NCBI GenBank assembly: GCA_964647515.1
Contig: CAZYHI010000001.1
Coordinates: 1 to 58,860, forward strand
Reading direction: 5' to 3'
Source: an uncultured Micavibrio sp.
GTDB lineage: Bacteria; Pseudomonadota; Alphaproteobacteria; Micavibrionales; Micavibrionaceae
DNA length: 58,860 nucleotides
In this document: positions 1-58,860 of the stretch, one piece after another
Position numbering within the stretch: the first letter of the stretch is position 1
How the letters are laid out: each line of letters opens with the position of its first letter
Notes under the pieces: model-generated
The model's database searches: none
Told to the model about the DNA's origin: nothing
What the model saw: the letters and a program-made list of their open reading frames with translations, nothing else
Position numbers and translations under genes: made by a program

Positions 1-567
1 TCGTACCGTCCTGATTTATTTGATGCTGATAAAGCCAGAGACATCTATACACCTTTAATAAAGTGGCAAAAAAATTCCGTTGATTTTTGGCTCGCAGAAA
101 CCATGTCCTCTACCGCCGAAGCAAAGCTTCTCGCTGATATGACCAAAGACACAGATAAAGATTTTTGGCTAGCTTACAGCCTAACCGATGATGTCACACC
201 TGACCAGCCGGCGACATTGCGCTCTGGCGAAACAATCGAACAAGCCATTGAAACCGCGCTTGAAATCAATGCTGATGCTTTGCTGTTTAACTGCTCCCAA
301 CCCGAAGTCATGGCCGCGGCATTAGAAGCGGTTCAAAAAAGCAATATCACCATCCCTTATGGGGTCTATGCCAACACATTTCCGCCCAAACCCGCGGAAT
401 ATTTTGCCAATGATCCCGAAAATGATGTTAAAATGCGTGATGACATAACCCCCGAAGAATATCTGCGTTATGCGCAAGAATGGGTCGGTTTAGGCGCGAC
501 CATCATTGGCGGTTGCTGCGGTATTGGCCCGCAACATATTGAAAAATTGGCAGCATTAAACAAATAA
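1..567 (+). CDS. homocysteine S-methyltransferase family protein, C-terminal part (5' end outside window)
   Basis: Frame 1 is open from base 1 through the ATG at 103, so the ORF is cut by the window edge. The C-terminal IIGGCCGIGPQHI (zinc-ligand Cys-Cys) is typical of the S-methyl_trans (MmuM/BHMT-type) family. Confidence 0.75.
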   Translation, partial: SYRPDLFDADKARDIYTPLIKWQKNSVDFWLAETMSSTAEAKLLADMTKDTDKDFWLAYSLTDDVTPDQPATLRSGETIEQAIETALEINADALLFNCSQPEVMAAALEAVQKSNITIPYGVYANTFPPKPAEYFANDPENDVKMRDDITPEEYLRYAQEWVGLGATIIGGCCGIGPQHIEKLAALNK

Positions 568-618
568 GGCGATAAAGTCTTTCAGCACCATCATGCTCTG
601 TGTTAAAATGCTCTAATC

Positions 619-1566
619 ATGGTTGATTTTACGACATCCTTATTACGTGAAAAATTTACAATTACCGAAAAACTGGACAAAAAGGCTGACCCCCTTGTTG
701 CCCTCAGTAATCGTGTTGTCGTTCCGTTAATCAGTGCGGATAAAATTGACAATGAAACTTTTGTTATCCGAACACAAAATATGCATAGCTGCGCGCGATT
801 TGCCGCCGCCATTACAAAAGAATTTTTTGAACGCGGGACAATCGCCAACCGTGCCATTCCTCTACAATGGAATGAAATATGGTTAGATGTTATCAAAGGG
901 TATGAGCGTGATTGGAACAAAGACATTTGGTGTGCCATCTATCACAAAGGGCGCATCATTTATCAAAAAGGTGAGCACCATCCTTTCCTCGATATCATTG
1001 AACAATGTGATGCCACCAATAAAGAAGAATATAGTAAAAGTATTTCAGTGGCTGAAGATGCTTTTACAAAAGCGGGAAAAGACGTTGATATTCGTCATGA
1101 ATCAAATGTTGCGCTGATTACAGCCTGCACAGATGAACAAGCAAAAGCAGGAATTATTATTCGTGCGGCGGGAAGTACAACAACATTCAACTACACGGCG
1201 ACACCAAATTTAAAAACACCTAAACCCATTCACGCGCACACAACGCTAACCGTTGCCGCCGCTTTTTTAGAAGGCGTGCAACTGGCTTTTCAGGTAGGCT
1301 TGCTCAATAAAAGGTTAGAGTATGGATTAATGGATCGATTTTCTGATGAAGAACGACAACATAAAAGGGCTACCGCACGCCTTCTTAATTTAGACCGCGC
1401 CATTGGTATATATGAACAGCAATTTACAGTCACCTATCGTCCTGATCGTCCCATATTCAAAGAAATGGTCGAAAGGGCGGAAAAAGCGGCTATTCGTATC
1501 CTCAAAGATGAGGTAAGCGATAAAATCTCTGGTGGGGCAAAATCATCAAGCAGTTGGGTTGAATAA
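619..1566 (+). CDS. hypothetical protein
   Basis: 315-aa ORF with an ATG start and no motif I recognise. The coding call rests on length and unbiased composition only. Confidence 0.5.
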   Translation: MVDFTTSLLREKFTITEKLDKKADPLVALSNRVVVPLISADKIDNETFVIRTQNMHSCARFAAAITKEFFERGTIANRAIPLQWNEIWLDVIKGYERDWNKDIWCAIYHKGRIIYQKGEHHPFLDIIEQCDATNKEEYSKSISVAEDAFTKAGKDVDIRHESNVALITACTDEQAKAGIIIRAAGSTTTFNYTATPNLKTPKPIHAHTTLTVAAAFLEGVQLAFQVGLLNKRLEYGLMDRFSDEERQHKRATARLLNLDRAIGIYEQQFTVTYRPDRPIFKEMVERAEKAAIRILKDEVSDKISGGAKSSSSWVE

Positions 1567-1567
1567 T

Positions 1568-2020
1568 CTACTTATTCAAATACTTCGCCATAAATGGCGC
1601 ACCATGCTGTGTTGTAAATTTTTCTGCATAGCCCAGTGCTTCATAATATTCTTTATGATATTCAGCAGCTAGCATCACCATCGCTTTATCAAACATCATA
1701 AGCTCATCTAAAATATACTGCTCACATGCCCTCACTAAAGAAGCCGCTATACCCTGCCGACGATACTCTTCTTTTGTGCCTAACCAGCTAATACTATAAG
1801 TATCAGGCGTCAAGAACACTGGTGTTACGACAGACATACCAACAACTTGATCTTGATCATTCAGCCCAATAAATGTGTTAGGCTTATAAACATAGTCGCT
1901 CAAACTAGCAGGAAAATCTTTATCAGCAATATGTCGCCATTTTTCTCCAAAACAACCGATACAAACATCAATTGTTTCTTGAAGCTTTGATTGATCCAAC
2001 AACTGAATTTTATAATTCAT
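1568..2020 (-). CDS. GNAT family N-acetyltransferase
   Basis: 150 aa. RRQGIAASLV fits the acetyl-CoA-binding R/Q-x-x-G-x-G/A motif. It starts 2 nt after the acnA stop, so it is probably co-transcribed. Confidence 0.75.
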   Translation of the reverse strand: MNYKIQLLDQSKLQETIDVCIGCFGEKWRHIADKDFPASLSDYVYKPNTFIGLNDQDQVVGMSVVTPVFLTPDTYSISWLGTKEEYRRQGIAASLVRACEQYILDELMMFDKAMVMLAAEYHKEYYEALGYAEKFTTQHGAPFMAKYLNK

Positions 2021-2022
2021 TT

Positions 2023-4686
2023 TTAAGCAGCCAAGTCGCGCAGAACATAATGTAAAATACCGCCGTGGCGGTAATAATCCACCTCGTCCAATGTATCAAT
2101 ACGAGACATCAGTGCGACTTCTTCGCTTGAACCATCGGCACGTGTGATTGTCATACTGACATCTTGTTGTGGCTTCATATCACCAGCGATGCCAGAGATA
2201 TCAAAAGTTTCAGAGCCATCAAGGTTTAAACTCTCACGGGTTACGCCATCTTTAAAGACGAGCGGTAGAACGCCCATCCCCACTAAATTTGATCTATGAA
2301 TACGCTCAAAACTTTCAGCAACCACAGCTTTCACACCCAACAACCTTGTTCCCTTCGCCGCCCAATCACGCGAAGAGCCCGTACCATATTCTTTACCCGC
2401 AATCACAACCAACGGCGTGCCAGCCTCTTGATATTTCATTGACGCATCATAGATACTCATCTGCTCATCATCAGGAATATATTTTGTGTACCCCCCTTCA
2501 ACATTATCGAGCATAAGATTTTTAATACGGATATTACCGAATGTTCCGCGCATCATCACTTCATGATTTCCACGACGAGAACCGAATGAGTTAAAATCTT
2601 TCGGACCAATTTGATGAGAACTTAAATATTCCCCCGCAGGACCAGCCTTCTTAATCGCGCCAGCTGGTGAAATATGATCTGTCGTCACACTATGCCCTAA
2701 CAAAGCCAGCGCACGTGCGCCTTTAATGTCCGCGGTGTCATCGGTTGTTTTTTCCATCCCATCAAAAAATGGCGGATTTTTCACGTAAGTTGAACCAGGC
2801 GCCCAATCATAAGTTTGCCCTGCATCATCCGCGCCAATGGCTTGCCATTCTTTCGTGCCCTTGAACACATCACCATAACGTTCGGTAAACATGGCAGGTG
2901 TCAAACATTCTTCAACAGTTTTGCGAATTTCCTCATTGCTCGGCCAGATATCTTTCATGTAAACATCATTGCCTTCCGTATCCTGACCAATTGGGTCTTT
3001 ATAGAGATCAATGTTTAGCGACCCTGCTAGCGCATACGCCACAACCAATGGCGGTGATGCCAAATAGTTCGCCGTGACATGTGGGCTGATACGCCCTTCA
3101 AAATTTCTGTTTCCTGACAACACACCACAAACCGTTAAGTCATTATCCTCAATTGCTTTGGTAATCTCAGGTGATAGTGGGCCAGAATTTCCGATACAGG
3201 TCGTACAACCATAACCGACCAGATTAAAACCCAGCGCATCCAAATCATCTTGCAAGTTTGCGCGTTCAAGATACTCCGTCACCACTTGTGACCCAGGGGC
3301 GAGCGATGTTTTCACCCACGGCTTCACGCTTAAACCTTTGGCAAGCGCATTACGCGCCACCAGTCCAGCCGCCACCATCACATCGGGGTTTGATGTATTT
3401 GTACAAGAAGTAATCGCCGCAATCGCCACATTACCATCGACCATATCAAATTCTTGCCCCATGACCGCGCTCGATTTTTGGTTCGGCACATGTTTTTTGA
3501 ACGCAGGCGCAGCATCACTCAACGCAATTCTATCTTGCGGACGTTTCGGCCCCGCGATGGATGGCACAACATCCTGCAAATTCAATGACAAAGTTTTGGT
3601 GAATTCAGGCTCATGCCCCTCTTCTCTCCACATGCCTTGCTCTTTGGCGTAGGCTTCAACCAGCGCAACGCGGTCTTTATCACGTCCTGTAAATTCGAGG
3701 TATCTTATCGTCTCCGCATCAATCGGGAAGAAGCCACAAGTCGCGCCATATTCAGGTGCCATGTTGGCAATCGTCGCACGATCTGCCAGTGACAAGTTCT
3801 GCAAACCATCACCGTAAAATTCGACAAACTTACCCACCACGCCCAGCTCGCGCAGCATTTCAACAACAACCAGAACCAAGTCCGTCGCTGTTGCGCCTTC
3901 TTTTAATTGACCTTCAAGTTTAAAGCCCACCACTTCGGGAATTAACATGGAGACAGGCTGACCCAGCATCGCTGCTTCGGCTTCAATACCACCAACGCCC
4001 CAACCCAAAATACCAAGACCGTTAATCATTGTCGTGTGTGAGTCCGTCCCCACTAAAGTATCAGGATACGCAACATCACTGCCGTTTTGGTCTTTTTCCA
4101 TCCAAACAGTTTGGCCCAGATATTCTAGATTCACTTGGTGACAAATCCCCGTTCCCGGTGGCACAACGCGAAAATTATCAAACGCATCTTGTCCCCATTT
4201 TAAAAACTCATAACGTTCGCCATTACGTTCAAATTCACGTTCAACATTGGCACTAAAGGCACGCTCGGTTCCAAACTCATCGACCATCACAGAATGGTCA
4301 ATGACTAGATCTACCGCGCTTAACGGGTTAATTTTTTGCACATCACCGCCAAGGTTTTTAATCGCCTCACGCATCGCCGCCAAATCAACCACGGCAGGCA
4401 CACCTGTAAAATCTTGCAACAGAACACGCGCAGGACGATAGGCTATTTCCTTGGTTGAGCTTTTTGTATCCAGCCAATCTGCCACCGCTTGGACATCATC
4501 AGTTGTGACAGAACGTCCATCTTCATAACGCAATAAGTTTTCTAACAAGACTTTAAGGCTAAACGGCAGTTTAGAAATATCACCGATTTTCTCCGCCGCC
4601 GCTTTCAGGGAAAAATAATCATATGATTTTCCATTCACTTCCAGTGTTTTACGTGTGCCTAAAGTGTCTTGTCCTGTTTGTGTCAT
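2023..4686 (-). CDS. acnA: aconitate hydratase A
   Basis: 887 aa with the Fe-S cluster ligand motifs [18 protein letters not shown] and [10 protein letters not shown]. Length and N-terminus ([22 protein letters not shown]) are typical of AcnA/IRP-type aconitases. Confidence 0.97.
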
Positions 4687-4794
4687 GGTCTGTCGTTTTC
4701 CTTATAAAGCGTTGCAATAAAAAACTATTCGTCAGAGTAGCATAAAGAATTACAAGCGTGAATCTTTAATACAAGATGTTTTTACGTATTGTTA

Positions 4795-4822
4795 TTGACA
4801 TAGTATTTAAGCGCGTTATAAA
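4795..4822 (+). promoter_or_regulatory. candidate sigma70-type promoter
   Basis: TTGACA (4795-4800), N16, TATAAA (4817-4822), about 31 nt upstream of ATG 4854. Pattern match only. Confidence 0.35.
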
Positions 4823-4853
4823 AGACCTATAATTTATTAAGGAAATGTGAAAG

Positions 4854-5285
4854 ATGGTTATAAACAAAGGACAAAAAAAAGAAGATAACGGATTTGAGCA
4901 AGAAGAAAAGCTATTTAGACTAACTGAACAGTGGGTCATGGCTTCTCCACAACTTATTAATTTACGTAAAACTATTTCTGAAGAAAAACTCTATGCCGTT
5001 GTGTTGAATACAATATTTAATTCAGAAGTCCAATCAGAAGCGCGGATATTATTGGGGAAAATAGAAAAAATTAGCGAACCACAGACAACCGAAGCAGAAC
5101 TTGAAGAAAATATAAAATTTGTACCTTCAAGCAGAACATATTTTAAAAATACAATCGAAGCAGCATTAACCTCTGAAACAATTAACGCAAATGCGTCAGG
5201 CTATGAAAATAAAGAGCAGTTAAAAACTTACCGTACACTTGCTGCTCAGTACTGCGGATCACCAAAATATGGGACAGGCAGCTAA
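4854..5285 (+). CDS. hypothetical protein
   Basis: 143-aa ORF, Glu/Lys-rich, with no recognisable motif. It is preceded by a promoter-like sequence and an AAGGAAATG-type purine-rich stretch. Confidence 0.45.
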   Translation: MVINKGQKKEDNGFEQEEKLFRLTEQWVMASPQLINLRKTISEEKLYAVVLNTIFNSEVQSEARILLGKIEKISEPQTTEAELEENIKFVPSSRTYFKNTIEAALTSETINANASGYENKEQLKTYRTLAAQYCGSPKYGTGS

Positions 5286-5440
5286 AAAACCCGCAACTAG
5301 CTTCACAAATGAAAAATTGAAATAAAATTACAATAAAAAACATAATTTGACGTAATTTCGTCACATTTATATGAGAGTATAGAAGAATAAGATTAAGTCT
5401 CTTATTTGAATTTATAAATAGTTTGCTCAACAAATAGATA

Positions 5441-5472
5441 TCCGTTACTTCCCGCCGAAGTGACGGATTTTC
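5441..5472 (+). terminator. candidate rho-independent terminator
   Basis: 11-bp stem tccgttacttc / gaagtgacgga (one G-U pair), loop ccgcc, then TTTT. It lies about 155 nt downstream of the 4854-5285 ORF. Confidence 0.45.
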
Positions 5473-5581
5473 TCTATGAAACCTCTGTGTCTCCGCGCCT
5501 CTGTGGTTCAATTTTTTTTAACCACACAACCAACGCAAAGGCGCGAAGCCGCAAAGCTTACAGTTTTATGCCGAACGCTTT

Positions 5582-5616
5582 GCGATTCAATGGGGCGATT
5601 CAATGGGGCGATTCAA
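5582..5616. repeat. 13-bp tandem repeat, 2.7 copies (gcgattcaatggg)
   Basis: Read directly: gcgattcaatggg at 5582-5594 and 5595-5607, plus a partial gcgattcaa at 5608-5616. Intergenic. Confidence 0.85.
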
Positions 5617-5674
5617 AAAATTGTGAATTTTCTATATTCTTTATAACCTCTACGGTTACATCTATTAGATTTCT

Positions 5675-6376
5675 TTAACGCCGTCCACGCTTACGACGAC
5701 TCTTACACCTGATACCAATAGACTCATATTCTTCTAAATTATCAATAGCTTGCTGCTGAGTTCTACGTTCTTGATTAAGACTATCATTAAGCCGTATCAA
5801 CACATCATGGAATGAGTTTTTAATAAGGTTAAGCTCCCCTTCCAGATCATCTTTATGAACGGGGCCAAACGTCCCCCCCTTTGCATCAAGCACATCAGAT
5901 AAGGCACGCCCAATGAAGTTGTGGTAACGATTAACCAGCTTTTGATCGACTTCAACATGTTTAAATTCATGCGCCAATATCGCGCTATGCATACAACTGC
6001 CCTTTGGAAACTCACTAGCCACAAAAATTGTCGGGTCAAGGTTAATTTCCACATCAATGGCTTTTAAGAAAATACAGCTTTGCTGGGTCAGAGGATGCGT
6101 CTCATGAAGAAAAGAAATGTTATTTTTCAATTGGATAGAACCACTCATTAAACCGCTAACGCTGGTTTTATGTTGTGGACCATAAGGCGAAATCGTATCG
6201 ACATCGACACTATTAAGTTGCGCCTTGGTTTTGGTAAAATCATATTTCACGTGGCTTCTACTGGGGCGTACATTAATCCGAGGCGGGATTTTGGCCTTAC
6301 ACTCCATCGCCCAAGAGGGCTTAGGCGTATAAAATGCAAAAAACAGAGCTATAACAAGGATAAGTGGGCGATACAC
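5675..6376 (-). CDS. secreted putative zinc-metallopeptidase-like protein (HExxH; DUF922-like)
   Basis: The N-terminal signal peptide MYRPLILVIALFFAFYTPKPSWA is followed by HEFKH (HExxH) in ILAHEFKHVEV. Size and layout resemble DUF922 predicted secreted Zn-proteases; the family assignment is from memory and was not searched. Confidence 0.5.
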   Translation of the reverse strand: MYRPLILVIALFFAFYTPKPSWAMECKAKIPPRINVRPSRSHVKYDFTKTKAQLNSVDVDTISPYGPQHKTSVSGLMSGSIQLKNNISFLHETHPLTQQSCIFLKAIDVEINLDPTIFVASEFPKGSCMHSAILAHEFKHVEVDQKLVNRYHNFIGRALSDVLDAKGGTFGPVHKDDLEGELNLIKNSFHDVLIRLNDSLNQERRTQQQAIDNLEEYESIGIRCKSRRKRGRR

Positions 6377-6481
6377 GTGAGGATTCTTTTTGAAATTGTT
6401 AACTTATTAAAACAAACTATTCCTATTTTAACGCAGTTCGGTTACAAAATGCTAAAGAATAGTGAATGAAAGGCTAAAAAA

Positions 6482-6772
6482 ATGGTACTGATCGGAACAA
6501 TACTTATATATGCATTGAAAATCTTCTTTTGGATTATCATCATGCAAGTTGTCTTAAGCTGGCTAATCGCTTTTGAGGTCATCAATGTTCGCAACGCACA
6601 AGCACAGAACCTCATCAAACTTCTTAACAAAATCACTGATCCTGTTTTTAAACCTTTACGAAAAATCATTCCTGCCATCGCAGGGATTGATATAACGCCA
6701 ATTATTATTATCTTCGCTATTTCTATCTTACAAAGTTTTATCGCCAAAATATTTATTTACGGAGCGTATTAA
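6482..6772 (+). CDS. YggT family membrane protein
   Basis: 96 aa with two TM segments. VLSWLIAF...ITDPVFKPLRKIIP...IDITPII is the typical YggT signature. The position upstream of folD is common. Confidence 0.8.
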   Translation: MVLIGTILIYALKIFFWIIIMQVVLSWLIAFEVINVRNAQAQNLIKLLNKITDPVFKPLRKIIPAIAGIDITPIIIIFAISILQSFIAKIFIYGAY

Positions 6773-6776
6773 CCCG

Positions 6777-7643
6777 ATGAGCGCAGAGATTATTGATGGC
6801 AAAGCCATTGCGAACGCCTTAAAAGAAGACATCAAAAAAGATGTCACCGCCTTAAAAGAAAAAGGCATCACCGTTGGCTTGGCTGTTATTTTGGTCGGTG
6901 ATGATCCTGCATCACACGTTTATGTCCGCAATAAAATAAAATCCTGCGAAGCGGTTGGTATCGTCAGCACAGAACAACGTCTTGATGAAAGCACGACAGA
7001 ACAAGAAATCCGTCACGTTATCAAAAATCTAAACACCAACCCTGATGTCCATGGTATTCTACTACAACTTCCCTTACCTGATCATTTATCCGATGTCCAA
7101 GAAAGCTTGGTTCAGCAAATTGAACCGCACAAGGATGTCGATGGTTTAACCACCCTGAATGCGGGTAAATTATTTTTAGGGCATGGTGATGGTTTAACGC
7201 CCTGCACCCCGCAAGGATCGCTTCGTCTTATCAAGTCCGTTGAGAAAAATTTAAGCGGCAAACATGCCGTTGTTATTGGTCGCTCTAACTTATTTGGAAA
7301 GCCTATGGCGCAATTATTGCTCCAAGAAAATTGTACCGTGACCATAGCGCATTCTCGCACCAAAGATATTGAAAGCGTGTGCAAGCAGGCCGACATTTTG
7401 GTCGCCGCCGTTGGGCGCACCGAAATGGTCAAAGCGAACTGGGTTAAAGACGGCGCGATTGTGATTGATGTCGGGATTAACAGAATGCCAGCGACAGACG
7501 AAAAACCGAAAGGTTACCTCCTCGGCGATGTTGATTTTGACGCAGTTAAAGAAGTTGCCTCCGCCATAACCCCCGTCCCCGGCGGTGTAGGCCCCATGAC
7601 CATCGCGTGTCTACTGGCGAATACGGTCAAAGCAGCGGGTTAG
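6777..7643 (+). CDS. folD: bifunctional methylenetetrahydrofolate dehydrogenase/cyclohydrolase
   Basis: 288 aa with VGDDPASHVYVRNK, GRSNLFGKPMAQLL and PVPGGVGPMTIA motifs characteristic of FolD. Confidence 0.95.
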   Translation: MSAEIIDGKAIANALKEDIKKDVTALKEKGITVGLAVILVGDDPASHVYVRNKIKSCEAVGIVSTEQRLDESTTEQEIRHVIKNLNTNPDVHGILLQLPLPDHLSDVQESLVQQIEPHKDVDGLTTLNAGKLFLGHGDGLTPCTPQGSLRLIKSVEKNLSGKHAVVIGRSNLFGKPMAQLLLQENCTVTIAHSRTKDIESVCKQADILVAAVGRTEMVKANWVKDGAIVIDVGINRMPATDEKPKGYLLGDVDFDAVKEVASAITPVPGGVGPMTIACLLANTVKAAG

Positions 7644-7649
7644 TTTTTG

Positions 7650-7678
7650 TTGACATAATGTAAAAACTTTTGTATTAT
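7650..7678 (+). promoter_or_regulatory. candidate sigma70-type promoter, possibly giving a leaderless mRNA
   Basis: TTGACA (7650-7655), N17, TATTAT (7673-7678). The first ATG of the downstream ORF (7685) lies 7 nt after the -10 box and has no Shine-Dalgarno. Confidence 0.45.
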
Positions 7679-7684
7679 CCGCGA

Positions 7685-8659
7685 ATGCATGACGTCTTTG
7701 AAGAATTTAACAAACACTGTAAAAAAAAGCGAACCTCGCTAGGTTGGGCATTTTTCAATACCGTTTCATATCACTTAAATAAACACGATCTATTACCAAC
7801 GGCCAAACAACCTCAAGCATTACAAATTGCACGGTTAACGAAGTTAATGCAAAAAATACTTAAAGGGGAAGAAGATAAAGAGTCTATATATGACATGGAT
7901 TTGGAACGCATTGCACCCCTTGGAACAGAAGCTGAAAAAATCTTAATCAACTTAGATTACAGCGAATATTTCAAAAACTTAATACGAAATACATGCGACG
8001 AAACCATGCAATATCTAATTGCAAACCATTGGAAGGACATTGAACAATTAAAAAACCTCCCCCTACAAGAACGTAAAAAATTTCTTCAATCCGTCCATGA
8101 ATTAGCTATTAAAAATTTTCAAAAACAAATGGTAAATCATTCAGATTTTTCAGAACAAATTAACCCTTTAACTTTGGATTGTATTATCAGTGATTTGAAC
8201 GAAGGTGATATAAAGCATAAAATTATAGAAAAATTTAGTAAGTATGCTGTTTTCGCTTCTACAATAGCATCTGGTCGTATTGGGTATTATCATCGTGATG
8301 ATGCTAAACCAGCGCCAATGCTAAGCAACATAATGCATGAAACGGTGCACGCTATAGAGTTAAATTTAGCTAATATATATTACAAAAATAAGGATTTAAT
8401 CCCCCCTACACTTAAAAGAGATGCTAGACTAATGTACCTATCTATAACATCTGATAGTGGAAAAGGCATTTCTTTTGAACATTTATACTTACTACAGCAC
8501 TTCGAAAGAATGGCTTATGAGATAGATGACAGAGCGCAGAAGCATATAAAGAAAAAATTACAACATCTGAACGATCCGACAATAGAGCAGTGTATTATTG
8601 GAAAATATAATGGTACTCCACCCTACGAAGTAAACAAAATACTTCAAGCAGAACCATGA
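7685..8659 (+). CDS. hypothetical protein with HExxH motif
   Basis: The track ORF starts at a TTG (7670) that falls inside the predicted promoter, so I prefer ATG 7685. The only motif recognised is HETVH in NIMHETVHAIE. The region is visibly AT-rich. Confidence 0.5.
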   Translation: MHDVFEEFNKHCKKKRTSLGWAFFNTVSYHLNKHDLLPTAKQPQALQIARLTKLMQKILKGEEDKESIYDMDLERIAPLGTEAEKILINLDYSEYFKNLIRNTCDETMQYLIANHWKDIEQLKNLPLQERKKFLQSVHELAIKNFQKQMVNHSDFSEQINPLTLDCIISDLNEGDIKHKIIEKFSKYAVFASTIASGRIGYYHRDDAKPAPMLSNIMHETVHAIELNLANIYYKNKDLIPPTLKRDARLMYLSITSDSGKGISFEHLYLLQHFERMAYEIDDRAQKHIKKKLQHLNDPTIEQCIIGKYNGTPPYEVNKILQAEP

Positions 8660-8668
8660 TAAAAATCT

Positions 8669-10117
8669 CTACTCCCCCTGCGCTTTTGTGAAACCGTCCG
8701 CGCCATCAAAGCTGTGGAGCATCAGGGCGTTGGTGAAGTTCATATCGGCGGCGTTGAGGTTTGAGAGCAACTCAACGACTTCGGATGTTTTTACCGTTGC
8801 ACCATCTTTGCCCAAAAAACGCAAACGCCAATTATCGGTACAGAAAGTTTCCGCCGCACCATCAGGCCAAACTTTAACCCCACGGTTGGAAATAATATGC
8901 AGGTCAATGTTATCCGTCAGGCATGGCTTCACCAGCGCGGCAAGGTCATCAGGCTTACCTTCGTAATTCAAACCAATATCAACACCGATACGCTCTTTCT
9001 TCTCTGGCGTGATTTTTTTCAATGGCGGAATGACGATGCCTTTTGATTCACTATTATACGCCACCTCTGGCAAGGTCGATGGGGTTTGCCCTAAACGTTC
9101 AATCACGGCGGCGGTAAATTCATCCGTGCCAACGCGTTTTTTACTATGCCCTTCACGGTAAATATCGCCGGTATGGATTCCATCCTCGATTGTTTTTTTC
9201 CACGCATTGTGGATTTTTGTCGCGACATCGCCTTGCCCAATATGCACCAGCATCATAATCGCACCCAAAATCAAACCCGATGGATTGGCAATCCCCTGCC
9301 CTGCAATATCTGGCGCACTACCATGTACGGCTTCAAACATCCCAAAGTCCAAGCCAATGTTAGACGAGCCGCCAAGCCCGACGGACCCCGTGACTTCAGC
9401 GGCCACGTCAGAAACAATATCACCATATAAATTCGGCAACACCACCACATCAAACATGCCGGGGTTGGCGGCAACCTTCGCTGTGCCGATGTCAATAATC
9501 ATATGGTCTTGTTCAATGTCGGGATATTCTTCACCAATTTCATCAAAGACTTTATGGAACAAACCATCAGCCATTTTCATGATGTTATCTTTGGTCATAC
9601 AAGTGACTTTTTTACGACCATTCGCCCGCGCATATTCAAACGCATAACGCACAATGCGCTCCGTCCCTGGACGAGAGATCAGCTTCAGCGAAGCCATGAC
9701 TTGTTGGGACTGACGATACTCAATCCCACCATAAAGATCTTCTTCATTCTCACGAATGATAACCAAATCCATATCATCATGGTGCGTTTCCACATAGGGC
9801 GCATAGGCGACACACGGACGTACATTGGCGAACAGCCCCAATGTTTTACGCACCGTCACATTAAGTGATTTAAACCCACCGCCTTGCGGTGTCGTAATCG
9901 GTGCTTTTAAAAATATCTTGGTACGGCGTAGGCTTTCCCATGAACTATCCGCGATGCCCGATGGCACACCACTTTCATACACCGCTTTACCAATTTCAAT
10001 TTCCTCAATGTCCAGCCTTGCGCCCGCGGCTTCTAAAACCTGCAAAGTCGCGTCCATAATCGCGGGACCAATCCCGTCTCCACGGGCGATAGTAATGGGT
10101 GTATTTTGAGCTGACAT
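8669..10117 (-). CDS. icd: isocitrate dehydrogenase (isocitrate/isopropylmalate dehydrogenase family, long form)
   Basis: 482 aa with an N-terminal ITIARGDGIGPAIMDA and NLYGDIVSD motif. From memory, the ~480-aa form with a C-terminal extension resembles the Rickettsia-type Icd. Confidence 0.9.
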   Translation of the reverse strand: MSAQNTPITIARGDGIGPAIMDATLQVLEAAGARLDIEEIEIGKAVYESGVPSGIADSSWESLRRTKIFLKAPITTPQGGGFKSLNVTVRKTLGLFANVRPCVAYAPYVETHHDDMDLVIIRENEEDLYGGIEYRQSQQVMASLKLISRPGTERIVRYAFEYARANGRKKVTCMTKDNIMKMADGLFHKVFDEIGEEYPDIEQDHMIIDIGTAKVAANPGMFDVVVLPNLYGDIVSDVAAEVTGSVGLGGSSNIGLDFGMFEAVHGSAPDIAGQGIANPSGLILGAIMMLVHIGQGDVATKIHNAWKKTIEDGIHTGDIYREGHSKKRVGTDEFTAAVIERLGQTPSTLPEVAYNSESKGIVIPPLKKITPEKKERIGVDIGLNYEGKPDDLAALVKPCLTDNIDLHIISNRGVKVWPDGAAETFCTDNWRLRFLGKDGATVKTSEVVELLSNLNAADMNFTNALMLHSFDGADGFTKAQGE

Positions 10118-10142
10118 GTGGTAACCTTTCTTAACTTTTAGG

Positions 10143-10221
10143 CGTCATTACACGGTCAATCTCTTATTGAATCCGTGTAATCTAAGCACCATAGATTGCA
10201 CGAATAAATCATGCAATGACG
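10143..10221. repeat. miniature palindromic intergenic element (CGTCAT...ATGACG family)
   Basis: Terminal inverted repeat cgtcatt (10143-10149) / aatgacg (10215-10221). Internal hairpins are attacacgg/ccgtgtaat and attgca/tgcaat. Confidence 0.6.
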
Positions 10222-10276
10222 AATAGCAAGTTAGATTATACGCGCTTCAAAATCCTAGTCGAGAGAAAGTTCAACC

Positions 10277-11152
10277 ATGTCCCGCTTAAAAGGTGAAAGT
10301 CTGAAGATTATTGCTATTATCATGATTGGTTGGACATGCTTCGCCTTTGCTGATGCTTTCATAAAGCACCTATCCGCTAGTTATAACCCTTCTCTTATTG
10401 CCGCATACGGCGCGGGAATCAATGTTATTATATTATCCATTGTCATTATCTATCTATACGGTTTAAAAGGATTTAAATGGAATAATCCACTCTGGTGTTT
10501 CATCCGTTTAATTTCTAGCGGTATCATATCATGCTGCGTTGTACAGGCTCTATCCAGAATGCCCATCGCTGATATGTATGGTATTGTGTTTAGCTCCCCT
10601 TTCATTGGAGTCATTTTAGCTTACCTACTATTAAAAGAACAAGTTGGATGGCACCGATGGGTGAGTATTGCCATAGGCTTTTTAGGTGTTCTTATTATCA
10701 TCGGACCACAATTTGAACATGTCAATATGGGTATATTATTTGCCATGTTTGCTGCTTTATTCATGGGAGTAAACAACACAATTATCAGAAAAATTGGTAA
10801 GCAAGAAAATACTGTAAATCTAAGTTTGCTCGCTTTTATAGGACAAACACTTGTCAATACATATGTTGCTTGGGATGATATAGACACAATAACGATAAAC
10901 AATGCTCTTTTGTTTTCAGGGCAGGGATTCTTAATTTTAGCTGGTGTGTTATTAACGACTTACGGAATATCTCACGCTAAAAATGCCGCTAGTATTGCGC
11001 CCTTTTTATATGTACAAGCCATATGGGGCGTTGTGTTTGGTTATATCTTCTTTGATGATATACCGACAGCCGCCACGATTCTAGGCCTTATAATTGTTGT
11101 TGGTGCGGGATTATATATGATCTATCGGGAAAAACAGTTGGGGAAGAAGTAA
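10277..11152 (+). CDS. EamA/DMT family transporter
   Basis: 291 aa with about 10 hydrophobic segments in two halves, which is the typical drug/metabolite transporter (EamA repeat) architecture. Confidence 0.85.
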   Translation: MSRLKGESLKIIAIIMIGWTCFAFADAFIKHLSASYNPSLIAAYGAGINVIILSIVIIYLYGLKGFKWNNPLWCFIRLISSGIISCCVVQALSRMPIADMYGIVFSSPFIGVILAYLLLKEQVGWHRWVSIAIGFLGVLIIIGPQFEHVNMGILFAMFAALFMGVNNTIIRKIGKQENTVNLSLLAFIGQTLVNTYVAWDDIDTITINNALLFSGQGFLILAGVLLTTYGISHAKNAASIAPFLYVQAIWGVVFGYIFFDDIPTAATILGLIIVVGAGLYMIYREKQLGKK

Positions 11153-11160
11153 TTAGAAAC

Positions 11161-11250
11161 GTCATTGCGAGTCCAAATTTATTTGGACGAAGCAATCTCT
11201 TTCAATATTATTAGATTGCCGCGTCAGCCTAAAGGCTTCCTCGCAATGAC
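11161..11250. repeat. miniature palindromic intergenic element (CGTCAT...ATGACG family)
   Basis: Perfect 11-bp terminal inverted repeat gtcattgcgag (11161-11171) / ctcgcaatgac (11240-11250). Internal hairpins are gtccaaa/tttggac and gcaatct/agattgc. The track ORF 11162-11380 is a translation artefact of this element. Confidence 0.7.
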
Positions 11251-11258
11251 AATTTCCT

Positions 11259-11831
11259 TTACTCATTAAAATAAATGGCCTGTGATGGCATATCTTTGGT
11301 AATTTCAATTTTCTTTTTCGGCGTGGGGGTAAAGCGCCCCTGCGGAGACAGCTTCTTATCCTCGCTCCGTTTATACACATAGATTCCTAGCACTGATAAG
11401 CCAACGCCCCAAATTGTACTCAGGCTCGCCATACCTTGTAAAATATGTCCCGCTTTTTCAGTTTCAAACACAATAATATAGGCCAGCCCGCACATCTGCG
11501 CCGCCCATGTCACCGCCATGATATAACCAAATGTCGGTCGCATACGGCGAACATATTTATCGGTGGAATTTATCTCGCTACGCAAAGATTCATTGACCTC
11601 ATGCAAGCGCGCCTCTACTTCCGCCACCCGCATCCGTGCTATGACTTCGGCATGACGATGTGCTTCGATGAGTTGTTCTTGCGAGATCAAACCACCCGCA
11701 AGCGCTTCATCGACTTTGTTCAACGCCTCGCTTGCGCTTTTTGCCACAGGATTATCAATGCGGGATAAAGCCTGCGCGACAAATTCAATAAGTAACGGTA
11801 AGCCAATTTTTGAAAGTATAGTTGTGAGCAT
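11259..11831 (-). CDS. holin-like membrane protein (phage/GTA 3-TM holin-like architecture)
   Basis: 190 aa. An N-terminal amphipathic/coiled-coil region is followed by RRMRPTFGYIMAVTWAAQMCGLAYIIVF and LSTIWGVGLSVLGIYVY hydrophobic segments. The layout recalls the GTA_holin_3TM family (from memory). It lies at the lysis end of the cluster. Confidence 0.45.
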   Translation of the reverse strand: MLTTILSKIGLPLLIEFVAQALSRIDNPVAKSASEALNKVDEALAGGLISQEQLIEAHRHAEVIARMRVAEVEARLHEVNESLRSEINSTDKYVRRMRPTFGYIMAVTWAAQMCGLAYIIVFETEKAGHILQGMASLSTIWGVGLSVLGIYVYKRSEDKKLSPQGRFTPTPKKKIEITKDMPSQAIYFNE

Positions 11832-11876
11832 GTTTTTATTTCCTTTCTACTTTTCGTCATTGCGTCAAATATTGAA

Positions 11877-11905
11877 TTGACATAATTTGTATTCGTTGTT
11901 ACTAT
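11877..11905 (+). promoter_or_regulatory. candidate sigma70-type promoter of the isochorismatase-family gene
   Basis: TTGACA (11877-11882), N17, TACTAT (11900-11905), followed by RBS GAGG and ATG 11923. Confidence 0.45.
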
Positions 11906-11922
11906 CCCACCCAGAGGTAAAC

Positions 11923-12498
11923 ATGGCGAAGCACGCAAAAACACTGACGGAATTTTTTGACGAAGAAGCGTTAGCTTCTCGCAAAATAGCTTTTACGACT
12001 ATTGATGTGCAAAACCACTTCACAAACCCAGCATTCGGTGTCCATGGCACTCCTCTTACAAATCAAGTTGCGCAGAGAATTATAAATTATACATCACTAT
12101 TTAGAGACGCTGGCTTTCCCATTATTCACGTTTATATGAATGATGAAAAAGGTCAGCCTCCTAAAGATTCATATGGCGGATTTCACGATAATTTTCCAAA
12201 GAAAACAGATAATTTTGCTGAAAAACAACACCCCTCAGCCCTTTATAAAAATAATAGTCAACTTGAATCCATCATAGATGATCTAGAAATCGTAGGCATA
12301 TTTGCCGTAGGGTTTTTCACTAGCACATGCGTTCAAATGACGGTTAACGCCGCCGTATTAAAAAAATCGTTAGGCGTTTGTGTTTTAAGCGATCTAGTAA
12401 GTGATGCAGATAAAAAAGGTGGCAAAGCTTTGTCAAGAATACAAAGACGTGGCATTTCGGTTATCCAAAGCAATCAATTAAATCTGCATTATAGTTAA
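11923..12498 (+). CDS. isochorismatase-family cysteine hydrolase (nicotinamidase-like)
   Basis: The ATG at 11923 with RBS gaggtaaac is preferred over the TTG at 11887. TIDVQNHF (catalytic Asp region) and GFFTSTCVQMT (nucleophile Cys) match the isochorismatase/PncA fold family. Confidence 0.8.
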   Translation: MAKHAKTLTEFFDEEALASRKIAFTTIDVQNHFTNPAFGVHGTPLTNQVAQRIINYTSLFRDAGFPIIHVYMNDEKGQPPKDSYGGFHDNFPKKTDNFAEKQHPSALYKNNSQLESIIDDLEIVGIFAVGFFTSTCVQMTVNAAVLKKSLGVCVLSDLVSDADKKGGKALSRIQRRGISVIQSNQLNLHYS

Positions 12499-12514
12499 GA
12501 ATTATTCTTCAAAA

Positions 12515-13084
12515 TCATACTTCAACCAACTTATAAAAAATATGCCGACTAATGGTCTTGAGCGGTTTCTCACCCTTCGACCAATAGGGTGACACATAAT
12601 CCGCATGGTAATGCGTTGCGCCGCCCGTATTATCTTTCAACGTGCCAATGACAGCACGGCGCGCAATGCGCAAACAAGTGGCAAAATGAACGTTTTTATC
12701 CGTAACGGTTGTCAGGCGTTTATAACTAGGGTCATTTTTATTCCAACATGAAAACTGATACGGTTTTTGACACACACCAATAATATTATTGCCCCACCAA
12801 TAACGCCCACCACGTTTTTGTGAAACTTTAACACGGTTCAACACAACATTGGCGACAGCCTCCAACCCCGCATGTGGTTCACCGCGCGCCTCCCCAAATA
12901 TTGTACGGGCAAGAACATCGACTTCCAATGAACGATAATATTCTTCCTGTTTTATTTTTTCAGAATTTATTGTTTTGAGTTTTTCTTTCTTGTTTTTTTG
13001 GGGCGTTAGCTTTGCTGATTTTCGATCATGCGGGCGCAACAACCCAATAATGTTTTTAAACATTGGATTTCCTTTCTTTTTCAT
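12515..13084 (-). CDS. cell wall hydrolase, SleB/Hydrolase_2 family (putative endolysin)
   Basis: ARTIFGEARGEPHAGLEAVANVVLNRV, YQFSCWN and ATHYHADYVSPYWS are characteristic of the SleB-type cell wall hydrolase domain. The protein has a basic N-terminal extension. Confidence 0.85.
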   Translation of the reverse strand: MKKKGNPMFKNIIGLLRPHDRKSAKLTPQKNKKEKLKTINSEKIKQEEYYRSLEVDVLARTIFGEARGEPHAGLEAVANVVLNRVKVSQKRGGRYWWGNNIIGVCQKPYQFSCWNKNDPSYKRLTTVTDKNVHFATCLRIARRAVIGTLKDNTGGATHYHADYVSPYWSKGEKPLKTISRHIFYKLVEV

Positions 13085-13145
13085 AGCCGCTCAGACACAT
13101 AAATGTGCTACGCGGGTTCTTTGTAATAATTGTCTTGTCGTGAGT

Positions 13146-13418
13146 TTACCGACGCAAAGCTTCTATCGCTTTGATTTCAATATTTGAAATGCGGTCGTGG
13201 AGTTTTTGAACAATATTTTCGATGCGGTTTGATTGTTTGTCATGCTGTTCACGATAATGTTTTAATGAATTTTTATGAACGGCAAACTCAATCAGCAATT
13301 CATTAAATTGTTCTGTTTTTTGTTCAACTTTTTTTAAACGATAATAAACCACACCTGCTTGTGCGATAATAACAATAACCGTTATCCAATCATTAATTGA
13401 AAATTGTGAAACTTCCAT
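13146..13418 (-). CDS. small type-II membrane coiled-coil protein (spanin- or holin-like, speculative)
   Basis: 90 aa with one N-terminal TM segment (WITVIVIIAQAGVVYY) followed by a helical charged region. It lies between TerL and the muramidase. Confidence 0.4.
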   Translation of the reverse strand: MEVSQFSINDWITVIVIIAQAGVVYYRLKKVEQKTEQFNELLIEFAVHKNSLKHYREQHDKQSNRIENIVQKLHDRISNIEIKAIEALRR

Positions 13419-13430
13419 ATCTTCTCCTTC

Positions 13431-14918
13431 TTAAACTTCAAAATCTGTATTTGCCTGATGGTGGCCTTGCGACGCGTTCCATTTTGATTGCGCAGTCGCG
13501 TATGTTTTTTTAATCCGCACAGGTTCCAACGACAACGCACCCGCCACCGCATCCAACCCATCATCATGGCCGTTCTTTTTATCTGGTTGCCATTCCATCA
13601 TCTCAATCAAAAATGGCGTTTTCTTTACCGATTCATGGACATGAAGCGCCCGCGCGGCCAATACTGCATCAAAACTTTCTAAAATCCGTAAGGCTTTATT
13701 TTTGGTACTGCTTTTTTCTACCACCGCACAGGCGATATTTTTTCCCCCTAGCTCTCGTCTTAAAATCGCGGGTAAGAATTTCCCTAAACCATTAATCTCA
13801 ACCGCAACCGAAGGCACATAAAAACGCTGTAACATCTCTGCCACTTGTTGACATTGAAGGGTCGCTTCATCCTCACCTTCACAACACTCAACCTTGATAT
13901 AAGAGATATGGTGCAGATAATGATTTCCACCCTCATCTGTAAAGACAATAGCCAGAACACTGCTATCACCGTTATTTCCTTTTTTGGCACTACCAAAAGC
14001 AGGATCCCACCACGCACTGCATGATACAATGCGGCTATCCATGACATCTAAATAAGATTGTTTTTGCACTTCGCTATAAACCAAATCATCGTCATAAAAA
14101 TTTAACAAATTATGATCCAGACGGCTGTCTTTTATATTGACAGGTTGCAACATCATTTGCGCCGCAAATTTATGCGGCCCTGCTTGCTTTTTCAAAAGAT
14201 CAATATCGGCCTTGGTAAATTGTTCTGGCCAAACGCTGTTACCTTCTTTATCCAACAAAGGTTGCTTATACCTGTCGAAGCCAGATAGATATGGCTCTTC
14301 TTCATTAATTTCTTTTCGCGCTACATCGCTGTAAATTGAAAAATAACTATGGGGTGTTCCGATATAAAATTGCAGACCACCAGGCACCAAAATAAAATTA
14401 CTTTCATCAAGACGCTCACGCAAGTTCTCACGCTTTTGTGCTGTATCGGAAGTGTTAGGCACTTCAACATCATCATATAAAATAACGTCCGCGCGACACC
14501 CCGTAATATTGGATGTCACCCCTGCGGCCAAGACCGATGGATCACGTAATTCTTTTTGTCTATTTAAGGTAAAGCGATCAGCCGCCCATTGGTCAGGCTT
14601 GATCGGTTTTAGATGAGCGGTTAAAGGATGCTTCTCTATTATCTTCCTGATATTGCGCACCATTTTCGAGGACAACTGATTGTCCGCGGCTAACACTAGG
14701 ATACGCAAATCCGGATCCCGCCAAAGCAGCCACGCCGAGAAGAGTCCGACCAGTGTCGACTTTCCGCATGCCCGAAAGGCCATCATCAAAAGCCGCCTGT
14801 TGCCATGCCGCCACGATGTCTCTAACCACATTGCTATCTTGTAGTGGATCAAAGGCGTTGTGTAATTTTGTTTCTTGTTCCATAAGCTTAAGAATAGCGC
14901 AAAACTGTATTTTTGCAA
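13431..14918 (-). CDS. phage terminase large subunit
   Basis: Walker A AFRACGKST, Walker B-like VILYDDVE, and nuclease-domain acidic motifs WWDPAFG and HDDGLDAVAGAL. The TTG start is preceded by AAGGA. Confidence 0.9.
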   Translation of the reverse strand: MQKYSFALFLSLWNKKQNYTTPLIHYKIAMWLETSWRHGNRRLLMMAFRACGKSTLVGLFSAWLLWRDPDLRILVLAADNQLSSKMVRNIRKIIEKHPLTAHLKPIKPDQWAADRFTLNRQKELRDPSVLAAGVTSNITGCRADVILYDDVEVPNTSDTAQKRENLRERLDESNFILVPGGLQFYIGTPHSYFSIYSDVARKEINEEEPYLSGFDRYKQPLLDKEGNSVWPEQFTKADIDLLKKQAGPHKFAAQMMLQPVNIKDSRLDHNLLNFYDDDLVYSEVQKQSYLDVMDSRIVSCSAWWDPAFGSAKKGNNGDSSVLAIVFTDEGGNHYLHHISYIKVECCEGEDEATLQCQQVAEMLQRFYVPSVAVEINGLGKFLPAILRRELGGKNIACAVVEKSSTKNKALRILESFDAVLAARALHVHESVKKTPFLIEMMEWQPDKKNGHDDGLDAVAGALSLEPVRIKKTYATAQSKWNASQGHHQANTDFEV

Positions 14919-15000
14919 AGCTAATTCCTTTCTATCTCTTTAAAATTTAAGTGGCGAATACCATAATAATCACTAAATAGTAATAAAATAATGAATAATG

Positions 15001-15336
15001 TCACTTGTGAGGAATTTTATTTAAGTCTTCACTGATGCGCTTTTCAGCGGATTTGACCTCTGATTTTATCTGTTCAATATAATCAGACGTGTTTTCTTTC
15101 TTTTCTACCAGCTTATAAAACTTCAAAAGAATTTCGATATTAGTCAGCGCAACTTTACATGCCTTGTGAAATTCAATGAAGTTTTTAATGTCTTCTACAC
15201 TCTCATTTAACGCCTCTTGAGAGTTTCCAAATTTTATAAAATTTTCGTAACTCGCCATAATGCAACGAAGCGCATCGGGTAAAAAATTTTCAATTTGTTG
15301 ATTGGTTTTTTCTTCATTTTTTATATCATCATTCAT
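15001..15336 (-). CDS. hypothetical phage protein (position compatible with a small terminase subunit, speculative)
   Basis: 111-aa acidic helical ORF immediately upstream of TerL in the operon. No motif recognised. Confidence 0.4.
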   Translation of the reverse strand: MNDDIKNEEKTNQQIENFLPDALRCIMASYENFIKFGNSQEALNESVEDIKNFIEFHKACKVALTNIEILLKFYKLVEKKENTSDYIEQIKSEVKSAEKRISEDLNKIPHK

Positions 15337-15367
15337 ATAGTCTTCCCTTTCCTTCAGCAGAACACTT

Positions 15368-17389
15368 CTAAAACTTACTCACAATATACCAACGGCCACC
15401 ATCGGATACGACAGTGATGGCGTTATATTGTGCATTCAAAGGTTGAGCAAAGTTATCTGGACCACTACCGCCAAGCTCACTCACCGTAATTCCATTAGAA
15501 GACACATCCGTCTTTTTAATCGTCACGGTACGCCCGACGGCTTCGGGGGCATTAGCAGGAGGAAGTCGCGCTTCTAACGCGCCACCGAAAGACGACAACA
15601 AATATGTATCAACAGCCATATCAATATCATAAAGACCATTGCCATCAAAAAAGCGCGTGTTCCCTGCTGAACGGTTGGAAGCAATCACAAACCATTCCGC
15701 CCCATTGGATAGCACCATCATATAATCATTTTCTGACCCTAAATAATAATTACGGCTATCGGGCCCATTACCATTTTCTTCGGTAACGGTAATCACGTTT
15801 TTAGAGCTATCGATCTTTTTGAGCACCATCATCACACCCACCGCATCAGATGCTTGTGGTAATAGCACAGTCAATGCGCCACCAAAGCTTGAGAGTAAAT
15901 GTACCGAATGCGATATATCCAACGTCAAAACACCACTGGCGTCATTATATTCGGTATCATAACGTTGCAAGGTCGCGTTCATATCCGTCACGGTTGTCCG
16001 TTGCAAACGGTTTTTATGCGGAAAACCTGCATTATAAGCGGTGTATTCCCCACCCGATAAATCAAAAATCGCCGAACCATCACTGACTGATAAAAGATTA
16101 ATAATCGAGGTTTCGATTGAACCATTTTCAAGTTTAATATTCGGCACTTGATTATAACTTTCTGCATAGGGATTAATCAGCAGCGTCTTATCCGAATTTG
16201 CACCGATGATAAAACAGCCTTGTGATGTGCCGTGGACGTTGGCTTCACAATCAACGAAGCTGTTATTAAAACGCCCTTGCTCCACAAAAAAACCTGCATT
16301 GGAAATTGGCGTCCCTAACGAATAAGCGCGACACGCATGAAATTTATTGGCGTTCGGCGTATCCCCTGCCCCTGTCCGTGTTAGGTGAAATCCATTAACG
16401 GCCATTTGTTCAACCAAGACACGGTCAAAATTGTTCCAATAACATGGCTTATTCGTATCATTATAACCGTCCAGTAAAACACCTGTGTTACTACCTACAA
16501 TGACAATATCGGTAATTGAGTTTTGTACACAAGGACGGTCACGACCAAAAAGTTTAATACCAATATCACCGCCTTCAATTCTGAAATCTGATAGCGTTGC
16601 GTAATCTTCAACAACCTCAATCACATTAAATGTTTTATCTTGCGCCAATAAAACGGATCGTTGCCCCGCACCCTTTAAAGTTTGACGCGCGGCAATGGTA
16701 ATAGGCGCATTTATGAGATACCGCCCTTCAGGAATATAAACACTGTCATAAGCGGCTAAAGCTTGTTGTATCGCCAAAGTATCATCGGTTAAACCATCGC
16801 CTTTCGCGCCGAAATCTTTAACCGAAATCACATCTTTAAATTTATCATCGCTGCTGCGTGTGACCGCCCCAATACCAAGCGCGGTATAATCAGGCAGGCC
16901 TGTTGCGTTTGATAAAGACACAGCAATGGGGTTTCCATCGCCATCAAAACCAAGACCTTTTCCCGCACGTTGATCACGCGGTGGTAATTCATTATGCCCT
17001 TCTGTTTCATGATCGCTATAGCGTAGCATCGGTGATAAATCACGATTGATTTGCTGTATCGATGCGGTTAAATAATCAAGTTCATTATTAATGGCTTGTG
17101 CGCTAAAATCTCCACCTTCTAGAAAGTCAGTCACACGCTCCAACGGCAATCGACGCTCTAACGTGACAACGGTGCCGCTTTGTGGTGGTTCATCAAAAGT
17201 AACATACCCCCCTGCCGTTTCACCAACATCGGTAATGTCAAAACCACTAAATTGTGGTGCGCCATCAAAATAAATTTTCAAATCTTCACTGGCAAAGATA
17301 GGAAAGATATAGGCAAAATCTGTTTGTGTTCCATTGGCGACATAACGCACAAGTGGCGCAATGTCGGGCATTTTTATATGCTCCGTCAT
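15368..17389 (-). CDS. phage tail fibre/tailspike with pectate-lyase-like beta-helix and duplicated C-terminal domain
   Basis: The N-terminus VRYVANGTQTDFAYIFPIF..DLKIYFDG is typical of podovirus tail fibres. VKDFGAKGDGLTDDTLAIQQAL is the Pectate_lyase_3-type motif. There are two C-terminal ~88-aa repeats, each starting ..LLSSFGGAL. Confidence 0.8.
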   Translation of the reverse strand: MTEHIKMPDIAPLVRYVANGTQTDFAYIFPIFASEDLKIYFDGAPQFSGFDITDVGETAGGYVTFDEPPQSGTVVTLERRLPLERVTDFLEGGDFSAQAINNELDYLTASIQQINRDLSPMLRYSDHETEGHNELPPRDQRAGKGLGFDGDGNPIAVSLSNATGLPDYTALGIGAVTRSSDDKFKDVISVKDFGAKGDGLTDDTLAIQQALAAYDSVYIPEGRYLINAPITIAARQTLKGAGQRSVLLAQDKTFNVIEVVEDYATLSDFRIEGGDIGIKLFGRDRPCVQNSITDIVIVGSNTGVLLDGYNDTNKPCYWNNFDRVLVEQMAVNGFHLTRTGAGDTPNANKFHACRAYSLGTPISNAGFFVEQGRFNNSFVDCEANVHGTSQGCFIIGANSDKTLLINPYAESYNQVPNIKLENGSIETSIINLLSVSDGSAIFDLSGGEYTAYNAGFPHKNRLQRTTVTDMNATLQRYDTEYNDASGVLTLDISHSVHLLSSFGGALTVLLPQASDAVGVMMVLKKIDSSKNVITVTEENGNGPDSRNYYLGSENDYMMVLSNGAEWFVIASNRSAGNTRFFDGNGLYDIDMAVDTYLLSSFGGALEARLPPANAPEAVGRTVTIKKTDVSSNGITVSELGGSGPDNFAQPLNAQYNAITVVSDGGRWYIVSKF

Positions 17390-17478
17390 TTTTGTGTCCT
17401 TTCAATTTTTGAGGATTTATTTGTATTAAGAAGTCAGTTATAGTGAAGGGAGTTAGGCTCCCTCGATAAAAAAATCAT

Positions 17479-17868
17479 ATGAAGAAAAATTTAAAAAAAA
17501 TCATACGCAATCAGTTTTACTGTATAGTATCAGTATTACTTCTTATGTTTTTTATCGTTGTTATTGACGATATTACTGAATCATTATCCACCCTTTATGG
17601 CTATGATGATTTTTTTACACATCTATGGAATGTAGGTTTTATTTTTCTAAATCTATCCATGGTTTTTATTTTATATAGTCGAGCAAAAATAATTGGAAAA
17701 AGTATAAAAAATATTTTTTCTATAACATCTATAGTGTTTTATTTTCTTTTGCTCTTAGAGGTGAAAATATTTCATTCCGAAAACATGATTACAATTTATA
17801 TTTTTTTGTTAACTTCTTTTTTATATTTAATAATTCTAACACCCTATATCTTATTAAAGAAAATTTAA
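17479..17868 (+). CDS. small integral membrane protein (opposite-strand cassette)
   Basis: 129 aa with about four hydrophobic segments, very AT-rich, antisense to the structural operon. Its stop abuts the stop of the convergent ORF at 17869. Confidence 0.5.
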   Translation: MKKNLKKIIRNQFYCIVSVLLLMFFIVVIDDITESLSTLYGYDDFFTHLWNVGFIFLNLSMVFILYSRAKIIGKSIKNIFSITSIVFYFLLLLEVKIFHSENMITIYIFLLTSFLYLIILTPYILLKKI

Positions 17869-18366
17869 TCAATCCCTTTTCTTTGGTGATTTTATTAAAA
17901 CATCTATCAATGCTTTTTGAAAATCCTTCAACACATTATCTAAATGATCTGATTTCTGTCTTGCTAACTCACTGCTGGATTCAGGGTCATCATTGGCCAA
18001 CATGTCTTCAAGACGCTTTTGATCTTCGGTCATTCTTTCCTTCGTGCGTTGTTCAGAATTCTTCATCACATCAATAAGCTTGTTTCCTTTTTTACGGGCT
18101 TTGTTCACTTTCTTCGCCGCATCGGCTTGTAAAACTTCTTTTCGCAATTCCTTTTCTGTCTCGCCACCAGGGTATAAAACACCATCAACTTTCAATCCCT
18201 TTTCACCTTGAAATTTTTGAATAGCTTGGTCTGTTTCACGTTCAATAATACCATTATCAATTGGCGCATCACGATATCCCGTATCATTAAGGGCATTTTT
18301 CACAATCAGTACATCGGCTTCATCATTTTGAACAAAATTACCTACAGAATTTTTTATATGTTTCAT
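17869..18366 (-). CDS. peptidoglycan-binding-domain protein (virion-associated, putative)
   Basis: TDQAIQKFQGEKGLKVDGVLYPGGETEKEL matches the PG_binding_1 repeat signature. The C-terminal half is charged and helical. Confidence 0.55.
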   Translation of the reverse strand: MKHIKNSVGNFVQNDEADVLIVKNALNDTGYRDAPIDNGIIERETDQAIQKFQGEKGLKVDGVLYPGGETEKELRKEVLQADAAKKVNKARKKGNKLIDVMKNSEQRTKERMTEDQKRLEDMLANDDPESSSELARQKSDHLDNVLKDFQKALIDVLIKSPKKRD

Positions 18367-18437
18367 GTTATGTCTTTCCTTTTGTGGTAATAAACAATCT
18401 ATTTGATTTCACGTCACTCTTATGATTAATTGGCTTC

Positions 18438-18773
18438 ATGAAAATATTTTTGACATTATTGTTGTTTGTCGTGACTTATTTGTCTGCGCCTACATTCTCC
18501 ATTCAAAAGTCTTACGCGCAAAGTCAAGATCGATTAGATTCTGCGCGCAGCAGCATCGATCTTTATTACGAAGAACTTGCCGAAAAAAAAGCCAAACGTG
18601 ATTCTTATTCCTTTGAAATAGAAGAAGATGAAAAAGACGACATCAACTATAAGGCAGACCGTTCAACAACATTAAAGCAACCAAAGCAGCAGCGATTAAA
18701 TCGTCATGGCAAAGGACAGTTAAAATCATCTGCTGATGTTTTGAAAAATTTACTAAGCCCTGCCAAAAAATAA
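18438..18773 (+). CDS. small secreted protein (opposite-strand cassette)
   Basis: 111 aa. The signal peptide MKIFLTLLLFVVTYLSAPTFSIQKSYA is followed by a highly charged Lys/Glu/Asp-rich region. Confidence 0.5.
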   Translation: MKIFLTLLLFVVTYLSAPTFSIQKSYAQSQDRLDSARSSIDLYYEELAEKKAKRDSYSFEIEEDEKDDINYKADRSTTLKQPKQQRLNRHGKGQLKSSADVLKNLLSPAKK

Positions 18774-18777
18774 AATC

Positions 18778-19299
18778 CTAAAAACTATCTAATATTCCTG
18801 AAACACTGCTTAATTGGTCACCCAATCGAGCGGTATTGGTGAGTTTATTTTTTTCTTCTAACTGCGTACGCGCCAAGGTATTTTTACTACTTTGCTGCAA
18901 TAAATTTTGATTCAAAGACTCTATTTTTAACTTATCTAACCGTTCACGGTTTTCACGTTGGTCTTCAGATTCTTCAAAAAGACCAAGTAGAACCGCCTCA
19001 GAGGATCCGTCACCTTGAGAAACACCGCTTGAACCAAATGCCGCGCGTTGTCGTGCCACCGCACGTTTTAAGGCATTGCGTCTTTGCGTTTCAGCCTCTT
19101 TCCCTTGCGTTTCAATTTGCGCACGACTTAAGGCCGCATCTTGCCGTGCCTGTTGTTGTTGTAAGGCTTGCTGTTGCCCTAACTGCCTTAAAACTCGATC
19201 ATCTTGTTTCTTCGCCGGGTTATCAATGACATTTGCAATTGTATTGACTGTTTCGAATAAGGCCAACGCTTGTGTTGCTATCGGTAGAACTGCTCCCAT
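18778..19299 (-). CDS. coiled-coil phage protein (putative internal virion protein)
   Basis: 173 aa, Gln/Arg-rich coiled coil (QQQALQQQQARQDAAL). Its position after the nozzle gene corresponds to the internal virion proteins of T7-like phages. Confidence 0.45.
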   Translation of the reverse strand: MGAVLPIATQALALFETVNTIANVIDNPAKKQDDRVLRQLGQQQALQQQQARQDAALSRAQIETQGKEAETQRRNALKRAVARQRAAFGSSGVSQGDGSSEAVLLGLFEESEDQRENRERLDKLKIESLNQNLLQQSSKNTLARTQLEEKNKLTNTARLGDQLSSVSGILDSF

Positions 19300-19323
19300 T
19301 ATTTTAATCTCCTTTTATATAGT

Positions 19324-21222
19324 TTAATCATTAATCTTTATTTCAATCGCCGTTGAAAGAAGCGTAAATTTATAGGGAACTTCCTGTTCAATACGCCAAT
19401 AAGGATGTGGTCCATTTTTGAGCCACCCTAATGATCGAACACGAATATCATCAGTCACCAACGGCGGTGGTGTGTCCAAAATTTCATCTTCACCAAATTG
19501 TTTTAATGTCACATCTTTTAACCCACGCCCCACATCAAGACGTAACGCTTGCGTTTCTTGCACACGGAAGATGGCTTCAATCAATCTTGTTTTCTTGCCA
19601 GCTGTTGCTTCACTCATTTCCAAAGGTAATGGCTCTAAAACATGTGTATAGGGCAAGCCGACTTCTATCTGTAGCGCAGGATCATCCAACGTCACTGCGC
19701 CATCAATAACCTGTAAAGGGTTATCCAAGACAATACCATCGGCGATGACAACGACGTCACGTCCTTCCAAATGATCTAAACCCGACCATGTTTGTCGTGG
19801 ATTATCGGTTTGTCCTGTCAGCGCAGAATCCAAATTAATCTCAACATCAAAACATTCAATATAAAAAGCGCCATCGCGCTCAACCAATAAATAAGTATTT
19901 CGTCCGACAACACTAACCGAATGAACATGCCCCAATGTTTCATGCAACGTCCATGCGCGCACTTGCTCTGCCCTATAAAGGGTCATTGTCGCTATCTTTC
20001 CATCATCACGCACCGCAAAAACAAGACGACGATGCTGATCATAATCTTGATCAATGACATTTTGTGGAATATGGCGTGAGACCAAAGCTAAATCAATCGC
20101 GGTATAGGCTTGCTCAATATCCGTATATAAAAATTCTCTAATTTCCTGTCCGTTATCGGCGACAAAAATTGTCGCACCATCGACCGTCACGGGAGGAACA
20201 TAACGTCCAATCACCGAACCCACACGCGTTTGACGGTTTAACTGTAAGGATGTTGGCGTCAAAGGCGTACCTGTGACAATCCATTCCGCACCACTGGTAA
20301 AAACTTGCAAATGGCGACCAGAAAACACACCGCGTATCGCATTAACTTGGTCAGATAAAATAGAAAATTCAATGGCTTCGTCATCCAACCCCTCACCCAA
20401 ATCAAAGTTAAACAAATCACCAGAGCGTGAAAACCAAAGACGATTTGGTAAATCACGCGAACCTCCAATAACCAAACGATCTTGATGAAAGGCCACCGTC
20501 ACGGGATATCCACGAACGGAGGAGTATGCCTGTTCAAACCAATCAATCGTTGTCGCTGTATCGGGTAAATCTTCAATCAATTCAACGGTGATAACTGTTG
20601 GTGAATCATAGCTTAAAATCTGTGCTTGTTTTCCCGCAATTTGCATCCGCGTTCCTGCATGACCAAGAGAAAACACATCATCAGAAGCCGTTAAAGTCAC
20701 CGTGCCGCTTATACCACTGGGTGTTAAGGTCACATTACTATCGGCAAACTTATAAAAAGGTTGGTAAATGATATTTTCATCACTGAAAAACATCCAATCT
20801 TCTAAAACAAATTGCCCAAGATCATTACGTATTAATTTTTGCGGCACATAATCAGGATGAACCAGCAACAATGTATCCGCACTTTGCGTCCATGCCACTT
20901 GGGATATATCATTTTGTGACCATGGTGATGTGATGCTTGTAATTTTCACATCATCAAAATAGACATCAATTTTATTGGCCGTTAAAACCAGTAAATATGT
21001 TTGCTGTGCGTTAAATTCAAACGGGATAAGACGGCCATTCCCTTCTACCGTATCTATATAGCGCAAGCCATCACGGCGCGTGACACCACCCGTAGGATAG
21101 ATAAAAAGATTTTGCATTTTCGCCGCGCCATTTTTGTAAGAAACCAATTCTCCACGTCCCAATAAATCTTCGGAAATCTCCCCTGCGGTAAAATTACTTT
21201 TAACTTGTCTTGCTCTTGTCAT
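19324..21222 (-). CDS. podovirus tail tubular protein B / nozzle-like protein
   Basis: 632 aa. The N-terminus NFTAGEISEDLLGRGELVSYKNGAAKMQNLFIYPTGGVTRRDG resembles gp12-like tail proteins of alphaproteobacterial podophages (from memory). Its position after the gp11-like gene fits. Confidence 0.55.
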   Translation of the reverse strand: MTRARQVKSNFTAGEISEDLLGRGELVSYKNGAAKMQNLFIYPTGGVTRRDGLRYIDTVEGNGRLIPFEFNAQQTYLLVLTANKIDVYFDDVKITSITSPWSQNDISQVAWTQSADTLLLVHPDYVPQKLIRNDLGQFVLEDWMFFSDENIIYQPFYKFADSNVTLTPSGISGTVTLTASDDVFSLGHAGTRMQIAGKQAQILSYDSPTVITVELIEDLPDTATTIDWFEQAYSSVRGYPVTVAFHQDRLVIGGSRDLPNRLWFSRSGDLFNFDLGEGLDDEAIEFSILSDQVNAIRGVFSGRHLQVFTSGAEWIVTGTPLTPTSLQLNRQTRVGSVIGRYVPPVTVDGATIFVADNGQEIREFLYTDIEQAYTAIDLALVSRHIPQNVIDQDYDQHRRLVFAVRDDGKIATMTLYRAEQVRAWTLHETLGHVHSVSVVGRNTYLLVERDGAFYIECFDVEINLDSALTGQTDNPRQTWSGLDHLEGRDVVVIADGIVLDNPLQVIDGAVTLDDPALQIEVGLPYTHVLEPLPLEMSEATAGKKTRLIEAIFRVQETQALRLDVGRGLKDVTLKQFGEDEILDTPPPLVTDDIRVRSLGWLKNGPHPYWRIEQEVPYKFTLLSTAIEIKIND

Positions 21223-21246
21223 TATATCTATCCTTTTAATTTCTTC

Positions 21247-21813
21247 TTACCGCACATCAATCAACGTAAAATCTTCAATACGGTTCGGGCTGTCTTGTTG
21301 CGCATCAATTTGACGCGCCATCGCAAATTCATCTTTCGCCAACTTATATAAAGCGGTTGAACGTGATGTACTTTCAGTCACGGGAATACAAAATTCTGCC
21401 GCCAACTTCGTAATCAGCGCCATATCGAAAAATGGCGGAAAGCTCTCTTCTTCTGGACGATAAATATAAGTCAGCACAACTGCATCGGCATTAGTATAAA
21501 GTTGCCCATTCACAAGACGGTAATTCAGTCCACGACCGCGCTGACCATCGCCAGCAGAAATAGCACGAAGAAAATCAAGCGGTAATTGAAATGCGTTTTG
21601 ATAATCCGCCAATGGCGCATCATTTAATTTTGTCAATGCCAACTGCCCTGTCGCAAATGTCCATGGATATGATGACAACATCGCATCACGAACAGGCGCG
21701 AACAAAGCATTCGCAATTTCTGATTCTGCGGTATCATCATTAAAAGATGTAATAGGTGCTGCGCCCAACCTAACCAGTGCGCGCGAGCATAGTCCAATGT
21801 CATTTAAAGCCAT
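21247..21813 (-). CDS. podovirus tail tubular protein A / adaptor-like protein
   Basis: The ATG at 21813 with RBS AAGGAGA is preferred over the longer track ORF. MALNDIGLCSRALVRLGAAPITSFNDDTAESEIA..SSYPWTFA resembles gp11-like adaptor proteins (from memory). Confidence 0.5.
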   Translation of the reverse strand: MALNDIGLCSRALVRLGAAPITSFNDDTAESEIANALFAPVRDAMLSSYPWTFATGQLALTKLNDAPLADYQNAFQLPLDFLRAISAGDGQRGRGLNYRLVNGQLYTNADAVVLTYIYRPEEESFPPFFDMALITKLAAEFCIPVTESTSRSTALYKLAKDEFAMARQIDAQQDSPNRIEDFTLIDVR

Positions 21814-21910
21814 TGTGTGTCTCCTTATGTATTGAATAAAAATCAAAAAGACAGCCAAAAAATAAATCAATATCTATGGCTGCCTTTCCTTGTTACGGAG
21901 GTTAGAAAAC

Positions 21911-22150
21911 CTATGCGAGGGCCGCAACACTGACGACGCCAGACGTCACATCAGTCACAATATAAAATTGTGCGCTTGCGCCTGCGTCGATATCAACATT
22001 GGCGATGATAAGATCATTTTCATCCATCATCTCCGATGCTGTATTAAAATATCCAGGCGTTGTAACAGAATCATCTTCTGTTTTAAAATGCCATAGAGTG
22101 AAGTTGTTGGCGTATGCGAGTACGCTTAAATTAGAGAGTTGTAAACTCAT
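21911..22150 (-). CDS. small phage structural-module protein, function unknown
   Basis: 79-aa ORF with RBS GGAGA, located between the capsid and adaptor genes. Confidence 0.5.
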   Translation of the reverse strand: MSLQLSNLSVLAYANNFTLWHFKTEDDSVTTPGYFNTASEMMDENDLIIANVDIDAGASAQFYIVTDVTSGVVSVAALA

Positions 22151-22187
22151 GGTTATCTCCTTTTTTGAGTTATTAAATAAAACAAAC

Positions 22188-22269
22188 CGTCATCTCGAAC
22201 GCACCAATTTTTGGGGCGGAGAGATCTCAAATTACTTCATGAGATTCTTCGCATTCGCTCGGAATGACG
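22188..22269. repeat. miniature palindromic intergenic element (CGTCAT...ATGACG family) just downstream of the capsid gene
   Basis: Imperfect terminal inverted repeat cgtcatctcga (22188-22198) / tcggaatgacg (22259-22269), with an internal hairpin atctca/tgagat. Confidence 0.6.
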
Positions 22270-22287
22270 ACTTATTTTTAGATGTTA

Positions 22288-23124
22288 TTAATCAGGTGTT
22301 TCATCACAATTAATTGTCACAACACCCGCCTCATCAATCAGAACAGACCCTTGGCTCATCATGTTATTGACAAAATGAGCGGCGCGATCACCATGCCAGC
22401 TAATATCTGTTTGAACATCACTACCGACGGCATGGCCGATGGCTGTTTTGTGATAGAAATAACAAGAACGAATATCGTCACCATCAATCGGCAATCCAGA
22501 ATGTGGAATCCAGATTGTACCCAACCACATTTTAGCTTGAGACGTACCATTAGCGTATGGAAGTGCGCCGTCACCGATATAATCAGCATTTACAAATTCA
22601 TCAATTTGTAACAAATCACTCCATTGTTTCCAACCAACAGCGGCAAAACGCTGACCATCATCTGGCACATCGGTTTCACCAAACAATTCAAAAGCTTCAA
22701 GAACTTTATCTTTTGTTAAGCCTGTATTGGCATCACCAATGATATTGGCAGATGATGTTGTTAGCGCATTAATGATCATCTCATCTGTTTTACGGCCAAG
22801 CGCAGACGCACCCGCACTGGCAATAACCTGACGTTCATCAATATTCAATTTTAACTCATCCAGATGATCAACCCAGTCACCCGCGTAGAAATCTTGTAAA
22901 ACACATTCTACATTTGAGTGAACCAGATTCATCACAGGCACCATGCCATGTGTTGATTTGGTCGAGGCGGTTCCTTTACCGACCTTTTGAAAGACGGTTG
23001 AAGACCCAGTTACTTTATTTGTTGTACGTACAGAGTTTCTTAATTTAGATCCCTGACGTTGGTAAGCTTCATGCACTTCACGTTCGAACTGCTTGATAAA
23101 AGCTTGGTCAATAGATTCTGACAT
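22288..23124 (-). CDS. phage major capsid protein
   Basis: 278 aa. The N-terminus FIKQFEREVHEAYQRQGSKLRNSVR..VFQKVGKGTA is typical of a major capsid family in alphaproteobacterial podophages (from memory). Its position after the scaffold gene fits. Confidence 0.75.
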   Translation of the reverse strand: MSESIDQAFIKQFEREVHEAYQRQGSKLRNSVRTTNKVTGSSTVFQKVGKGTASTKSTHGMVPVMNLVHSNVECVLQDFYAGDWVDHLDELKLNIDERQVIASAGASALGRKTDEMIINALTTSSANIIGDANTGLTKDKVLEAFELFGETDVPDDGQRFAAVGWKQWSDLLQIDEFVNADYIGDGALPYANGTSQAKMWLGTIWIPHSGLPIDGDDIRSCYFYHKTAIGHAVGSDVQTDISWHGDRAAHFVNNMMSQGSVLIDEAGVVTINCDETPD

Positions 23125-23466
23125 TGCAATTTTCCTTTTTGTTTAAAATTATGTTGAAAATAAAACGCGAGCATAAGTTTTCGCATTCGCACTTTCGTGC
23201 AAATACGGCTCATCAAACGTAAATAGGGAAATGTTTCAGGCAAATATGAATAAAAATTTGTTTTCTGAAACTATTTGAGATGCCTTAACGAATAGAGTGT
23301 TAAGAACAAAACAACGCCATAAACCAAGATGGTAATATGGCGTTGATAGAACTAATATATGAATTTATTCCTATAAAATCAACTCTTTTTTTGGATAAAT
23401 TCTTAAAATACATTGAAAAACATTACTTATGTCTATAGATTGTGAATCAAGGGAGAGTTAAAAACT

Positions 23467-23850
23467 ATGTTTACATCAATATTAGAAACACTAAAAAACA
23501 CAGCCAGTAACGATGATCAAGATGCGCGCCGCGAATATGAACGCCGCGAAACTGATAGCTGTGTTGGTATTATTGACGGTATTTCCTACCCTATACTCGA
23601 TTGGAGTAAAGGTGGCGTCGCCCTTTCAGGTGATGATAAACAATTCAGTCTCAATACCACAAAAACAATCACGCTAAGATTTAAATTAGAAAATCGGATT
23701 GTTGATGTCTTACATAGTGGTCGCATTTTAAGAAAAGGACGCGATAAATTTGTTTTACAATTCGCGCCCCTCACTCAAAACATTGATCGTCAGTTCAACC
23801 ATATTGTTGATGATTATGTCTCTCAACAATTCGCAAACTCACAATTATAA
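23467..23850 (+). CDS. PilZ domain (c-di-GMP-binding) protein
   Basis: 127 aa. RREYER (RxxxR) is followed 19 residues later by DWSKGG (DxSxxG). RBS GGGAGAG lies 9 nt upstream of the ATG, and a TTGAAA-N17-TAGATT promoter-like sequence lies at 23413-23441. Confidence 0.7.
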   Translation: MFTSILETLKNTASNDDQDARREYERRETDSCVGIIDGISYPILDWSKGGVALSGDDKQFSLNTTKTITLRFKLENRIVDVLHSGRILRKGRDKFVLQFAPLTQNIDRQFNHIVDDYVSQQFANSQL

Positions 23851-23863
23851 TACAATCATCGAT

Positions 23864-24496
23864 TTATTTGCCGTACATTTTTTGAAAACCTTCAGTGACT
23901 TTGGCAACAAAAGACGGATCTTTATCACGCCAATATTTTGGATCACGCATCATAGATTGTAAATCCATGCCATCTGACGCATTAGTGTTTTTAAAATCAC
24001 CAATCTTTGGTTCTTCACCGCGCATCATATTATAAAGTGCCAATACCCCTTCGTACGAACTGGTTAAAGAATCTAACGCATCGACAGGTAAGTTCTTTTG
24101 ACCAAAAGATAGAAGCTGTCTTGAAATTTCTTTCCATTTTTCTGCACCACCGAAATACTCAACCAGCTTTTCAACCTCACGGTCAGCCTTAAAATCACCA
24201 GCCATTTCAACGACCATCGGCACCATTTTTTCAACGGCCAAATCATAAACAAACTGCACCTGTTCATTGGTAAAACCTTTTTCGTGCATACGTCTGTTCA
24301 TGTCTTCATCTTCGTCAAACAAACCATGTGAACAATCAACACAATAATCTGAATGTGTTTTAGGCGCCCTTGGGGCATTCGACATTTTTTGCTCCAACGC
24401 TTTGTAAGATTGCGCCATCGCTCCTATATTTACTTCACCTGTTTCTTTATTTTTAAATTTTTCTGGTATTTCATTATCTAATAAAGTGTCATTCAT
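23864..24496 (-). CDS. phage scaffolding protein
   Basis: 210-aa acidic helical protein. IPEKFKNKETGEVNIGAMAQSYKALEQKMS is a typical scaffold N-terminus, and its position between the portal and capsid genes fits. Confidence 0.6.
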   Translation of the reverse strand: MNDTLLDNEIPEKFKNKETGEVNIGAMAQSYKALEQKMSNAPRAPKTHSDYCVDCSHGLFDEDEDMNRRMHEKGFTNEQVQFVYDLAVEKMVPMVVEMAGDFKADREVEKLVEYFGGAEKWKEISRQLLSFGQKNLPVDALDSLTSSYEGVLALYNMMRGEEPKIGDFKNTNASDGMDLQSMMRDPKYWRDKDPSFVAKVTEGFQKMYGK

Positions 24497-24542
24497 ATTT
24501 TTATCTCCTTAAGTTATGAATATTTTAAATTAAATTTTTCTT

Positions 24543-24803
24543 TTAATTATTTTTGCCCTGCTCAACAAAATTAAGAATTGTTGAAACCAATGATCGCTGT
24601 CCGTCCATATGGCGTAACTGATCATTTGATGCCCCTGCTCCTAAATTTCGATGAAAGGTTATATATTGCAGATATACCAAAGCTTTCTTTCCATCATCGC
24701 TAGAAAAAACACGCGTAAACACACGCTTTATATTTTTTTGATCGATTTTGGATAAATGTGAGACATCGATTGCTTCCATTTTTGATTTATTCTTCCAAAA
24801 CAT
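24543..24803 (-). CDS. small phage protein, Bbp19-like
   Basis: The start at 24803 (ATG preceded by GGAGG at 6 nt) is preferred over the track start at 24854. FSSDDGKKALVYL...MDGQRSLVSTIL resembles the Bbp19-type protein that follows the portal in BPP-1-like phages (from memory). Confidence 0.5.
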   Translation of the reverse strand: MFWKNKSKMEAIDVSHLSKIDQKNIKRVFTRVFSSDDGKKALVYLQYITFHRNLGAGASNDQLRHMDGQRSLVSTILNFVEQGKNN

Positions 24804-26358
24804 TTTCGACCTCCAAATTATTCTCCAGATCATCCCCCAAATCATCCAAGACATCTAAGGGTGTTGGTAATATTTCTTTTTTCAACAAATCACGCGGAAC
24901 GCCCAATGTTTCGGCCAGTAATTTTACGGCCTTCGACGTGTCAACCATGGAAGTACCCGCGCCGCCCATAGAGGACGCAATATTAATCCATGTTAAAATG
25001 TCATTCACATGACCGCGCCCTTGCATCCGCGCCAAGGGGGAGCGATATTCAAGCATGATATAGCGACCATCTAAGGCAAGATCGGGAATCTCACCGCGTC
25101 GTTTTAAAATTGCAAAGGCACGCTCAACAAGAGGCGTGAGCAATTCAGATTGCAATCGTCCATATGTTGCTCCTAACAATAATGACATCTCCGAAGAACG
25201 TTCCAACACTTCTGTTGCTGTCATTTTCTTACTTACAACAGGGCCTAATTTATCCGCCAATAAAGCATGACGAATACGCGCCCTTAAATCACTTAAAATC
25301 AGCTCTGACACATCAAAACGTCCAGGCATATCCAAGGCTTTCAAGCCTTGCGACCCGACCGCCTTTGGAATAATAGCTCCAGGGACAAGCTCAATATTAG
25401 CAGGATTTAACACCCCATCATCATCGGCTTGCCAAATACCTGTCACCGCGATAGAAGCATTTTTCAAAATCAATTCGACAACTTTGTTCGCCGTTTTAAT
25501 GTCAGGTAATGCCTTCATCACAGGCGATCGTCCATAAATCTCTCCCGGGGATTTCATCCAACGAAATGAAATAGATGGTGATTTATGAAACTGTCCTTGC
25601 TTTAATAACGTCGGATAACCATCTTCGGTTAACATGGCAGTATATTGATAAATTCCATTTTCAGGGAGAATAGCTTCAAGAACACCAAAACGGTTTTGCG
25701 TATCGGCATCACCTTGACGCATAATATGCGATGGCAATTCTGCTTGCGGATAACGTTTTTTCAATTGTGATAATGTTAAAGATATGCTTCGATATGATCC
25801 ATCTAAAAATCCATTATCGCCTTCCTCCAACACAACATCCTGCAACGGCACAGATGAAAATTTAAAGGCTGAATATTCACCAATTTCCGTTTCTTCAAAA
25901 AACAAAGTCGATGTCCCGCCGACAACCAAATCAAGAAAAGCTTGGTGAATTTCAACACTAAAATTTGAACGATCAAAATGTGATTGTATTTTACGCGAAA
26001 TATCTTCCAAAACAGGCTCTAATTCCTGCGCTTCGCTCTCACTTAAATCTGGCCCTGCCTTTAAGCCAAACCACTGCGTCCATGGCGGTGTTAAATGCCC
26101 CAACAAACTCGCAGCCAATTGATCCACCGCATCCATCGCTGTGCCATCATATAAATGCTGTGTACGGCTGGCCCCCGCTCCACCAAATTGTGCGCTGTCA
26201 CTACGTTGAGGAAGCGCATAATCATAACAATCATCCCAATGCGTTTCCCAATTTTGACGACGCGCTTTAGCTTGGCTATACCCCTCCATAATTTTTTGAA
26301 GCTTTTGCGTTTGTTCTAAATCTTCTTGTGTTTTTTCTTTTATCTGAAAATCATCCAT
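24787..26358 (-). CDS. phage portal (head-to-tail connector, podovirus type)
   Basis: 523 aa with an N-terminal RRQNWETHWDDCYDYALPQR motif, typical of gp8-like connector proteins. RBS AGGAGA. Confidence 0.85.
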   Translation of the reverse strand: MDDFQIKEKTQEDLEQTQKLQKIMEGYSQAKARRQNWETHWDDCYDYALPQRSDSAQFGGAGASRTQHLYDGTAMDAVDQLAASLLGHLTPPWTQWFGLKAGPDLSESEAQELEPVLEDISRKIQSHFDRSNFSVEIHQAFLDLVVGGTSTLFFEETEIGEYSAFKFSSVPLQDVVLEEGDNGFLDGSYRSISLTLSQLKKRYPQAELPSHIMRQGDADTQNRFGVLEAILPENGIYQYTAMLTEDGYPTLLKQGQFHKSPSISFRWMKSPGEIYGRSPVMKALPDIKTANKVVELILKNASIAVTGIWQADDDGVLNPANIELVPGAIIPKAVGSQGLKALDMPGRFDVSELILSDLRARIRHALLADKLGPVVSKKMTATEVLERSSEMSLLLGATYGRLQSELLTPLVERAFAILKRRGEIPDLALDGRYIMLEYRSPLARMQGRGHVNDILTWINIASSMGGAGTSMVDTSKAVKLLAETLGVPRDLLKKEILPTPLDVLDDLGDDLENNLEVENVLEE

Positions 26359-26360
26359 GA

Positions 26361-26618
26361 TTATTCTCCTAACAAAGTTTTAGGTTGCGTGGTAGTGTCA
26401 TTATCATTGACCAACAACCCACGAAAACTTGTCGCGATCGTTCCTAATCGTCCACGTGAACGACGTAAAAGACTGTTCTGTCTGCCTTCAGCCCTCACCT
26501 CCTCATCTGTTTGTGTATTGGTCGGTTCTGTCGTTGTCACTGTTGGTGTTGTGACAACAGGCGCCGCAGGAACGGTGATGACCGTTGGTGCTTTTGGTTT
26601 ACTGGTTATGCTACCCAT
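26361..26618 (-). CDS. small phage protein with Thr/Val/Pro-rich tract and basic C-terminal motif
   Basis: 85 aa: MGSITSKPKAPTVITVPAAPVVTTPTVTTTEP, then LLRRSRGRLGTIATSFRGLL. It overlaps the upstream ORF by 8 nt and ends 2 nt before the portal start. Confidence 0.5.
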   Translation of the reverse strand: MGSITSKPKAPTVITVPAAPVVTTPTVTTTEPTNTQTDEEVRAEGRQNSLLRRSRGRLGTIATSFRGLLVNDNDTTTQPKTLLGE

Positions 26619-27030
26619 GGAATTTCCTTTCGATTTTATGTTTTTTGTAATTAATTTTTTTATGTTTTTTTAAATATTTAAATAGCTGCCACGGCGTGAT
26701 GATGTAACGAGCATGAACGCCTAAAATACGTTTTATAAATTCAACACAGCTATAGAGCATCACGGGCGCGGGTTTTTTATGATTTTTATCAATGACCGCC
26801 TGTACCACTTGATATCCTTGATTTTCCAACCATTGTGGTAAATTAAAAACGGCGTCAATGTGATGATGCATTTCTATATCTGTATAAGCAGATAACGGAT
26901 CAAGGCTTAGCCAATTTTTGCCATCATTAAGCAAAATAAAACAATGACGAAACCCTGGTTTTAATATTTTCAACCATGCAATATCAGTATGCCCTGTAAA
27001 GACAACCCATACCTGCTGTTCGTTTGTCAT
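26611..27030 (-). CDS. hypothetical phage protein
   Basis: 139 aa. The start overlaps the upstream stop (TAATG). A conserved-looking His (FRHCF) and Cys (YSCVEFIKRILG) could indicate a permuted NlpC/P60-like fold, but that is speculative. Confidence 0.45.
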   Translation of the reverse strand: MTNEQQVWVVFTGHTDIAWLKILKPGFRHCFILLNDGKNWLSLDPLSAYTDIEMHHHIDAVFNLPQWLENQGYQVVQAVIDKNHKKPAPVMLYSCVEFIKRILGVHARYIITPWQLFKYLKKHKKINYKKHKIERKFHG

Positions 27031-27494
27031 TAAAGATCAGTATCATTCGAATGAATAACCGCTTCTTCCAACCATGATTCATTTGCCTTTAAATCAAAAG
27101 TTTTTTTTGGCACAACAATATTTTTTCGAATTAAAATAGGTTCTAAACGGTTTAACGCCTCGCCCCATAATTTATCAGCACGCATTTCTTTAACGCGGCG
27201 TGGGTCTGGTGCCATCTGCCGACGGCCATAATGGCGTAACACCAAAATATGATCCCACAGCAACATGCGGTTGCGATATAAACCATTCAAGATTTTCAAA
27301 ATATCATTGGGTTCGCACGGCCTAGATAAAGATGACATCCCCGCAACATATCTCGCACCATCGACTTTGGCTTGCTGTGCCAAAACAAACCAGAACCATG
27401 CCTCTTCCACCGTATCAAAAGGTATCGTGTTTGGGTCTGTAGATTCCTGATTGCCACCCGTCCCCACCTTGTCGTCGCTACTCTTTTTTTTCAT
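27030..27494 (-). CDS. hypothetical protein, first gene of the phage-like operon (possible DNA-binding/regulatory or small terminase role)
   Basis: 154 aa with EEAWFWFVLAQQAKVDGARY, RPCEPNDILKILNGLYRNR and VLRHYG motifs that I recall from alphaproteobacterial phage/element proteins of unknown function. Confidence 0.45.
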   Translation of the reverse strand: MKKKSSDDKVGTGGNQESTDPNTIPFDTVEEAWFWFVLAQQAKVDGARYVAGMSSLSRPCEPNDILKILNGLYRNRMLLWDHILVLRHYGRRQMAPDPRRVKEMRADKLWGEALNRLEPILIRKNIVVPKKTFDLKANESWLEEAVIHSNDTDL

Positions 27495-27517
27495 CGCATT
27501 TCCCTTTAGATACAGTT

Positions 27518-27532
27518 GTTCCGTTTATGTTC
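27518..27532 (-). promoter_or_regulatory. alphaproteobacterial-type LexA (SOS) box GAAC-N7-GAAC
   Basis: The plus strand reads gttccgtttatgttc, which is GAACATAAACGGAAC on the minus strand. It lies 2 nt downstream of a TATGTA -10 (27535-27540) with a TTGACA -35 (27559-27564), and 24 nt upstream of ATG 27494. Confidence 0.5.
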
Positions 27533-27682
27533 ACTACATAATAGGATTATATTCATTTTGTCAAGTAAATAATATGCTTTTTTTCCTATTTATTTAATTT
27601 GCACTTTTGGGAGTTTAATCCTACACTTGTCTGAGATTCAAAAATCACTGTAAAAACAACGCGCTAACAAGAAAGTTTTTCT

Positions 27683-28330
27683 ATGCTGACACATGAACAA
27701 ATTTGGCAAGCCATTGACCGTTTAGCAAAAACATTTGGTTACAGTCCTTCTGGCTTGGCCAAACAAGCCGGTTTAGACGCGACATCATTCAATAAAAGTA
27801 AACGCATCAGTCCCGATGGCAAACCAAGATGGCCATCCACCGAAAGCGTTTCAAGAGTGTTGGCGGCCACGGGCGCAACAATGAGTGATTTCGTCGCCAT
27901 GGTTGACGATTTTGATTCACCCCATAGTAAACAAACCGCCACCATTCCCGTTATTGGATTTGCACAAGCAAGTAAACAAGGATTCTTTGATGAAGAAGGT
28001 TGCCCACAAGGCGACCGTTGGAATGAAATACAATTCCCTGATTATAACGCAAGCAACAACGATGGGTATTACGCCTTGGAAATCAGTGACGATTCAATGC
28101 ATCCCCTTTATCGTAACGGTGATGTGTTGGTCGTATCACCCAAAGCACAATTGCGTAACGGTGATCGTATTGTTCTGAAAACAACCGCTGGTGACGTCAT
28201 GACAAAAGAGCTTATCAAACAAAACGCCACGCGCGTTGAAATAAAACCCTTCAACCCCAAACATAAGAACGAAGAAATATCTATGAAGGATATTGCATGG
28301 ATGGGACGTATTATCTGGGTTTCTCAATAA
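27683..28330 (+). CDS. HTH (XRE-like) / S24 peptidase family transcriptional regulator
   Basis: 215 aa. The N-terminal GYSPSGLAKQAGLDATSFNKSKR is HTH-like. The C-terminal LEISDDSMHPLYRNGDVLVV and MTKELIK fit an S24 Ser/Lys dyad context. Confidence 0.85.
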   Translation: MLTHEQIWQAIDRLAKTFGYSPSGLAKQAGLDATSFNKSKRISPDGKPRWPSTESVSRVLAATGATMSDFVAMVDDFDSPHSKQTATIPVIGFAQASKQGFFDEEGCPQGDRWNEIQFPDYNASNNDGYYALEISDDSMHPLYRNGDVLVVSPKAQLRNGDRIVLKTTAGDVMTKELIKQNATRVEIKPFNPKHKNEEISMKDIAWMGRIIWVSQ

Positions 28331-28353
28331 ACGTCAAAAAAGGAGAAGATAAA

Positions 28354-29007
28354 ATGGATAAAGAAACTTCACAAAAGATCGCAAAGATATTGCTTGAGAC
28401 ACAAAGCATTATGATTAACACCAAAGAACCCTTCACTTATACCTCGGGTAAAATTGGCCCGACATATTGTGATATGCGCCGTCTTATTTCGCTTCCCGAA
28501 GCGCGTAAAACCATTATGGATGATGCGGCGAATCTTATTCGCCCTCTCAATATGGACCATTTGGCTGGTGGTGAAACAGCAGGTATCCCTTACGCTGCCT
28601 TCTTGGCAGAGCGTTTAGGCAATTCCATGTTATATGTCCGAAAAAAACCAAAAGGCCATGGCCGCATGGCGCAAATTGAAGGACATATCAAAGAAGATAA
28701 CGCAGATATTATGCTGATCGAAGATCTTATGACTGTCGGGACATCTCAAAAGATTTTTGTCAATGCCATTCGCGAAGCGGGGCATACAATCAAACATTCT
28801 TTCGTTATTTTTTCTTACGATATTTACCCACAAAGCCAAGAAAATTTAAAAGAGATGGATATCACGTGCCATGCCCTTACAAATTGGTGGGCGGTTCTGG
28901 ATGTCGTTAAAAATGAAAATTATTTTGATACGGCAACTGTTGCATCCTTAGAAGAATTTTTAAATGCGCCCAATGAATGGGAAGATAATTTTAAAAAGAA
29001 AGCATAA
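28354..29007 (+). CDS. pyrE: orotate phosphoribosyltransferase
   Basis: The ATG at 28354 with RBS AGGAG is preferred over 28297, which overlaps the upstream gene. FTYTSGKIGPTYCDMR and the PRPP motif IMLIEDLMTVGTS are present. Confidence 0.9.
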   Translation: MDKETSQKIAKILLETQSIMINTKEPFTYTSGKIGPTYCDMRRLISLPEARKTIMDDAANLIRPLNMDHLAGGETAGIPYAAFLAERLGNSMLYVRKKPKGHGRMAQIEGHIKEDNADIMLIEDLMTVGTSQKIFVNAIREAGHTIKHSFVIFSYDIYPQSQENLKEMDITCHALTNWWAVLDVVKNENYFDTATVASLEEFLNAPNEWEDNFKKKA

Positions 29008-29015
29008 CAAGATCC

Positions 29016-29789
29016 ATGACCGCGCCTTTTCCTAAACTAACATTTTATGCCGCCGATACAAAAGCGGCTAAAAAGATACATGATGATCTTCTGAAAGATC
29101 ATGAAGATGTTGGCATAGATAATGCGGATATCATCGTTGCCATTGGTGGTGATGGCACAATGTTAGAATGTCTGCATAAGGTGCGTGATAAAAACCTATC
29201 CGTTTACGGGATTAATTGCGGCTCGGTCGGTTTTCTTTTAAACCCCTATCGCCCGCAAGAATTTAACGATCACATTCAAAATGCCCATAAAGTCAGCATC
29301 TATCCTTTAGTGATGAACGCCACTGATATTCATGGTAAAGATTACGAGGTAACGGCCTTTAATGAAGTCTCTCTTTTGCGTCAAACACGTCAGGCAGCAA
29401 AGCTAAAAATTTCTATTGATGATGTTGAACGTATTTCTGAGCTTGTTTGCGATGGTGTTTTATTATCAACCCCTGCGGGCAGTACCGCTTACAACCTATC
29501 CGCGCATGGCCCTATTATTCCGCTATCAGGTAATGTTTTGGCCCTAACCCCTATCAGTGCCTTTCGCCCACGGCGTTGGCGCGGGGCATTGCTACCCTGT
29601 CAGTCCGTCGTCACCATAGATATCATTAACCCAGATAAGCGTCCGGTCAGTGCCACCGGCGATTCAAAAGAAATCCGCGATATAAAAACATTGCAGATTA
29701 AACAATCAGATCAATATAAATGTACTCTTTTGTTTGATCTTGACCAGCATTTGGAAGAACGTATCTTAAGAGAACAATTTGAGGTTTAA
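29016..29789 (+). CDS. nadK: NAD kinase
   Basis: GGDGTML and LLSTPAGSTAYNLSAHGPI motifs. Confidence 0.92.
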   Translation: MTAPFPKLTFYAADTKAAKKIHDDLLKDHEDVGIDNADIIVAIGGDGTMLECLHKVRDKNLSVYGINCGSVGFLLNPYRPQEFNDHIQNAHKVSIYPLVMNATDIHGKDYEVTAFNEVSLLRQTRQAAKLKISIDDVERISELVCDGVLLSTPAGSTAYNLSAHGPIIPLSGNVLALTPISAFRPRRWRGALLPCQSVVTIDIINPDKRPVSATGDSKEIRDIKTLQIKQSDQYKCTLLFDLDQHLEERILREQFEV

Positions 29790-29798
29790 ATAAAATCT

Positions 29799-30635
29799 CT
29801 ACCGCTTCGGAGATTTTTTGACTGAGCGTAAGCGGCGTTTTTTCGCGAGTTCATTCTCAATCTCATCAAGCCCTTCGGCGGCGGCCTCATTAATATTTCC
29901 GTCATGAATAATACCACTTTGCGGAATCAACCCTAAACGCTTGGCGATATCCTGATATTGTTCGACCAGCCGTGAGACATCTTCATCTTTCGCCACAGGC
30001 TTATTTGTTTCGGCATCTAACAGAGAGCAATTATCTGGTGAAATTTCATCAGCCAACATAATATAAAGATCATCATTATCACCCCATAACCGTCCGAACT
30101 CCAATTTAAAATCAGTCAGGCGCAGGCCAATCGCTGTAAACATCCCCATTAAAAAGTCATTAATACGTAACGATTGAAAAACCATTTCTTCCAACTCATA
30201 CGGATCAGCCCAATGAAATGTCAAAATATGTTGTTCACTGACCAAGGGATTATTTAATTTTTCATTCTTATAATAAAGTTCGACCAAAGGTTGTTGAAAA
30301 AAATGCCCTTCTTTCACGCCCAGCCTGTCACAAATCTCCCCTGCGGCAGCATTACGCAGAACAATCTGTAAGGGGATAATCTCAACTTTACGCACCAATT
30401 GTTCACGCATATTAAGTGAACGCATAAAATGTGTTGGTACCCCAATCGCTTCTAACCTTGTCATAATGTGGGCTGAGATACGATTATTCAACACGCCCTT
30501 ACCCGCAATCATCGCCTCGCTCTGATGGTCAGGTACGCGCCCATCATCCTTAAAGTACTGAATTAAAGTACCGGGCTCTGGCCCCTCATAGATTGTCTTA
30601 GCTTTACCTTCATAAAGCGGCTTCCCTCTATTCAT
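29799..30635 (-). CDS. purC: phosphoribosylaminoimidazole-succinocarboxamide synthase
   Basis: N-terminal LYEGKAKTIYEG and collinear SAICAR synthase motifs. It has a ~30-aa basic C-terminal extension. Confidence 0.92.
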   Translation of the reverse strand: MNRGKPLYEGKAKTIYEGPEPGTLIQYFKDDGRVPDHQSEAMIAGKGVLNNRISAHIMTRLEAIGVPTHFMRSLNMREQLVRKVEIIPLQIVLRNAAAGEICDRLGVKEGHFFQQPLVELYYKNEKLNNPLVSEQHILTFHWADPYELEEMVFQSLRINDFLMGMFTAIGLRLTDFKLEFGRLWGDNDDLYIMLADEISPDNCSLLDAETNKPVAKDEDVSRLVEQYQDIAKRLGLIPQSGIIHDGNINEAAAEGLDEIENELAKKRRLRSVKKSPKR

Positions 30636-30742
30636 CGAATATCCTTACTTCTTGCTAATATTATCTATATAACCATGGATTCTATGAGTTTCAAATGTTA
30701 GTTTATAAATTCATAATTTTTAAATGAAGGAATACAAAACCA

Positions 30743-31069
30743 ATGAATAACTTTGACGATCGTAAAAACGTTTTTGAAAATAAATTTGCCCTTGATGAAT
30801 CCCTGATGTTTAAGGCAGAGGCACGGTGCTGCAAGCTTTTGGGTATATGGTTAGCCGAAAAGATGGGATTATCCGAAGAAGCGACTAACACGTTGGCAGG
30901 CAACATTATCGCCGCAAATTTGGAAGAGCCTGGTTTTGATGATGTCAAACGTCACGTTATGCCGATCATTGCAGAAAAAGGCCTCAACGTTAGTGAAGAA
31001 GAAATTGACGAAAAACTCGCTGAATTATTTGTTGCCGCTCAAGAACAAATAAAATCAGAAGCGGAATAA
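30743..31069 (+). CDS. DUF1476 / F1-ATPase inhibitor zeta-subunit-like protein
   Basis: 108 aa. The N-terminus FDDRKNVFENKFALDESLMFKAEAR is typical of the alphaproteobacterial DUF1476 family, which usually sits divergent from purC. Confidence 0.75.
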   Translation: MNNFDDRKNVFENKFALDESLMFKAEARCCKLLGIWLAEKMGLSEEATNTLAGNIIAANLEEPGFDDVKRHVMPIIAEKGLNVSEEEIDEKLAELFVAAQEQIKSEAE

Positions 31070-31114
31070 ACGACATAGGTTGTTTACAACCCTGAACAAG
31101 AAAGCTTTTAAACC

Positions 31115-31348
31115 ATGGCTATGGATGCAGACCATATTCAAAAGTTGATAGAAACTGCGCTTCCCGAAGCGCAAGTGACTATTTCTGATTTACGTGGCGA
31201 TGGCGATCATTATGCCGCGCATATTGTATCATCAGCCTTTGAAGGTAAATCCCGGGTTCAACAACATCAAATGGTGTATAAAGCCCTGCAAGGAAAAATG
31301 GGAAACGAACTACACGCCCTTGCCATACAAACATCAGTGCCTGAATAA
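31115..31348 (+). CDS. BolA family protein
   Basis: 77 aa. GDGDHYAAHIVSSAFEGKSRVQQHQMVY..ELHALAI is the BolA signature. Confidence 0.85.
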   Translation: MAMDADHIQKLIETALPEAQVTISDLRGDGDHYAAHIVSSAFEGKSRVQQHQMVYKALQGKMGNELHALAIQTSVPE

Positions 31349-31371
31349 AAAATCAAATGGAGACCACTACA

Positions 31372-31710
31372 ATGGAAAATGCAATTTTTGACCAAATAAA
31401 AGAAGAAGTAACCACAAATGATATTGTTGTTTATATGAAAGGAAGCGCCACATTTCCACAATGTGGTTTTTCCGCCGCCGTTGCACAAATCATGAGCGAG
31501 CTGGGCGTGTCCTATAAAGATGTGAACGTCTTAGAAGATAACATCATCCGACAAGGCATTAAAGATTACACGGAATGGCCAACGATTCCACAAGTCTATG
31601 TGAAAGGTGAATTTATTGGCGGTTGTGATATCATTCGTGAAATGTTTGAGACGGGTGAACTCAAACAACTGCTTACCGATAAAAACATTTCAATGGCAAG
31701 TGCGGCTTAA
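31372..31710 (+). CDS. grxD: monothiol glutaredoxin (Grx4 family)
   Basis: CGFS active site in MKGSATFPQCGFS, plus WPTIPQVYVKGEFIGGCDI. The ATG at 31372 has a GGAGA RBS; an alternative upstream ATG lies at 31357. Confidence 0.9.
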   Translation: MENAIFDQIKEEVTTNDIVVYMKGSATFPQCGFSAAVAQIMSELGVSYKDVNVLEDNIIRQGIKDYTEWPTIPQVYVKGEFIGGCDIIREMFETGELKQLLTDKNISMASAA

Positions 31711-31722
31711 GACACATAAAAA

Positions 31723-32856
31723 TCACTGCATCCGTGGTAATTTACTATTGCGATGGATATTACATGATAGTATCAAACCAAACCCCACAAGTGCGGCCAG
31801 CATTGATGTCCCTCCATAGGACACAAGTGGTAATGGCGCACCAACCACGGGGATCAACCCCATCACCATCGAAATATTAATAAAAATATAGAGTGAGAAA
31901 TTGACAATCAAACCAACAGCCAATAACCGTCCAAAAGCATGGCGACAATTCAGCGCAATAATAATCCCGTAAATAAAAATCAACGCCATCAAAACTAATA
32001 AAAACAAACCACCAACCAAACCCCATTCTTCAACCCAAAGAGTAAAAATAAAATCCGTTTGTTTTTCAGGTAAGAAATTCAAACGACTTTGCGTACCTTC
32101 TAAAAACCCCTTTCCTTCAACGCCGCCTGACCCAATCGCAATTTTTGATTGTGTGATGTGATAACCCGAACCCAAGGGATCAGATTCTGGATCAAGAAAT
32201 GTTTTAACGCGCTGTTTTTGGTAATCATGCATAAAATACCACGCCACAGGAATACAAGCCAGCGTCCCCGCTCCGCCCAACAAAAACATCCATATCGGCG
32301 CGCCAGCAATAAACAACATGGTAATCCCTGCCATCACAATCATAAGCGATGTCCCTAAATCTGGTTGTAATAAAACCAACCCCACAGGCAACGCGATAAA
32401 AACAAGGGAAGGAATCAAGAATCGTAAACTACGCATTTCTTCTTTACTCGCGGCGTGAAAGTACCGCGCCATCGCCATCACAACGGCAATCTTCATAAAT
32501 TCCGATGGTTGTAACTGAATAAAACCTAAGTTAATCCAACGCTGCGCACCCATACCTGTATGCCCCCTCACCTCTACAATAATCAAAAGGATGAACCCTA
32601 ATATAAAAATAGGATAAGCCAAGCGATACCATATCTTCACATCAATTAAGGCAATAATAAAAAGCCCAACGAGACCCACTGCAAAACGAACCATTTGTTT
32701 AGAAGCCCATGGATCAAAATCTCCACCTGCCGCCGAATATAGTGCGGTAAAACCAACACATGCCAATAAACAAACAAGTAAAATCAATCCCCAGCTCATA
32801 GCTTGGAATTTTTGTAAAATTGTTTGCTCGGTCTCTAACTTAACAGTATCAAACAT
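31723..32856 (-). CDS. mrdB: rod shape-determining protein RodA (SEDS family)
   Basis: 377-aa polytopic protein with QPSEFMK and PEKQTDFIF motifs of FtsW/RodA. It overlaps the mrdA stop by 8 nt. Confidence 0.93.
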   Translation of the reverse strand: MFDTVKLETEQTILQKFQAMSWGLILLVCLLACVGFTALYSAAGGDFDPWASKQMVRFAVGLVGLFIIALIDVKIWYRLAYPIFILGFILLIIVEVRGHTGMGAQRWINLGFIQLQPSEFMKIAVVMAMARYFHAASKEEMRSLRFLIPSLVFIALPVGLVLLQPDLGTSLMIVMAGITMLFIAGAPIWMFLLGGAGTLACIPVAWYFMHDYQKQRVKTFLDPESDPLGSGYHITQSKIAIGSGGVEGKGFLEGTQSRLNFLPEKQTDFIFTLWVEEWGLVGGLFLLVLMALIFIYGIIIALNCRHAFGRLLAVGLIVNFSLYIFINISMVMGLIPVVGAPLPLVSYGGTSMLAALVGFGLILSCNIHRNSKLPRMQ

Positions 32857-34717
32857 GGCGTTTTGGCTTCTCTATAACATTTGATAATTTTATATCGGAT
32901 GCGCCAGGGTCTCTTCTTTGAACCTCAGACAATAAATCTTTCGCCACAGGTGCAGCAACAGAAGATCCACCACCTCCATGCTCAATAACAACAGACACAA
33001 CATAGCGTGGGTTGTGAACAGGGGCATAACCGACAAATAACGCATGATGACGATATTTCCATGCTAAATCATCATTCAAAATACCTTGCGCATATTGCTT
33101 ACGGTTGATTTTTTTAACCTGTGCGGTTCCTGTCTTACCGCCCATTTCCATACCAACATCTTCAATACGTGCCCCATAGGCCGTGCCATCTTTATGATTC
33201 ACAACGCGGTCCATACCATTTTTAATGATATCAAGATGCGTTTGCTTCACACCGATAGAAGGCCATTTATCAGGATACATTTTTTTATTTTCTAAATAAC
33301 CAACAATCCATGGATCTACCGCTTTACCACCATTTACCAAGCGCGAGGTCATAACCGCCAATTGTAACGGCGTTGTCAAAAGGTAACCTTGCCCAATACT
33401 TGATACAATCGTTTCCCCGGGACGCCAATCTTTTTTAAAATTCTTTTTCAACCATGGCTTTGTTGGAATCAATCCAGCACGTTCTTCTTTCAAGTCAAAA
33501 TTATATTTTTGACCCAAACCAAACCGATGCGCCATATCGGCAATGTTATCAATTCCAACTTCGGTGGATGTCTCATAAAACCATGTATCACAAGAACGCA
33601 TAAGGGCGTCCGTCACATTCATTGTGCCATGACCACTTAACTTCCAACAATGAAATTTATCCTTACCATACTCATAACGCCCCTTACATTTAACCGAGCT
33701 ATGCGGCGTGACATATCCATTTTCCAACGCGGCCAAAGCTGTAATCATCTTAAACGTTGATCCAGGGGGATACTGCCCGCCAACAGCTTTATTATTAAAA
33801 GGAAAAGCGGGATTATTGGCGAGCTCTTGATAATTATCATGGCTAATACCGCCCACGAACAAATTTGGATCAAAACTAGGGTGTGACACCATCGCATAAA
33901 CCGCCCCTGTTTGGGCGTCCATAATCACCGCAGAGGCACTTTTATGCTCAGCCAATCTTTGCTGACAATAACGCTGCAACTCCGCATCGATACTCAAAGA
34001 TATGCGTTTCCCGTCATTGCTTTGATCTTCTTCTAACTTACGAACCTCGCGCCCTTTGACATTAACTTCCATCTGTTTATTGCCTGCGCGACCGCGCAAT
34101 ACTTTATCGAATGATCTTTCTAAACCTGTTTTTCCAATTTTCAAATCAGGAAGCGTCAATACAGGATCACCATTTAAATCCTCCTTACTCACCCGCCCGA
34201 CATAACCAACCAAATGCCCCGTGGGCTCACCAAAAGGATAACTTCTTAACTCCCCTTCATTAATACTCATCCCTGGAAGGTCGGAAAGGTTCACTTCAAT
34301 TTTTGCAACCTCATCCCAATCTAAATTATCAACCACCTTTAACGGAACAAAAGAGGATGATTTTTTAGATTCTTTTAAAACACGTTTGACATCACGGTCA
34401 TTCAAATCAATTAAACTACTGAGCTTTTGTAAAGATTCCTCTAACTCATCCGTTTGTTCAGGAACCACAAGAATTCTAAAATTTTGATTATTCACAGCCA
34501 ATGGCACGCCAAAGCGATCAACAATACCACCACGTGACGGTGCAATCATTTTAATGTTAATTCTATTTTTATCCGAAAGCGTTTTATAACGTCCGCCTTC
34601 AGCCAATTGAAGCCATGCCAAACGCCCCCCCAAAACGGCAAGTGCCATCCCTTGAAAAGCCCCAACAACAAAAGTGCGGCGGGTAAAGCTTTTTGAACGT
34701 TCATCGTTATTATTCAT
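32849..34717 (-). CDS. mrdA: penicillin-binding protein 2
   Basis: 622 aa with the SxxK motif PGSTFKM, plus SSIGQG and KTGTAQ. The mreBCD-mrdA-rodA context fits. Confidence 0.93.
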   Translation of the reverse strand: MNNNDERSKSFTRRTFVVGAFQGMALAVLGGRLAWLQLAEGGRYKTLSDKNRINIKMIAPSRGGIVDRFGVPLAVNNQNFRILVVPEQTDELEESLQKLSSLIDLNDRDVKRVLKESKKSSSFVPLKVVDNLDWDEVAKIEVNLSDLPGMSINEGELRSYPFGEPTGHLVGYVGRVSKEDLNGDPVLTLPDLKIGKTGLERSFDKVLRGRAGNKQMEVNVKGREVRKLEEDQSNDGKRISLSIDAELQRYCQQRLAEHKSASAVIMDAQTGAVYAMVSHPSFDPNLFVGGISHDNYQELANNPAFPFNNKAVGGQYPPGSTFKMITALAALENGYVTPHSSVKCKGRYEYGKDKFHCWKLSGHGTMNVTDALMRSCDTWFYETSTEVGIDNIADMAHRFGLGQKYNFDLKEERAGLIPTKPWLKKNFKKDWRPGETIVSSIGQGYLLTTPLQLAVMTSRLVNGGKAVDPWIVGYLENKKMYPDKWPSIGVKQTHLDIIKNGMDRVVNHKDGTAYGARIEDVGMEMGGKTGTAQVKKINRKQYAQGILNDDLAWKYRHHALFVGYAPVHNPRYVVSVVIEHGGGGSSVAAPVAKDLLSEVQRRDPGASDIKLSNVIEKPKRHV

Positions 34718-34729
34718 CGTAGGGTCTGC

Positions 34730-35263
34730 TTACACAAAATGTGATTGGGTTACAGGCGGTAAAATACGATAAATCATATGAAATAACAATGTCACTAATG
34801 GGTATGACAAAATACTAACCAAACTGCCCCATAGAACCAGTTCATAATCAAACATGATGTTAGACACCAAACTAAAGAACCCCCACTCCAGCGCCAAAAC
34901 ACTAAAACAAGTAAAAGCAAACCCTATCCAAGCAATAAAATAAGGTTGCCCCAGAAAAAACAAGCGTTGGTCACGAATAATCCACTGTAGAGCAACGAAA
35001 ATAAGCGCATGCAGCCCCACAGGATAATTCAAAATAAAATCGAAGAGCAATCCCAATGCAAAAACATAGGCAGGTGACATTAATGTTGGTCGATATATCG
35101 ACCAGAAATAAAGTGCCATCACAATAAAATATGGACGCACCACATCTGGTGATGAGACAGAATAACTAATGACTCCCAAAAGAAATAAAATAAAAATAAA
35201 ACCATGTGCTAAAGCAAGGCGGCTATATGTTCGTATATTTTCAAAAGAAAAAAAATCTATCAT
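34730..35263 (-). CDS. mreD: rod shape-determining protein MreD
   Basis: 177-aa polytopic membrane protein between mreC and mrdA. Confidence 0.8.
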   Translation of the reverse strand: MIDFFSFENIRTYSRLALAHGFIFILFLLGVISYSVSSPDVVRPYFIVMALYFWSIYRPTLMSPAYVFALGLLFDFILNYPVGLHALIFVALQWIIRDQRLFFLGQPYFIAWIGFAFTCFSVLALEWGFFSLVSNIMFDYELVLWGSLVSILSYPLVTLLFHMIYRILPPVTQSHFV

Positions 35264-35276
35264 GTCCTATAAGCCT

Positions 35277-36152
35277 CTATTGAGCCGAAGATGATAAATC
35301 ACCTCTAATTAAATTAGGATTTGATGGCGTATCAACCACACGTACATAAGTAATACGACGCATATCAGCAAAAGGTTTAATAACTTTCTCTCCACTTGCA
35401 TTTGTCATGATTTTTCCAATAGGAAGCCCCAATGGAAAAACACCACCATCACCAGACGTGATAATACGCATACCATCAACCAGACCTGAGTCCTTGGCTA
35501 AATGGCTTAACGACAGCAAGTCAGAGTTATTACCCACTAAAATTGCTTTTTGATTAGTCCCTTCAATAAGGACAGGGATACGTGAGTTAATATCTGATAA
35601 CAACAAAATACGCGCCGCGTTATGACCGACTTCAATCACACGACCAATCATCCCCTCACCAGACAGAACCGCTTGGTTTTTTTGTACACCATTTTTGCTA
35701 CCCGAAGATACCAGTAGAGTTTTAACAAACGTATTACCTGCATCTGAAACAACACGCGCTGTGACATATTTGTGATCTGTGTGCACTTTTAGATTTAAAA
35801 GTTTTTGTAAAGATTGGTTTTCCGCCTGTAACATCAATGCCGTTTGATACCATTCACGTAAGCGTGCATTTTCTGATTTTAATTTTGCATTTTCCGCTTT
35901 TAAAGTTGCCTTATCAGAAATACCACTGACCGCTTCGGCCATATTTTGAAATGGCTTACTCACCACTGAGATGACAGGTGTAAAAATATCTGACACACCA
36001 ATACGTGGCGCGGTTAAAATTGCGGGGCGAACAAAAGTAATGAACAAAAAGCAAAGCGCCAAAACAAGAAAAAATAACGACCCTGTCTTACCGTTCAAAA
36101 CGGCCAACGAGGCGGAAGAAGAAACTGATCTTTGTTTAAGGCTTGATTTCAT
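35277..36152 (-). CDS. mreC: rod shape-determining protein MreC
   Basis: 291 aa with an N-terminal TM segment, a coiled coil (LKAENAKLKSENARLREW) and beta-barrel region motifs (GMIGRVIEV, GGVFPLGLPIG). Confidence 0.9.
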   Translation of the reverse strand: MKSSLKQRSVSSSASLAVLNGKTGSLFFLVLALCFLFITFVRPAILTAPRIGVSDIFTPVISVVSKPFQNMAEAVSGISDKATLKAENAKLKSENARLREWYQTALMLQAENQSLQKLLNLKVHTDHKYVTARVVSDAGNTFVKTLLVSSGSKNGVQKNQAVLSGEGMIGRVIEVGHNAARILLLSDINSRIPVLIEGTNQKAILVGNNSDLLSLSHLAKDSGLVDGMRIITSGDGGVFPLGLPIGKIMTNASGEKVIKPFADMRRITYVRVVDTPSNPNLIRGDLSSSAQ

Positions 36153-36258
36153 GCTGACTTATGTAAGGAATAGTAAAAATTCTTTATCTCTCAATATATT
36201 AATGCAGAAACAACAACAAAACCAGTAAAAATTACGTCAAATTTAAAATATGCACGCC

Positions 36259-37314
<1,056 letters not shown>

Positions 37315-37430
37315 TCAGAATTTAAATAATTGAAGCGTTATAACAGAGATAAAGCTTCGATGCACGAATTGTTTTGGCTATTGAGCAATTAATCACCTTG
37401 TAATTACCTTGCTAACTTTCAAGGTCAAGA

Positions 37431-37460
37431 CAAAATAAAAGCCTGTAAAATATACAGGCT
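37431..37460 (-). terminator. rho-independent terminator downstream of rpmJ
   Basis: 8-bp stem agcctgta/tacaggct (37440-37447 / 37453-37460), 5-nt loop, and on the minus strand a following TTTATTTTG tract. It lies 25 nt after the rpmJ stop. Confidence 0.55.
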
Positions 37461-37484
37461 TCCACAAAAATATGAAAATAAAGC

Positions 37485-37610
37485 TTAACCTTGGCGAGCT
37501 TTAAAGCGTTTATTCACTTTATTAATAACATAAACACGTCCACGACGACGGATAACACGACAATTTCTGTCACGTTTTTTCAATGTTTTCAAAGAGTTAA
37601 CAACTTTCAT
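37485..37610 (-). CDS. rpmJ: 50S ribosomal protein L36
   Basis: Hand translation of the minus strand gives [41 protein letters not shown] (41 aa), the canonical L36 sequence. RBS AGGTGA. It is below the ORF-track length cutoff. Confidence 0.92.
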
Positions 37611-37649
37611 GGCTTCACCTAATATTCAAATAATCTCAATTCTGAGCAG

Positions 37650-37678
37650 AAACTAATGCCATCCCTTCTTAATGTCAA
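37650..37678 (-). promoter_or_regulatory. candidate sigma70-type promoter of rpmJ
   Basis: On the minus strand: TTGACA (37678-37673), N17, TAGTTT (37655-37650). Confidence 0.4.
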
Positions 37679-37722
37679 CAGATATATGTAAGGTTTGAAG
37701 TATGGGGCTTGAAAAACCACGC

Positions 37723-38115
37723 TTAAAAATGCCCATCCAAAGCAATAAAGATAAAGCAAATATAGGCTAAATGGGTTAGATTATGTAACTCTTGATCGAC
37801 ACCAAACCACCACCAAAAAGATGTATCTTTTGGCGTTAAATTTTTTACCAATGTAATGTGCCCTTTAACGCGGTCAATAAAGGCATGAACAACAAAATCC
37901 ACGACAGCCAACCACCACAAATGCGGCGCAAAAACCAACATCACCAAAAGCGTTCCAGTCGCATGGATAACCGTATGCACAAAAAGAGCTCTATAGCCTT
38001 CTTTTCCTGCTTTTCCCTTTGTTAAAGCCATCCAATCTGTTTGTAATAAAAAATCACAAGCAAAATGTTTTGCGCGAAAGGATAAATATAACAATAAAAG
38101 AAGGGTCGGAGACAT
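37723..38115 (-). CDS. DUF3307 family membrane protein
   Basis: The C-terminal 130 aa of the 282-aa track ORF (start ATG 38115) carry KHFACDFLLQTDWMA, then a His-rich TM region (VHTVIHATG, VVHAFIDRVKGH) typical of DUF3307. The upstream 150 codons look non-coding. Confidence 0.6.
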   Translation of the reverse strand: MSPTLLLLLYLSFRAKHFACDFLLQTDWMALTKGKAGKEGYRALFVHTVIHATGTLLVMLVFAPHLWWLAVVDFVVHAFIDRVKGHITLVKNLTPKDTSFWWWFGVDQELHNLTHLAYICFIFIALDGHF

Positions 38116-38266
38116 TAAATAGGTTTCTTTATAGAGAAGTTGTAAAGATAAGTATGACACATGCGGTATATATTCCAAGTAAAATTCAATACAAAAACGC
38201 CAAATTAGCAAATCTTTGCCCTGTACTCGTATAATAATACAAGGCATTATGTTTGTAGGGGAAAAA

Positions 38267-39478
38267 ATGAATACAATAACACAAGAAATAAACAAAAAAG
38301 AAATCAAAGCGGGTGACACCATCCTCAAGCAAGGAGATGAGGGTAGCAACGCTTTTATTATTGAATCTGGTTCAGTTGAAATCTTAATTGAAAAAGAAAA
38401 TAATCTTGTCCAAAGCATCGGTACCAGAGGGCCTGGTACAATTATTGGTGAGATGGCTCTCGTTGACAACAACCCGCGAACCGCGACGATTAAAGCAACA
38501 CAAGACAGTGTTTTACTTGAAATCACAAAAGATGATTTTGAGCGCCGCTTAGGAAATTCTGATCCTGTCATTCAGATGGTGACACAAGTTATCCTCGCGC
38601 GCTATCGCGATATCATCACCCGTGCACAAATTTTGGGCACCCAGAACACCACATCAACACCAGAAGAATTAGAAAAAGGCTTGGTTGAAAAAACGAATGC
38701 CGTTGCAAATATTAAACTCTCTAACGAATTAAAAAATGCATTAGACAACGATGAACTTGAACTTCATTACCAACCCATCATTGATTTAAAAACAAAGAAA
38801 ATAAATGGGTTTGAAGCTCTTATTCGTTGGAAACACCATGAAAAAGGTTATATTTCTCCTGAAATTTTTATTCCTTTAGCCGAAGATAATGGGCAGATAT
38901 TAGATATTAGCCGCTGGGTTGTATCACAAGCCTGTAAAACATTAAGTAAGATCAAAGATACGTTTAATGACAACGACTTTTTCATGAGCGTCAATTTTTC
39001 TGCCAGCGATTTTGCCAACGCGGATTTTAAATCATACGTCAATTACGCGCTCAATGAATCAAATATAAAACCGCATGAAATTCATCTTGAAATTACTGAA
39101 CGCTTACTAATGGGAAATCCAAGTAGTGCCCGCGACACAATAGAAGCCTGTCGCAAAGATGGTATGCTCATATCCATTGATGACTTTGGTACAGGTTACA
39201 GTTCTTTAAGTTACCTCCACCACTTTCCCATCGATATCTTAAAAATTGACCAAAGCTTCATTAACAATATGATTGATGATCAAAGTGCTTTAGAACTCGT
39301 AAAATCTATCATCGCATTAAGTCATAACATGGGCATGAAAATTATCGCCGAAGGGATAGAGACAGAAGAACAATCTCAAATATTGGAAAATCTGAATTGT
39401 GACCAAGCCCAAGGTTATCTTTATGCACGCCCCATGACAGAAGATAACTTAACCATGTTCATTCAACAACAAAACTAA
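38267..39478 (+). CDS. cyclic-nucleotide-binding domain / EAL domain phosphodiesterase
   Basis: The ATG at 38267 has an RBS AGGGGA. The cNMP-binding motifs are FIIESGSVEI and GEMALVDNNPRTATIKA. The EAL motifs are QPIIDL, EALIRW, DDFGTGYSSLSYL and AEGIETEEQ. Confidence 0.88.
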   Translation: MNTITQEINKKEIKAGDTILKQGDEGSNAFIIESGSVEILIEKENNLVQSIGTRGPGTIIGEMALVDNNPRTATIKATQDSVLLEITKDDFERRLGNSDPVIQMVTQVILARYRDIITRAQILGTQNTTSTPEELEKGLVEKTNAVANIKLSNELKNALDNDELELHYQPIIDLKTKKINGFEALIRWKHHEKGYISPEIFIPLAEDNGQILDISRWVVSQACKTLSKIKDTFNDNDFFMSVNFSASDFANADFKSYVNYALNESNIKPHEIHLEITERLLMGNPSSARDTIEACRKDGMLISIDDFGTGYSSLSYLHHFPIDILKIDQSFINNMIDDQSALELVKSIIALSHNMGMKIIAEGIETEEQSQILENLNCDQAQGYLYARPMTEDNLTMFIQQQN

Positions 39479-39584
39479 GCCTTTCCTCATCTTTACGCCA
39501 CATTAACCTTTACTTGTTATGATAAAGAGTTGGGAATTTTGTTTTTTTCAACAAAAAATAATAAAAACAGGGGCTTAGGGGATT

Positions 39585-42500
39585 ATGGCTTACAATTCAG
39601 ACACGGGTTCTGCAACGCAGGATAACGGTACAACCAATATAAATTTAACACAAAATAAAGATGGTAACTTTGAGTTACCTTCTGGTTATGTCGTTAGCAA
39701 TGCTGAATTTTACCGTGATGGTCAGGATTTGACGTTAAAGTTCACTGATCAAAATGATATTTCTATCGAAAATTACTTCACAAACCAAGATGACCCTTTA
39801 ATCCAAGATGATGCTGGAAATAGCGCAAATAACGGTCTGATCAATTCATTCCTTCAATCTTCTCCTGAATATGCACAAACCTCTTCACTCACGGATGAAA
39901 GCCCTATTGGTGCCGTCGAAGAAATAAAAGGTGAAGCCACACTAATTCGTGCCGATGGTAACGTTGAAGACGTAACCTTAGGAACGCCTGTTTATCAAGG
40001 CGATGTTATTCAAACGTCTGGTGATGGTGCCTTAAATATTACCTTTATCGATGAAACAAGTTTAGCCATTAGTGAGAATGCTAAAGTGGCTCTCGATAAT
40101 TATAAATTTGATGCTAAAACAGAAAGTGGTGAGACAGATATTTCTGTTTTACGTGGTGTTTTTGTTTATACCAGCGGTCTTATTGGGCGCGATGATCCCG
40201 ACGACGTTAAAATTGATACACCTGTTGGCTCCATCGGTATTCGCGGAACAATCATTGCGGGTAACATCAACCCTAATGGTCAGAGTGAAATATCAGTTCT
40301 TGAAGGGGCTATTGTTATTACCAATGGCGTTAGCGAGAGAACATTATCTCAACAATTCGAAACCATTCAATTAACTGGGTTTAACAATGCTATTGAATAT
40401 AAAGGTGTTGAAGCCGCAGATAACATTAGTAAAACATACGGATCAGTTAATGATGTTTTACCAAAATTATTCAGCTCTATTAATGACGCAACCAAAGAAG
40501 AGGTCATTGAAGAAGAAGTCGAGGCTTCTGAAGAAAACAATGACATCGAAAGTAACGAACAAGAAACCTTAGAACTTGATTCAACATTAGACACGCAAGA
40601 TATTATAGAACTTGAAATCGGTGAAACAGGCGAGGCAACCGCTATAGAAACATCGACAGATAGTAATGTTACAACAGAACAAACATCGTTAAATTCAGGT
40701 CTTCAGGAGAGTGATTTAAATCGTACCACGATAGACGATCCTGCCTTTCAAGAATTCTTAGACCGTCCAGTTGAAACTAGGACTGAAACTGAAACGACGA
40801 CACCTCCGCCACCGCCACCAGCTGTACCAAGCGCAACGATTGATATATTTGACAGTAGTGGAAATTTACTTTTTGAAGGGAATAAATTTGATGTTAAAGT
40901 TGGTAAAATTGTTCTCTCAAATGTTCCTACCGCTGATTTAGGATCGGTAATGATCTCTGATAATAATAATATTTTTAGCTATAATCAAGACATGGCAAAC
41001 CAAAATGAATTTACTATAACTGTTGATGACGAAGCCGCAGCGCGCGTACCTTCAAATAATATAATTACTATTACAATTGGTGGTGCTAGTGCGGAAACAA
41101 TTAACCTGCCTCTTGATATATTAGATGCCGCAGTGCATTTGAATACACCAGGAGGGTTTGATTATGATGTGAGTTCTGCAACAGCTTTACAAGAACACCT
41201 GCTTAATGCACAAGATTTTGATGGCGATGGTGACAGAGATTATCTTACCATTACAAGCACAATCAATCCAAATACAAATCAAGAGGTAAATGTTTTTGAT
41301 CAAAGTAATTTAACAGGCCTCATACAAGAAACAAACCCAGGTGGTAGAAAATGGAATGATGCTGAATTCTTCGGAGATATCAATAATGATGGTTTTGCCG
41401 ATATTGTTGGTATAACAGATGACCTAGCATCAGATTATAGTATCATCATGGGGAATAACACCCCTCAAAATCCTATTCATTTAGATTTTTTAACCCCACT
41501 CACAATAGGACCAACATCTGTTGCCTCTGCTGGCGACTTTAATGCAGGTGGTAAATCTGATTTTGTTTTAGGCGCAGCGAGTGAAAATAGTGGACAAGGA
41601 CGTGTAATCATCCAATATGGCCCAAGTAATGCAGGTTTTATTGTCAATGGAACAGCTTCAGACACAGCCTTTGGTAGCCAAGTCTTTAACCTTGGTGATG
41701 TCAATGGTGATGGCGTCACAGATGTACTGGCTACAGGACAAGATGAAGCTTATGTGATTTTTGGTCGAGAAAATAATTCTGGAATCTACGAAACATTGGA
41801 TACAACTGATTTACAAAATTCGATTCAAGGGCTTGAGATTGGGGAAGGAGTCCCCCATAATTTTGTAACTGCAGGGAGCACAGGAGACATTAACGGTGAT
41901 GGCTTTGATGACTTTGCTGTTTCTTTTGATGATGGTACAGATATAAATACTTATGTTGTTTACGGAGAAAATGGTATAGAATTTCCTTCTGATTTAGATT
42001 TAAATTACTTAGAAAATCCTGATAACGCACTAAAAATCAATCACGATGGGGCAACAGGTCAAAACTATCAAATTACTGCACTGGGTGATGTTGATGGCGA
42101 CGGATTTGATGATATCCAACTTGGCATTGAAGGCGGTAAACAGTATACCGTTCATGGTGCTCCTGGCGGTAGTGCTCATGTGATTGTTACTGATCAATCC
42201 GACAATGATGATAATATGAATGCAGGTATTATAAGCGCATCGGGTGACCTCCAATCTCTCGTTGGCAATGTTAACTTTGACGACTCAGATAAAACAGGCA
42301 TTCGTATAAGTGGCGGTGATGGAGATAACATCATCAATATAAGCAACGATGATTTCGCAAAAATAGATGGCGGTGATGGATTTGATAGAATAAATATTGT
42401 AACACAAAATGGAAATCTCGATTTCACAAACTTACAGTATGAACAGGTTGAAAATATAGAACAAATCAACTTTGGTAATACTGGCCAAACAGTAACATTA

Positions 42501-42773
42501 GACGCAATTAGTATTTTCAATTTATTAAAACAAAGTGACAATAATGACTTAAGAATCTCTGGTGATTTAGGAGACACCTTAAACATTACAGATGCTAGTG
42601 GCGGCACTACAGGGGACCTAAAGGATAGAATTGTGGATATTCTAAATAGTGAGGGAGAAGGCGCTACTCACGAAACAAACACAACATTAGATGGAAATGA
42701 GTACAACCACTTCAAAATTGGGGGATATGACCTTTACATCGATACAGATATTACAACAGCAGTCGTCGTCTAG
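39585..42773 (+). CDS. large FecR-domain / FG-GAP repeat protein with RTX-like C-terminus (putative type I secretion substrate)
   Basis: 1062 aa with no signal peptide. The FecR-like segment is GEATLIRADGNVEDVTLGTPVYQGDVIQTSGDGALNITFIDETSLAI. An acidic low-complexity and PPPPPP linker follows. There are six DxDxDG-type FG-GAP calcium motifs (e.g. DFDGDGDRDY, DINGDGFDDF). GGDGDNII and GGDGFDRI are RTX-like nonapeptides, and the C-terminus is hydrophobic (..DTDITTAVVV). Confidence 0.85.
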   Translation: MAYNSDTGSATQDNGTTNINLTQNKDGNFELPSGYVVSNAEFYRDGQDLTLKFTDQNDISIENYFTNQDDPLIQDDAGNSANNGLINSFLQSSPEYAQTSSLTDESPIGAVEEIKGEATLIRADGNVEDVTLGTPVYQGDVIQTSGDGALNITFIDETSLAISENAKVALDNYKFDAKTESGETDISVLRGVFVYTSGLIGRDDPDDVKIDTPVGSIGIRGTIIAGNINPNGQSEISVLEGAIVITNGVSERTLSQQFETIQLTGFNNAIEYKGVEAADNISKTYGSVNDVLPKLFSSINDATKEEVIEEEVEASEENNDIESNEQETLELDSTLDTQDIIELEIGETGEATAIETSTDSNVTTEQTSLNSGLQESDLNRTTIDDPAFQEFLDRPVETRTETETTTPPPPPPAVPSATIDIFDSSGNLLFEGNKFDVKVGKIVLSNVPTADLGSVMISDNNNIFSYNQDMANQNEFTITVDDEAAARVPSNNIITITIGGASAETINLPLDILDAAVHLNTPGGFDYDVSSATALQEHLLNAQDFDGDGDRDYLTITSTINPNTNQEVNVFDQSNLTGLIQETNPGGRKWNDAEFFGDINNDGFADIVGITDDLASDYSIIMGNNTPQNPIHLDFLTPLTIGPTSVASAGDFNAGGKSDFVLGAASENSGQGRVIIQYGPSNAGFIVNGTASDTAFGSQVFNLGDVNGDGVTDVLATGQDEAYVIFGRENNSGIYETLDTTDLQNSIQGLEIGEGVPHNFVTAGSTGDINGDGFDDFAVSFDDGTDINTYVVYGENGIEFPSDLDLNYLENPDNALKINHDGATGQNYQITALGDVDGDGFDDIQLGIEGGKQYTVHGAPGGSAHVIVTDQSDNDDNMNAGIISASGDLQSLVGNVNFDDSDKTGIRISGGDGDNIINISNDDFAKIDGGDGFDRINIVTQNGNLDFTNLQYEQVENIEQINFGNTGQTVTLDAISIFNLLKQSDNNDLRISGDLGDTLNITDASGGTTGDLKDRIVDILNSEGEGATHETNTTLDGNEYNHFKIGGYDLYIDTDITTAVVV

Positions 42774-42777
42774 TTGA

Positions 42778-45018
42778 CTACTTGCTCTTGGCAACGAAAA
42801 CCCCGTCCCAATTTTCTGGTGGCGGGTTTTTTGTAAGTTCAATAATACGTTCACTATAAATTTTATAATATTTTTTCATGGAATCTAAGGCCAAATCCGA
42901 TGCCTCTTTACAATCTTGTGCCGCACAGGACAAATCCGCAATACGGTATGCGGCCAACATTCCGTTATGTGCCGCTTGCCATTTTTTAAATGCATCACTA
43001 CACGCATAATCAGCATCACCTACCAACGTATAAACACGCACCGCTTCATCGCGCCCAATAACCTTAATTAAATCAAGTTCCAACATCGCCAAATCATCAA
43101 CTTGTTTTTTGGTATCTTCACCAATCAAAATATCAACACCATAAGATTTTGTCTGCCCTTCTAAACGTGATGCCAAATTCACAGCATCACCCAAGGCAGA
43201 ATAAGCGAAACGTTGTTTTGATCCCATATTACCAACAGAACAAGGCCCTGTATTAACCCCTATTCCCGCTTGAAGATTAAGAGAACTCTTGTCTTTTTCT
43301 TTCATCTTATCATTCACGTTAACAAGGGCTTCATTCATCTTTAACGCCGCCAAACACGCTTGGCGCGCATGATCCGGATCATCAAGAGGCGCATTCCAAA
43401 ATGCCATCATCGCATCGCCCATATATTTATCAATCGTACCACGTGAATTCATCACAATGTCTGACATTGGTGTTAAAAAATCATTCATCAACTGAATCAA
43501 TTCTTCGGGTGATAAATTTTCTGATATCTTTGTAAAGCTTCTAATATCACTAAACATAACGGTGAGATCACGCACCTCCCCACCTAGCTTCAACTTATCA
43601 GGACTATTCGTCAGTTCTTCCATAAATTCTGGCGAGATATAATGACCGAAGGCTGTTTTGACTTGCCGTCTATCCGCTTCTGACCGTAAATAACTGAGCA
43701 AAGATGACACAACAAATAAAAAGAAAATCACAACACTTGGATATGTTGGATCAAATAATAACCCTTTTTCCACATAAGCAAAAAAGGCCGAATAATAGAG
43801 TCCACCAATGCTCATCACACTAAATATGCTTAACCAAATCACATTAATAAAAGGTGCCAATAATATAATAATCAAACCACTAACAAGGATAATTAATGCC
43901 TCTACCCCATTGGTAAAAGAAGGGCGTGTTAAAAATTTATTTTGCAAAATTTGTTCGACGACATTCACATGTACTTCAACACCAGGTTCAAAAATACTTA
44001 ATGGCGTTGAACGAATATCTCGAAGCCCGACGGCGCTTGTTCCAACAAAAACTATTTTATCTTTGATTTTATTTTCAATATTTGTGTTTTTTAAAACATC
44101 AACAGCCTTAATATATTCATCGTTTTTGATATCACGGTAATGAACCCAAAACTTCAAATCAGCATTGACAGGGATTTCTGTTTTTCCCAACTTGGTATAA
44201 TAATCAGTATCAAATAATCCCTTATTCTTATCTTTGCGTTCTTTAATACTATACCGCGCATTGGGGGACAGAGACACCCGCCATGCCTCTAACCCCAACA
44301 TCGGGTAAAGCTTGGTTTGATCAGGTGCTTCAGTGTAACGAGGGTACGCATTAAATAGTGAGACCTCACGAATAATACCATCGACATGCGGCGTCGCAAT
44401 GAAGCTTCCATTTCCTGCCGCGCTTGATGATAATATTTCTAAATTGGTGGCTAACCCAGCCGGTGAATATGGCGCGCGCAATAAGGGTTTTTTATTTTTA
44501 AAAAATAAAGTTGGTGCATTTTTTCGATAAGGTAAACGTCTCGTTTCTTCTGGGCGTGCCGCTGCAAAACCCGTCACTACATTTCCTGCTGCTTTAATAG
44601 AGTTCGCAAAAATCTTATCATTATCGGGCAAGCTTAGGATATTTTCCTTTGCTTGGGTAAATACATCATCTTCAGGCAGATATTCAACAATTTGTTGTGG
44701 GCTTGTTCTGTCTTCTTCGGCAAAAACCATATCGAAAGCAATCGCTTTGGCACCCATTTCATTTAATCTCTCCACAATTTCCGCCATCACCGTACGCGAC
44801 CATGGCCATTGTCCAATTTCTTTTAAGGATATTTCATCAACATCGATAATGGCAATGTCATCTGTCGCAGGACGTTCATGAAAACGGTTAAACACATCAA
44901 ATGTCAAATATTGTATCCGTTTTCGAAATTCATGATTTGAATCACTAAACCATACGGCAAAACCCAATATAAAAAGCAGAAAAATAATATGAAATTTTTT
45001 GTTCGTTAAAAAGCGCAT
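42778..45018 (-). CDS. CHASE2 sensor domain-containing class III adenylate/guanylate cyclase
   Basis: 746 aa. It has an N-terminal TM segment, a large periplasmic CHASE2-like region (IDVDEISLKEIGQWPWSR) and three TM segments. The cyclase domain motifs are VMFSDIRSFT, GDAMMAFW and GDAVNLASRLE. Confidence 0.9.
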   Translation of the reverse strand: MRFLTNKKFHIIFLLFILGFAVWFSDSNHEFRKRIQYLTFDVFNRFHERPATDDIAIIDVDEISLKEIGQWPWSRTVMAEIVERLNEMGAKAIAFDMVFAEEDRTSPQQIVEYLPEDDVFTQAKENILSLPDNDKIFANSIKAAGNVVTGFAAARPEETRRLPYRKNAPTLFFKNKKPLLRAPYSPAGLATNLEILSSSAAGNGSFIATPHVDGIIREVSLFNAYPRYTEAPDQTKLYPMLGLEAWRVSLSPNARYSIKERKDKNKGLFDTDYYTKLGKTEIPVNADLKFWVHYRDIKNDEYIKAVDVLKNTNIENKIKDKIVFVGTSAVGLRDIRSTPLSIFEPGVEVHVNVVEQILQNKFLTRPSFTNGVEALIILVSGLIIILLAPFINVIWLSIFSVMSIGGLYYSAFFAYVEKGLLFDPTYPSVVIFFLFVVSSLLSYLRSEADRRQVKTAFGHYISPEFMEELTNSPDKLKLGGEVRDLTVMFSDIRSFTKISENLSPEELIQLMNDFLTPMSDIVMNSRGTIDKYMGDAMMAFWNAPLDDPDHARQACLAALKMNEALVNVNDKMKEKDKSSLNLQAGIGVNTGPCSVGNMGSKQRFAYSALGDAVNLASRLEGQTKSYGVDILIGEDTKKQVDDLAMLELDLIKVIGRDEAVRVYTLVGDADYACSDAFKKWQAAHNGMLAAYRIADLSCAAQDCKEASDLALDSMKKYYKIYSERIIELTKNPPPENWDGVFVAKSK

Positions 45019-45026
45019 AACGGCAT

Positions 45027-46334
45027 TTATCTTTCTGTTAACGCCTTGTCCTTGGCGCGTAAGACAGGTTTTGCTAAATAACTTAAAATGGTTCTATCCC
45101 CTGTAATAATTTCAACTTCGGCAACCATACCGGGTGTAATCGGTAATGGATTTTCTTTTGTTCCTAAATAATTTTGATCCGCGCGAAGTTCAATTTCAAA
45201 AAATATATTGCCATCATTATCATTCACGCTATTGGCACCAATACGCACCAATGCTCCTTTTAACGATCCATAACGCTGTGAGTCATAAGCCGATATTTTA
45301 ATATTAGCCTCTTGATCGGGGCGTAAAAAGGCAATCTCTTGTGGCGTCACGCGGGCAATTATTTTTAAATCGTCATCCAAAGGAACAACCTCAACTAATT
45401 TCATGGCCGGTTCAATCACACCGCCAATCGTTTTAATCGCAATTTTATTCACCACACCATCCACAGGTGATTTTATTTCGGCGCGGTCAACCCGTTCCCC
45501 AATAGCCGTTAAGTTCTCACTTAATTGCGATATCTGACTTTCAATATCATTAAGCTCCCCTAAAACCTGACTTTTAAACTTATCTTCACGGTCGGCGCGT
45601 TCACGCTGCGCCCCTCTTAAATCAGCTTCAAGGCCGCTCTTTTTTTGCCCTGCTTCACGAATTTGTCCTGCAATATTTGAAATCTCGCGATTAAGGCGAA
45701 TTTCTTCAATTTGCGGCACAGCCTTTTGCGCCACCATTCTTTTTGTAATCGTCAGTTCTTGATTAAGTGATTTACGACTATCAGCAAATCTATTGATTTT
45801 GGCTTGCGCCTCTCTTATACCGGCACGTGCGCTTGAAATTTTATTATCTAAAATAGACTTCGCATTGCTTAACTCTTGCTGACGCGATTGATACAACGCT
45901 TGCTCATTACGGGCAATATCAGGGAACTTATCCGCCACCTCTTTAGGAACGGTAAATGTTTTACCCGCGGCCTCGGCGTCCAATCTTGCCTTCTTGGCTT
46001 TCAATGCCAATGTTCGTGCCTCAGTTCCGCGCTCTTCGGACGCAAAAGCAACATCATTGACCTTTAATAATATCTGTCCTTTTTTAACCTGCTGACCTTC
46101 ACGAACCAAAAGCTCGGTTAAAATACCGCCTTCTAAGCTTTGCACCACTTGAATTTCTTGCGTTGGGACAACCTGCCCACTGCCATGGGTAATCTCTTCT
46201 ATTTCCGATGTTCCTGCCCAAATAAAAAAGGCAAGAACCAGCGAGACAATCGTCAACAACATAAAATGCGAAGCCGTTGACGGCTTCATCCGTGTCGCGG
46301 CTTCCAATTCATTCATAAATTCTTTATCAGGCAT
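45027..46334 (-). CDS. HlyD family type I secretion periplasmic adaptor
   Basis: 435 aa with an N-terminal TM segment, a long coiled coil, and a C-terminal beta-barrel ending in ITGDRTILSYLAKPV, typical of HlyD/LssD adaptors. Confidence 0.9.
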   Translation of the reverse strand: MPDKEFMNELEAATRMKPSTASHFMLLTIVSLVLAFFIWAGTSEIEEITHGSGQVVPTQEIQVVQSLEGGILTELLVREGQQVKKGQILLKVNDVAFASEERGTEARTLALKAKKARLDAEAAGKTFTVPKEVADKFPDIARNEQALYQSRQQELSNAKSILDNKISSARAGIREAQAKINRFADSRKSLNQELTITKRMVAQKAVPQIEEIRLNREISNIAGQIREAGQKKSGLEADLRGAQRERADREDKFKSQVLGELNDIESQISQLSENLTAIGERVDRAEIKSPVDGVVNKIAIKTIGGVIEPAMKLVEVVPLDDDLKIIARVTPQEIAFLRPDQEANIKISAYDSQRYGSLKGALVRIGANSVNDNDGNIFFEIELRADQNYLGTKENPLPITPGMVAEVEIITGDRTILSYLAKPVLRAKDKALTER

Positions 46335-46340
46335 GTCTTA

Positions 46341-48506
46341 TCAATCTTTCGGAACTTGTATCTTACCTTGATTAATTTTTTCAATCACCATATCACGTTC
46401 ACCATCCATGATGATGCGCCCTTGATCCATTAAAATCAAACGATCCACCATAGTTAACAGATGATGACGATGTGTAATCAAAATAAGCGTCTTCTCTTTT
46501 GTTTGTTGTTGAATGTGATGCACAAAGGAATTTTCAGCCTGCGTATCCATCGCATTTGTCGGTTCATCACAAATATATAAGTTAGGTTTCAACAACATCG
46601 CACGCGCCAAAGCCACACATTGTCTTTGACCACCGCTTAAGCCTTCACCTCTCTCACCGACGGGCGCATCATATCCCATGGGGTGTTGTGCAATGAAATC
46701 ATGCACACCTGCAGCCGTTGAAGCTTCCAAAATATCTTCCTCGCTCGCATGGGGGACACTGACAATAATATTATCACGCACCGTACCATTAAACAGCACG
46801 ACATCTTGCGCGATATAGGCCATGTTACGACGTAAATCCGCTGGATCAATCTGACGGTAATCCGTTTTATCTAACAAAATCGTTCCGTCCGTTGGTGCAT
46901 AAAGCCCCATCGCTAAGCGCGACAATGTACTTTTACCAGAACCTATACGTCCGATAATACCAACCTTCTCCCCTGCTTCAATAGAAAAGCTAACATCTTC
47001 TAAAACCTTACGGTCTGTCTTAGGGTAAACGAAAGACGCCTTTCTAAAGGTTAAATTTCCTTTTAAATCGGGGCGATGTAAAAATTGTTTTTCGGCAGGT
47101 CGTTCAATTGGTTTAGACATTATATTGTTCAATGTTTTTAACGCCGTGCGCGCACTGTGATAACGACTCATTAAATTCGCCATTTGGCCTATCGGTGCAA
47201 TAGCGCGTCCACTCAAAAGGACACAAGCAATGAGCGCGCCAACGCTCATCGTTGAATCTTTAACCAAATACATTCCAATAAGAACGACAAAAATAGTGGC
47301 GCTTTGTTGAACCCAGCTTGATATATTCACACCTAAACCAGACACAAATCTTGATTTTTGTGAGTATTTCGAATTTTCAGCGATGTAACGACCATATCGT
47401 TCACGCATACGACCATCGGCACCCACAGCCTTAATCGTTTCTAAACCATGGATCGTTTCAATCAAAAGACCATGTTTGGCTTCCGATGATTTTGTTGATT
47501 TTTTCACCAAGGATTTCAAAGGAAATTGTAACAACACACCGGCAATAAAAACCAAGATAATAAGCCCCGCCAACACAAAGGCAATCGGCCCACCCAACAT
47601 CCAAATCACAAATAAAAATAAGAATGTAAATGGTAAATCAATAATTGTCGTCAATGTCGCCGATGTAATAAAATCACGCACAGAATCAAAATCACGCAGC
47701 ATACTCGCAAATGATCCACTGGAATTTGGCCGTTCTTCCAACTTCATATTCAATAGCTGATCATAAATGCGTCGCCCTGCAATAACATCAACGCGCCGTC
47801 CTGCAAGGTCAATAAAATACCCCCGTAAGTTTTTTAAAATAAAATCAAAAACAAAAACCGTTAAGGCTCCAAGACCTAAAACCCATCCCGTTTCAATGGC
47901 GTTATTCGGAATAACACGGTTATATATGTTCATAATAAATATAGGGCTGGTAAGGGCAAAAATATTAATAAAAATAGCTGCCACAGCCACGCGTAAATAA
48001 ATAGATTTACAATCCAGCATCGGCCCCCAAAACCAATGATCTTTGTAATCATCATTTTTGGACAATGTTTTTTCTTCAAATTCAGGTTTAGGATGAATAT
48101 AAATGGCATAACCGCTATAGGAAGATTTTAAATCTTTAAATGATACAGAACGCTCACTCTCCGTTTCTGGTGACCAAATAATCGCGCTTTGTTCGTTTTT
48201 GTTTATTTTTAGCAACACACAAGCTTGCTCATTATCCAGCACTAAAACAACAGGTAAAACAGCCGAAGGGATTTTGTTAATATTGGCACGTTTTATAATT
48301 TTTGTTTTTAAATTAATACGCTCCGCCGCCTCACAAAACAAAGAAGGTTTCATATGATCTTGCGCATAGGCCAGACCAGAAACAAGGGCTTGAGATGATT
48401 TAGCACGTCCATAATGCGTCGTTAAAAAAACAAGGCATTCTAATAAAGGATCAATCTTTGATTTTGTCTTTAATTCTAGCTTGGTTTCTAATTCAGGCAA
48501 ATTCAA
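46341..48506 (-). CDS. type I secretion system permease/ATPase with N-terminal C39-like domain (LssB-like)
   Basis: 721 aa. The N-terminal DPLLECLVFLTTHYG is a C39-like domain. Six TM segments follow. Walker A is GRIGSGKST, the signature is LSGGQRQ, and Walker B is LYICDEPT. Confidence 0.92.
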   Translation of the reverse strand: MNLPELETKLELKTKSKIDPLLECLVFLTTHYGRAKSSQALVSGLAYAQDHMKPSLFCEAAERINLKTKIIKRANINKIPSAVLPVVLVLDNEQACVLLKINKNEQSAIIWSPETESERSVSFKDLKSSYSGYAIYIHPKPEFEEKTLSKNDDYKDHWFWGPMLDCKSIYLRVAVAAIFINIFALTSPIFIMNIYNRVIPNNAIETGWVLGLGALTVFVFDFILKNLRGYFIDLAGRRVDVIAGRRIYDQLLNMKLEERPNSSGSFASMLRDFDSVRDFITSATLTTIIDLPFTFLFLFVIWMLGGPIAFVLAGLIILVFIAGVLLQFPLKSLVKKSTKSSEAKHGLLIETIHGLETIKAVGADGRMRERYGRYIAENSKYSQKSRFVSGLGVNISSWVQQSATIFVVLIGMYLVKDSTMSVGALIACVLLSGRAIAPIGQMANLMSRYHSARTALKTLNNIMSKPIERPAEKQFLHRPDLKGNLTFRKASFVYPKTDRKVLEDVSFSIEAGEKVGIIGRIGSGKSTLSRLAMGLYAPTDGTILLDKTDYRQIDPADLRRNMAYIAQDVVLFNGTVRDNIIVSVPHASEEDILEASTAAGVHDFIAQHPMGYDAPVGERGEGLSGGQRQCVALARAMLLKPNLYICDEPTNAMDTQAENSFVHHIQQQTKEKTLILITHRHHLLTMVDRLILMDQGRIIMDGERDMVIEKINQGKIQVPKD

Positions 48507-48518
48507 CCCCTTACGAGT

Positions 48519-50087
48519 TTATTGTGTTGTAATATAAACGCGCTCACTGGATGCCGATGAATGAAGCCTTGGCTTATATAACTGAGGTTCTACAACAGGT
48601 ATTGCTGGCTCGATAATCTTTTCTGGCACTCTTTCTTCAAAAGCAGGTTGAATAATCGGCACTCTTGGTTCAAACGATTTACGAACAGGGATAGGCGCAC
48701 TTAATTTAATTTTTTCAACAGGTTTTGTTCTTACAATAGGTTGAGGAACATCTGCAGCGGAGTGAACAGAAGAAGTATTTAATTGAACATCGCCAATCAC
48801 TCTATTTTGCAACTGCCCCATACTGGCTAAAATATTATATTTAGCAAATAAAGTGCGGTAATTTGCCCCAATAGATTCTAATTGCGCATTAAAGAGTTGA
48901 TTTTCCGCCTGCATTAATTGCAACAAACGAACACGCGCCCCTTCAAATTGAATTTTATACGCATCCGATAATTCACGCGTCACTGTTTCTCTCTTTTCAA
49001 CCAAGGCAACTTGCTTTTGCGCCGTTTCCAGCTCGCTATACGCCCGCTGAATGTCACCTTCAATAGTACGCAACTGTTCTTTATTCTGCGCCGCTATTTC
49101 AGCATACTGCGCTTTAGATCTATTCACGCGTGCCTTAGAAGCACCACCAGTTTCAAAATCCCAATTCATCCTTACAAGCGCACGCGCATCTTCTAATTTG
49201 CCACCAATAACCTCTCGTTGTTCGCGTTTAATACCCGATAATTCGGCATCAACACTTGGTAAAATATCCGCTTTTTCAACTTTTACATCATAGGCAATCG
49301 CTTCCATCTCTTTTGCATTAGACTTTAGAAGCGGGTGATTTTCTCTTGCATAAGAAAATGCAGCAGACGGTGTTCCAACAAGATTAGACACATCACGCGG
49401 TTCAACAAGAGCCGTTCTTGGGCGATGACCTATAATTTCTTTATAATTGGCGCGTGCGGTTTCCAACTGCCCTTCATAATCAACTAAAGAACTTTGAAGC
49501 ATTAAACCAATATTGCGCGCCTGCGCCGCTTCTGATTCATCTGCGGCTCCTTCATTCACCATAAGCTCAATACGTTGCAAATAATTTTCAATAGAGGCCA
49601 AATAAGACTTTGTTTTATTTAATGTTGCTTGCGCCTGTAAAACCCCAATATGTGCTTGCGTTGCCCGCAAAGCCAAATTCTCACGCACATCTAAAACATT
49701 GTAATCCGCAGACTCTATACGTGCATGAGCCGCTCCAACTCTATTTTTGATCTGCCCACCACCATAAAGAGGTTGCGTTAAGCTCGCACTGACTTCAAAC
49801 AAGCCTGAAGAAGCTGAATCCCTTGTGACGGACAAGCCACGGCTAACACTATTATTTGCAAAAAGACCACCAACTGACGTTTCCGCCGATAATGTTGGAA
49901 ATAAATCAGATTTTGCTTCTCGGCGTGTGGCACTGGCCGCATCACGCCCTCTTAGTGCCGCCTCAACACTAGGGTGCGTTTCCAACGCCTTAAGCACGGA
50001 TTCCTTCAATGTCTCTGATGAAGCGCTTTGACACACGCCAAAAGACAATATTGTCGTACAACTATAGAGAAGGATTTTTTTATACAT
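48519..50087 (-). CDS. TolC family outer membrane channel with Pro-rich C-terminal extension
   Basis: 522 aa with a signal peptide and two TolC-type repeat halves (LKESVLKALETHPSVEAA, typical of T1SS TolC). There is a ~90-aa extra C-terminal tail rich in Pro/Val/Glu. Confidence 0.88.
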   Translation of the reverse strand: MYKKILLYSCTTILSFGVCQSASSETLKESVLKALETHPSVEAALRGRDAASATRREAKSDLFPTLSAETSVGGLFANNSVSRGLSVTRDSASSGLFEVSASLTQPLYGGGQIKNRVGAAHARIESADYNVLDVRENLALRATQAHIGVLQAQATLNKTKSYLASIENYLQRIELMVNEGAADESEAAQARNIGLMLQSSLVDYEGQLETARANYKEIIGHRPRTALVEPRDVSNLVGTPSAAFSYARENHPLLKSNAKEMEAIAYDVKVEKADILPSVDAELSGIKREQREVIGGKLEDARALVRMNWDFETGGASKARVNRSKAQYAEIAAQNKEQLRTIEGDIQRAYSELETAQKQVALVEKRETVTRELSDAYKIQFEGARVRLLQLMQAENQLFNAQLESIGANYRTLFAKYNILASMGQLQNRVIGDVQLNTSSVHSAADVPQPIVRTKPVEKIKLSAPIPVRKSFEPRVPIIQPAFEERVPEKIIEPAIPVVEPQLYKPRLHSSASSERVYITTQ

Positions 50088-50268
50088 ATATTAGAGGCCT
50101 TACTAAATGAACACCCAAAAAGTGCAAAAAGAACATTCGCACAGTTACAAATTTTACATCTCTATTGGTTTTTTAGCAAGTATTTGCACATATTATGTGT
50201 CATTTTCACCATTAACGGCTAAAAATAGGTTAACATTAACTCATAATTTGAAAAGACAGCCCTGATAT

Positions 50269-53281
<3,013 letters not shown>

Positions 53282-54946
53282 TTACGCCGCCCGCTCTTTT
53301 TTAGAATGCCCTTCAAGTAACTTCCCTGCCGCCGCCCGCGCTTCATCAGAAATACTTGCCCCTGCTAACATACGTGCAATTTCTTCTTGTCTATCTTTGT
53401 TATCCTGCAAGGGAATAATGTTGGTCTTCACATCTTTTGTTCCTGTCTTTGACACAATCCAATGATGTCCTGCAATCGCCGCCACTTGTGGAGAATGCGT
53501 GACAACCAGAACTTGTTTATGTTGCGACAGCTTTGATAAACGCTCACCCACTGCCGCCGCCGTTGCCCCGCCAATACCGCTATCCACCTCATCAAAGACA
53601 AGGCTTTGCGCCATACCCGTTTCGGACAACACAACTTTTAAGGCCAACGTAAAACGTGACAATTCACCACCTGAGGCCACTTTATTTAAAGGCCCTGCAT
53701 CGGCACCCGGATTGGTCGCGATTAAAAATTCAACTTTATCCGATCCATTTTTTGTCCAACTTTCTTGATCCAAATCATGAACGGCCACTTCAAAACGCGT
53801 TTTTTCTAATTTAAGCGGGGCAAGCTCATCCATGACATCTTTGGCCATTTTCTTTGCCGCCTCCTTACGTTTATCAGATAGTTTATCCGCTAAGTTCTGA
53901 AATTCATTTTCTGCTTGTTCGCATTGGCGAATTAATTTCGCAAAATTATGATCTTGGTTTTCAATGTCAAGCAACGCTTGGGCAATTTCATCACGTTTTT
54001 GTGATAACGCATCAATTTCACAATCATGTTTTCGTGCTTGCGCCTTTAACGCAAATAAGCGGTCATCAATTTCACTTAATGAATATTCACTATTTTCAAT
54101 ATCTGATGAAATTTTTGATAGGCTCTCTAAAACTTCCTGAAGCTCTGCATTGGTTCTATCCATTGCATTTATTGCCTCTTGGCCATCTTCACCAATTTTT
54201 TCCAGCGCCCGCCAAACATTACCCGAAACATTCTCTATATCTTCAATACCTTTACGTGCTTCATTTAAATTTTCTAAAATTTGTTCACGGCGCATAAGGC
54301 GTTCGCGCAATTTTGACAGCTTATCTTCTTCCTTATCTTTGGGAGACAGCGCATCAATATCTTCTAAAGATTTTCGAAAATACTCTTCATCTTCACGGGC
54401 ATTATCCATCGCTTCTTTTTGTCGTTGAAGCGTGGTCGTTAAATCTTTCCATGTTGCCCAAATCGTCTTTATCTTGGTTATATCTTTTTCATGACCGCCA
54501 TATTCATCCAACAAAGTGATATGGTTCTGCGGATTTAACAAAGCATGCGTATCAAACTGTCCATGAATTTCAATGAGATTTTCGGCTATCTTTTTTAATA
54601 AATTAACGCTGATGGGTTGATCATTGATAAACGCTTTGGATCGCCCTTCTGCCGTTAAACTACGACGAACAATCAGCTCGCCTTCATTTGAAATATCGTT
54701 CTCTTTCAAAATATTGAAAACATGGTGGTCTAAAGATAGATCAAAATCAGCAATAACGCTTGCTTGCGCACAACCATGGCGGACAAGCCCCGCATCGGCA
54801 CGCGCGCCCAACGCCAAGCCTAATGAATCAAGTAAGATTGATTTACCCGCCCCCGTCTCACCCGTCAGCGCACATAAGCCTTTAGAAAAATCTATTGTCA
54901 GTTGATCAATGAGGACAATGTTTTTAATTGAAAGGGTTGCGAGCAT
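53282..54946 (-). CDS. recN: DNA repair protein RecN
   Basis: 554-aa SMC-like protein with Walker A GETGAGKS, a long coiled coil, a C-terminal ASGGELSR signature and a LVFDEVD Walker B. Confidence 0.95.
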   Translation of the reverse strand: MLATLSIKNIVLIDQLTIDFSKGLCALTGETGAGKSILLDSLGLALGARADAGLVRHGCAQASVIADFDLSLDHHVFNILKENDISNEGELIVRRSLTAEGRSKAFINDQPISVNLLKKIAENLIEIHGQFDTHALLNPQNHITLLDEYGGHEKDITKIKTIWATWKDLTTTLQRQKEAMDNAREDEEYFRKSLEDIDALSPKDKEEDKLSKLRERLMRREQILENLNEARKGIEDIENVSGNVWRALEKIGEDGQEAINAMDRTNAELQEVLESLSKISSDIENSEYSLSEIDDRLFALKAQARKHDCEIDALSQKRDEIAQALLDIENQDHNFAKLIRQCEQAENEFQNLADKLSDKRKEAAKKMAKDVMDELAPLKLEKTRFEVAVHDLDQESWTKNGSDKVEFLIATNPGADAGPLNKVASGGELSRFTLALKVVLSETGMAQSLVFDEVDSGIGGATAAAVGERLSKLSQHKQVLVVTHSPQVAAIAGHHWIVSKTGTKDVKTNIIPLQDNKDRQEEIARMLAGASISDEARAAAGKLLEGHSKKERAA

Positions 54947-54967
54947 GATATCTTTGAGCCCGCCCTA

Positions 54968-55831
54968 TTAACCCGCTCTAAATACAGAATCAACGGTCTT
55001 ATCAATGAAGGAGCGGTCTTTTAAAATTTTCTCTCGTGATTTTGTATCTAAGATTTTATAACTATCTTGATACCATTTTGAACCAGGATAATTATGCCCC
55101 AACACCGCCGCAACACGCGTTGCCTCACCTTTCAGACCCAACGTCAAATATGATTCCACAAGGCGGTGTAATGCCTCTGGTACATGGGTTGTTGTTTGAT
55201 AATCTTTTACAACTGTACGAAAACGATTAACCGCAGCATTAATTTCATTACGGTTCAAATAATAACGGCCAATTTCCATTTCCTTACCCGCCAAATGATC
55301 GAGCGTTAAATCACGTTTTAACTTTGCATCACGTGTATATTCACTATTGGGGAAACGCGTTATCAGCGTATCAAATGACCGCAACGCTTGCTTGGTAATC
55401 GCCTGATCACGGGCCACATCTGATATTTGCTCATAATAAGCCAATGACCTTAAATAATACGCATAATCAACATCTTCATTACCAGGATGCAATTCAACAA
55501 AACGCTCTAAGGCTAAGATCGCCTCATCATAACTATCTTCTTGATACGCCGAATAAGCCGCCAGCATCTGCGCCTTTGTTGCCCATTTAGAATAAGGATA
55601 TTGTCTTTCAACTTCTTGGAATGCTTGAATCGCGCCGCGATAGTTTTTCTTATCTAATTTTGCATTTGCTTCATCATAAAGCGCTTTTGCACTTTCAGTT
55701 TCAGAAATCTCAACGACTTCCGCGCTTTTATCGCCCGTTTTTTTCGTCGAAGAACAAGCACTCACTATCACGACTGCCGCCATTACCATCAAGAATTTTA
55801 AAGAATTTATCATAAGAGATTCATAGCGCAT
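54968..55831 (-). CDS. bamD: outer membrane protein assembly factor BamD
   Basis: 287 aa with a lipoprotein signal and lipobox VVIVSAC, then TPR-like repeats (YPYSKWATKAQ, FPNSEYTRDA). Confidence 0.88.
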   Translation of the reverse strand: MRYESLMINSLKFLMVMAAVVIVSACSSTKKTGDKSAEVVEISETESAKALYDEANAKLDKKNYRGAIQAFQEVERQYPYSKWATKAQMLAAYSAYQEDSYDEAILALERFVELHPGNEDVDYAYYLRSLAYYEQISDVARDQAITKQALRSFDTLITRFPNSEYTRDAKLKRDLTLDHLAGKEMEIGRYYLNRNEINAAVNRFRTVVKDYQTTTHVPEALHRLVESYLTLGLKGEATRVAAVLGHNYPGSKWYQDSYKILDTKSREKILKDRSFIDKTVDSVFRAG

Positions 55832-55907
55832 TATGAGGCAAAATGAAACGATTTAGGCGCAACATTCCCCTTAAAAAACCACAGAAAAGTTATATTATGT
55901 CTATGAA

Positions 55908-56840
55908 CTAGGCTGAAATAACGTCGCCAATGACGTCTTGAGATTGAGAGGGGTAAAGATGATTATCGCCTTCTTCAAATTCGACATAAAGATCAACAAT
56001 ATCCCACGCGCTATCATCGGCAAATAAAGCGCGTAAAGCTTTGTTATTCATGGCATGACCCGCACGTAACCCTTCGTAACGGCCTAAAAACAAACCACCG
56101 CATAGGGATAAATCACCAACAGCATCTAATAATTTATGACGGATAAATTCATCATGACAACGAAGCCCCTCTTCATTCATCACGCCATTATCATCAACAA
56201 CAATCGCGTTATCTAATGAACCACCCAAGGCCAAGCCATTGGCTTGCATCATTTCAACATCTTGCAATAAACAAAATGTACGGCAATCCGCCAAATCATG
56301 TTTGAAGTTTCCATTGACGAGTTTAATTTCAAAATGTTGTGACCCGATTGTCGGGTGATCATATTCAATTTGACCGCCATAAACAGGAACTTGAGATGGT
56401 GACAAAGTCACAGTACTTCCATTTTCTGTGTAAGTCACATCCTTTAAAATACGAATAGCGCGGCGTGGCTGGCTTTGCGCCTGTACGCCGACCTCGTCAA
56501 ACAAAGCAATAAACTGGGTTGAGCTTCCATCCATAATGGGCACTTCGCCTGCATCAATTTCTACGGTCGCATTATCAATGCCACAACCACGAAAGGCCGC
56601 CATCAAATGTTCAATTGTTGCAACGGTTACGCCATTGTCATTACCAATCACCGTACAAAGGCGCGTATCAACAACATTGTCCCATGTCGCAGGAATAACA
56701 TTATCTTGATCGGTCACATCAACACGTTTAAAAACAATACCCTGATCTGATATCGCAGGATAGATTGTAATATTTACGATTTTGCCTGAATGAAGGCCAA
56801 TATCGCTTATTTTTACAATGTCTTTTAACGTGTGTTGCAT
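55908..56840 (-). CDS. lpxC: UDP-3-O-acyl-N-acetylglucosamine deacetylase
   Basis: 310 aa with MQHTLK..GLHSGK at the N-terminus and TIEHLMAA and HKLLDAVGDL motifs. Confidence 0.95.
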   Translation of the reverse strand: MQHTLKDIVKISDIGLHSGKIVNITIYPAISDQGIVFKRVDVTDQDNVIPATWDNVVDTRLCTVIGNDNGVTVATIEHLMAAFRGCGIDNATVEIDAGEVPIMDGSSTQFIALFDEVGVQAQSQPRRAIRILKDVTYTENGSTVTLSPSQVPVYGGQIEYDHPTIGSQHFEIKLVNGNFKHDLADCRTFCLLQDVEMMQANGLALGGSLDNAIVVDDNGVMNEEGLRCHDEFIRHKLLDAVGDLSLCGGLFLGRYEGLRAGHAMNNKALRALFADDSAWDIVDLYVEFEEGDNHLYPSQSQDVIGDVISA

Positions 56841-57257
56841 ATGAAAAGTCCTTTTATATATAACTTAATATACAAAATATCAGCGACAAAGCGCAGACAC
56901 GTTTTGTATCACCGTGTTACACACCTTAAGTCATTGATTTTATTGCCCTGTTTCCCCCCCTTATCACTTTTGTTTAGTTCGTTCGTATCTGGGCGTTTTT
57001 TAAAATTTAACCCTTTGATTTTAAACAATTTTCTTTCAGTCTGTTTGTTATTATCACTCTCCACCTGATAGTTTTTTTTAAGCTTAACAAGAAATAGGAA
57101 TATTATCATATTTTATCAGGAAAATAAAGAAAATTTTAACACGGAGAACTTCACAGAGTTTTTTATAAGTATTCACATCCCAACGGAAGCAAGAATCTTT
57201 ATATTCTAATAGACTCCAGCTTTCGCTGGAGTGTGAAAATGAAAAGGCGGTCCATAT

Positions 57258-57284
57258 AAAAAAAGGGAGCTCCGAAAAGCTCCC
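57258..57284 (-). terminator. rho-independent terminator downstream of ftsZ
   Basis: 7-bp stem gggagct/agctccc (57265-57271 / 57278-57284). On the minus strand the hairpin is followed by TTTTTTT (57264-57258). Confidence 0.6.
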
Positions 57285-57374
57285 TCAAGTTACATCATCT
57301 GGAGGACACCAGATAAAACTTAATCATGATACACAATCTACTTAATCAACTAATTCTTTTATTAATTCGCCTTA

Positions 57375-58860: not shown

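Follow-up and report, generated by a model that had tools for sequence, protein, structure and literature searches.

A phage-derived element of about 17 kb, composed of the head, tail, DNA-packaging and lysis genes of a short-tailed phage and devoid of replication and integration genes, is probably best explained as a domesticated T7/HTVC010P-like podovirus derivative that is fixed in the chromosome, vertically inherited, kept by selection, and acting in the manner of a gene transfer agent (GTA). Comparison among genomes shows the domestication of the cluster, and from its gene content we infer that it produces particles and packages host DNA. The element is thus described here as a strong candidate for a new kind of GTA, and we found no publication describing it in the literature.

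In the window (the whole stretch of 58.9 kb that was analysed, an ordinary chromosome backbone), 18 minus-strand genes of podovirus type (T7/HTVC010P/BPP-1-like) extend from 11259 to 27494. The original prediction had described a tightly packed operon in podovirus order, and its open reading frames (ORFs) and junctions were reproduced: g154 (27030-27494) and g139 (26611-27030) have a single base in common at 27030, in a TAATG junction, g139 and g85 (26361-26618) overlap by 8 nt (26611-26618), a gap of 2 nt (26359-26360) precedes the portal gene, and the portal and Bbp19 genes overlap by 17 nt provided that Bbp19 starts at Met18 (24803), a probable start since its orthologues are 80-92 aa long. 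The predicted products and their order were likewise borne out by Pfam, PHROG and NF033889 matches. The first gene of the operon, g154, encodes a conserved four-helix protein (dN/dS 0.01-0.28) with 403 homologues, all in elements of this type; it has no Pfam match, neither PDB nor BFVD yielded a fold similar to its AF2 model (pLDDT 77), and it may be a regulator or a small terminase. The product of g139 harbors invariant His29, Cys30, Asp44 and Cys95 residues, its AF2 model (pLDDT 90.8) has no fold match in PDB, and a homologue lies between TerL and portal in a true phage contig from IMG/VR (L158), while g85, found in 52 loci, precedes the portal gene and encodes a conserved protein of small size.

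The head is then specified by the portal, or head-tail connector (24787-26358; PF12236, 3e-137), with 4583 homologues of which the best matches are Micavibrio-like MAGs at 65-93% identity, a Bbp19-like protein (24543-24803; PF25181, 1e-8), a T7-type scaffold for capsid assembly (23864-24496; PF05396, 3e-11) and the major capsid protein (22288-23124; PF19821, 7e-83), which is 67-91% identical among Micavibrio-like loci with a dN/dS of 0.00-0.12. These are followed by g79, a small virion-associated protein (21911-22150; phrog_18004) conserved in 68 loci and with a counterpart at the equivalent position in phage Hodr, by the adaptor or tail tubular protein A (21247-21870; phrog_394, 4e-45), whose true start is probably Met20 (orthologue median length of 189 aa), and by the nozzle or tail tubular protein B (19324-21222; phrog_376, 1e-144), with relatives on 518 contigs among species-representative genomes. 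Next to the nozzle, g173 (18778-19299; 66 loci) encodes a Gln/Arg-rich coiled-coil protein without a family match in Pfam/PHROG-type profile searches, and is the sole conserved candidate for an internal virion protein in the cluster. A protein with a peptidoglycan-binding domain (PG_binding_1; 17869-18366; PF01471, 2e-9) has a patchy distribution in few loci, and the beta-helix, pectate-lyase-like tail fibre or spike (15368-17389; PF12708, 1e-16, and tail PHROGs) is found in 63 loci, being missing from L019, L030 and L039 and substituted in L057 and L067.

Packaging is represented by a large terminase of the T7 type (TerL, 13431-14918; NF033889, 5e-125, covering model positions 1-500 of 500). 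Across 63 orthologues, its ATPase (Walker A and Walker B) and nuclease motifs reach a conservation of 95% or higher. T7-type terminases usually act on specific concatemer junctions rather than by random headful packaging. No recognisable small terminase was found in the cluster: g111 (15001-15336; phrog_31793), a helical protein directly upstream of TerL that is weakly conserved (28-41% identity, 34 loci), is a candidate on position alone, and both it and g154 are guesses. The lysis genes comprise a SleB-type cell-wall hydrolase, or endolysin (12515-13084; PF07486, 3e-21; 55 loci), and, at the end of the cluster, a GTA_holin_3TM-family holin (11259-11831; PF11351, 6e-8; 33.6 bits for a cut-off of 24.8; 48 loci); a transmembrane and coiled-coil protein, g90 (13146-13418; matches in 6 other loci), is possibly a lysis accessory protein.

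Four ORFs inside the cluster lie on the plus strand, including a conserved PilZ gene considered below. Window-specific inserts on this strand are a small secreted-type ORF (18438-18773) and a membrane-protein ORF of 22% GC (17479-17868), neither with an orthologue in any locus, and an isochorismatase-family gene (11887-12498; PF00857, 1e-12), with no orthologue at that position in any locus. Two palindromic elements of about 90 nt had been taken as host-type repeats; both exist and fold strongly, one at the border (11160-11251; terminal inverted repeats CGTCATTGCGAG; fold z = -6.1) and one between capsid and g79 (22188-22269; termini resembling CGTCATTGCGAG; fold z = -4.3), but the label is unsupported because the window holds no further full copies. 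The codon usage of the cluster equals that of the host.

As had been predicted, no integrase, replication gene or tRNA occurs across the entire window, and a renewed search for an att-type direct repeat at the cluster borders found none; nor do the Pfam and PHROG matches of the cluster include a tape measure, a tube or a prohead protease. Judged by its gene families, the element still has the full gene set for head, short tail, packaging and lysis together with its own CI-like HTH-S24 repressor, and lacks the large internal-virion, replication and integration genes of related true phages. It has in common with GTAs that it is a phage-like chromosomal cluster without replication, excision and integration functions. 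The integrase with att sites and the replication module of a functional temperate prophage are missing here and likewise at L001, L002, L004 and L169-L171, and a phage satellite (PICI or cf-PICI) does not fit either, int/rep being absent and the capsid, tail and lysis genes encoded by the element itself. Nor does the element belong to the RcGTA-like family, since its Pfam and PHROG families are of T7/BPP-1 type and the holin family alone is in common.

Divergent from the cluster, on the plus strand, lies an HTH-S24 (CI-like) repressor (27683-28330; PF00717, 1e-21; phrog_4) made of an N-terminal HTH DNA-binding domain (about 75 aa) and an S24 autopeptidase domain of LexA/CI type; an assignment as LexA equivalog was rejected (TIGR00498, 28.7 bits for a cut-off of 111). 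The original prediction had left this regulator in the flank, whereas it adjoins the cluster in Micavibrionales, Thalassospira and many IMG/VR loci though the flanks differ, and on this genomic evidence it is a member of the element. Its DNA-binding domain is 63-77% identical between loci and its Ser/Lys dyad is intact, with a cleavage site that reads A-S in the window and A-G in close relatives. The idea that such clusters are run by host regulators is therefore only partly apt, the element retaining a repressor of its own. The divergent control region contains a GAAC-N7-GAAC direct-repeat box (GAACATAAACGGAAC; 27518-27532, minus strand), the single occurrence of this motif in the window. Of 57 loci, 41 carry the exact box (consensus GAACATAAAGGGAAC) ahead of their g154 orthologue (46 when one mismatch is allowed), and none of the non-Micavibrio cluster versions has it; the box is a candidate operator, similar in form to the alphaproteobacterial SOS box.

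What had been read as a gap at 23467-23850 contains a plus-strand gene, antisense to the operon, for a PilZ-domain protein (a c-di-GMP receptor; PF07238, 23.4 bits for a gathering cut-off of 22.5), and the PilZ match recurs in 49 of 50 orthologues (best E 6e-9). In 69 loci the gene always lies on the opposite strand in the scaffold-capsid interval, hardly any variation is seen in its RxxxR and N-x-S-x-x-G motifs and its dN/dS is 0.03-0.20, showing that this host-type gene, acquired inside the operon, belongs to the conserved part of the Micavibrio-type cluster. Twice a c-di-GMP gene has entered this same slot, GGDEF-EAL in the case of Azospirillum and PilZ in that of the Micavibrio-like genomes, which provides a concrete regulatory hypothesis. 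The evidence on regulation is nevertheless mixed: PilZ and an SOS-box-like operator are conserved, yet the adjacent repressor is of phage type.

Such a combination of a repressor with SOS-type control is also known from defective prophages, for example PBSX, and the cluster could be a phage-derived particle or lysis module that selection maintains for a role other than gene transfer, such as a PBSX-like, SOS-induced particle against competitors, an altruistic lysis releasing DNA or cell contents, or a defence against related phages. The depolymerase-like beta-helix on the fibre and the conservation of both holin and hydrolase would suit these roles, and the comparative data reveal selection while being silent on its target. 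We consider this unlikely, as conservation of the portal and of the ATPase and nuclease sites of TerL is as strong as that of the structural genes, which suggests that DNA packaging itself is selected; moreover, the fibre was lost in one subclade whose remaining genes are still under selection (L019/L030/L039), and we know of no killing mechanism for a short non-contractile tail.

The case for domestication comes mainly from comparison among genomes. The same gene order at the same site, from icd to a regulator-pyrE-nadK-purC block, recurs in no fewer than 48 Micavibrio-like genomes at species level, and synteny persists in relatives down to about 57% portal identity; both cluster ends are spanned in 48 loci, and all 14 core genes are intact in 28 of these. 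The cluster genes have dN/dS values of about 0.00-0.25, against 0.02-0.13 for the flanks, and this includes pairs with unsaturated dS. Within each genome pair the dS of the cluster equals that of the flanks, with values up to 1 or more and to saturation, mean p-distances are alike (0.24 for the capsid and 0.25 for icd), and cluster-flank distance correlations are as high as those between flanks. In the capsid tree, the capsids of these elements form one clade without phage capsids, the Micavibrio type being a subclade. Vertical inheritance under purifying selection, distinct from viral relatives, is thus found here as in GTAs. The original prediction had weighed a domesticated particle producer against a deletion remnant, the latter to be recognised by absence from close relatives, near-identity to a phage or a dN/dS near 1; the first option is supported, while the second is contradicted by synteny, by phage distance (the best capsid of a cultured phage is 51% identical) and by dN/dS values as in the housekeeping flanks.

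Related clusters occur in Azospirillum, Thalassospira, Roseomonas-group, Caenispirillum and Magnetospira genomes, and many in IMG/VR are labelled as "proviruses" of 12-19 kb. As those of Thalassospira and Azospirillum occupy chromosomal sites other than that of Micavibrio-like genomes, a single ancient origin is unproven. The nearest true phages have capsid identities of at most 53%, and carry a primase and large internal proteins. HTVC010P-type pelagiphages, the Pelagibacter phage EXVC031P Hodr and Bordetella phage BPP-1 have a portal-Bbp19-scaffold-capsid-g79-adaptor-nozzle order homologous to that of the element; the Hodr proteins are 51% (capsid), 34% (portal) and about 30% (nozzle) identical, and the nozzle of BPP-1 is 27.5% identical. 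HTVC010P-type pelagiphages, Hodr and BPP-1 are, however, autonomous phages of 34-42 kb, and they lack the PilZ gene. Hodr has ORFs of 783 and 1247 aa after the nozzle that have no counterpart of such size in the element, and upstream of the portal an ORF of about 500 aa, taken as TerL, which the window TerL failed to match; L158 has an unassigned 565-aa ORF at that position and the same head-tail order, and additionally encodes an ATPase, a primase and a set of internal virion proteins 556-1169 aa long.

The different sites in Thalassospira, Azospirillum and Micavibrio-like genomes, the many called proviruses and the possession of a repressor could also indicate a mobile family of defective phages or satellites, landing repeatedly in alphaproteobacterial chromosomes with replication and movement supplied by another phage or by host functions. 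This appears quite improbable: no integrase, transposase, replication initiator or att repeat was found at any locus examined, the site is constant across Micavibrio-like species up to saturation of dS, cluster and flanks have diverged equally within genome pairs, and the Micavibrio-type capsids are monophyletic. Known satellites (PICI, cf-PICI), moreover, either are devoid of tail and lysis genes or have int/rep modules. Decay is visible in some copies (a deletion from capsid to TerL in L005, a TerL frameshift in L063, interruption by IS elements in A. brasilense), but an inert prophage remnant whose decay has merely not yet begun is very hard to credit, given low dN/dS in every gene at dS of 1 or more, intact core genes in most of the complete loci, invariant catalytic motifs, fully host-like codon usage, and ORFs that could not outlast such divergence under neutral evolution.

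A domesticated, GTA-like podovirus derivative would operate as follows. The operon would be silent while the repressor and/or LexA occupies the GAAC-N7-GAAC box, until self-cleavage of the S24 protein on DNA damage, together with the c-di-GMP state sensed via PilZ, allows expression in some cells. The portal would nucleate procapsid assembly and the T7-type terminase would then load available DNA, presumably chromosomal since the locus is unable to excise or replicate. With adaptor, nozzle and fibre added the short tail would be complete, holin and SleB hydrolase would lyse the cell, and the free particles would behave like a GTA, with recipient uptake functions maybe needed for DNA delivery because the large ejection proteins are absent. 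Formation of tailed particles is predicted; the morphogenesis genes are all intact and the TerL and portal motifs conserved. Since its phage relatives package about 34 kb, a capsid of the same geometry could hold the whole 17-kb locus, unlike classical GTAs. Several further observations weigh against this explanation: the different chromosomal sites of the non-Micavibrio versions, the specificity of T7-type terminases for concatemer junctions, the lack of a recognised small terminase, a control by its own S24 repressor that is prophage-like rather than host-run, the A-S instead of A-G cleavage site in the window, and the decay in L005, L063, L019/L030/L039 and A. brasilense. The stronger proposal of a working, independent podovirus-derived GTA, under the control of an SOS-type repressor and of c-di-GMP, and common to Micavibrio-like predators and Rhodospirillales-grade genera (Azospirillum, Thalassospira, the Roseomonas group, Caenispirillum and Magnetospira), is made only tentatively; if true, it would represent a second large alphaproteobacterial GTA lineage beside RcGTA.

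No more than a handful of phages are recognised as having independently become GTAs, and where such GTAs have been characterised they are long-tailed; conservation of a podovirus-derived element in many genera would bring a further independent origin as well as a particle architecture of another kind. GTA-like exchange would then reach deep-branching alphaproteobacterial groups, reported to carry small RcGTA-homologue clusters only (PMC5721377). Cultured, tractable relatives exist in Thalassospira and Azospirillum, so that particles, the packaging specificity of a T7-type terminase that lacks a replicating genome, and c-di-GMP/SOS control are directly testable.

Among known systems, the literature agrees with the earlier statement that characterised GTAs are long-tailed, with one exception, the podovirus-like GTA candidate FpGTA of Faecalibacterium claimed in 2026 (Nat Commun; PMC12946183). 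Both FpGTA and the present element are candidate GTA-like elements for which short-tailed particles are inferred; FpGTA, for which packaged DNA fragments of 8.4-8.9 kb are on record (PMC12946183), belongs to a different phylum and has a different, two-locus architecture. PBSX of Bacillus is, like the element, a non-replicating chromosomal phage cluster, silenced by a repressor, predicted to be SOS-inducible and kept at one locus in related species, and it packages random host DNA (13.4-kb fragments confirmed; PMC12946183), which is the behaviour proposed here. It is however contractile-tailed, found in Firmicutes, known for killing, and its proteins have no homology to those of the element. 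RcGTA-type GTAs (Rhodogtaviriformidae) differ in ancestry, the element deriving from a T7/HTVC010P-like podovirus with a PF12236 portal, a PF19821 capsid and a T7-type TerL, and they have a tape measure, tube and prohead protease that the element lacks. As far as gene content tells, the element relies on its own S24 repressor without the CtrA or GafA dependence of RcGTA. A link to c-di-GMP and SOS signalling, predicted in the case of the element, is common to both, RcGTA activity correlating with c-di-GMP levels (PMC9143464). Both also consist of some 15-17 kb of head, tail, packaging and lysis genes without replication or integration genes, both have a holin of the GTA_holin_3TM family, and both are vertically inherited under purifying selection over a broad alphaproteobacterial range.

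The tightly packed series of minus-strand ORFs that the original prediction had described between 27494 and 11259 was reproduced by an ORF list with translations. The quoted junctions, namely the 1-base TAATG overlap at 27030, the 8-nt overlap at 26611-26618 and the 2-nt gap ahead of the portal gene, hold as well, and the 17-nt overlap between the portal and Bbp19-like genes stands provided that the latter starts at 24803. Profile searches back all the products named: portal (PF12236, 3e-137), Bbp19-like protein (PF25181), T7-type scaffold (PF05396), capsid (PF19821, 7e-83), adaptor (phrog_394), nozzle (phrog_376, 1e-144), PG-binding protein (PF01471), beta-helix fibre (PF12708), TerL (T7-type NF033889, full length, 5e-125), SleB-type hydrolase (PF07486) and holin (PF11351, GTA_holin_3TM). 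As had been claimed, the other genes of the window, an ordinary chromosome backbone, include no integrase, recombinase, polymerase or primase, and comparison of the two cluster borders gave no att-like repeats above chance. No tRNA and no Rfam family was found in the window, and promoter and terminator scans of it stayed at background level. The cluster is flanked on the left by acnA, folD and icd, and on the right by pyrE, nadK, purC, bolA, grx, rodA, pbp2, mreDCB, ligA, recN, bamD and lpxC.

Three plus-strand genes within the cluster, encoding an isochorismatase-family protein (11887-12498), a membrane protein of 22% GC (17479-17868) and a small secreted-type product (18438-18773), are missing from all related loci and look like recent cargo insertions. 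Two palindromic elements of about 90 nt (11160-11251 and 22188-22269), with CGTCATTGCGAG terminal inverted repeats and fold z-scores of -6.1 and -4.3, look like MITE or REP elements; they have no Rfam match and no further full copy in the window, and partial termini occur at 10210 and 11855. Between folD and icd, a 329-aa plus-strand ORF (7670-8659) has no Pfam match, and the same interval holds other genes in the related locus L005.

An exact look-up of the window portal gave no match. Portal homologues at 65-93% identity are found in uncultured Alphaproteobacteria or Micavibrio, many of them on megabase contigs, and in four loci looked up the series mreBCD-pbp2-rodA-grx-bolA-purC-nadK-pyrE-regulator leads into the same cluster. 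When a nozzle profile was run against GTDB genomes, one for each species, relatives were recovered on 518 contigs, the best 80 of which are labelled Micavibrio, Alphaproteobacteria, Rhodospirillales, Pseudomonadota, Pseudobdellovibrionaceae or Bdellovibrionales, the last two because NCBI places Micavibrio in Pseudobdellovibrionaceae. The gene order is invariant: g154-g139-g85-portal-Bbp19-scaffold-[antisense gene]-capsid-g79-adaptor-nozzle-g173-fibre-(g111)-TerL-(g90)-hydrolase-holin, g names giving protein length in amino acids. All 14 core genes are intact ORFs in 28 of the 48 loci spanning both ends, and most of the remainder lack a BLAST match for a single small or divergent gene. Clear changes are few: in L005, which was looked up and has its copy at the same site, a deletion runs from capsid to TerL; TerL is frameshifted in L063; L057 and L067 have a different fibre in place of the usual one; and the subclade of L019, L030 and L039 has lost the fibre gene between g173 and TerL. 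Between the fibre-less L019 and L039, the other cluster genes still show strong purifying selection (dN/dS 0.01-0.15). One MAG (OFTM66) carries a cluster copy on each of two contigs (L025 and L026; nozzle p-distance about 0.11), of which at least L025 has both flanks, icd and pyrE; the probable cause is a bin that mixes related populations, two in number, rather than a duplication.

One option of the original prediction was a deletion remnant that had stayed open. All cluster genes have pairwise dN/dS values (NG86) of 0.00-0.25, and the values of icd, pyrE, nadK and the regulator lie at 0.02-0.13; the set includes four genome pairs with unsaturated dS (0.1-0.9). In any one pair, the dS of the cluster is the same as that of the flanks (for example, 0.56-1.02 for the cluster and 0.80 for pyrE in L024/L026). 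The mean protein p-distance of the capsid (0.24) is close to that of icd (0.25) and below that of nadK (0.42), and cluster-flank distance rank correlations (0.3-0.76) are as high as the ones among flank genes. In the window, cluster genes cannot be told from host genes by RSCU or by GC at each of the three codon positions, the RSCU correlation with the host being 0.97, against 0.95 in a host half-versus-half control. Finally, the Walker A, Walker B and nuclease motifs of TerL are at least 95% conserved among 63 orthologues. Because of these low dN/dS values, flank-matched divergence, host-like codon usage and conserved TerL motifs, a neutral remnant is excluded, and the data argue that DNA packaging as such has been kept by selection.

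Terminases of the T7 type normally act at specific sites. No gene of the cluster could be recognised as a small terminase, and g111 and g154 as candidates are guesses from position alone. A profile search of g154 against the PDB returned only hits with E > 0.2, and its AF2 model has no fold match in the PDB or BFVD. Invariant His, Cys and Asp residues prompted the idea that g139 is a permuted papain-like peptidase, which neither a PDB profile search nor a search of its AF2 model (pLDDT 90.8) against the PDB supported.

The 740-bp stretch between scaffold and capsid, previously taken as a gap, is occupied by an antisense gene (23467-23850) that was found in 69 loci. PilZ is matched by 49 of 50 orthologues, and the c-di-GMP-binding motifs RxxxR and N-x-S-x-x-G are essentially invariant; the protein had no match among PDB sequences. 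In the slot that holds PilZ in Micavibrio-like genomes, Azospirillum-type clusters have another, independent c-di-GMP gene, which encodes a HAMP-PAS-GGDEF-EAL protein. This turnover gene was seen in L167/L168 (Azospirillum brasilense), L090, L093, L098 and L099, and L090 also has a chemoreceptor in the slot. About 10 kb from the window cluster lie genes for a cNMP-binding EAL phosphodiesterase (38216-39478), a 1062-aa FecR/FG-GAP protein (39585-42773), a CHASE2 adenylate/guanylate cyclase (42778-45018) and a type I secretion set of HlyD, C39-peptidase ABC exporter and TolC-like proteins (45027-50087). This EAL phosphodiesterase could influence the pool of c-di-GMP sensed by PilZ.

The S24 regulator (27683-28330, plus strand) had wrongly been counted as flank: a homologous, divergent HTH-S24 gene adjoins the cluster in many loci from IMG/VR and also in Thalassospira, where the flanks differ; since this neighbour recurs despite different flanks, the regulator is part of the element. 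It is not the host LexA (28.7 bits for TIGR00498, whose cut-off is 111), and it had no match among PDB sequences. Its DNA-binding domain (about 75 aa) is 63-77% identical across Micavibrio-like loci. Many Micavibrio-like species, making up a large subclade, lack the S24 domain and carry the DNA-binding domain as a direct in-frame fusion to PyrE. The fusion with this orotate phosphoribosyltransferase measures about 305 aa (L022-L029, L036, L038, L042, L048, L057, L063, L071 and L084). In the window lineage (27683-29007), HTH and S24 peptidase domains are followed by pyrE with a 34-nt overlap. The catalytic Ser and Lys are retained, and the predicted self-cleavage site (residues ~93-97) reads FAQ-A-S in the window and FAQ-A-G in close relatives; with this A-S site, the regulator of the window genome may cleave poorly.

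Upstream of g154, 41 of 57 loci carry a GAAC-N7-GAAC box (consensus GAACATAAAGGGAAC), which has the form of the alphaproteobacterial SOS box; the window copy (27518-27532) is the only one in 58.9 kb. Versions from outside Micavibrio (Thalassospira and IMG/VR) have no such box, which leaves a general LexA site common to all versions unsupported. For this reason, the box may serve the adjacent regulator as operator, or it may be a LexA site specific to one lineage.

At least 579 related stretches are present in IMG/VR. Many come from isolate genomes, as called "proviruses" of 12-19 kb that share the gene set and the regulator and have no PilZ. Exact-sequence look-up assigned IMG/VR capsids to Azospirillum and Thalassospira (many species each), Caenispirillum, Magnetospira, Roseomonas, Roseicella, Paracraurococcus, Dankookia and Belnapia. 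A predation-specific role was set aside, as the same cluster occurs in non-predatory genera. In Thalassospira, the complete cluster sits at another chromosomal site, likewise lacking an integrase, and in two A. brasilense strains (L167/L168) the portal end has been truncated or removed by IS transposases. In the Thalassospira loci L169/L170, 3-4 tandem phage tail-collar-domain genes (PF07484; 11165-13792) separate g79 from the adaptor, and the genes downstream of the nozzle differ; the receptor-binding module has therefore been swapped between lineages of the element family.

The closest cultured phage is the Pelagibacter phage Hodr (EXVC031P), with 51% identity for the capsid, 34% for the portal and about 30% for the nozzle, and an identical portal-to-nozzle order; HTVC010P-type pelagiphages, Vibrio phages and BPP-1 are farther away. 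The capsid of L158, an IMG/VR phage contig, is 44% identical to that of the element, which lacks the primase and ATPase carried by L158. The internal proteins of 556-1247 aa that follow the tail genes in Hodr and L158 are also absent from the element, and both phages have a terminase-size ORF upstream of the portal, a presumed TerL that no match confirmed. A neighbour-joining tree places 140 element capsids in a single clade that excludes six phage capsids (element-phage identity at most 0.53), with the Micavibrio-type capsids as a subclade.

Taken together, the element combines a complete set of genes for morphogenesis, packaging and lysis with a repressor and a c-di-GMP receptor. Purifying selection acts on all of these, and the element cannot replicate or excise. 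De-repression through S24 self-cleavage or LexA, modulated by PilZ, would lead to procapsid assembly, after which the T7-type terminase would package chromosomal DNA, short tails would join, and holin and hydrolase would lyse the cell to release GTA-like particles. The weak points of this scheme are a head capacity that may be larger than the locus, the lack of a recognised small terminase, the site specificity of T7-type terminases and the A-S cleavage site in the window.

A full-text literature search found no description of the element, which is directly testable through cultured carriers. FpGTA of Faecalibacterium has been called the first podovirus-like GTA-like element in a 2026 paper (PMC12946183), and 10-kb GTA-like particles of Azospirillum were attributed to RcGTA-like genes (PMC3899980). 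By homology, the element falls outside the RcGTA family. In design it nevertheless resembles RcGTA and PBSX, and its gene content, vertical inheritance and purifying selection are those expected of a GTA, in line with the GTA-like reading first proposed.

Follow-up and report, generated by a model that had tools for sequence, protein, structure and literature searches.

The window, that is, the whole stretch of 58,860 nt analysed here, derives from an uncultured Micavibrio sp. (GCA_964647515.1, CAZYHI010000001.1, positions 1-58,860, forward strand) and contains a podovirus-derived cluster of ~15 kb (12515-27494) with head, tail, terminase and lysis genes, located on the minus strand unless stated otherwise. 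Its first gene (27030-27494, ATG at 27494) encodes a helical protein of 154 aa and was found in 38 loci, and the second (26611-27030) encodes a protein of 139 aa with invariant His, Cys, Asp and Cys residues. Neither protein matched Pfam, PHROGs or NCBIfam, and Foldseek searches of PDB and BFVD with their AlphaFold models (pLDDT 76 and 90) gave no hit at E < 0.1. The family of the 154-aa protein comprises 403 members, all of them hypothetical, and a scan of IMG/VR with this protein led to two contigs only, one of which is really host DNA. A small ORF of 85 aa (26361-26618) is followed by genes for a T7-type portal or head-tail connector (24787-26358; PF12236, E 3e-137; phrog_332), a Bbp19-like small phage protein (24543-24854; PF25181) and a scaffold similar to the T7 capsid assembly protein (23864-24496; PF05396). 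A PilZ-domain gene (23467-23850, plus strand; PF07238), conserved in 21 loci, then lies on the opposite strand inside the cluster. Behind it, a second promoter is predicted for the capsid and downstream genes (TTGATT-17-TATATT, 23354-23382), and the capsid leader contains a terminator-like hairpin with a U-rich tail (23312-23345; dG -18.2 kcal/mol, z -5.4), the arm of which, GGCGTTGAT, recurs in other loci. The remaining genes encode the major capsid protein (22288-23124; PF19821, E 7e-83), tail tubular proteins A (21247-21870; phrog_394) and B (19324-21222; phrog_376), which together occupy 19324-21870, a tail fibre or spike with a pectate-lyase-like domain (15368-17389), the large terminase subunit (13431-14918; phrog_38, E 3e-84; Terminase_6C) and a SleB-like cell-wall hydrolase (12515-13084) as the probable left end of the cluster.

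Divergent from these genes lies a regulator gene (27683-28330, plus strand) whose 215-aa product combines an HTH at the N-terminus with a peptidase S24 domain at the C-terminus (PF00717, residues 89-211; S138, K175 and A96-S97) and is referred to as the S24/HTH protein. Homologues of this gene occur throughout Alphaproteobacteria. The comparison set consisted of 80 related genome loci with such a homologue (1.36 Mb in total); in 38 of them the gene is divergent from the same podovirus-like cluster, and 42 are cluster-less.

The direct repeat at the first cluster promoter

The spacer between the two divergent genes contains a GTTC-N7-GTTC repeat (27518-27532, assigned to the minus strand as a LexA-type operator; GTTCCGTTTATGTTC on the plus strand, GAACATAAACGGAAC on the minus strand), called the box in the following. 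An earlier note made from the sequence had named this box, two promoters, the ATG at 27494 and the S24/HTH reading frame, all of which were found in place. The predicted leftward promoter consists of TTGACA (27564-27559, minus strand), 18 nt and TATGTA (27540-27535, minus strand), with the box following after 2 nt. Its -35 element (27559-27564) is kept in nearly all loci as GTCAAG on the plus strand, and its -10 is weak, as it may be read as TTATGT or TATGTA (within 27535-27541, ending 2-3 nt before the box) and the latter lacks the final T; relatives have A/T-rich hexamers at this position. For the S24/HTH gene, TTGCAC-17-TACACT is predicted (27599-27627, plus strand; -35 at 27599-27604, -10 at 27622-27627), with a -35 matching at three of six positions only, and relatives show TTTACn-N17-TAnnCT there. 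A strict sigma-70 scan of 27400-27760 gave zero promoters. The box is thus found 2-3 nt past the predicted -10 and 25-28 nt from the conserved -35 of a promoter that fails this strict scan, and due to its closeness to the -10 it would cover the site where transcription of the first gene block begins.

As 1.42 perfect GTTC-N7-GTTC matches are expected window-wide by chance, with at least one in 75 of 100 shuffles, and as sites with one mismatch are not enriched across the window (29 observed vs 39 expected), the window alone is no proof of the box, although GTTCCGTTTATGTTC is the sole perfect match in its 58.9 kb. One match against 1.42 expected would indeed suit a chance occurrence in an AT-rich spacer, a reading that the comparative data refuted and that we consider extremely improbable. 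A perfect box adjoins the first cluster gene, at the same place, in 28 of the 38 orthologous loci with the cluster, from genomes of 36-71% GC, compared to a background (regulatory sites excluded) of ~1 perfect box per 50 kb in the 1.36 Mb of related loci, or ~0.004 per 188-bp spacer. No perfect box was detected at the 42 loci without the cluster, and 10 cluster-bearing loci are also without one. In close relatives with regulators 99% and 87% identical, substitutions in the box are confined to the N7 bases, and its distance of 25-28 nt to the conserved -35 is retained in 22 of 24 Micavibrio-like loci, though the intervening sequence diverges. Loci of the Rhodospirillales group have the box in the opposite orientation with respect to the genes. 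The case against chance rests on position and conservation, for which the comparison across loci is decisive. The box is a true, conserved cis-acting site of the LexA type known from Alphaproteobacteria and is tied to the phage-like cluster; an SOS-type box had been proposed here in the earlier note.

The motif of alphaproteobacterial LexA is described as GTTC-N7-GTTC (PMC3323433), and the same repeat was present up to 200 nt upstream of 74 out of 76 alphaproteobacterial lexA genes from metagenomes (GC 44-72%), one of these boxes, GAACACAAACGGAAC, being a single base apart from that of the window. When the N7 cores were scored with a matrix that combined 47 distinct boxes from lexA promoters, cluster boxes reached 1.78 bits and the window box 1.96, with 1.73 bits for left-out true lexA boxes and -2.11 for background boxes (Mann-Whitney p 3e-5). 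The best explanation of the repeat is a candidate operator of the host SOS repressor LexA; from it we infer LexA as the binder, repression and induction by damage. Very unlikely, in our view, is that the box belongs to another factor with a similar direct-repeat specificity, or that it is a relic of the ancestral phage which no longer regulates. The loss of the box from 10 of 38 loci would agree with this, and no lexA that would place LexA of the alphaproteobacterial type in the cluster lineage was found in the window or the fetched loci; tblastn with E. coli LexA, RecA, SSB, RuvA, UvrA, UvrB, RuvB and DinB gave no matches in the window and all cluster-lineage loci fetched. A relic or foreign site, however, is difficult to reconcile with a box that is kept across 36 to 71% GC, changes only in N7 and has a fixed phasing to the -35, and with extra boxes at other promoters in the same loci.

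Boxes beyond the regulatory sites were located in coding regions or adjoining genes for lysyl-tRNA synthetase, a PG-binding protein or TerB, and none of those in the fetched loci adjoins a recognisable SOS gene. In Magnetospirillum loci, a plus-strand promoter TTGACT-N5-GTTCACTTATTGTTC-TAT was observed before a small ORF downstream of the regulator; this box-preceded ORF (LERRYDGPIP motif) gave no Pfam match.

The S24/HTH protein and its predicted operators

The S24 protein, set beside CI-like repressors in the earlier note, is not a prophage CI and has to be seen as a member of a family that is chromosomal across Alphaproteobacteria, present with or without the cluster, and most likely as a homologue of RogA. 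In the report on Caulobacter (PMC9632790), RogA is a protein of 213 aa with HTH and S24-like domains that represses the activators of a gene-transfer agent (GTA), binds a promoter region with two GGAA-N4-TTCC inverted repeats and was detected by ChIP-seq at two promoters; RogA homologues are reported there as enriched in Rhodospirillales. A homologue from a Caulobacterales MAG is 51% identical to the window regulator, and the rogA gene ends as derived from primers read MAT-LSHGQIW and SQ-stop vs MLTHEQIW and WVSQ-stop here, a comparison of the gene ends alone. The N-terminal 70 residues are almost invariant among 20 homologues. Of 81 homologues, 80 have S138 and K175, and 78 have A96-G97. According to the Caulobacter report, key cleavage residues are missing from RogA (PMC9632790), a trait that the family of the window regulator does not share, as its Ser/Lys dyad is kept. 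Self-cleavage, which the earlier note mentions for S24 CI-like repressors, is in line with these residues for the family at large, but is doubtful for the window protein because Ala-Ser replaces the Ala-Gly of the 78 homologues.

Four palindromes of the type TAGGA-N6-TCCTA are predicted as operators of this protein. In the divergent spacer, O1 (TAGGATTATATTCATT, 27542-27557) is located between the leftward -35 and -10, O2 (TATGCTTTTTTTCCTA, 27573-27588) just upstream of the leftward -35, and O3 (TGGGAGTTTAATCCTA, 27608-27623) overlaps the -10 of the regulator's own promoter; the fourth (TATGAATTTATTCCTA, 23358-23373) is found in the spacer of the second promoter, which has no LexA box. The 58.9-kb window has just two copies of TAATCCTA, and both fall within the divergent spacer. 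TTCCTA was detected up to 150 nt upstream of the S24/HTH gene in 28 of 40 cluster-less loci (background 0.017) and in 28 of 39 cluster loci. Exact TAGGA-N6-TCCTA palindromes, often TAGGAA-N4-TTCCTA, are exclusive to regulatory regions, with 11 in 1.36 Mb (eight at capsid promoters, two in the spacer and one upstream of a cluster-less homologue), and the motif tracks the S24/HTH gene itself. Comparison over 80 genomes thereby defines the operator of the RogA family. No known RNA was detected by Rfam in the spacer or the capsid leader.

These sites make it very probable that the S24/HTH protein takes part in the regulation through operators of its own, which differ from the box but share its spacer. 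That it would bind the box itself in place of LexA might be suggested by its LexA-like architecture, its position next to the box and its presence in all box-bearing loci; we nevertheless judge this to be most improbable, as it is TTCCTA or TAGGA-N6-TCCTA that accompanies the S24/HTH gene with and without the cluster, and this type of motif matches the repeats in fragments bound by RogA in vitro (PMC9632790). Furthermore, cluster-less homologues never have an upstream GTTC box despite the almost invariant N-terminus, and the N7 core of the box fits boxes from lexA promoters.

The direction of the transcription governed by the box also has to be considered. A plus-strand TTGACA 5 nt upstream of the box in three loci (L009, L013 and L016) indicates that the box might also, or instead, serve a promoter toward the regulator. 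This geometry equals that of the small-ORF promoter in Magnetospirillum, and genes inserted into the spacer (L017 and L060) are co-directional with the regulator. The box could then mainly govern rightward transcription, with the RogA-like repressor itself SOS-inducible and the effect on the phage-like genes secondary or shared via overlapping divergent promoters. We regard this as unlikely, since the plus-strand -35 is confined to a few loci whereas almost every locus has the minus-strand -35, at a precise spacing to the box, and since the regulator homologues of the 42 cluster-less loci kept TTCCTA sites but never the box.

Proposed control of the cluster

Judged from the arrangement of the sites, the likely arrangement is one with LexA at the first promoter and the RogA-like protein over both cluster promoters and its own, by which the cluster would stay silent until damage occurs. 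LexA on the box would block the first block of genes, from the 154-aa gene through portal and scaffold, and the RogA-family repressor would bind the three palindromes of the spacer and the fourth in the capsid promoter, so that both repressors would hold the cluster silent in undamaged cells. Upon DNA damage, activated RecA would lead to self-cleavage of LexA and opening of the first promoter, and full expression would also require relief of the RogA-like repressor. In most relatives this relief could come from its own RecA-stimulated cleavage; in the organism of the window it would probably occur by some other route.

Control through LexA and/or the S24 protein, as first proposed, is thus partly supported by the conservation of the LexA-type box and of the RogA-type sites, but its extension to the whole structural operon as one unit is not. 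The genes from capsid to terminase probably do not belong to one LexA-controlled unit, because they lie behind the opposite-strand PilZ gene and have a separate promoter with an S24/HTH-type operator but without a LexA box.

Origin of the cluster and comparison with known systems

One criterion for a GTA is a set of genes for head, tail and packaging that lacks modules for replication, integration and lysogeny and is flanked by housekeeping genes, and this is the composition found here: no integrase, replication genes, tRNA, flanking repeats or att-like repeats were detected in the cluster and its flanks. Long vertical co-evolution with the host, the other criterion, is reflected in synteny, GC content and identity correlations. 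The cluster lies beside the regulator at the same position in 38 loci, and its GC content equals that of the host from 35 to 70% (rho 0.98). Cluster proteins and regulator show correlated identities (rho 0.5-0.93), housekeeping neighbours follow the same trend, and conservation of the capsid exceeds that of the housekeeping genes next to it. An inducible temperate prophage with a CI repressor was rejected, as integrase, att sites and replication genes are absent and the regulator family is also present in 42 cluster-less loci. A cluster of the RcGTA type (HK97 siphovirus), with which the earlier note had drawn a parallel, was rejected as well: the portal (PF12236) is of the T7 type, the capsid belongs to PF19821 and both tail tubular proteins, A and B, are of podoviral kind, which makes the cluster podovirus-like (T7/HTVC010P type). 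Together with the LexA-type box beside RogA-type sites, the cluster therefore looks like a long-resident, host-controlled, phage-derived particle system and not like an ordinary prophage.

More tentatively, and with somewhat less than even confidence, we propose that it represents an undescribed family of podovirus-derived, GTA-like elements, vertically inherited in Micavibrio-like bacteria and Rhodospirillales and directly connected to two RecA-responsive repressors, host LexA for the early promoter and a member of the RogA family for both promoters, RogA-family proteins being general keepers of domesticated phage particles. In such a family, the 154-aa and 139-aa proteins, with their genes under LexA control, could act as activators, as anti-terminators or as antirepressors and so open the late capsid operon behind its terminator. 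To our knowledge, Rhodospirillales are mostly devoid of RcGTA-type clusters, and a general role of RogA as particle keeper would explain why its homologues are enriched there. The GTAs that we know of in Alphaproteobacteria are of the RcGTA (siphovirus) or the Bartonella type, with an indirect SOS link. The literature covered, which is incomplete and thus weak evidence for novelty, contains no podovirus-type GTA from Magnetospirillum, Micavibrio or Rhodospirillales. Here, a different phage lineage has apparently been kept by its hosts for a long time, with a LexA-type operator directly on the first promoter and RogA-type operators on both. If true, this would be a second, independent domestication under the regulator family of the Caulobacter GTA and a simple circuit for damage-induced particle production. 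Cultivable carriers are Magnetospirillum moscoviense BB-1, M. sulfuroxidans J10, Paramagnetospirillum caucaseum SO-1 and Rhodovibrio sodomensis DSM 9895.

In gene order, the cluster resembles HTVC010P-type and T7-like podoviruses such as Pelagibacter phage EXVC031P Hodr, in which portal, Bbp19-like protein, scaffold, capsid and the two tail tubular proteins, A and B, follow each other in the same way and the capsid is 51% identical to that of the window. Hodr comprises 34 kb and ~60 genes, compared to ~15 kb here, where replication genes and large internal-core genes are missing; the part of Hodr compared contains neither the 154-aa nor the 139-aa gene. In its control, the cluster resembles RogA-GafYZ and the GTA of Caulobacter crescentus (CcGTA; PMC9632790; PMC11150451): both have an HTH and S24-like regulator of ~213-215 aa that represses phage-derived particles, here by inference, and the terminator-like leader of the late genes recalls anti-termination by GafZ in CcGTA. 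The operator type GGAA-N4-TTCC is the same for Caulobacter RogA, and its gene ends match the family of the window (PMC9632790). Unlike in Caulobacter, the regulator is encoded immediately next to the structural genes and its sites fall within their promoters, homologues of GafY and GafZ were not recognised here, and the cluster is of the podovirus and not the HK97/RcGTA type. In contrast to Caulobacter RogA, nearly all members of the family keep the Ser/Lys dyad and the Ala-Gly site, and a LexA-type box is added, for which the available part of that report describes no counterpart (PMC9632790).

With CTXphi, the cluster would share a host LexA site over a phage-derived promoter combined with an element-specific repressor, an arrangement that makes induction dependent on SOS. 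At PrstA of CTXphi, LexA and RstR act at one promoter, and coliphage 186 (tum) and the Gifsy phages have LexA-controlled antirepressor genes. These are replicating mobile phages with palindromic LexA boxes of the gamma type, whereas the element described here lacks integrase and replication genes, keeps its synteny from order to order and carries the alphaproteobacterial direct repeat. In R. capsulatus, as Kuchinski and colleagues reportedly found in 2016, the effect of LexA on RcGTA is indirect (through cckA), with LexA needed for production. Unlike in R. capsulatus, the box is located directly on the first cluster promoter, which predicts repression. An SOS regulator has also been linked to the production of phage-like particles for the Dinoroseobacter GTA (PMC6473078), and like RcGTA and this GTA, the cluster described here would tie an SOS regulator to phage-like particles of Alphaproteobacteria.

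The LexA-type box in the divergent spacer

The spacer between the S24/HTH regulator gene and the 154-aa ORF (27495-27682) contains a perfect GTTC-N7-GTTC repeat, GTTCCGTTTATGTTC, at 27518-27532 on the plus strand, the motif given for alphaproteobacterial LexA (PMC3323433) and the single perfect copy within the window. On the minus strand, a leftward promoter candidate reads TTGACA (27564-27559), 18 nt, TATGTA (27540-27535) and, after 2 nt, the box, with the ATG of the 154-aa ORF downstream at 27494; a rightward candidate on the plus strand, TTGCAC-17-TACACT (27599-27627), stands ahead of the S24/HTH ORF (27683-28330). The earlier note had described the box, both promoter motifs, the start codon and the regulator ORF, and all were recovered at these positions. 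As a strict sigma-70 scan of 27400-27760 called no promoter, both candidates are weak consensus matches. The box count alone is not significant, since shuffled windows contain 1.42 perfect boxes on average against the one observed, and one-mismatch boxes are not enriched in the window (29 versus 39 expected).

The locus was compared with the best 80 of at least 579 regulator relatives from a one-genome-per-species scan, with the cluster of podovirus-like genes left of the spacer scored by tblastn and taxonomic labels of MAGs used as given. These 80 run from Micavibrio-like MAGs (up to 75% identity) to Magnetospirillum, Rhodovibrio, Rhizobium, Sinorhizobium, Xanthobacteraceae and Hyphomonadaceae (~50%). 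The same cluster lies divergent from the regulator in 38 of the 80 loci (GC 36-71%), and 26 of these 38 have a perfect box inside the spacer, but none of the 42 cluster-less loci has one upstream of the regulator; away from these regulatory positions, the 1.36 Mb examined contains roughly one perfect box per 50 kb. In two more of the 38, where genes are inserted in the spacer (L017 and L060), the box is found directly beside the 154-aa gene and not beside the regulator. The closest relatives, with regulators 99% and 87% identical, carry GTTCCATTTATGTTC and GTTCCGCTTATGTTC, their substitutions being confined to the N7 bases. Among 24 Micavibrio-like loci, 22 have a conserved GTCAAG (CTTGAC on the minus strand) 25-28 nt from the box end, 20 of them at 26-27 nt, with divergent intervening sequence. 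The resulting minus-strand order of -35, ~17-18 nt, A/T-rich hexamer, 2-3 nt and box places the box over the predicted transcription start.

Relative to the genes, the box has the reverse orientation in Rhodospirillales-type loci, as in Rhodovibrio (GAACATAAACAGAAC on the regulator's strand); these loci also have extra boxes at promoter-like positions. A second perfect box at ~10650-10760 of six Magnetospirillum-type loci (L039, L044, L051, L059, L062, L070) sits in TTGACT-N5-box-TAT, a clean promoter immediately past the regulator stop codon; the conserved ORF behind it (~87 aa, motif LERRYDGPIP) had no Pfam match. A third lies between the 139-aa and portal genes of loci of the same type (L039:9028, L051:9035, L081:9014). 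One locus has three GTTC units in 11-bp phase, forming two overlapping boxes (L032:6761-6786); in another, two oppositely oriented boxes 12 nt apart (L016:5470-5511) resemble the paired boxes present at many lexA promoters.

No SOS genes were present in the window or in the loci of cluster-bearing genomes, and 80 alphaproteobacterial lexA loci from metagenomes, found with LexA queries, served as a substitute for those of the host lineage. Upstream sequence was long enough in 76 of them. In 74 of these 76 (GC 44-72%) a perfect GAAC-N7-GAAC or GTTC-N7-GTTC stands no more than 200 nt ahead of the lexA start, and one of these boxes, GAACACAAACGGAAC, is one base off the window box GAACATAAACGGAAC. 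On a position matrix built from the inner seven bases of 47 distinct lexA-promoter boxes, cluster boxes scored 1.78 bits on average, left-out true lexA-promoter boxes 1.73 bits and background boxes in the loci -2.11 bits (Mann-Whitney, cluster versus background boxes, p = 3e-5).

The regulator and its probable operator

The S24 protein is not a prophage CI: its family spans alphaproteobacterial chromosomes, the 42 cluster-less loci included, and is very large (at least 8000 candidates), with an almost invariant N-terminus of 70 residues. Three related 16-mers occur in the spacer (27542-27557, 27573-27588, 27608-27623). The 150 nt ahead of the regulator gene contain TTCCTA in 28 of 40 cluster-less loci (background 0.017) and in 28 of 39 cluster loci (background 0.033). 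The 1.36 Mb contains 11 exact TAGGA-N6-TCCTA palindromes, every one at a regulatory position: eight ahead of the capsid gene, 4 nt from GTCAAG, two within the spacer, and one preceding the regulator of a Rhizobiaceae MAG that lacks the cluster. PMC9632790 describes RogA as a 213-aa HTH + S24-like "repressor of GTA activators" whose homologues occur across the Alphaproteobacteria, and Caulobacter RogA binds in vitro gafYZ promoter fragments with two GGAA-N4-TTCC inverted repeats, to which the palindrome found here is equal. The rogA primers in that paper encode MAT-LSHGQIW as first ten codons and SQ-stop as last, against MLTHEQIW and WVSQ-stop in the window regulator family. Because operator motif and gene ends agree, and from its architecture, the window protein is regarded as a RogA homologue.

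Of 81 homologues, 80 have the LexA-like Ser/Lys dyad, which aligns with Ser119/Lys156 of E. coli LexA, and 78 have Ala-Gly; the window regulator is one of the three exceptions (Ala-Ser, A96-S97, window 27968-27973), and in a relative 87% identical to it (entry P0004) Leu replaces the catalytic Ser. This small marine clade may be losing self-cleavage.

Several loci deviate around the spacer. The 2.6-kb metagenome contig L001 (JGI 3300000976, BBAY71) is identical to the window bar a 152-bp deletion (window 27523-27674) at a GTTT microhomology. Lost with the deletion are both promoters, the three RogA-type sites and the second GTTC; natural variation or faulty assembly could explain it. Metagenome contig L089 starts (1-90) with a Nextera-like sequencing adaptor fused to the spacer, an assembly artefact. 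In L090 (regulator 87% identical) the cluster is not adjacent to the regulator (breakpoint near window 27636), and 46 bp upstream there is an unrelated gene of 340 aa, so that cluster adjacency is polymorphic among near relatives. L060 (CP066681.1, a Micavibrio aeruginosavorus MAG) has a SinI-type restriction endonuclease gene inserted in the spacer (7776-8462) and a regulator without the Ser/Lys dyad. L083 (IMG/VR UViG 3300026519_000643), filed as viral, is actually host DNA with nadK, pyrE, a regulator cut down to its HTH (85 aa) and, after the box GAACACAAAGGGAAC, the cluster.

The cluster and its predicted capsid promoter

The cluster (~12515-27494) runs leftward on the minus strand from three small ORFs of no known function (154, 139 and 85 aa) through T7-type portal, Bbp19-like and scaffold proteins, major capsid protein, tail tubular proteins A and B, peptidoglycan-binding protein and tail fibre or spike to a 111-aa ORF, large terminase and SleB-like hydrolase. 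A PilZ-domain gene of the c-di-GMP receptor type (23467-23850), kept in 21 loci, interrupts this series between scaffold and capsid on the opposite, plus strand. The left flank holds icd, folD and acnA, the right flank, past the S24/HTH gene, pyrE, NAD kinase, purC, rodA, mrdA, mreD and mreC. No T7 gp15/gp16-like large internal-core or ejection genes lie between tail tube B and fibre (window 17390-19323), where just ORFs of 111-173 aa, one with a PG-binding domain, were seen; judged by its genes, the particle machinery looks reduced. The nearest phage capsids are those of Pelagibacter podoviruses (Hodr, 51% identity; HTVC010P type, ~33%). Hodr (34 kb) has the same portal-to-tail-tube order, and the 23.7 kb of it examined gave no match to the 154-aa, 139-aa or S24 genes.

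Cluster GC equals host-side GC of each locus over 35-70% (rho 0.98), and for cluster proteins identity to the window is correlated with regulator identity, housekeeping neighbours trending likewise (rho 0.5-0.93). Conservation is higher for the capsid than for pyrE, nadK and purC (L002, 88% versus 71-73% identity), and no integrase, replication genes, tRNA or flanking att-like repeats were found at the cluster. For these reasons the cluster is consistent with a GTA-like element that has long been resident and under selection, of which no description was found in the literature searched (incomplete coverage).

A capsid promoter, TTGATT-17-TATATT (23382-23354, minus strand), was predicted by the sigma-70 scan, with a RogA-type site (23358-23373) inside its spacer and no LexA box. 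Directly past its predicted start, the late-gene leader contains a terminator-like hairpin with a U-rich tail (23312-23345, minus strand; dG -18.2, z -5.4), whose GGCGTTGAT arm repeats in other loci and which may be an anti-termination target.

Proposed control and known systems

We propose that LexA would cover the start of the early promoter, while the RogA-like repressor would occupy both cluster promoters and its own. DNA damage would take LexA off; in most lineages the RogA-like protein would be lost through self-cleavage, in the window organism by another route. The window regulator gene has a leader of ~50 nt; in L009, L013, L014 and L016 its predicted -10 ends 3-6 nt before the ATG, so that the mRNA may be leaderless there, resembling lambda cI from PRM. 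Key cleavage residues are stated to be missing in Caulobacter RogA (PMC9632790), whereas most of the window regulator's family keeps dyad and Ala-Gly. The terminator-like leader of the late genes recalls GafZ anti-termination in the Caulobacter GTA, and on this likeness we speculate that an early-block product may be required for late expression.

What the first reader, a model, noticed from the sequence alone, without database searches (positions are those of the whole stretch)
39585..42773. Giant FecR + FG-GAP propeller + RTX-like protein as the likely T1SS cargo and CHASE2 partner
Seen: the protein is 1062 aa with no N-terminal signal peptide. A FecR-like beta-sandwich segment spans ~aa 110-250. 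An acidic low-complexity region and a TETETTTPPPPPP linker follow. Six DxDxDG-type FG-GAP calcium motifs lie between nt ~41215 and ~42117. There are two GGxGxD-like nonapeptides (GGDGDNII, GGDGFDRI). The C-terminus is acidic then hydrophobic (DTDITTAVVV), like those of T1SS-secreted proteases and lipases. Established knowledge: T1SS substrates carry uncleaved C-terminal signals and RTX repeats. From my memory of comparative genomics, FecR-domain proteins are recurrent genomic neighbours of CHASE2 sensors. Inference: here the FecR partner has been fused to an integrin-like propeller and routed through a dedicated T1SS. That would make the CHASE2 ligand a self-secreted protein, giving an autocrine or contact-sensing loop.
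Basis: partly seen in the sequence, partly recalled or inferred. Interest (0 to 1): 0.6.

Follow-up and report, generated by a model that had tools for sequence, protein, structure and literature searches.

The report
Plug-headed surface protein wired to cAMP
A Micavibrio-like predatory bacterium encodes a calcium-binding, integrin-like surface protein beside its own export pump, and the protein's folded head, related to the plug that keeps giant adhesins stuck in their export channel, is the best candidate partner for the cAMP-making membrane sensor encoded in the same gene cluster.

Summary
ORF 39585-42773 encodes a 1062-aa, cysteine-free protein with no signal peptide or membrane segment. 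It has a FecR domain, an acidic linker ending in TETETTTPPPPPP, an integrin-alpha-like propeller (5 strict and 1 degenerate calcium loops), two GGxGxD turns and the C-terminus DTDITTAVVV.

- **Type I secretion (T1SS) cargo: well supported.** The exporter is of the LssB/LapB type. Head-bearing protein and exporter-cyclase operon occur together in 67 of 121 genomes of the order and are both missing in 45, even where they lie about 1 Mb apart.
- **The "FecR" segment is the head of a retention module.** It folds like FecR/PupR periplasmic domains, and its first half is homologous to the cell-surface anchoring domain of the MpIBP adhesin (5IX9). A surface-tethered protein with a periplasmic head is therefore more likely than a freely secreted autocrine ligand.
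- **CHASE2 link: comparative evidence only.** Similar heads lie beside CHASE2 cyclases in 7 of 20 loci from other alphaproteobacterial families, in several gene orders.
- **Downstream wiring.** The cyclase looks adenylate-specific and is the only class III cyclase found in this genome. The upstream gene is a full-length homologue of the cAMP-activated EAL enzyme Bd1971.

No binding or secretion has been shown. I found no published description. This scan has noted the same system before on other genomes.

The parts
38267..39478 (+). cNMP-binding + EAL phosphodiesterase, a full-length homologue of the cAMP-activated c-di-GMP phosphodiesterase Bd1971
   Evidence: Pfam cNMP_binding plus EAL. PDB 6HQ5/6HQ4 'EAL Enzyme Bd1971', E 1.3e-76 over aa 32-408. 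The likely start is ATG 38267, preceded by GGGGAAAAA. It is one of only two cNMP-binding proteins found in the genome.
39585..42773 (+). The finding: a 1062-aa T1SS-type surface protein (P0001)
   Evidence: AlphaFold model with mean pLDDT 81.
39639..39854 (+). Small N-terminal beta domain (aa 19-90), BapA-prefix-like
   Evidence: Weak matches to Pfam BapA_N (E 0.0099) and NCBIfam biofilm_BapA_N (E 0.0057). pLDDT 82-92. Conserved in 39 homologues.
39897..40454 (+). FecR-fold head (aa 105-290), the most conserved part of the protein; its first ~70 residues are homologous to the MpIBP/LapA retention (anchoring) domain
   Evidence: Pfam FecR, E 3e-11. NF033682 retention_LapA, 33-38 bits, below its cut-off of 50. 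Profile match to PDB 5IX9, E 3.8e-7. Foldseek: 4M0H/4M0N and 6OVK_R at E 3e-5 to 7e-5 over 147 columns, and 5IX9 with rmsd 0.9 over 65 columns. A run of invariant residues spans aa 187-244.
40461..40829 (+). Helix followed by a disordered acidic Thr/Pro-rich linker (aa 293-415) that ends in TETETTTPPPPPP; proposed to thread the outer-membrane channel
   Evidence: pLDDT below 50 for aa 317-413. Composition: 28% Asp+Glu. The threading role is an inference.
40830..41144 (+). Ig-like beta domain (aa 416-520)
   Evidence: All-beta segment in the AlphaFold model with pLDDT about 70-85. No family match.
41172..42164 (+). Integrin-alpha-like FG-GAP beta-propeller (aa 530-860) with 5 strict and 1 degenerate calcium loops
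   Evidence: Pfam FG-GAP and FG-GAP_3. The top 50 Foldseek matches are all integrin alpha propellers, best E 2.9e-10. Loop positions.
42222..42770 (+). C-terminal beta-roll with two GGxGxD turns plus an alpha/beta domain, ending in IGGYDLYIDTDITTAVVV; the presumed T1SS targeting region
   Evidence: pLDDT 87-98. The motif IGGYxLY[IV]D followed by a short hydrophobic end is conserved in 60 homologues. No match to PF00353 or to any NCBIfam T1SS-target model.
42778..45018 (-). CHASE2 + class III nucleotide cyclase (probably adenylate cyclase), last gene of the T1SS operon
   Evidence: Pfam CHASE2, E 3.5e-53, and Guanylate_cyc, E 3e-23. Membrane segments at aa 9-27 and 376-437 bracket CHASE2, so it is periplasmic. 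Lys sits at the purine-specifying position. It is the only class III cyclase found in the genome.
45027..46334 (-). HlyD-family T1SS periplasmic adaptor
   Evidence: TIGR01843, 372 bits against a cut-off of 209.
46341..48506 (-). T1SS ABC permease/ATPase of the LssB (LapB-type) family, with an N-terminal C39-like domain
   Evidence: TIGR03375, 900 bits against a cut-off of 693. Pfam Peptidase_C39, E 1.6e-7.
48519..50087 (-). Dedicated TolC-like outer-membrane channel with a ~90-aa Pro/Val/Glu-rich C-terminal tail
   Evidence: Pfam OEP, E 1.8e-47. TIGR01844, 196 bits, below its cut-off of 225. Tail sequence seen.

Best explanation
P0001 is a small member of the LapA/MpIBP kind of 'two-step' type I secretion (T1SS) surface proteins.

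**Proposed route and topology (inferred)**
- It is made without a signal peptide and leaves C-terminus first through the adjacent exporter: an LssB/LapB-type ABC transporter, a HlyD adaptor and a dedicated TolC-like channel.
- Its calcium-dependent parts (C-terminal beta-roll, integrin-like propeller, Ig-like domain) fold outside the cell.
- The roughly 290-residue N-terminal head (a prefix-like domain plus a FecR-fold sandwich) is too bulky to follow and stays in the periplasm.
- The roughly 100-residue acidic linker threads the channel.

**Proposed signalling (inferred)**
- The periplasmic head is the likely partner of the periplasmic CHASE2 domain of the adenylate cyclase encoded as the fourth gene of the exporter operon.
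- cAMP from that cyclase would switch on the Bd1971-like EAL enzyme encoded just upstream and so lower c-di-GMP.
- In a Micavibrio-like predator this would tie the state of a surface (prey-contact) protein to the motile-versus-attached decision.

**Shown here:** the domain anatomy, the homologies, the gene linkage and the co-occurrence.

**Not shown:** export by this pump, retention of the head, head-CHASE2 contact, and the direction of signalling.
For: **Cargo features**
- No signal peptide or membrane segment, no cysteines, and a conserved C-terminal domain.

**Exporter type**
- The ABC transporter matches TIGR03375 (LssB family) at 900 bits against a cut-off of 693.
- LssB is described as having a LapB-type C39-like domain and as serving substrates that carry an N-terminal retention module (PMC6959600).

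**Head homology**
- The only PDB sequence match of the head profile is 5IX9, the MpIBP anchoring domain (E 3.8e-7).
- Foldseek gives rmsd 0.9 Å over 65 columns to 5IX9, and 147 columns to FecR-type domains 4M0H and 6OVK.
- NF033682 retention_LapA scores 33-38 bits.

**Linkage inside the order**
- The six-gene block is kept in every sufficiently long locus of the type that has the cargo gene next to the cyclase ('class A'), at 31-64% cargo identity.
- In 121 genomes of the order, the head protein and the CHASE2 cyclase are both present in 67, the head alone in 1, the cyclase alone in 8, and neither in 45.
- In family f1 the two sets of genomes are identical (29 present, 11 absent). This includes co-loss inside genera g169 and g173, where the two loci are about 1 Mb apart or on different contigs.

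**Linkage outside the order**
- Of 20 head-bearing loci from other alphaproteobacterial families, 7 have a CHASE2 cyclase within the fetched stretch (at most 20 kb), in at least four gene orders. T1SS ABC or HlyD genes are present in 9.

**Downstream wiring**
- It is the only class III cyclase in the genome, and only two cNMP-binding proteins were found, one of them the neighbouring EAL enzyme.
- The EAL protein is a full-length Bd1971 homologue (E 1.3e-76).
- The cyclase has Lys at the purine-specifying position.

**Literature**
- FecR proteins lie beside CHASE2 sensors in Burkholderia (PMC5192318) and beside the CHASE2 cyclase CyaD1 in S. meliloti, where deleting CHASE2 makes the cyclase constitutive (PMC5498481).

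**Expression**
- The syntenic M. aeruginosavorus ARL-13 gene GMV_1872 has a gene expression index of 66.1 in the attack phase and 19 in the attachment phase, among the higher attack-phase values in the part of the table I read (PMC3189940, supplement 4).
Against: - The retention model NF033682 scores below its curated cut-off, and it covers only the first half of the head.
- There is no conserved di-alanine LapG site after the head.
- LapG-like proteases are present in 118 of 121 genomes of the order, whether or not the system is present. Release control of the Lap type is therefore not indicated.
- The RTX model PF00353 does not match. No T1SS-target model matches the C-terminus.
- In one nested clade ('class B') the head-bearing gene lies far from the exporter, and an unrelated 527-aa ORF occupies the cargo slot.
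- 13 of the 20 head-bearing loci outside the order have no CHASE2 gene in the fetched stretch.
- LssB-family exporters of other Pseudomonadota were not seen next to CHASE2 genes, though those lists were truncated.
- CHASE2-linked heads are not a resolved clade.
- No physical evidence for secretion, retention or binding exists.
Confidence: 0.55

Rival explanations
1. Freely secreted protein. The whole protein, head included, is released into the medium. There it acts as a soluble adhesin, lectin or prey-directed factor, or feeds back on the cell from outside.
For: - It is small for a retained adhesin at 1062 aa.
- There is no conserved di-alanine processing site.
- The retention_LapA model scores below its cut-off.
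- The transcript is abundant in free-swimming attack-phase cells of M. aeruginosavorus.
Against: - A released head would be outside the outer membrane, whereas CHASE2 is periplasmic.
- The head is the most conserved part of the protein and is homologous to a domain whose solved structure is titled 'Cell surface anchoring domain'.
- A folded beta-rich head of about 290 residues is unlikely to pass a TolC-like channel. This point rests on established knowledge of T1SS, not on a test made here.
Confidence: 0.2
2. Co-regulation without contact. The CHASE2 cyclase senses some other periplasmic or envelope cue. Through cAMP, the EAL enzyme and c-di-GMP it controls production, export or release of the surface protein. 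The head is only a plug and never touches CHASE2, so the cyclase acts upstream of the adhesin rather than downstream.
For: - This is the logic of the Lap system, where c-di-GMP controls the adhesin (PMC6959600).
- The cyclase-exporter operon stays intact where the cargo gene has moved away.
- Heads occur without CHASE2 in 13 of 20 outside loci.
- A LapG-like protease is present in the genome.
Against: - FecR-domain proteins are recurrent neighbours of CHASE2 sensors in systems that have no T1SS at all (PMC5192318, PMC5498481). That points to a direct FecR-CHASE2 relation.
- The head protein and the cyclase are lost together even when they are unlinked. Co-regulation would also predict this, so it does not separate the two models.
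Confidence: 0.2
3. FecR-type regulator or ordinary periplasmic or cytoplasmic protein. The protein is not a T1SS substrate and the neighbourhood is inherited synteny.
For: Flanking housekeeping genes (mreBCD, rpmJ, pntAB) are syntenic as well in many relatives.
Against: - It has no anti-sigma domain, membrane segment or signal peptide.
- Calcium-loop propellers and a beta-roll need extracellular calcium.
- The cluster survives changes of flank: an alpha/beta-hydrolase and ligA here against pntAB in relatives.
- The same three components recur in other families in different gene orders.
Confidence: 0.03

Closest known systems
LapA / LapBCE / LapD-LapG of Pseudomonas fluorescens, and the MpIBP adhesin of Marinomonas primoryensis (two-step T1SS adhesins with an N-terminal retention module)
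   Same: - No signal peptide.
- Exported by a LapB/LssB-type ABC transporter with a C39-like domain, a HlyD adaptor and a dedicated outer-membrane channel.
- The N-terminal folded domain is homologous to the MpIBP anchoring domain (5IX9).
- The order of parts is head, linker, variable calcium-binding passenger, then a C-terminal beta-roll.
- The locus is tied to c-di-GMP metabolism.
   Different: - The head is a complete FecR-fold domain of about 185 residues, preceded by a prefix-like domain, not a plug of about 70-120 residues.
- There is no conserved di-alanine site.
- No LapD or LapG is linked or co-varies.
- Instead, a CHASE2 adenylate cyclase sits inside the exporter operon and a cAMP-type EAL enzyme sits next door.
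- The passenger is a single propeller rather than tens of Ig-like repeats.
- Only two RTX-like turns are present.
FecR/PupR-type periplasmic domains of cell-surface signalling anti-sigma regulators (PDB 6OVK, 4M0H)
   Same: The fold of aa ~105-250 matches (Foldseek E 3e-5 to 7e-5, 147 columns). The Pfam FecR match is above its cut-off. The location would be periplasmic, and the role would be to relay information between an outer-membrane protein and an inner-membrane signalling protein.
   Different: It has no cytoplasmic anti-sigma domain and no membrane anchor. It is attached to a secreted passenger rather than to the inner membrane. The presumed partner is a CHASE2 cyclase, not a TonB-dependent transducer with a sigma factor.
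CyaD1 (CHASE2 adenylate cyclase) with the neighbouring FecR-domain protein SMc02177 in Sinorhizobium meliloti; also the LysM-FecR plus CHASE2 histidine kinase operon of Burkholderia
   Same: A FecR-domain protein is encoded beside a CHASE2 sensor. In S. meliloti the output is cAMP, and deleting CHASE2 makes the cyclase constitutive (PMC5498481).
   Different: Those FecR proteins are small Sec-type periplasmic proteins with no T1SS and no passenger. No FecR-CHASE2 contact has been shown there either.
Bd1971 of Bdellovibrio bacteriovorus (cAMP-activated EAL c-di-GMP phosphodiesterase, PDB 6HQ2-6HQ7)
   Same: The upstream gene aligns over its full length (E 1.3e-76), both the cNMP-binding domain and the EAL domain. 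Both organisms are bacterial predators.
   Different: This comparison concerns the neighbouring gene, not the finding itself. Activation by cAMP has not been tested for this protein.

Membership tests
Retention-module T1SS adhesins (LapA/MpIBP; NCBIfam NF033682) | N-terminal retention module that matches the family model | tested here: inconclusive
   NF033682 scores 33.2-37.6 bits (E 5e-8 to 3e-9) over model positions 4-71 of 145, below the cut-off of 50. However, the head profile matches 5IX9 at E 3.8e-7, and Foldseek gives rmsd 0.9 Å, target TM-score 0.81 and 28% identity.
Retention-module T1SS adhesins (LapA/MpIBP; NCBIfam NF033682) | Di-alanine (TAAG-like) LapG cleavage site after the module | tested here: not met
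   No conserved Ala-Ala in the alignment of 39 heads. Only one Ala (A278) is kept, and the residue before it varies.
Retention-module T1SS adhesins (LapA/MpIBP; NCBIfam NF033682) | LapB/LssB-type ABC transporter with a C39-like domain, plus a dedicated adaptor and outer-membrane channel | tested here: met
   TIGR03375 at 900 bits (cut-off 693), TIGR01843 at 372 bits (cut-off 209), and Pfam OEP and Peptidase_C39. The four genes are 6-12 nt apart. Whether the C39-like domain has lost its catalytic residues was not examined rigorously.
Retention-module T1SS adhesins (LapA/MpIBP; NCBIfam NF033682) | Linked or co-varying LapG protease and LapD receptor | tested here: not met
   Two LapG-like (BTLCP-family) protease genes lie on another contig (C105). 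This protease family is present in 118 of 121 genomes of the order, including the 45 that lack the system. LapD was not searched for.
Retention-module T1SS adhesins (LapA/MpIBP; NCBIfam NF033682) | Protein displayed on the cell surface with its N-terminus held in the periplasm | not testable with these tools
   Needs fractionation or surface labelling.
FecR-type anti-sigma regulators (cell-surface signalling) | FecR periplasmic domain (PF04773) | tested here: met
   44.1 bits against a cut-off of 24. Foldseek matches 6OVK_R and 4M0H.
FecR-type anti-sigma regulators (cell-surface signalling) | Cytoplasmic anti-sigma domain and a single membrane anchor | tested here: not met
   No such Pfam domain and no hydrophobic segment anywhere in the protein.
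RTX proteins (PF00353 HemolysinCabind) | Tandem GGxGxDxUx nonapeptides that match the model | tested here: not met
   PF00353 finds 56 stretches in the genome, none in this ORF. Only two isolated GGxGxD turns are present.
FG-GAP / integrin-alpha-type beta-propellers | FG-GAP repeats with calcium loops that form a propeller | tested here: met
   PF01839 at 58.4 bits (cut-off 22.1). The top 50 Foldseek matches are integrin alpha chains, E down to 2.9e-10. Five strict and one degenerate loops. The blade count (probably seven) was not measured.
Bd1971-type cAMP-activated EAL phosphodiesterases (neighbouring gene) | cNMP-binding domain fused to an EAL domain and alignable over the full length | tested here: met
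   6HQ5, E 1.3e-76, query aa 32-408 against chain residues 8-388. Activation by cAMP is not testable here.

The most novel reading that the evidence does not exclude
The protein is a trans-envelope receptor, a bacterial counterpart of an integrin.
- Its propeller binds a ligand on prey or another surface.
- Occupancy or pulling force is passed along the linker threaded through the TolC-like channel to the periplasmic FecR-fold head.
- The head gates the CHASE2 adenylate cyclase.
- The resulting cAMP activates the Bd1971-like EAL enzyme and lowers c-di-GMP, which switches the predator from search to attachment.

If so, the long-orphan CHASE2 domain would have a protein ligand: the head of a stalled T1SS substrate.
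Probability: 0.3. Interest if true: 0.85.

Novelty: new variant of a known kind. Interest (0 to 1): 0.62.

Why it matters
- **CHASE2 has no known ligand.** It is a widespread sensor domain. A conserved periplasmic FecR-fold head delivered by a T1SS gives a concrete candidate that can be purified and tested.
- **A possible second way to wire adhesins to second messengers.** Here the chain would run from adhesin to cAMP to c-di-GMP, instead of from c-di-GMP through LapD and LapG to the adhesin. It would also link two families treated separately until now, FecR cell-surface-signalling domains and RTX-adhesin retention plugs.
- **Relevance to predation.** In Micavibrio-like predators the protein is highly expressed in the prey-seeking phase (RNA-seq of M. 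aeruginosavorus ARL-13), so it may bear on how an epibiotic predator recognises contact.

Tried and rejected
1. **Canonical RTX protein: rejected.** PF00353 does not match it, and no NCBIfam T1SS-target model matches the C-terminal 193 aa even at E 10.
2. **Lap-type release control: rejected.** There is no conserved di-alanine, and the LapG-like protease family is near-universal in the order and does not co-vary with the system.
3. **A general link between LssB-family exporters and CHASE2 in Pseudomonadota: not seen.** I compared the coordinates of 150 listed LssB matches with 150 listed CHASE2 matches in 301 genomes, and only the window's own genome showed adjacency. Both lists were truncated, so this is weak.
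4. **CHASE2-linked heads as one subfamily: not resolved.** The tree is poorly resolved outside the order.
5. **The 527-aa ORF in the cargo slot of class B genomes as a cargo remnant: rejected.** It has no similarity to P0001 and no Pfam match.
6. **A c-di-GMP-binding MshEN-type domain at the N-terminus of the first LapG-like protease: not confirmed.** I suspected it by eye (RLGELLVLDGILSPTELKSALQ), but Pfam did not call it.
7. **Literature.** Searches for CHASE2 with type I secretion, and for FecR with RTX adhesin and retention, returned nothing.


Full report
**1. The observation**

ORF 39585-42773 (+) is open and encodes 1062 aa. Pfam finds FecR (aa 140-243, E 3e-11), FG-GAP (E 6e-16) and FG-GAP_3, plus a weak BapA prefix-like match at aa 41-70.

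- Five strict D-x-[DN]-x-[DN]-G calcium loops at aa 544, 598, 705, 768 and 835.
- A sixth, degenerate but conserved loop at aa 651.
- Two GGxGxD turns at aa 910 and 929.
- TETETTTPPPPPP at aa 400.
- The C-terminus DTDITTAVVV.

The protein has no cysteine and no hydrophobic segment, so it has neither a signal peptide nor a membrane anchor. Two words need softening. 'Giant' overstates 1062 aa. 'RTX-like' means two turns only, because the RTX model PF00353 matches five other proteins of this genome but not this one.

**2. Anatomy from structure prediction**

An AlphaFold model built on 60 homologues has mean pLDDT 81. It shows, from N to C:
- a small beta domain (aa 19-90);
- a beta-sandwich head (aa 105-290);
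- a helix (aa 293-318);
- a disordered acidic linker (aa 317-413, pLDDT below 50);
- an Ig-like domain (aa 416-520);
- a propeller (aa 530-860);
- a C-terminal beta-roll plus an alpha/beta domain (aa 880-1062, pLDDT about 95).

The 50 best Foldseek matches of the whole model are all integrin alpha propellers (best E 2.9e-10).

I modelled the first 320 residues separately on 39 homologues (pLDDT 85, pTM 0.82). The best PDB matches are periplasmic domains of FecR-type anti-sigma regulators: 4M0H/4M0N, and PupR in 6OVK_R, each over 147 columns at E 3e-5 to 7e-5. The next match is 5IX9, the 'cell surface anchoring domain' of the Marinomonas ice-binding adhesin MpIBP (65 columns, rmsd 0.9 Å, target TM-score 0.81, 28% identity).

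By sequence, the head profile matches exactly one PDB entry, again 5IX9 (E 3.8e-7, profile positions 106-176). The NCBIfam model retention_LapA matches the same stretch at 33-38 bits, below its cut-off of 50.

So the 'FecR-like segment' does fold as FecR. Its first half is also the homologue of the plug that anchors RTX adhesins in their outer-membrane channel.

**3. Neighbours**

Four genes lie on the minus strand, 6-12 nt apart:
- a TolC-like channel;
- an ABC exporter of the LssB family (TIGR03375, 900 bits against a cut-off of 693) with a C39-like N-terminal domain;
- a HlyD adaptor (TIGR01843, 372 bits);
- a CHASE2 plus class III cyclase.

The cyclase stop codon lies 4 nt from the stop codon of the convergent cargo gene. 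CHASE2 is bracketed by membrane segments at aa 9-27 and 376-437, so it is periplasmic.

The cyclase aligns best with cyanobacterial class III cyclases. It carries Lys where chain 6FHT_A ('Bacteriophytochrome,Adenylate cyclase') has Lys and 2W01 has Glu. From memory, 2W01 is the guanylate cyclase Cya2 and 6FHT is an engineered adenylate-specific form. On that basis the enzyme is probably an adenylate cyclase. It is the only class III cyclase found in this 89%-complete genome.

Upstream of the cargo gene lies a cNMP-binding EAL protein, with a likely start at ATG 38267. It aligns over its whole length with Bd1971, the cAMP-activated c-di-GMP phosphodiesterase of Bdellovibrio (6HQ5, E 1.3e-76). 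Only one other cNMP-binding protein was found in the genome.

**4. Conservation within the order**

The protein family has more than 570 members, nearly all unnamed, from Micavibrio-like Alphaproteobacteria. The window's genome belongs to the same family as M. aeruginosavorus.

Among 79 loci from different species I found two arrangements.

- **Class A.** The block is EAL, cargo, then convergent cyclase, HlyD, ABC and channel. It is intact wherever the contig is long enough, at 31-64% cargo identity.
- **Class B.** An 830-870-aa protein shares only the first 306 residues (49% identity) and a weakly similar C-terminal domain. It lies beside glpK and glpD with no exporter nearby.

Class B genomes still keep the channel-ABC-HlyD-cyclase operon and the EAL gene at the syntenic site. 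An unrelated 527-aa ORF occupies the cargo slot.

A tree of the heads makes the order one clade (SH-aLRT support 97). Class B is a single nested clade, so it reflects one relocation.

In a sample of 121 genomes of the order:

| Head protein | CHASE2 cyclase | Genomes |
|---|---|---|
| present | present | 67 |
| present | absent | 1 |
| absent | present | 8 |
| absent | absent | 45 |

- In family f1 the genomes with the head and the genomes with the cyclase are the same 29, and the same 11 genomes lack both.
- This includes losses inside genera g169 and g173, where the two loci are about 1 Mb apart or on different contigs.
- Joint loss of unlinked genes is the strongest evidence here that the head-bearing protein and the exporter-cyclase operon work together.
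- Passenger length varies from about 450 to about 3000 aa while the head is conserved. This is the pattern expected of an adhesin.

**5. Beyond the order**

The complete head (prefix-like domain plus FecR fold) occurs in 96 of 301 sampled alphaproteobacterial genomes, often at the start of ORFs of 1000-6900 aa.

I fetched 20 such loci from other families. A CHASE2 cyclase lies within the fetched stretch in 7 of them, from 7 different families:
- divergent from the head gene (L110, L121);
- across the channel gene (L112, L120);
- as the last gene of a channel-cargo-ABC-HlyD-cyclase operon (L117, L118);
- in a different arrangement (L115).

T1SS ABC or HlyD genes are present in 9 of the 20. With one to a few CHASE2 genes per genome, my rough estimate is that a chance neighbour within 20 kb would occur in about 1-2% of loci. 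The association is therefore real, though it is not universal. It also does not define a resolved subfamily of heads.

Conversely, LssB-family exporters in other Pseudomonadota showed no CHASE2 neighbour in the (truncated) lists I could compare.

**6. Literature**

- FecR-domain proteins beside CHASE2 sensors are documented for the LysM-FecR plus CHASE2 histidine kinase operon of Burkholderia (PMC5192318).
- They are also documented for SMc02177, the FecR-domain protein studied with the CHASE2 adenylate cyclase CyaD1 in S. meliloti. There a CyaD1 lacking CHASE2 makes cAMP constitutively (PMC5498481).
- LssB of Legionella is described as having a LapB-type C39-like domain and as serving a substrate with an N-terminal retention module (PMC6959600).
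- The M. aeruginosavorus ARL-13 genome paper describes only the other T1SS. Its supplementary table nevertheless lists the syntenic locus, GMV_1870 to GMV_1877. The FG-GAP protein GMV_1872 has a gene expression index of 66.1 in the attack phase and 19 in the attachment phase, while most genes in the part of the table I read are near 0 in the attack phase.
- Searches pairing CHASE2 with type I secretion, or FecR with RTX-adhesin retention, returned nothing.

**7. Mechanism**

The best-supported reading is a two-step T1SS surface protein.
- It is exported C-terminus first through the adjacent pump.
- Calcium-driven folding of the beta-roll, propeller and Ig-like domain takes place outside the cell.
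- The acidic linker sits in the channel.
- The bulky head is retained in the periplasm.

There the head can meet the CHASE2 domain. cAMP from the cyclase would then activate the Bd1971-like EAL enzyme and lower c-di-GMP.

Shown here are the anatomy, the homologies, the linkage and the co-occurrence. Inferred are export by this pump, retention, head-CHASE2 contact and the direction of information flow.

Three rivals remain:
This is less likely because the head would end up outside the outer membrane while CHASE2 is periplasmic.
- Co-regulation without contact, with the cyclase acting upstream of the adhesin.
- Mere synteny, which is disfavoured by the changes of flank and by the shuffled gene orders in other families.

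Lap-type release control is not indicated. There is no conserved di-alanine, and LapG-like proteases are present in 118 of 121 genomes whether or not they carry the system.

**8. Novelty and earlier notes of this scan**

Against the literature I could search, this is a new variant of the retained-adhesin T1SS. It has a full FecR-fold head and a built-in CHASE2 adenylate cyclase in place of LapD and LapG.

The scan has noted the same system before on other genomes, both Micavibrio-like and other Alphaproteobacteria. I reached the retention-head reading before opening those notes. I then took from them the lead to Bd1971 and the claim that the system extends beyond the order, and I tested both here.

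Noticed in passing
Own genome, contig C105:2108-3061 and 3232-3906 (outside the window): Two tandem LapG-like (BTLCP, Peptidase_C93) protease genes. The first, 317 aa, has a cytoplasmic N-terminal stretch (RLGELLVLDGILSPTELKSALQ...QLGQYLVAQSVVSQTAIRRTLFEQ) followed by a membrane segment. By eye it resembles the c-di-GMP-binding MshEN motif, but Pfam did not call such a domain. A protease of about 320 aa from this family is present in 118 of 121 genomes of the order.
   Followed up: partly
L059:10001-12502, L074:10001-12607 (class B loci); L099:11879-13462: In one nested clade of the order the head-bearing gene sits beside glpK and glpD, about 1 Mb from the exporter-cyclase operon. It carries a different, unannotated passenger. 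At the old cargo position lies an unrelated 527-aa ORF (P0121) with no Pfam match.
   Followed up: partly
window 48519-48794 (C-terminal ~90 aa of the TolC-like protein): The dedicated outer-membrane channel ends in a Pro/Val/Glu-rich tail of about 90 residues (…PQPIVRTKPVEKIKLSAPIPVRK…EPAIPVVEPQLYKPR…) that ordinary TolC proteins lack. It would lie in the periplasm, near the proposed head.
   Followed up: no
window 42773-42778: The stop codons of the convergent cargo and cyclase genes are only 4 nt apart. That leaves no room for separate terminators, so transcription from the two sides may interfere.
   Followed up: no
M. aeruginosavorus ARL-13, GMV_1873/GMV_1874 (PMC3189940, supplement 4): In the sequenced type strain the cyclase is annotated as two ORFs, one with the catalytic domain (1032 nt) and one with CHASE2 (1269 nt). 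This is either a frameshift or an annotation split. In the other loci examined it is a single gene.
   Followed up: no
Own genome contigs C7, C15, C55, C56, C91; second T1SS on C11:20853-26228: Five cysteine-free canonical RTX proteins carry a different C-terminal signature (GLDEVTLxTxGNIII-like). They are unlinked to any exporter in this assembly. A second LssB-family T1SS lies at a contig end, so the pairing of cargoes with the two pumps is open.
   Followed up: partly
L109 (G629:C27), L102 (G658:C1), L115 (G433:C4): Other Alphaproteobacteria carry two or three head-bearing genes in tandem next to one T1SS (L109, L102). One small genome (L115) has two cyclase genes, one of them with CHASE2, and two HlyD genes around a single head-bearing gene.
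   Followed up: no
window 37723-38571 (-) and 38216-38266: The 282-aa ORF listed for the DUF3307 gene is over-extended. Relatives have 131 aa, which places the start near 38118. The EAL gene most likely starts at ATG 38267, not TTG 38216, so the two genes do not overlap.
   Followed up: yes

Follow-up and report, generated by a model that had tools for sequence, protein, structure and literature searches.

Lap-type adhesin systems, as described for Pseudomonas fluorescens (LapA/LapBCE/LapD/LapG), Marinomonas primoryensis (MpIBP) and Desulfovibrio (DvhA), rely on a dedicated type I secretion system (T1SS) whose ABC exporter carries a C39-like domain. Such machinery is also encoded in the window analysed here, a 58,860-nt stretch of DNA from an uncultured Micavibrio sp. 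(contig CAZYHI010000001.1, assembly GCA_964647515.1). Further likenesses are a large probable cargo without signal peptide and with few RTX repeats, an N-terminal beta-sandwich in this cargo matching the anchoring domain of MpIBP (5ix9), and a putative tie to c-di-GMP signalling. The locus differs from Lap-type systems in that neither LapD nor LapG is encoded alongside and a di-alanine cleavage motif is missing; as periplasmic partner, the operon instead encodes a predicted CHASE2 adenylate cyclase, and the link to c-di-GMP would run through a putative cAMP-activated EAL enzyme. Moreover, the retention module occupies the extreme N-terminus of LapA and MpIBP, whereas here the retention-like fold is extended to a full FecR-like domain with an extra domain of ~80 aa in front of it. 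The exporter falls in the same NCBIfam subfamily (TIGR03375) as that of the Legionella LssB/LssD-RtxA system, but no cyclase is described for the latter in the literature found, and its cargo is unrelated beyond being a large RTX-type protein.

CHASE2 receptors adjoining a FecR-domain envelope protein have been described in Campylobacterota (a CHASE2 cyclase-PDE-FecR-TPR cluster; PMC9239204), Burkholderia (BiofilmReg; PMC5192318) and S. meliloti (NsrA-CyaK/CyaD1/D2-Clr with the FecR protein SMc02177). The output is cAMP in the cyclase examples, as predicted here. In those pairs, however, the partner is a small FecR protein with a Sec signal peptide, whereas here the domain forms the N-terminal part of a 1062-aa putative T1SS cargo, the T1SS operon ends with the cyclase gene, and the putative cAMP receptor is an EAL phosphodiesterase rather than a Crp-like regulator. 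The FecR/PupR anti-sigma regulators share the periplasmic fold (6ovk, 4m0n; Foldseek E 4.5e-6 to 1e-4), and their domain contacts an outer-membrane protein partner; unlike them, the cargo has neither a transmembrane segment nor a cytoplasmic anti-sigma domain, and no gene for a sigma factor (ECF or other) or a TonB-dependent transducer lies near its gene. Finally, Bd1971 of Bdellovibrio bacteriovorus is an EAL phosphodiesterase activated by cAMP (PMC6717892, where a Micavibrio homologue is listed). It has the same two-domain architecture as the cNMP-EAL protein of this locus, which differs in having a dedicated cyclase nearby in a co-inherited block. The cAMP source for Bd1971 is not named in PMC6717892, and a search of its text returned no operon and no CHASE2. 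The literature search found no paper joining CHASE2 with type I secretion and none linking the retention module with FecR.

Locus layout and secretion genes

The genes encoding TolC, the ABC exporter, HlyD and the cyclase are arranged head to tail on the minus strand (Table 1). Rechecking of the ORF coordinates gave intergenic gaps of 12, 6 and 8 nt, and 4 nt (42774-42777) between the stop codons of the cyclase gene and the convergent FecR/FG-GAP gene. Coordinates, strands and distances were exactly those of the initial annotation, and its domain assignments held, based on profile scores for OEP, LssB, HlyD, CHASE2 and Guanylate_cyc, together with FecR and FG-GAP matches for the convergent gene. 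No intergenic terminator was found between the four genes, which, with the tight spacing and the conserved order, supports their behaving as a single unit. The annotation had also stated that no room was left for a terminator at the convergent end. This is inexact, as a terminator-like hairpin within the 3' coding end of the cyclase gene had been overlooked; it could serve as a putative terminator for the transcript of the convergent cargo gene. The scan for promoter-like sites yielded 49 matches against 36.6 ± 7.3 expected from shuffles, and speaks neither for nor against a separate promoter of the cyclase gene within the operon. In G+C content, the block matches its surroundings.

Table 1. 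Features of the T1SS-cyclase locus, with positions in the window
Feature	Position	Strand	Support and remarks
cNMP-binding + EAL c-di-GMP phosphodiesterase, Bd1971 type (predicted)	38267..39478	+	Pfam cNMP_binding 77 bits; EAL 250 bits
Probable T1SS cargo, 1062 aa	39585..42773	+	FecR and FG-GAP domains; convergent to the cyclase gene
Cargo aa 106-280, FecR-like domain of the RTX-adhesin retention type	39900..40424	+	AF2 model pLDDT 84.8; proposed CHASE2 partner
CHASE2 receptor adenylate cyclase (predicted)	42778..45018	-	CHASE2 PF05226 181 bits; Guanylate_cyc PF00211 83 bits
Terminator-like hairpin followed by U-run	42794..42834	+	-25.3 kcal/mol, z = -3.6; inside the cyclase 3' coding end
HlyD-family T1SS periplasmic adaptor	45027..46334	-	TIGR01843 372 bits (cut-off 209)
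LssB/HlyB-type T1SS ABC exporter, non-catalytic C39-like domain	46341..48506	-	TIGR03375 900 bits (cut-off 693)
TolC-family outer-membrane channel	48519..50087	-	Pfam OEP 162 bits
Promoter-like site TTGCTA-17-TAAAAT	50151..50179	-	Upstream of tolC; sole such match in the 181-nt pre-operon gap; weak evidence

The TolC-family protein possessed a Sec-type signal peptide and a Pro-rich C-terminal tail of ~90 aa, and scored 196 bits against TIGR01844, under the cut-off of 225. The ABC exporter showed a weak Peptidase_C39 match in which the His position of the C39 dyad is a Tyr, and its closest solved structure was HlyB (7sgr; 338 bits). A bacteriocin-type, peptide-cleaving exporter was discarded on the basis of LssB as best family, HlyB as nearest structure and the absence of the C39 His.

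The cyclase, the cNMP-EAL protein and the cargo

In the cyclase, an N-terminal transmembrane segment is followed by the periplasmic CHASE2 domain (nt 43867-44958), by three further transmembrane segments and by the class III catalytic domain (nt 43045-43572); the C-terminal tail of ~90 aa is conserved. Hydrophobic segments lie at aa 10-24 and 370-445. The motifs VMFSDIRSFT, GDAMMAFW and GDAVNLASRLE reported in the initial annotation were all present in the translation. The two metal-binding Asp (D491, D535), the substrate-specifying Lys and Ser (K531, S607) and the transition-state Asn and Arg (N614, R618) were invariant in 15 orthologues, and with these six catalytic residues kept, the cyclase does not appear to be catalytically dead. 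The closest solved structures were Cya2/IlaC, CyaB and CyaC. The specificity pair is K/S, compared to E/G in the guanylate cyclase Cya2, and its Lys aligns with that of IlaC (6fht), named an adenylate cyclase by its depositors; a guanylate cyclase was rejected, the specificity residue being Lys and not Glu. The enzyme is therefore predicted to be catalytically intact and of the adenylate type, and its product, given in the initial annotation as cNMP, is more specifically predicted to be cAMP. Guanylate_cyc, CHASE2 and FecR domains were each detected once in the source genome (89% complete), where this cyclase is the sole cAMP-making sensor detected.

The cNMP-EAL gene, 3.3 kb from the cyclase gene in the same co-inherited block, encodes a cNMP-binding domain (nt 38297-38548) and an EAL domain (about nt 38723-39433). 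Its product matched Bd1971 (6hq5) over the full length (261 bits, residues 32-408) and kept both the catalytic motifs (EAL, DDFGTG, EGIE) and the PRTA phosphate-binding cassette, including the phosphate-binding Arg. The second of the two cNMP-binding domains in the source genome is without this Arg. The cNMP-EAL protein is the likely cAMP receptor of the block, a connection that the initial annotation had not made for this finding.

The cargo has no signal peptide, its N-terminus being hydrophilic, and no transmembrane segment. It consists of a beta domain (aa 20-97), the FecR/retention-like domain, a helix and a linker that is both acidic and rich in Pro, an FG-GAP propeller resembling that of integrin alpha (~aa 540-850), two degenerate RTX nonapeptides (GGxGxD-like) and a hydrophobic end (...DTDITTAVVV). 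This sequence is consistent with a T1SS cargo bearing a C-terminal secretion signal, and export is predicted. The same architecture was found in 616 homologues. The N-terminal 300 aa are the best-conserved stretch of the cargo. Foldseek searches with the FecR-like domain returned the PupR C-terminal signalling domain (6ovk, E 4.5e-6) and the cell-surface anchoring domain of MpIBP (5ix9, TM 0.81, rmsd 0.8 Å). A match at the sequence level, between cargo aa 106-177 and 5ix9 residues 13-84 (E 7e-4), came from a profile search of the PDB with the N-terminal 330 aa only; the same search with the full-length alignment was swamped by integrin propellers. The modelled domain thus resembles the domain by which RTX adhesins are retained in the periplasm. 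The curated retention_LapA profile (NF033682) gave 33 bits, below its cut-off of 50; this low score and the ~100 residues before the domain, which begins at aa 106 rather than aa 1, count against the protein being an anchored adhesin. No LapG di-alanine site ([T/A/P]AAG) was conserved after the retention-like domain in the cargo and a 39-sequence consensus.

Conservation and expression of the block

A six-gene block between mreB/DUF3307 and lysophospholipase/ligA was found in 15 Micavibrionales relatives, with cyclase identities of 45-74%, and the block and its gene order recurred in 15 further MAG loci. This conservation across relatives shows that the adjacency is more than chance. Among 41 related genomes, which are not independent samples, the cyclase was detected in 18, the module-type LssB in 17-18, the FecR cargo in 17 and the full-length cNMP-EAL in 16-17; the four were largely present or absent together. 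All 41 also carried a second LssB paralogue. Within the genus, the block was patchy (14 of 21 genomes). In two genomes (G018 and G007), a remnant of the 3' part of the cyclase gene persists at this chromosomal position as a deletion scar. The block is not indivisible, as one genome (G002) lacked the cNMP-EAL gene and two others (G022 and G023) carried the cargo gene elsewhere, with the T1SS, cyclase and EAL genes still together.

When 81 CHASE2 cyclases were placed in a tree, the 31 T1SS-linked members all fell among the 37 rows of one half. None of the 44 rows of the other half was T1SS-linked, and every one of the 20 partners combining a Sec signal with a FecR domain belonged there. The T1SS-linked cyclases form an old lineage across Alphaproteobacteria. 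In a sister clade (locus L062), a 979-aa FecR and RTX protein without signal peptide adjoins TolC, cyclase, ABC and HlyD genes. The T1SS-type FecR partners of CHASE2 cyclases carried an extra N-terminal domain. More broadly, CHASE2 genes adjoin FecR-domain genes across many phyla.

The block also exists in the cultured Micavibrio aeruginosavorus ARL-13, in which the cyclase is annotated as two ORFs. In the published RNA-seq table of this strain, the four operon homologues were all at ~0 in the attack phase and at 4.1, 1.3, 1.0 and 0.8 in the attachment phase (PMC3189940, additional file 4). Their expression is thus linked, and this co-regulation, the tight spacing and the conserved order support the earlier proposal that secretion machinery and cyclase are co-expressed. 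The cargo gene peaked in the attack phase (66.1 vs 19; same file), when the secretion genes were at ~0, so that the timing of cargo and exporter is not simply parallel.

A proposed signalling circuit and its alternatives

The reading that we favour, with a probability of about 0.5, is that the locus forms a self-contained surface-to-cytoplasm signalling circuit on a T1SS, in which an anchored adhesin is read by the CHASE2 cyclase and the resulting cAMP lowers c-di-GMP. From the architecture, TolC, the LssB-type ABC exporter and HlyD would export the 1062-aa protein C-terminus first; its N-terminal FecR-like domain, unable to pass TolC, would be held in the periplasm, with the propeller on the cell surface. 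By analogy with the CHASE2 receptors paired with Sec-exported FecR proteins elsewhere, the periplasmic CHASE2 domain may bind or monitor the FecR domain of the cargo. That the cyclase senses the cargo is inferred from this general pairing, from the retention-like character of the FecR domain and from the single cyclase, CHASE2 and FecR domain detected in the source genome. The cAMP, which the intact adenylate-type residues predict as product, would signal, with either sign, whether the anchored protein is present, has bound a ligand or has been lost. The adjacent cNMP-EAL protein, homologous to an enzyme shown to do so, would then read cAMP and hydrolyse c-di-GMP. In a prey-attaching predator, such a circuit would tie surface contact to a c-di-GMP-controlled lifestyle switch. 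A wider and more tentative version holds that CHASE2 domains are receptors for FecR-like domains, the cyclase here reading the retention domain of a T1SS-anchored adhesin, so that occupancy, pulling or loss of the propeller (e.g. upon prey contact) would yield cAMP and a fall in c-di-GMP.

The flow of information could also run the other way, which we consider rather unlikely: CHASE2 would sense another envelope or external cue, cAMP, EAL and c-di-GMP would determine whether the adhesin is secreted, retained or released, as LapD/LapG do in Pseudomonas, and the FecR-like domain would be a plug and not a ligand. The retention-type domain of the cargo fits this account, as does the end of the circuit in c-di-GMP hydrolysis, which is the release signal for LapA-type adhesins (PMC13090378); the CHASE2 cyclases of S. 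meliloti, moreover, answer external plant-derived signals via an outer-membrane protein (PMC7529298). Two tandem genes for LapG-like BTLCP proteases were also found, but on another contig (C105), unlinked to the locus, and the cargo shows no conserved [T/A/P]AAG site past the retention-like domain. The search for LapD_MoxY_N (PF16448) gave no match and is uninformative, control genomes being equally silent. Such inside-out control would, furthermore, leave the adjacency of CHASE2 and FecR genes across many phyla (PMC9239204) unexplained.

It seems improbable that the cell releases the FecR/FG-GAP protein completely, to act on prey or as part of a matrix, and that the cyclase is simply co-expressed in an attachment-phase regulon and not physically linked to this protein. 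RTX-type proteins have been proposed as Micavibrio predation factors (PMC3189940), and the relocated cargo gene of G022 and G023 is compatible with such independence; however, the most conserved part of the cargo is the N-terminal 300 aa with its retention-type fold, cyclase, cargo and module-type T1SS were gained or lost jointly, and the T1SS-linked cyclases are an old lineage of their own. Chance adjacency, or a recently transferred island without functional coupling, is very improbable: although the block is patchy within the genus, it occupies a fixed chromosomal site with its order kept down to 45% identity, left deletion scars at the empty site, matches its surroundings in G+C and has a rearranged T1SS-cyclase counterpart in another alphaproteobacterial clade.

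Little is known of the ligand of CHASE2, a widespread sensor domain, and a recurrent, co-inherited FecR partner with a dedicated secretion system offers a concrete ligand candidate. If the wider version of the circuit holds, with CHASE2 domains as receptors for FecR-like domains, it would be an outside-in counterpart of the LapD/LapG inside-out switch and would provide a general answer to what CHASE2 senses, an idea extending past one genome, as T1SS-linked CHASE2 cyclases are an old lineage across Alphaproteobacteria. The inheritance as one block of an exporter, its probable cargo, the sole detected cAMP-making sensor and a putative cAMP-controlled EAL enzyme suggests a possible route for reporting from the surface to the interior. 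The locus also points to a possible origin of the cAMP that activates phosphodiesterases of the Bd1971 family, studied in another predator. The presence of the module in M. aeruginosavorus ARL-13 makes a role in prey attachment testable.

Organization of the locus and predicted activity of the cyclase

The coordinates, strands and gaps proposed for the operon in the initial annotation agreed exactly with the ORF table, with spacers of 12, 6 and 8 nt in the TolC-ABC-HlyD-cyclase run, and the gene names were confirmed by Pfam and TIGRFAM family scans. As a gene for a protein with cNMP-binding and EAL domains (cNMP-EAL) is located directly upstream of the putative cargo gene, the locus counts six genes, with cNMP-EAL and FecR/FG-GAP on the plus strand facing cyclase, HlyD, ABC and TolC on the minus strand. 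The stop codons of the cyclase and cargo genes are 4 nt apart, which had been taken to leave no room for a terminator; this did not hold for the cargo gene, since a hairpin followed by a U-run is present within the last cyclase codons and could act as the terminator of the convergent cargo transcript. A consensus promoter scan gave matches near background level, too close to it to speak for or against a promoter of the cyclase's own.

Features of the locus and related features elsewhere (G, genome, G000 being the genome of the contig under study; C, contig; L, locus)
Feature	Position	Strand	Characteristics
DUF3307 ORF	37723-38571	-	282 aa; Pfam match restricted to residues 168-269
cNMP-EAL gene	38267-39478	+	same strand as cargo gene
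Cargo gene (FecR/FG-GAP)	39585-42773	+	1062 aa; convergent with cyclase
Interval between stop codons	42774-42777		4 nt
Hairpin and U-run	42794-42834	+	-25.3 kcal/mol, z = -3.6
CHASE2 cyclase	42778-45018	-	CHASE2 181 bits; Guanylate_cyc 83 bits
HlyD	45027-46334	-	TIGR01843 372 bits (cut-off 209)
ABC exporter	46341-48506	-	TIGR03375 'LssB' 900 bits (cut-off 693)
TolC	48519-50087	-	Pfam OEP 162 bits
TolC C-terminal extension	48519-48794	-	~90 aa, Pro/Val/Glu-rich
Second LssB-type ABC exporter	G000:C11:22360-24495	-	~800 aa, 45% identical
Stand-alone cNMP-binding ORF	G000, C31, L121:1633-2010	-	125 aa
Tandem BTLCP (Peptidase_C93) genes	G000, C105, L110:2108-3061, 3232-3906		LapG-like
Cyclase C-terminal remnants	L122:9458-9706; L123:8911-8973		85 aa or 21 aa
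Module in G010	L017:5140-13689		

The TolC extension follows the second OEP repeat, and the tail appears variable, as the matches of several relatives end near residue 430-445. The DUF3307 ORF shares ~300 nt, in antisense, with the 5' end of the cNMP-EAL gene. In relatives, its N-terminus appears conserved where the opposite strand carries the conserved cNMP-binding coding sequence; together with the partial Pfam match, this indicates that the true gene is probably ~130 aa long and does not overlap cNMP-EAL.

The three cyclase motifs quoted as intact were present in the translation, and six catalytic or specificity positions were invariant across 15 aligned orthologues (45-74% identity), in line with an intact catalytic domain: the metal-binding D491 and D535, the substrate-specifying K531 and second specificity position S607, and the transition-state N614 and R618. 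The closest solved structures were Synechocystis Cya2, its engineered derivative IlaC, P. aeruginosa CyaB and Spirulina CyaC. The K531 column holds Glu in 2w01 (Cya2, which we take to be a guanylate cyclase) and Lys in the adenylate-making IlaC chimera, so the predicted product is read as cAMP. The ABC exporter is HlyB-type, and its C39-like domain is non-catalytic, Tyr taking the place of the dyad His; such exporters are the type handling large RTX proteins. A second LssB paralogue (~44% identity) was found in 41 of 41 related genomes searched; this exporter presumably serves as the order's core T1SS, separate from the one linked to the cyclase.

The probable cargo and the cNMP-EAL protein

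The cargo lacks a signal peptide, has a hydrophobic C-terminus and carries six FG-GAP motifs of the DxDxDG type along with two degenerate RTX nonapeptides. Its family profile matched integrin alpha-V propellers (E 5e-27), and the same architecture was found in 616 database proteins, all unnamed or called 'FG-GAP repeat protein'. The best-conserved region was the N-terminal ~300 residues, and the confident AlphaFold model of residues 1-330 (pLDDT 84.8, pTM 0.79) matched, by Foldseek against the PDB, the signalling domain that the FecR-type regulator PupR has in the periplasm (6ovk, E 4.5e-6), the related anti-sigma factor 4m0n, and the 'cell surface anchoring domain' of a Marinomonas ice-binding RTX adhesin (5ix9; TM 0.81, rmsd 0.8 A, 64 columns). 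At the sequence level, cargo residues 106-177 aligned with residues 13-84 of 5ix9 (E 7e-4) and scored 33 bits against the NCBIfam LapA retention-module model, under its cut-off of 50. As the Lap-type retention module stays in the periplasm and so keeps its adhesin within the TolC-like channel (PMC13090378), such retention could by analogy bring a T1SS cargo's FecR-like domain beside the periplasmic CHASE2 domain.

Membership of the Lap family was rejected, as a search for a LapG cleavage site found none and neither a LapD nor a LapG gene adjoins the locus. The genome possesses a tandem LapG-like BTLCP pair, on a contig other than that of the locus and with no LapD-like gene beside it. A FecR anti-sigma system was also ruled out as a label for the locus.

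The cNMP-EAL protein aligned over its full length with Bdellovibrio Bd1971 (6hq5; 261 bits) and retained the EAL, DDFGTG and EGIE motifs and the phosphate-binding Arg. Bd1971 is a cAMP-activated c-di-GMP phosphodiesterase, and its description lists a homologue in Micavibrio aeruginosavorus (PMC6717892); the terms 'operon' and 'CHASE2' were not found in a text search of that paper. The genome under study (89% complete) encodes one class III cyclase, one CHASE2 and one FecR domain, all in the locus, and two cNMP-binding domains, that of the EAL protein and the stand-alone ORF. The latter has HYGAT in the cassette in place of R[ST]A, without the phosphate-binding Arg, and judging by this motif may be unable to bind cyclic nucleotides.

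Distribution among relatives and beyond the order

The cyclase was present in 18 of 41 related genomes, which are kin rather than independent samples, so that counts are given without statistics. Block order was identical wherever the contig was long enough, between mreB/DUF3307 and lysophospholipase/ligA, and the same arrangement occurred at fifteen further MAG loci. The genomes with module-type LssB (at least 48% identity) were those with the cyclase, and the FecR cargo and full-length cNMP-EAL had nearly the same distribution across the 41 genomes. The exceptions were G002 (module without the EAL gene), G022 and G023 (cargo gene elsewhere in the genome) and G034 (EAL gene present, cyclase absent). 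Two genomes without the module, G018 and G007, still carry part of the cyclase 3' end at the corresponding site, flanked by the lysophospholipase gene and mreB, with ~3.5 kb besides the cyclase scrap; these empty sites look like deletions of a once-present block. In G010, the cyclase and EAL genes are open and intact, but five stops interrupt the frame of the module-type ABC gene, one stop interrupts the FecR cargo and HlyD matches in fragments, reflecting either decay of the module's secretion half or assembly errors.

CHASE2-cyclase neighbourhoods were compared across the best 80 cyclase loci in species-representative genomes. At ~15 loci, including that of Terasakiella brassicae, ABC, HlyD and TolC genes flank the cyclase in a different arrangement; one of them (L062) encodes a 979-aa protein with FecR, DUF4114 and RTX repeats and no signal peptide. 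At ~20 of the 80 loci, the neighbouring FecR protein (270-600 aa) had a Sec signal peptide and there was no T1SS. Where a T1SS-linked cyclase had no FecR gene nearby, four of five genomes encoded several very large ORFs with FecR-type domains elsewhere (up to 5949 aa). In genomes with a T1SS-linked CHASE2 cyclase, giant ORFs with a FecR/retention-type domain (833 to 5949 aa) occurred at L111, L115, L119 (Terasakiella brassicae, G041), and further at L112, L113, L116, L117 and L120; from this recurrence, RTX adhesins of Alphaproteobacteria may commonly have the domain as their N-terminal module.

The midpoint-rooted maximum-likelihood tree of 81 cyclases split into two halves (SH-aLRT 94). One half (37 rows) held every T1SS-linked cyclase (31), split between two clades with support of 100 each; of its six exceptions, three lie on contigs that are short or truncated. 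The remaining half (44 rows) held no T1SS-linked cyclase and all 20 with Sec-signal, FecR-domain partners. The T1SS link is thus old and lineage-defining, and runs in parallel with the usual pairing of CHASE2 and FecR. Neighbouring CHASE2 and FecR genes have been reported with a cyclase in Campylobacterota (PMC9239204) and with a histidine kinase in Burkholderia (PMC5192318). In S. meliloti, the CHASE2 cyclases CyaK and CyaD1/D2 depend on the outer-membrane protein NsrA, and the cAMP regulator Clr has among its targets SMc02177, a protein with a FecR domain (PMC7529298, PMC5498481). A literature search found no paper combining CHASE2 with 'type I secretion'.

Expression in M. aeruginosavorus ARL-13 and the proposed circuit

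Gene expression index in ARL-13 in attack and attachment phase (additional file 4 of the genome paper, PMC3189940)
Gene	Product	Attack	Attachment
GMV_1867	MreB	0	12.4
GMV_1868	ribosomal protein L36	0	8.5
GMV_1872	FG-GAP repeat protein	66.1	19
GMV_1873	cyclase catalytic domain	3.2	0.5
GMV_1874	CHASE2 domain	0.1	0.8
GMV_1875	HlyD	0.1	1.0

The cultured type strain ARL-13 has the same block (GMV_1870-1877). All four operon homologues of ARL-13 were off in attack phase and on in attachment phase (PMC3189940), with attachment values falling along the operon, as expected of a single transcript. The attack-phase signal of GMV_1873, the distal part of the cyclase, may stem from transcripts of the convergent gene, which is strongly expressed, reading through into it. 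The cyclase is annotated there as two ORFs (CHASE2, 1269 nt; catalytic, 1032 nt), owing to a frameshift or else to an error in sequencing, and the term 'adenylate cyclase' is absent from the text of the genome paper (PMC3189940). Good support was thus obtained for the T1SS and the cyclase being inherited together and probably co-transcribed. The cargo, however, was highest when the exporter read near zero (PMC3189940), and this opposite timing counts against a simple parallel model.

We give about an even chance (roughly 0.5) to a predicted circuit in which the FecR-type retention domain of a T1SS-anchored adhesin would lie exposed in the periplasm, where the CHASE2 adenylate cyclase would read it, and the resulting cAMP would activate the Bd1971-type phosphodiesterase. 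The main rival, which we consider rather unlikely, reverses this logic, the cascade controlling the adhesin as in the Lap system. Both the signalling circuit from adhesin to phosphodiesterase and its rival rest on the same set of parts, and they differ in the direction of control.
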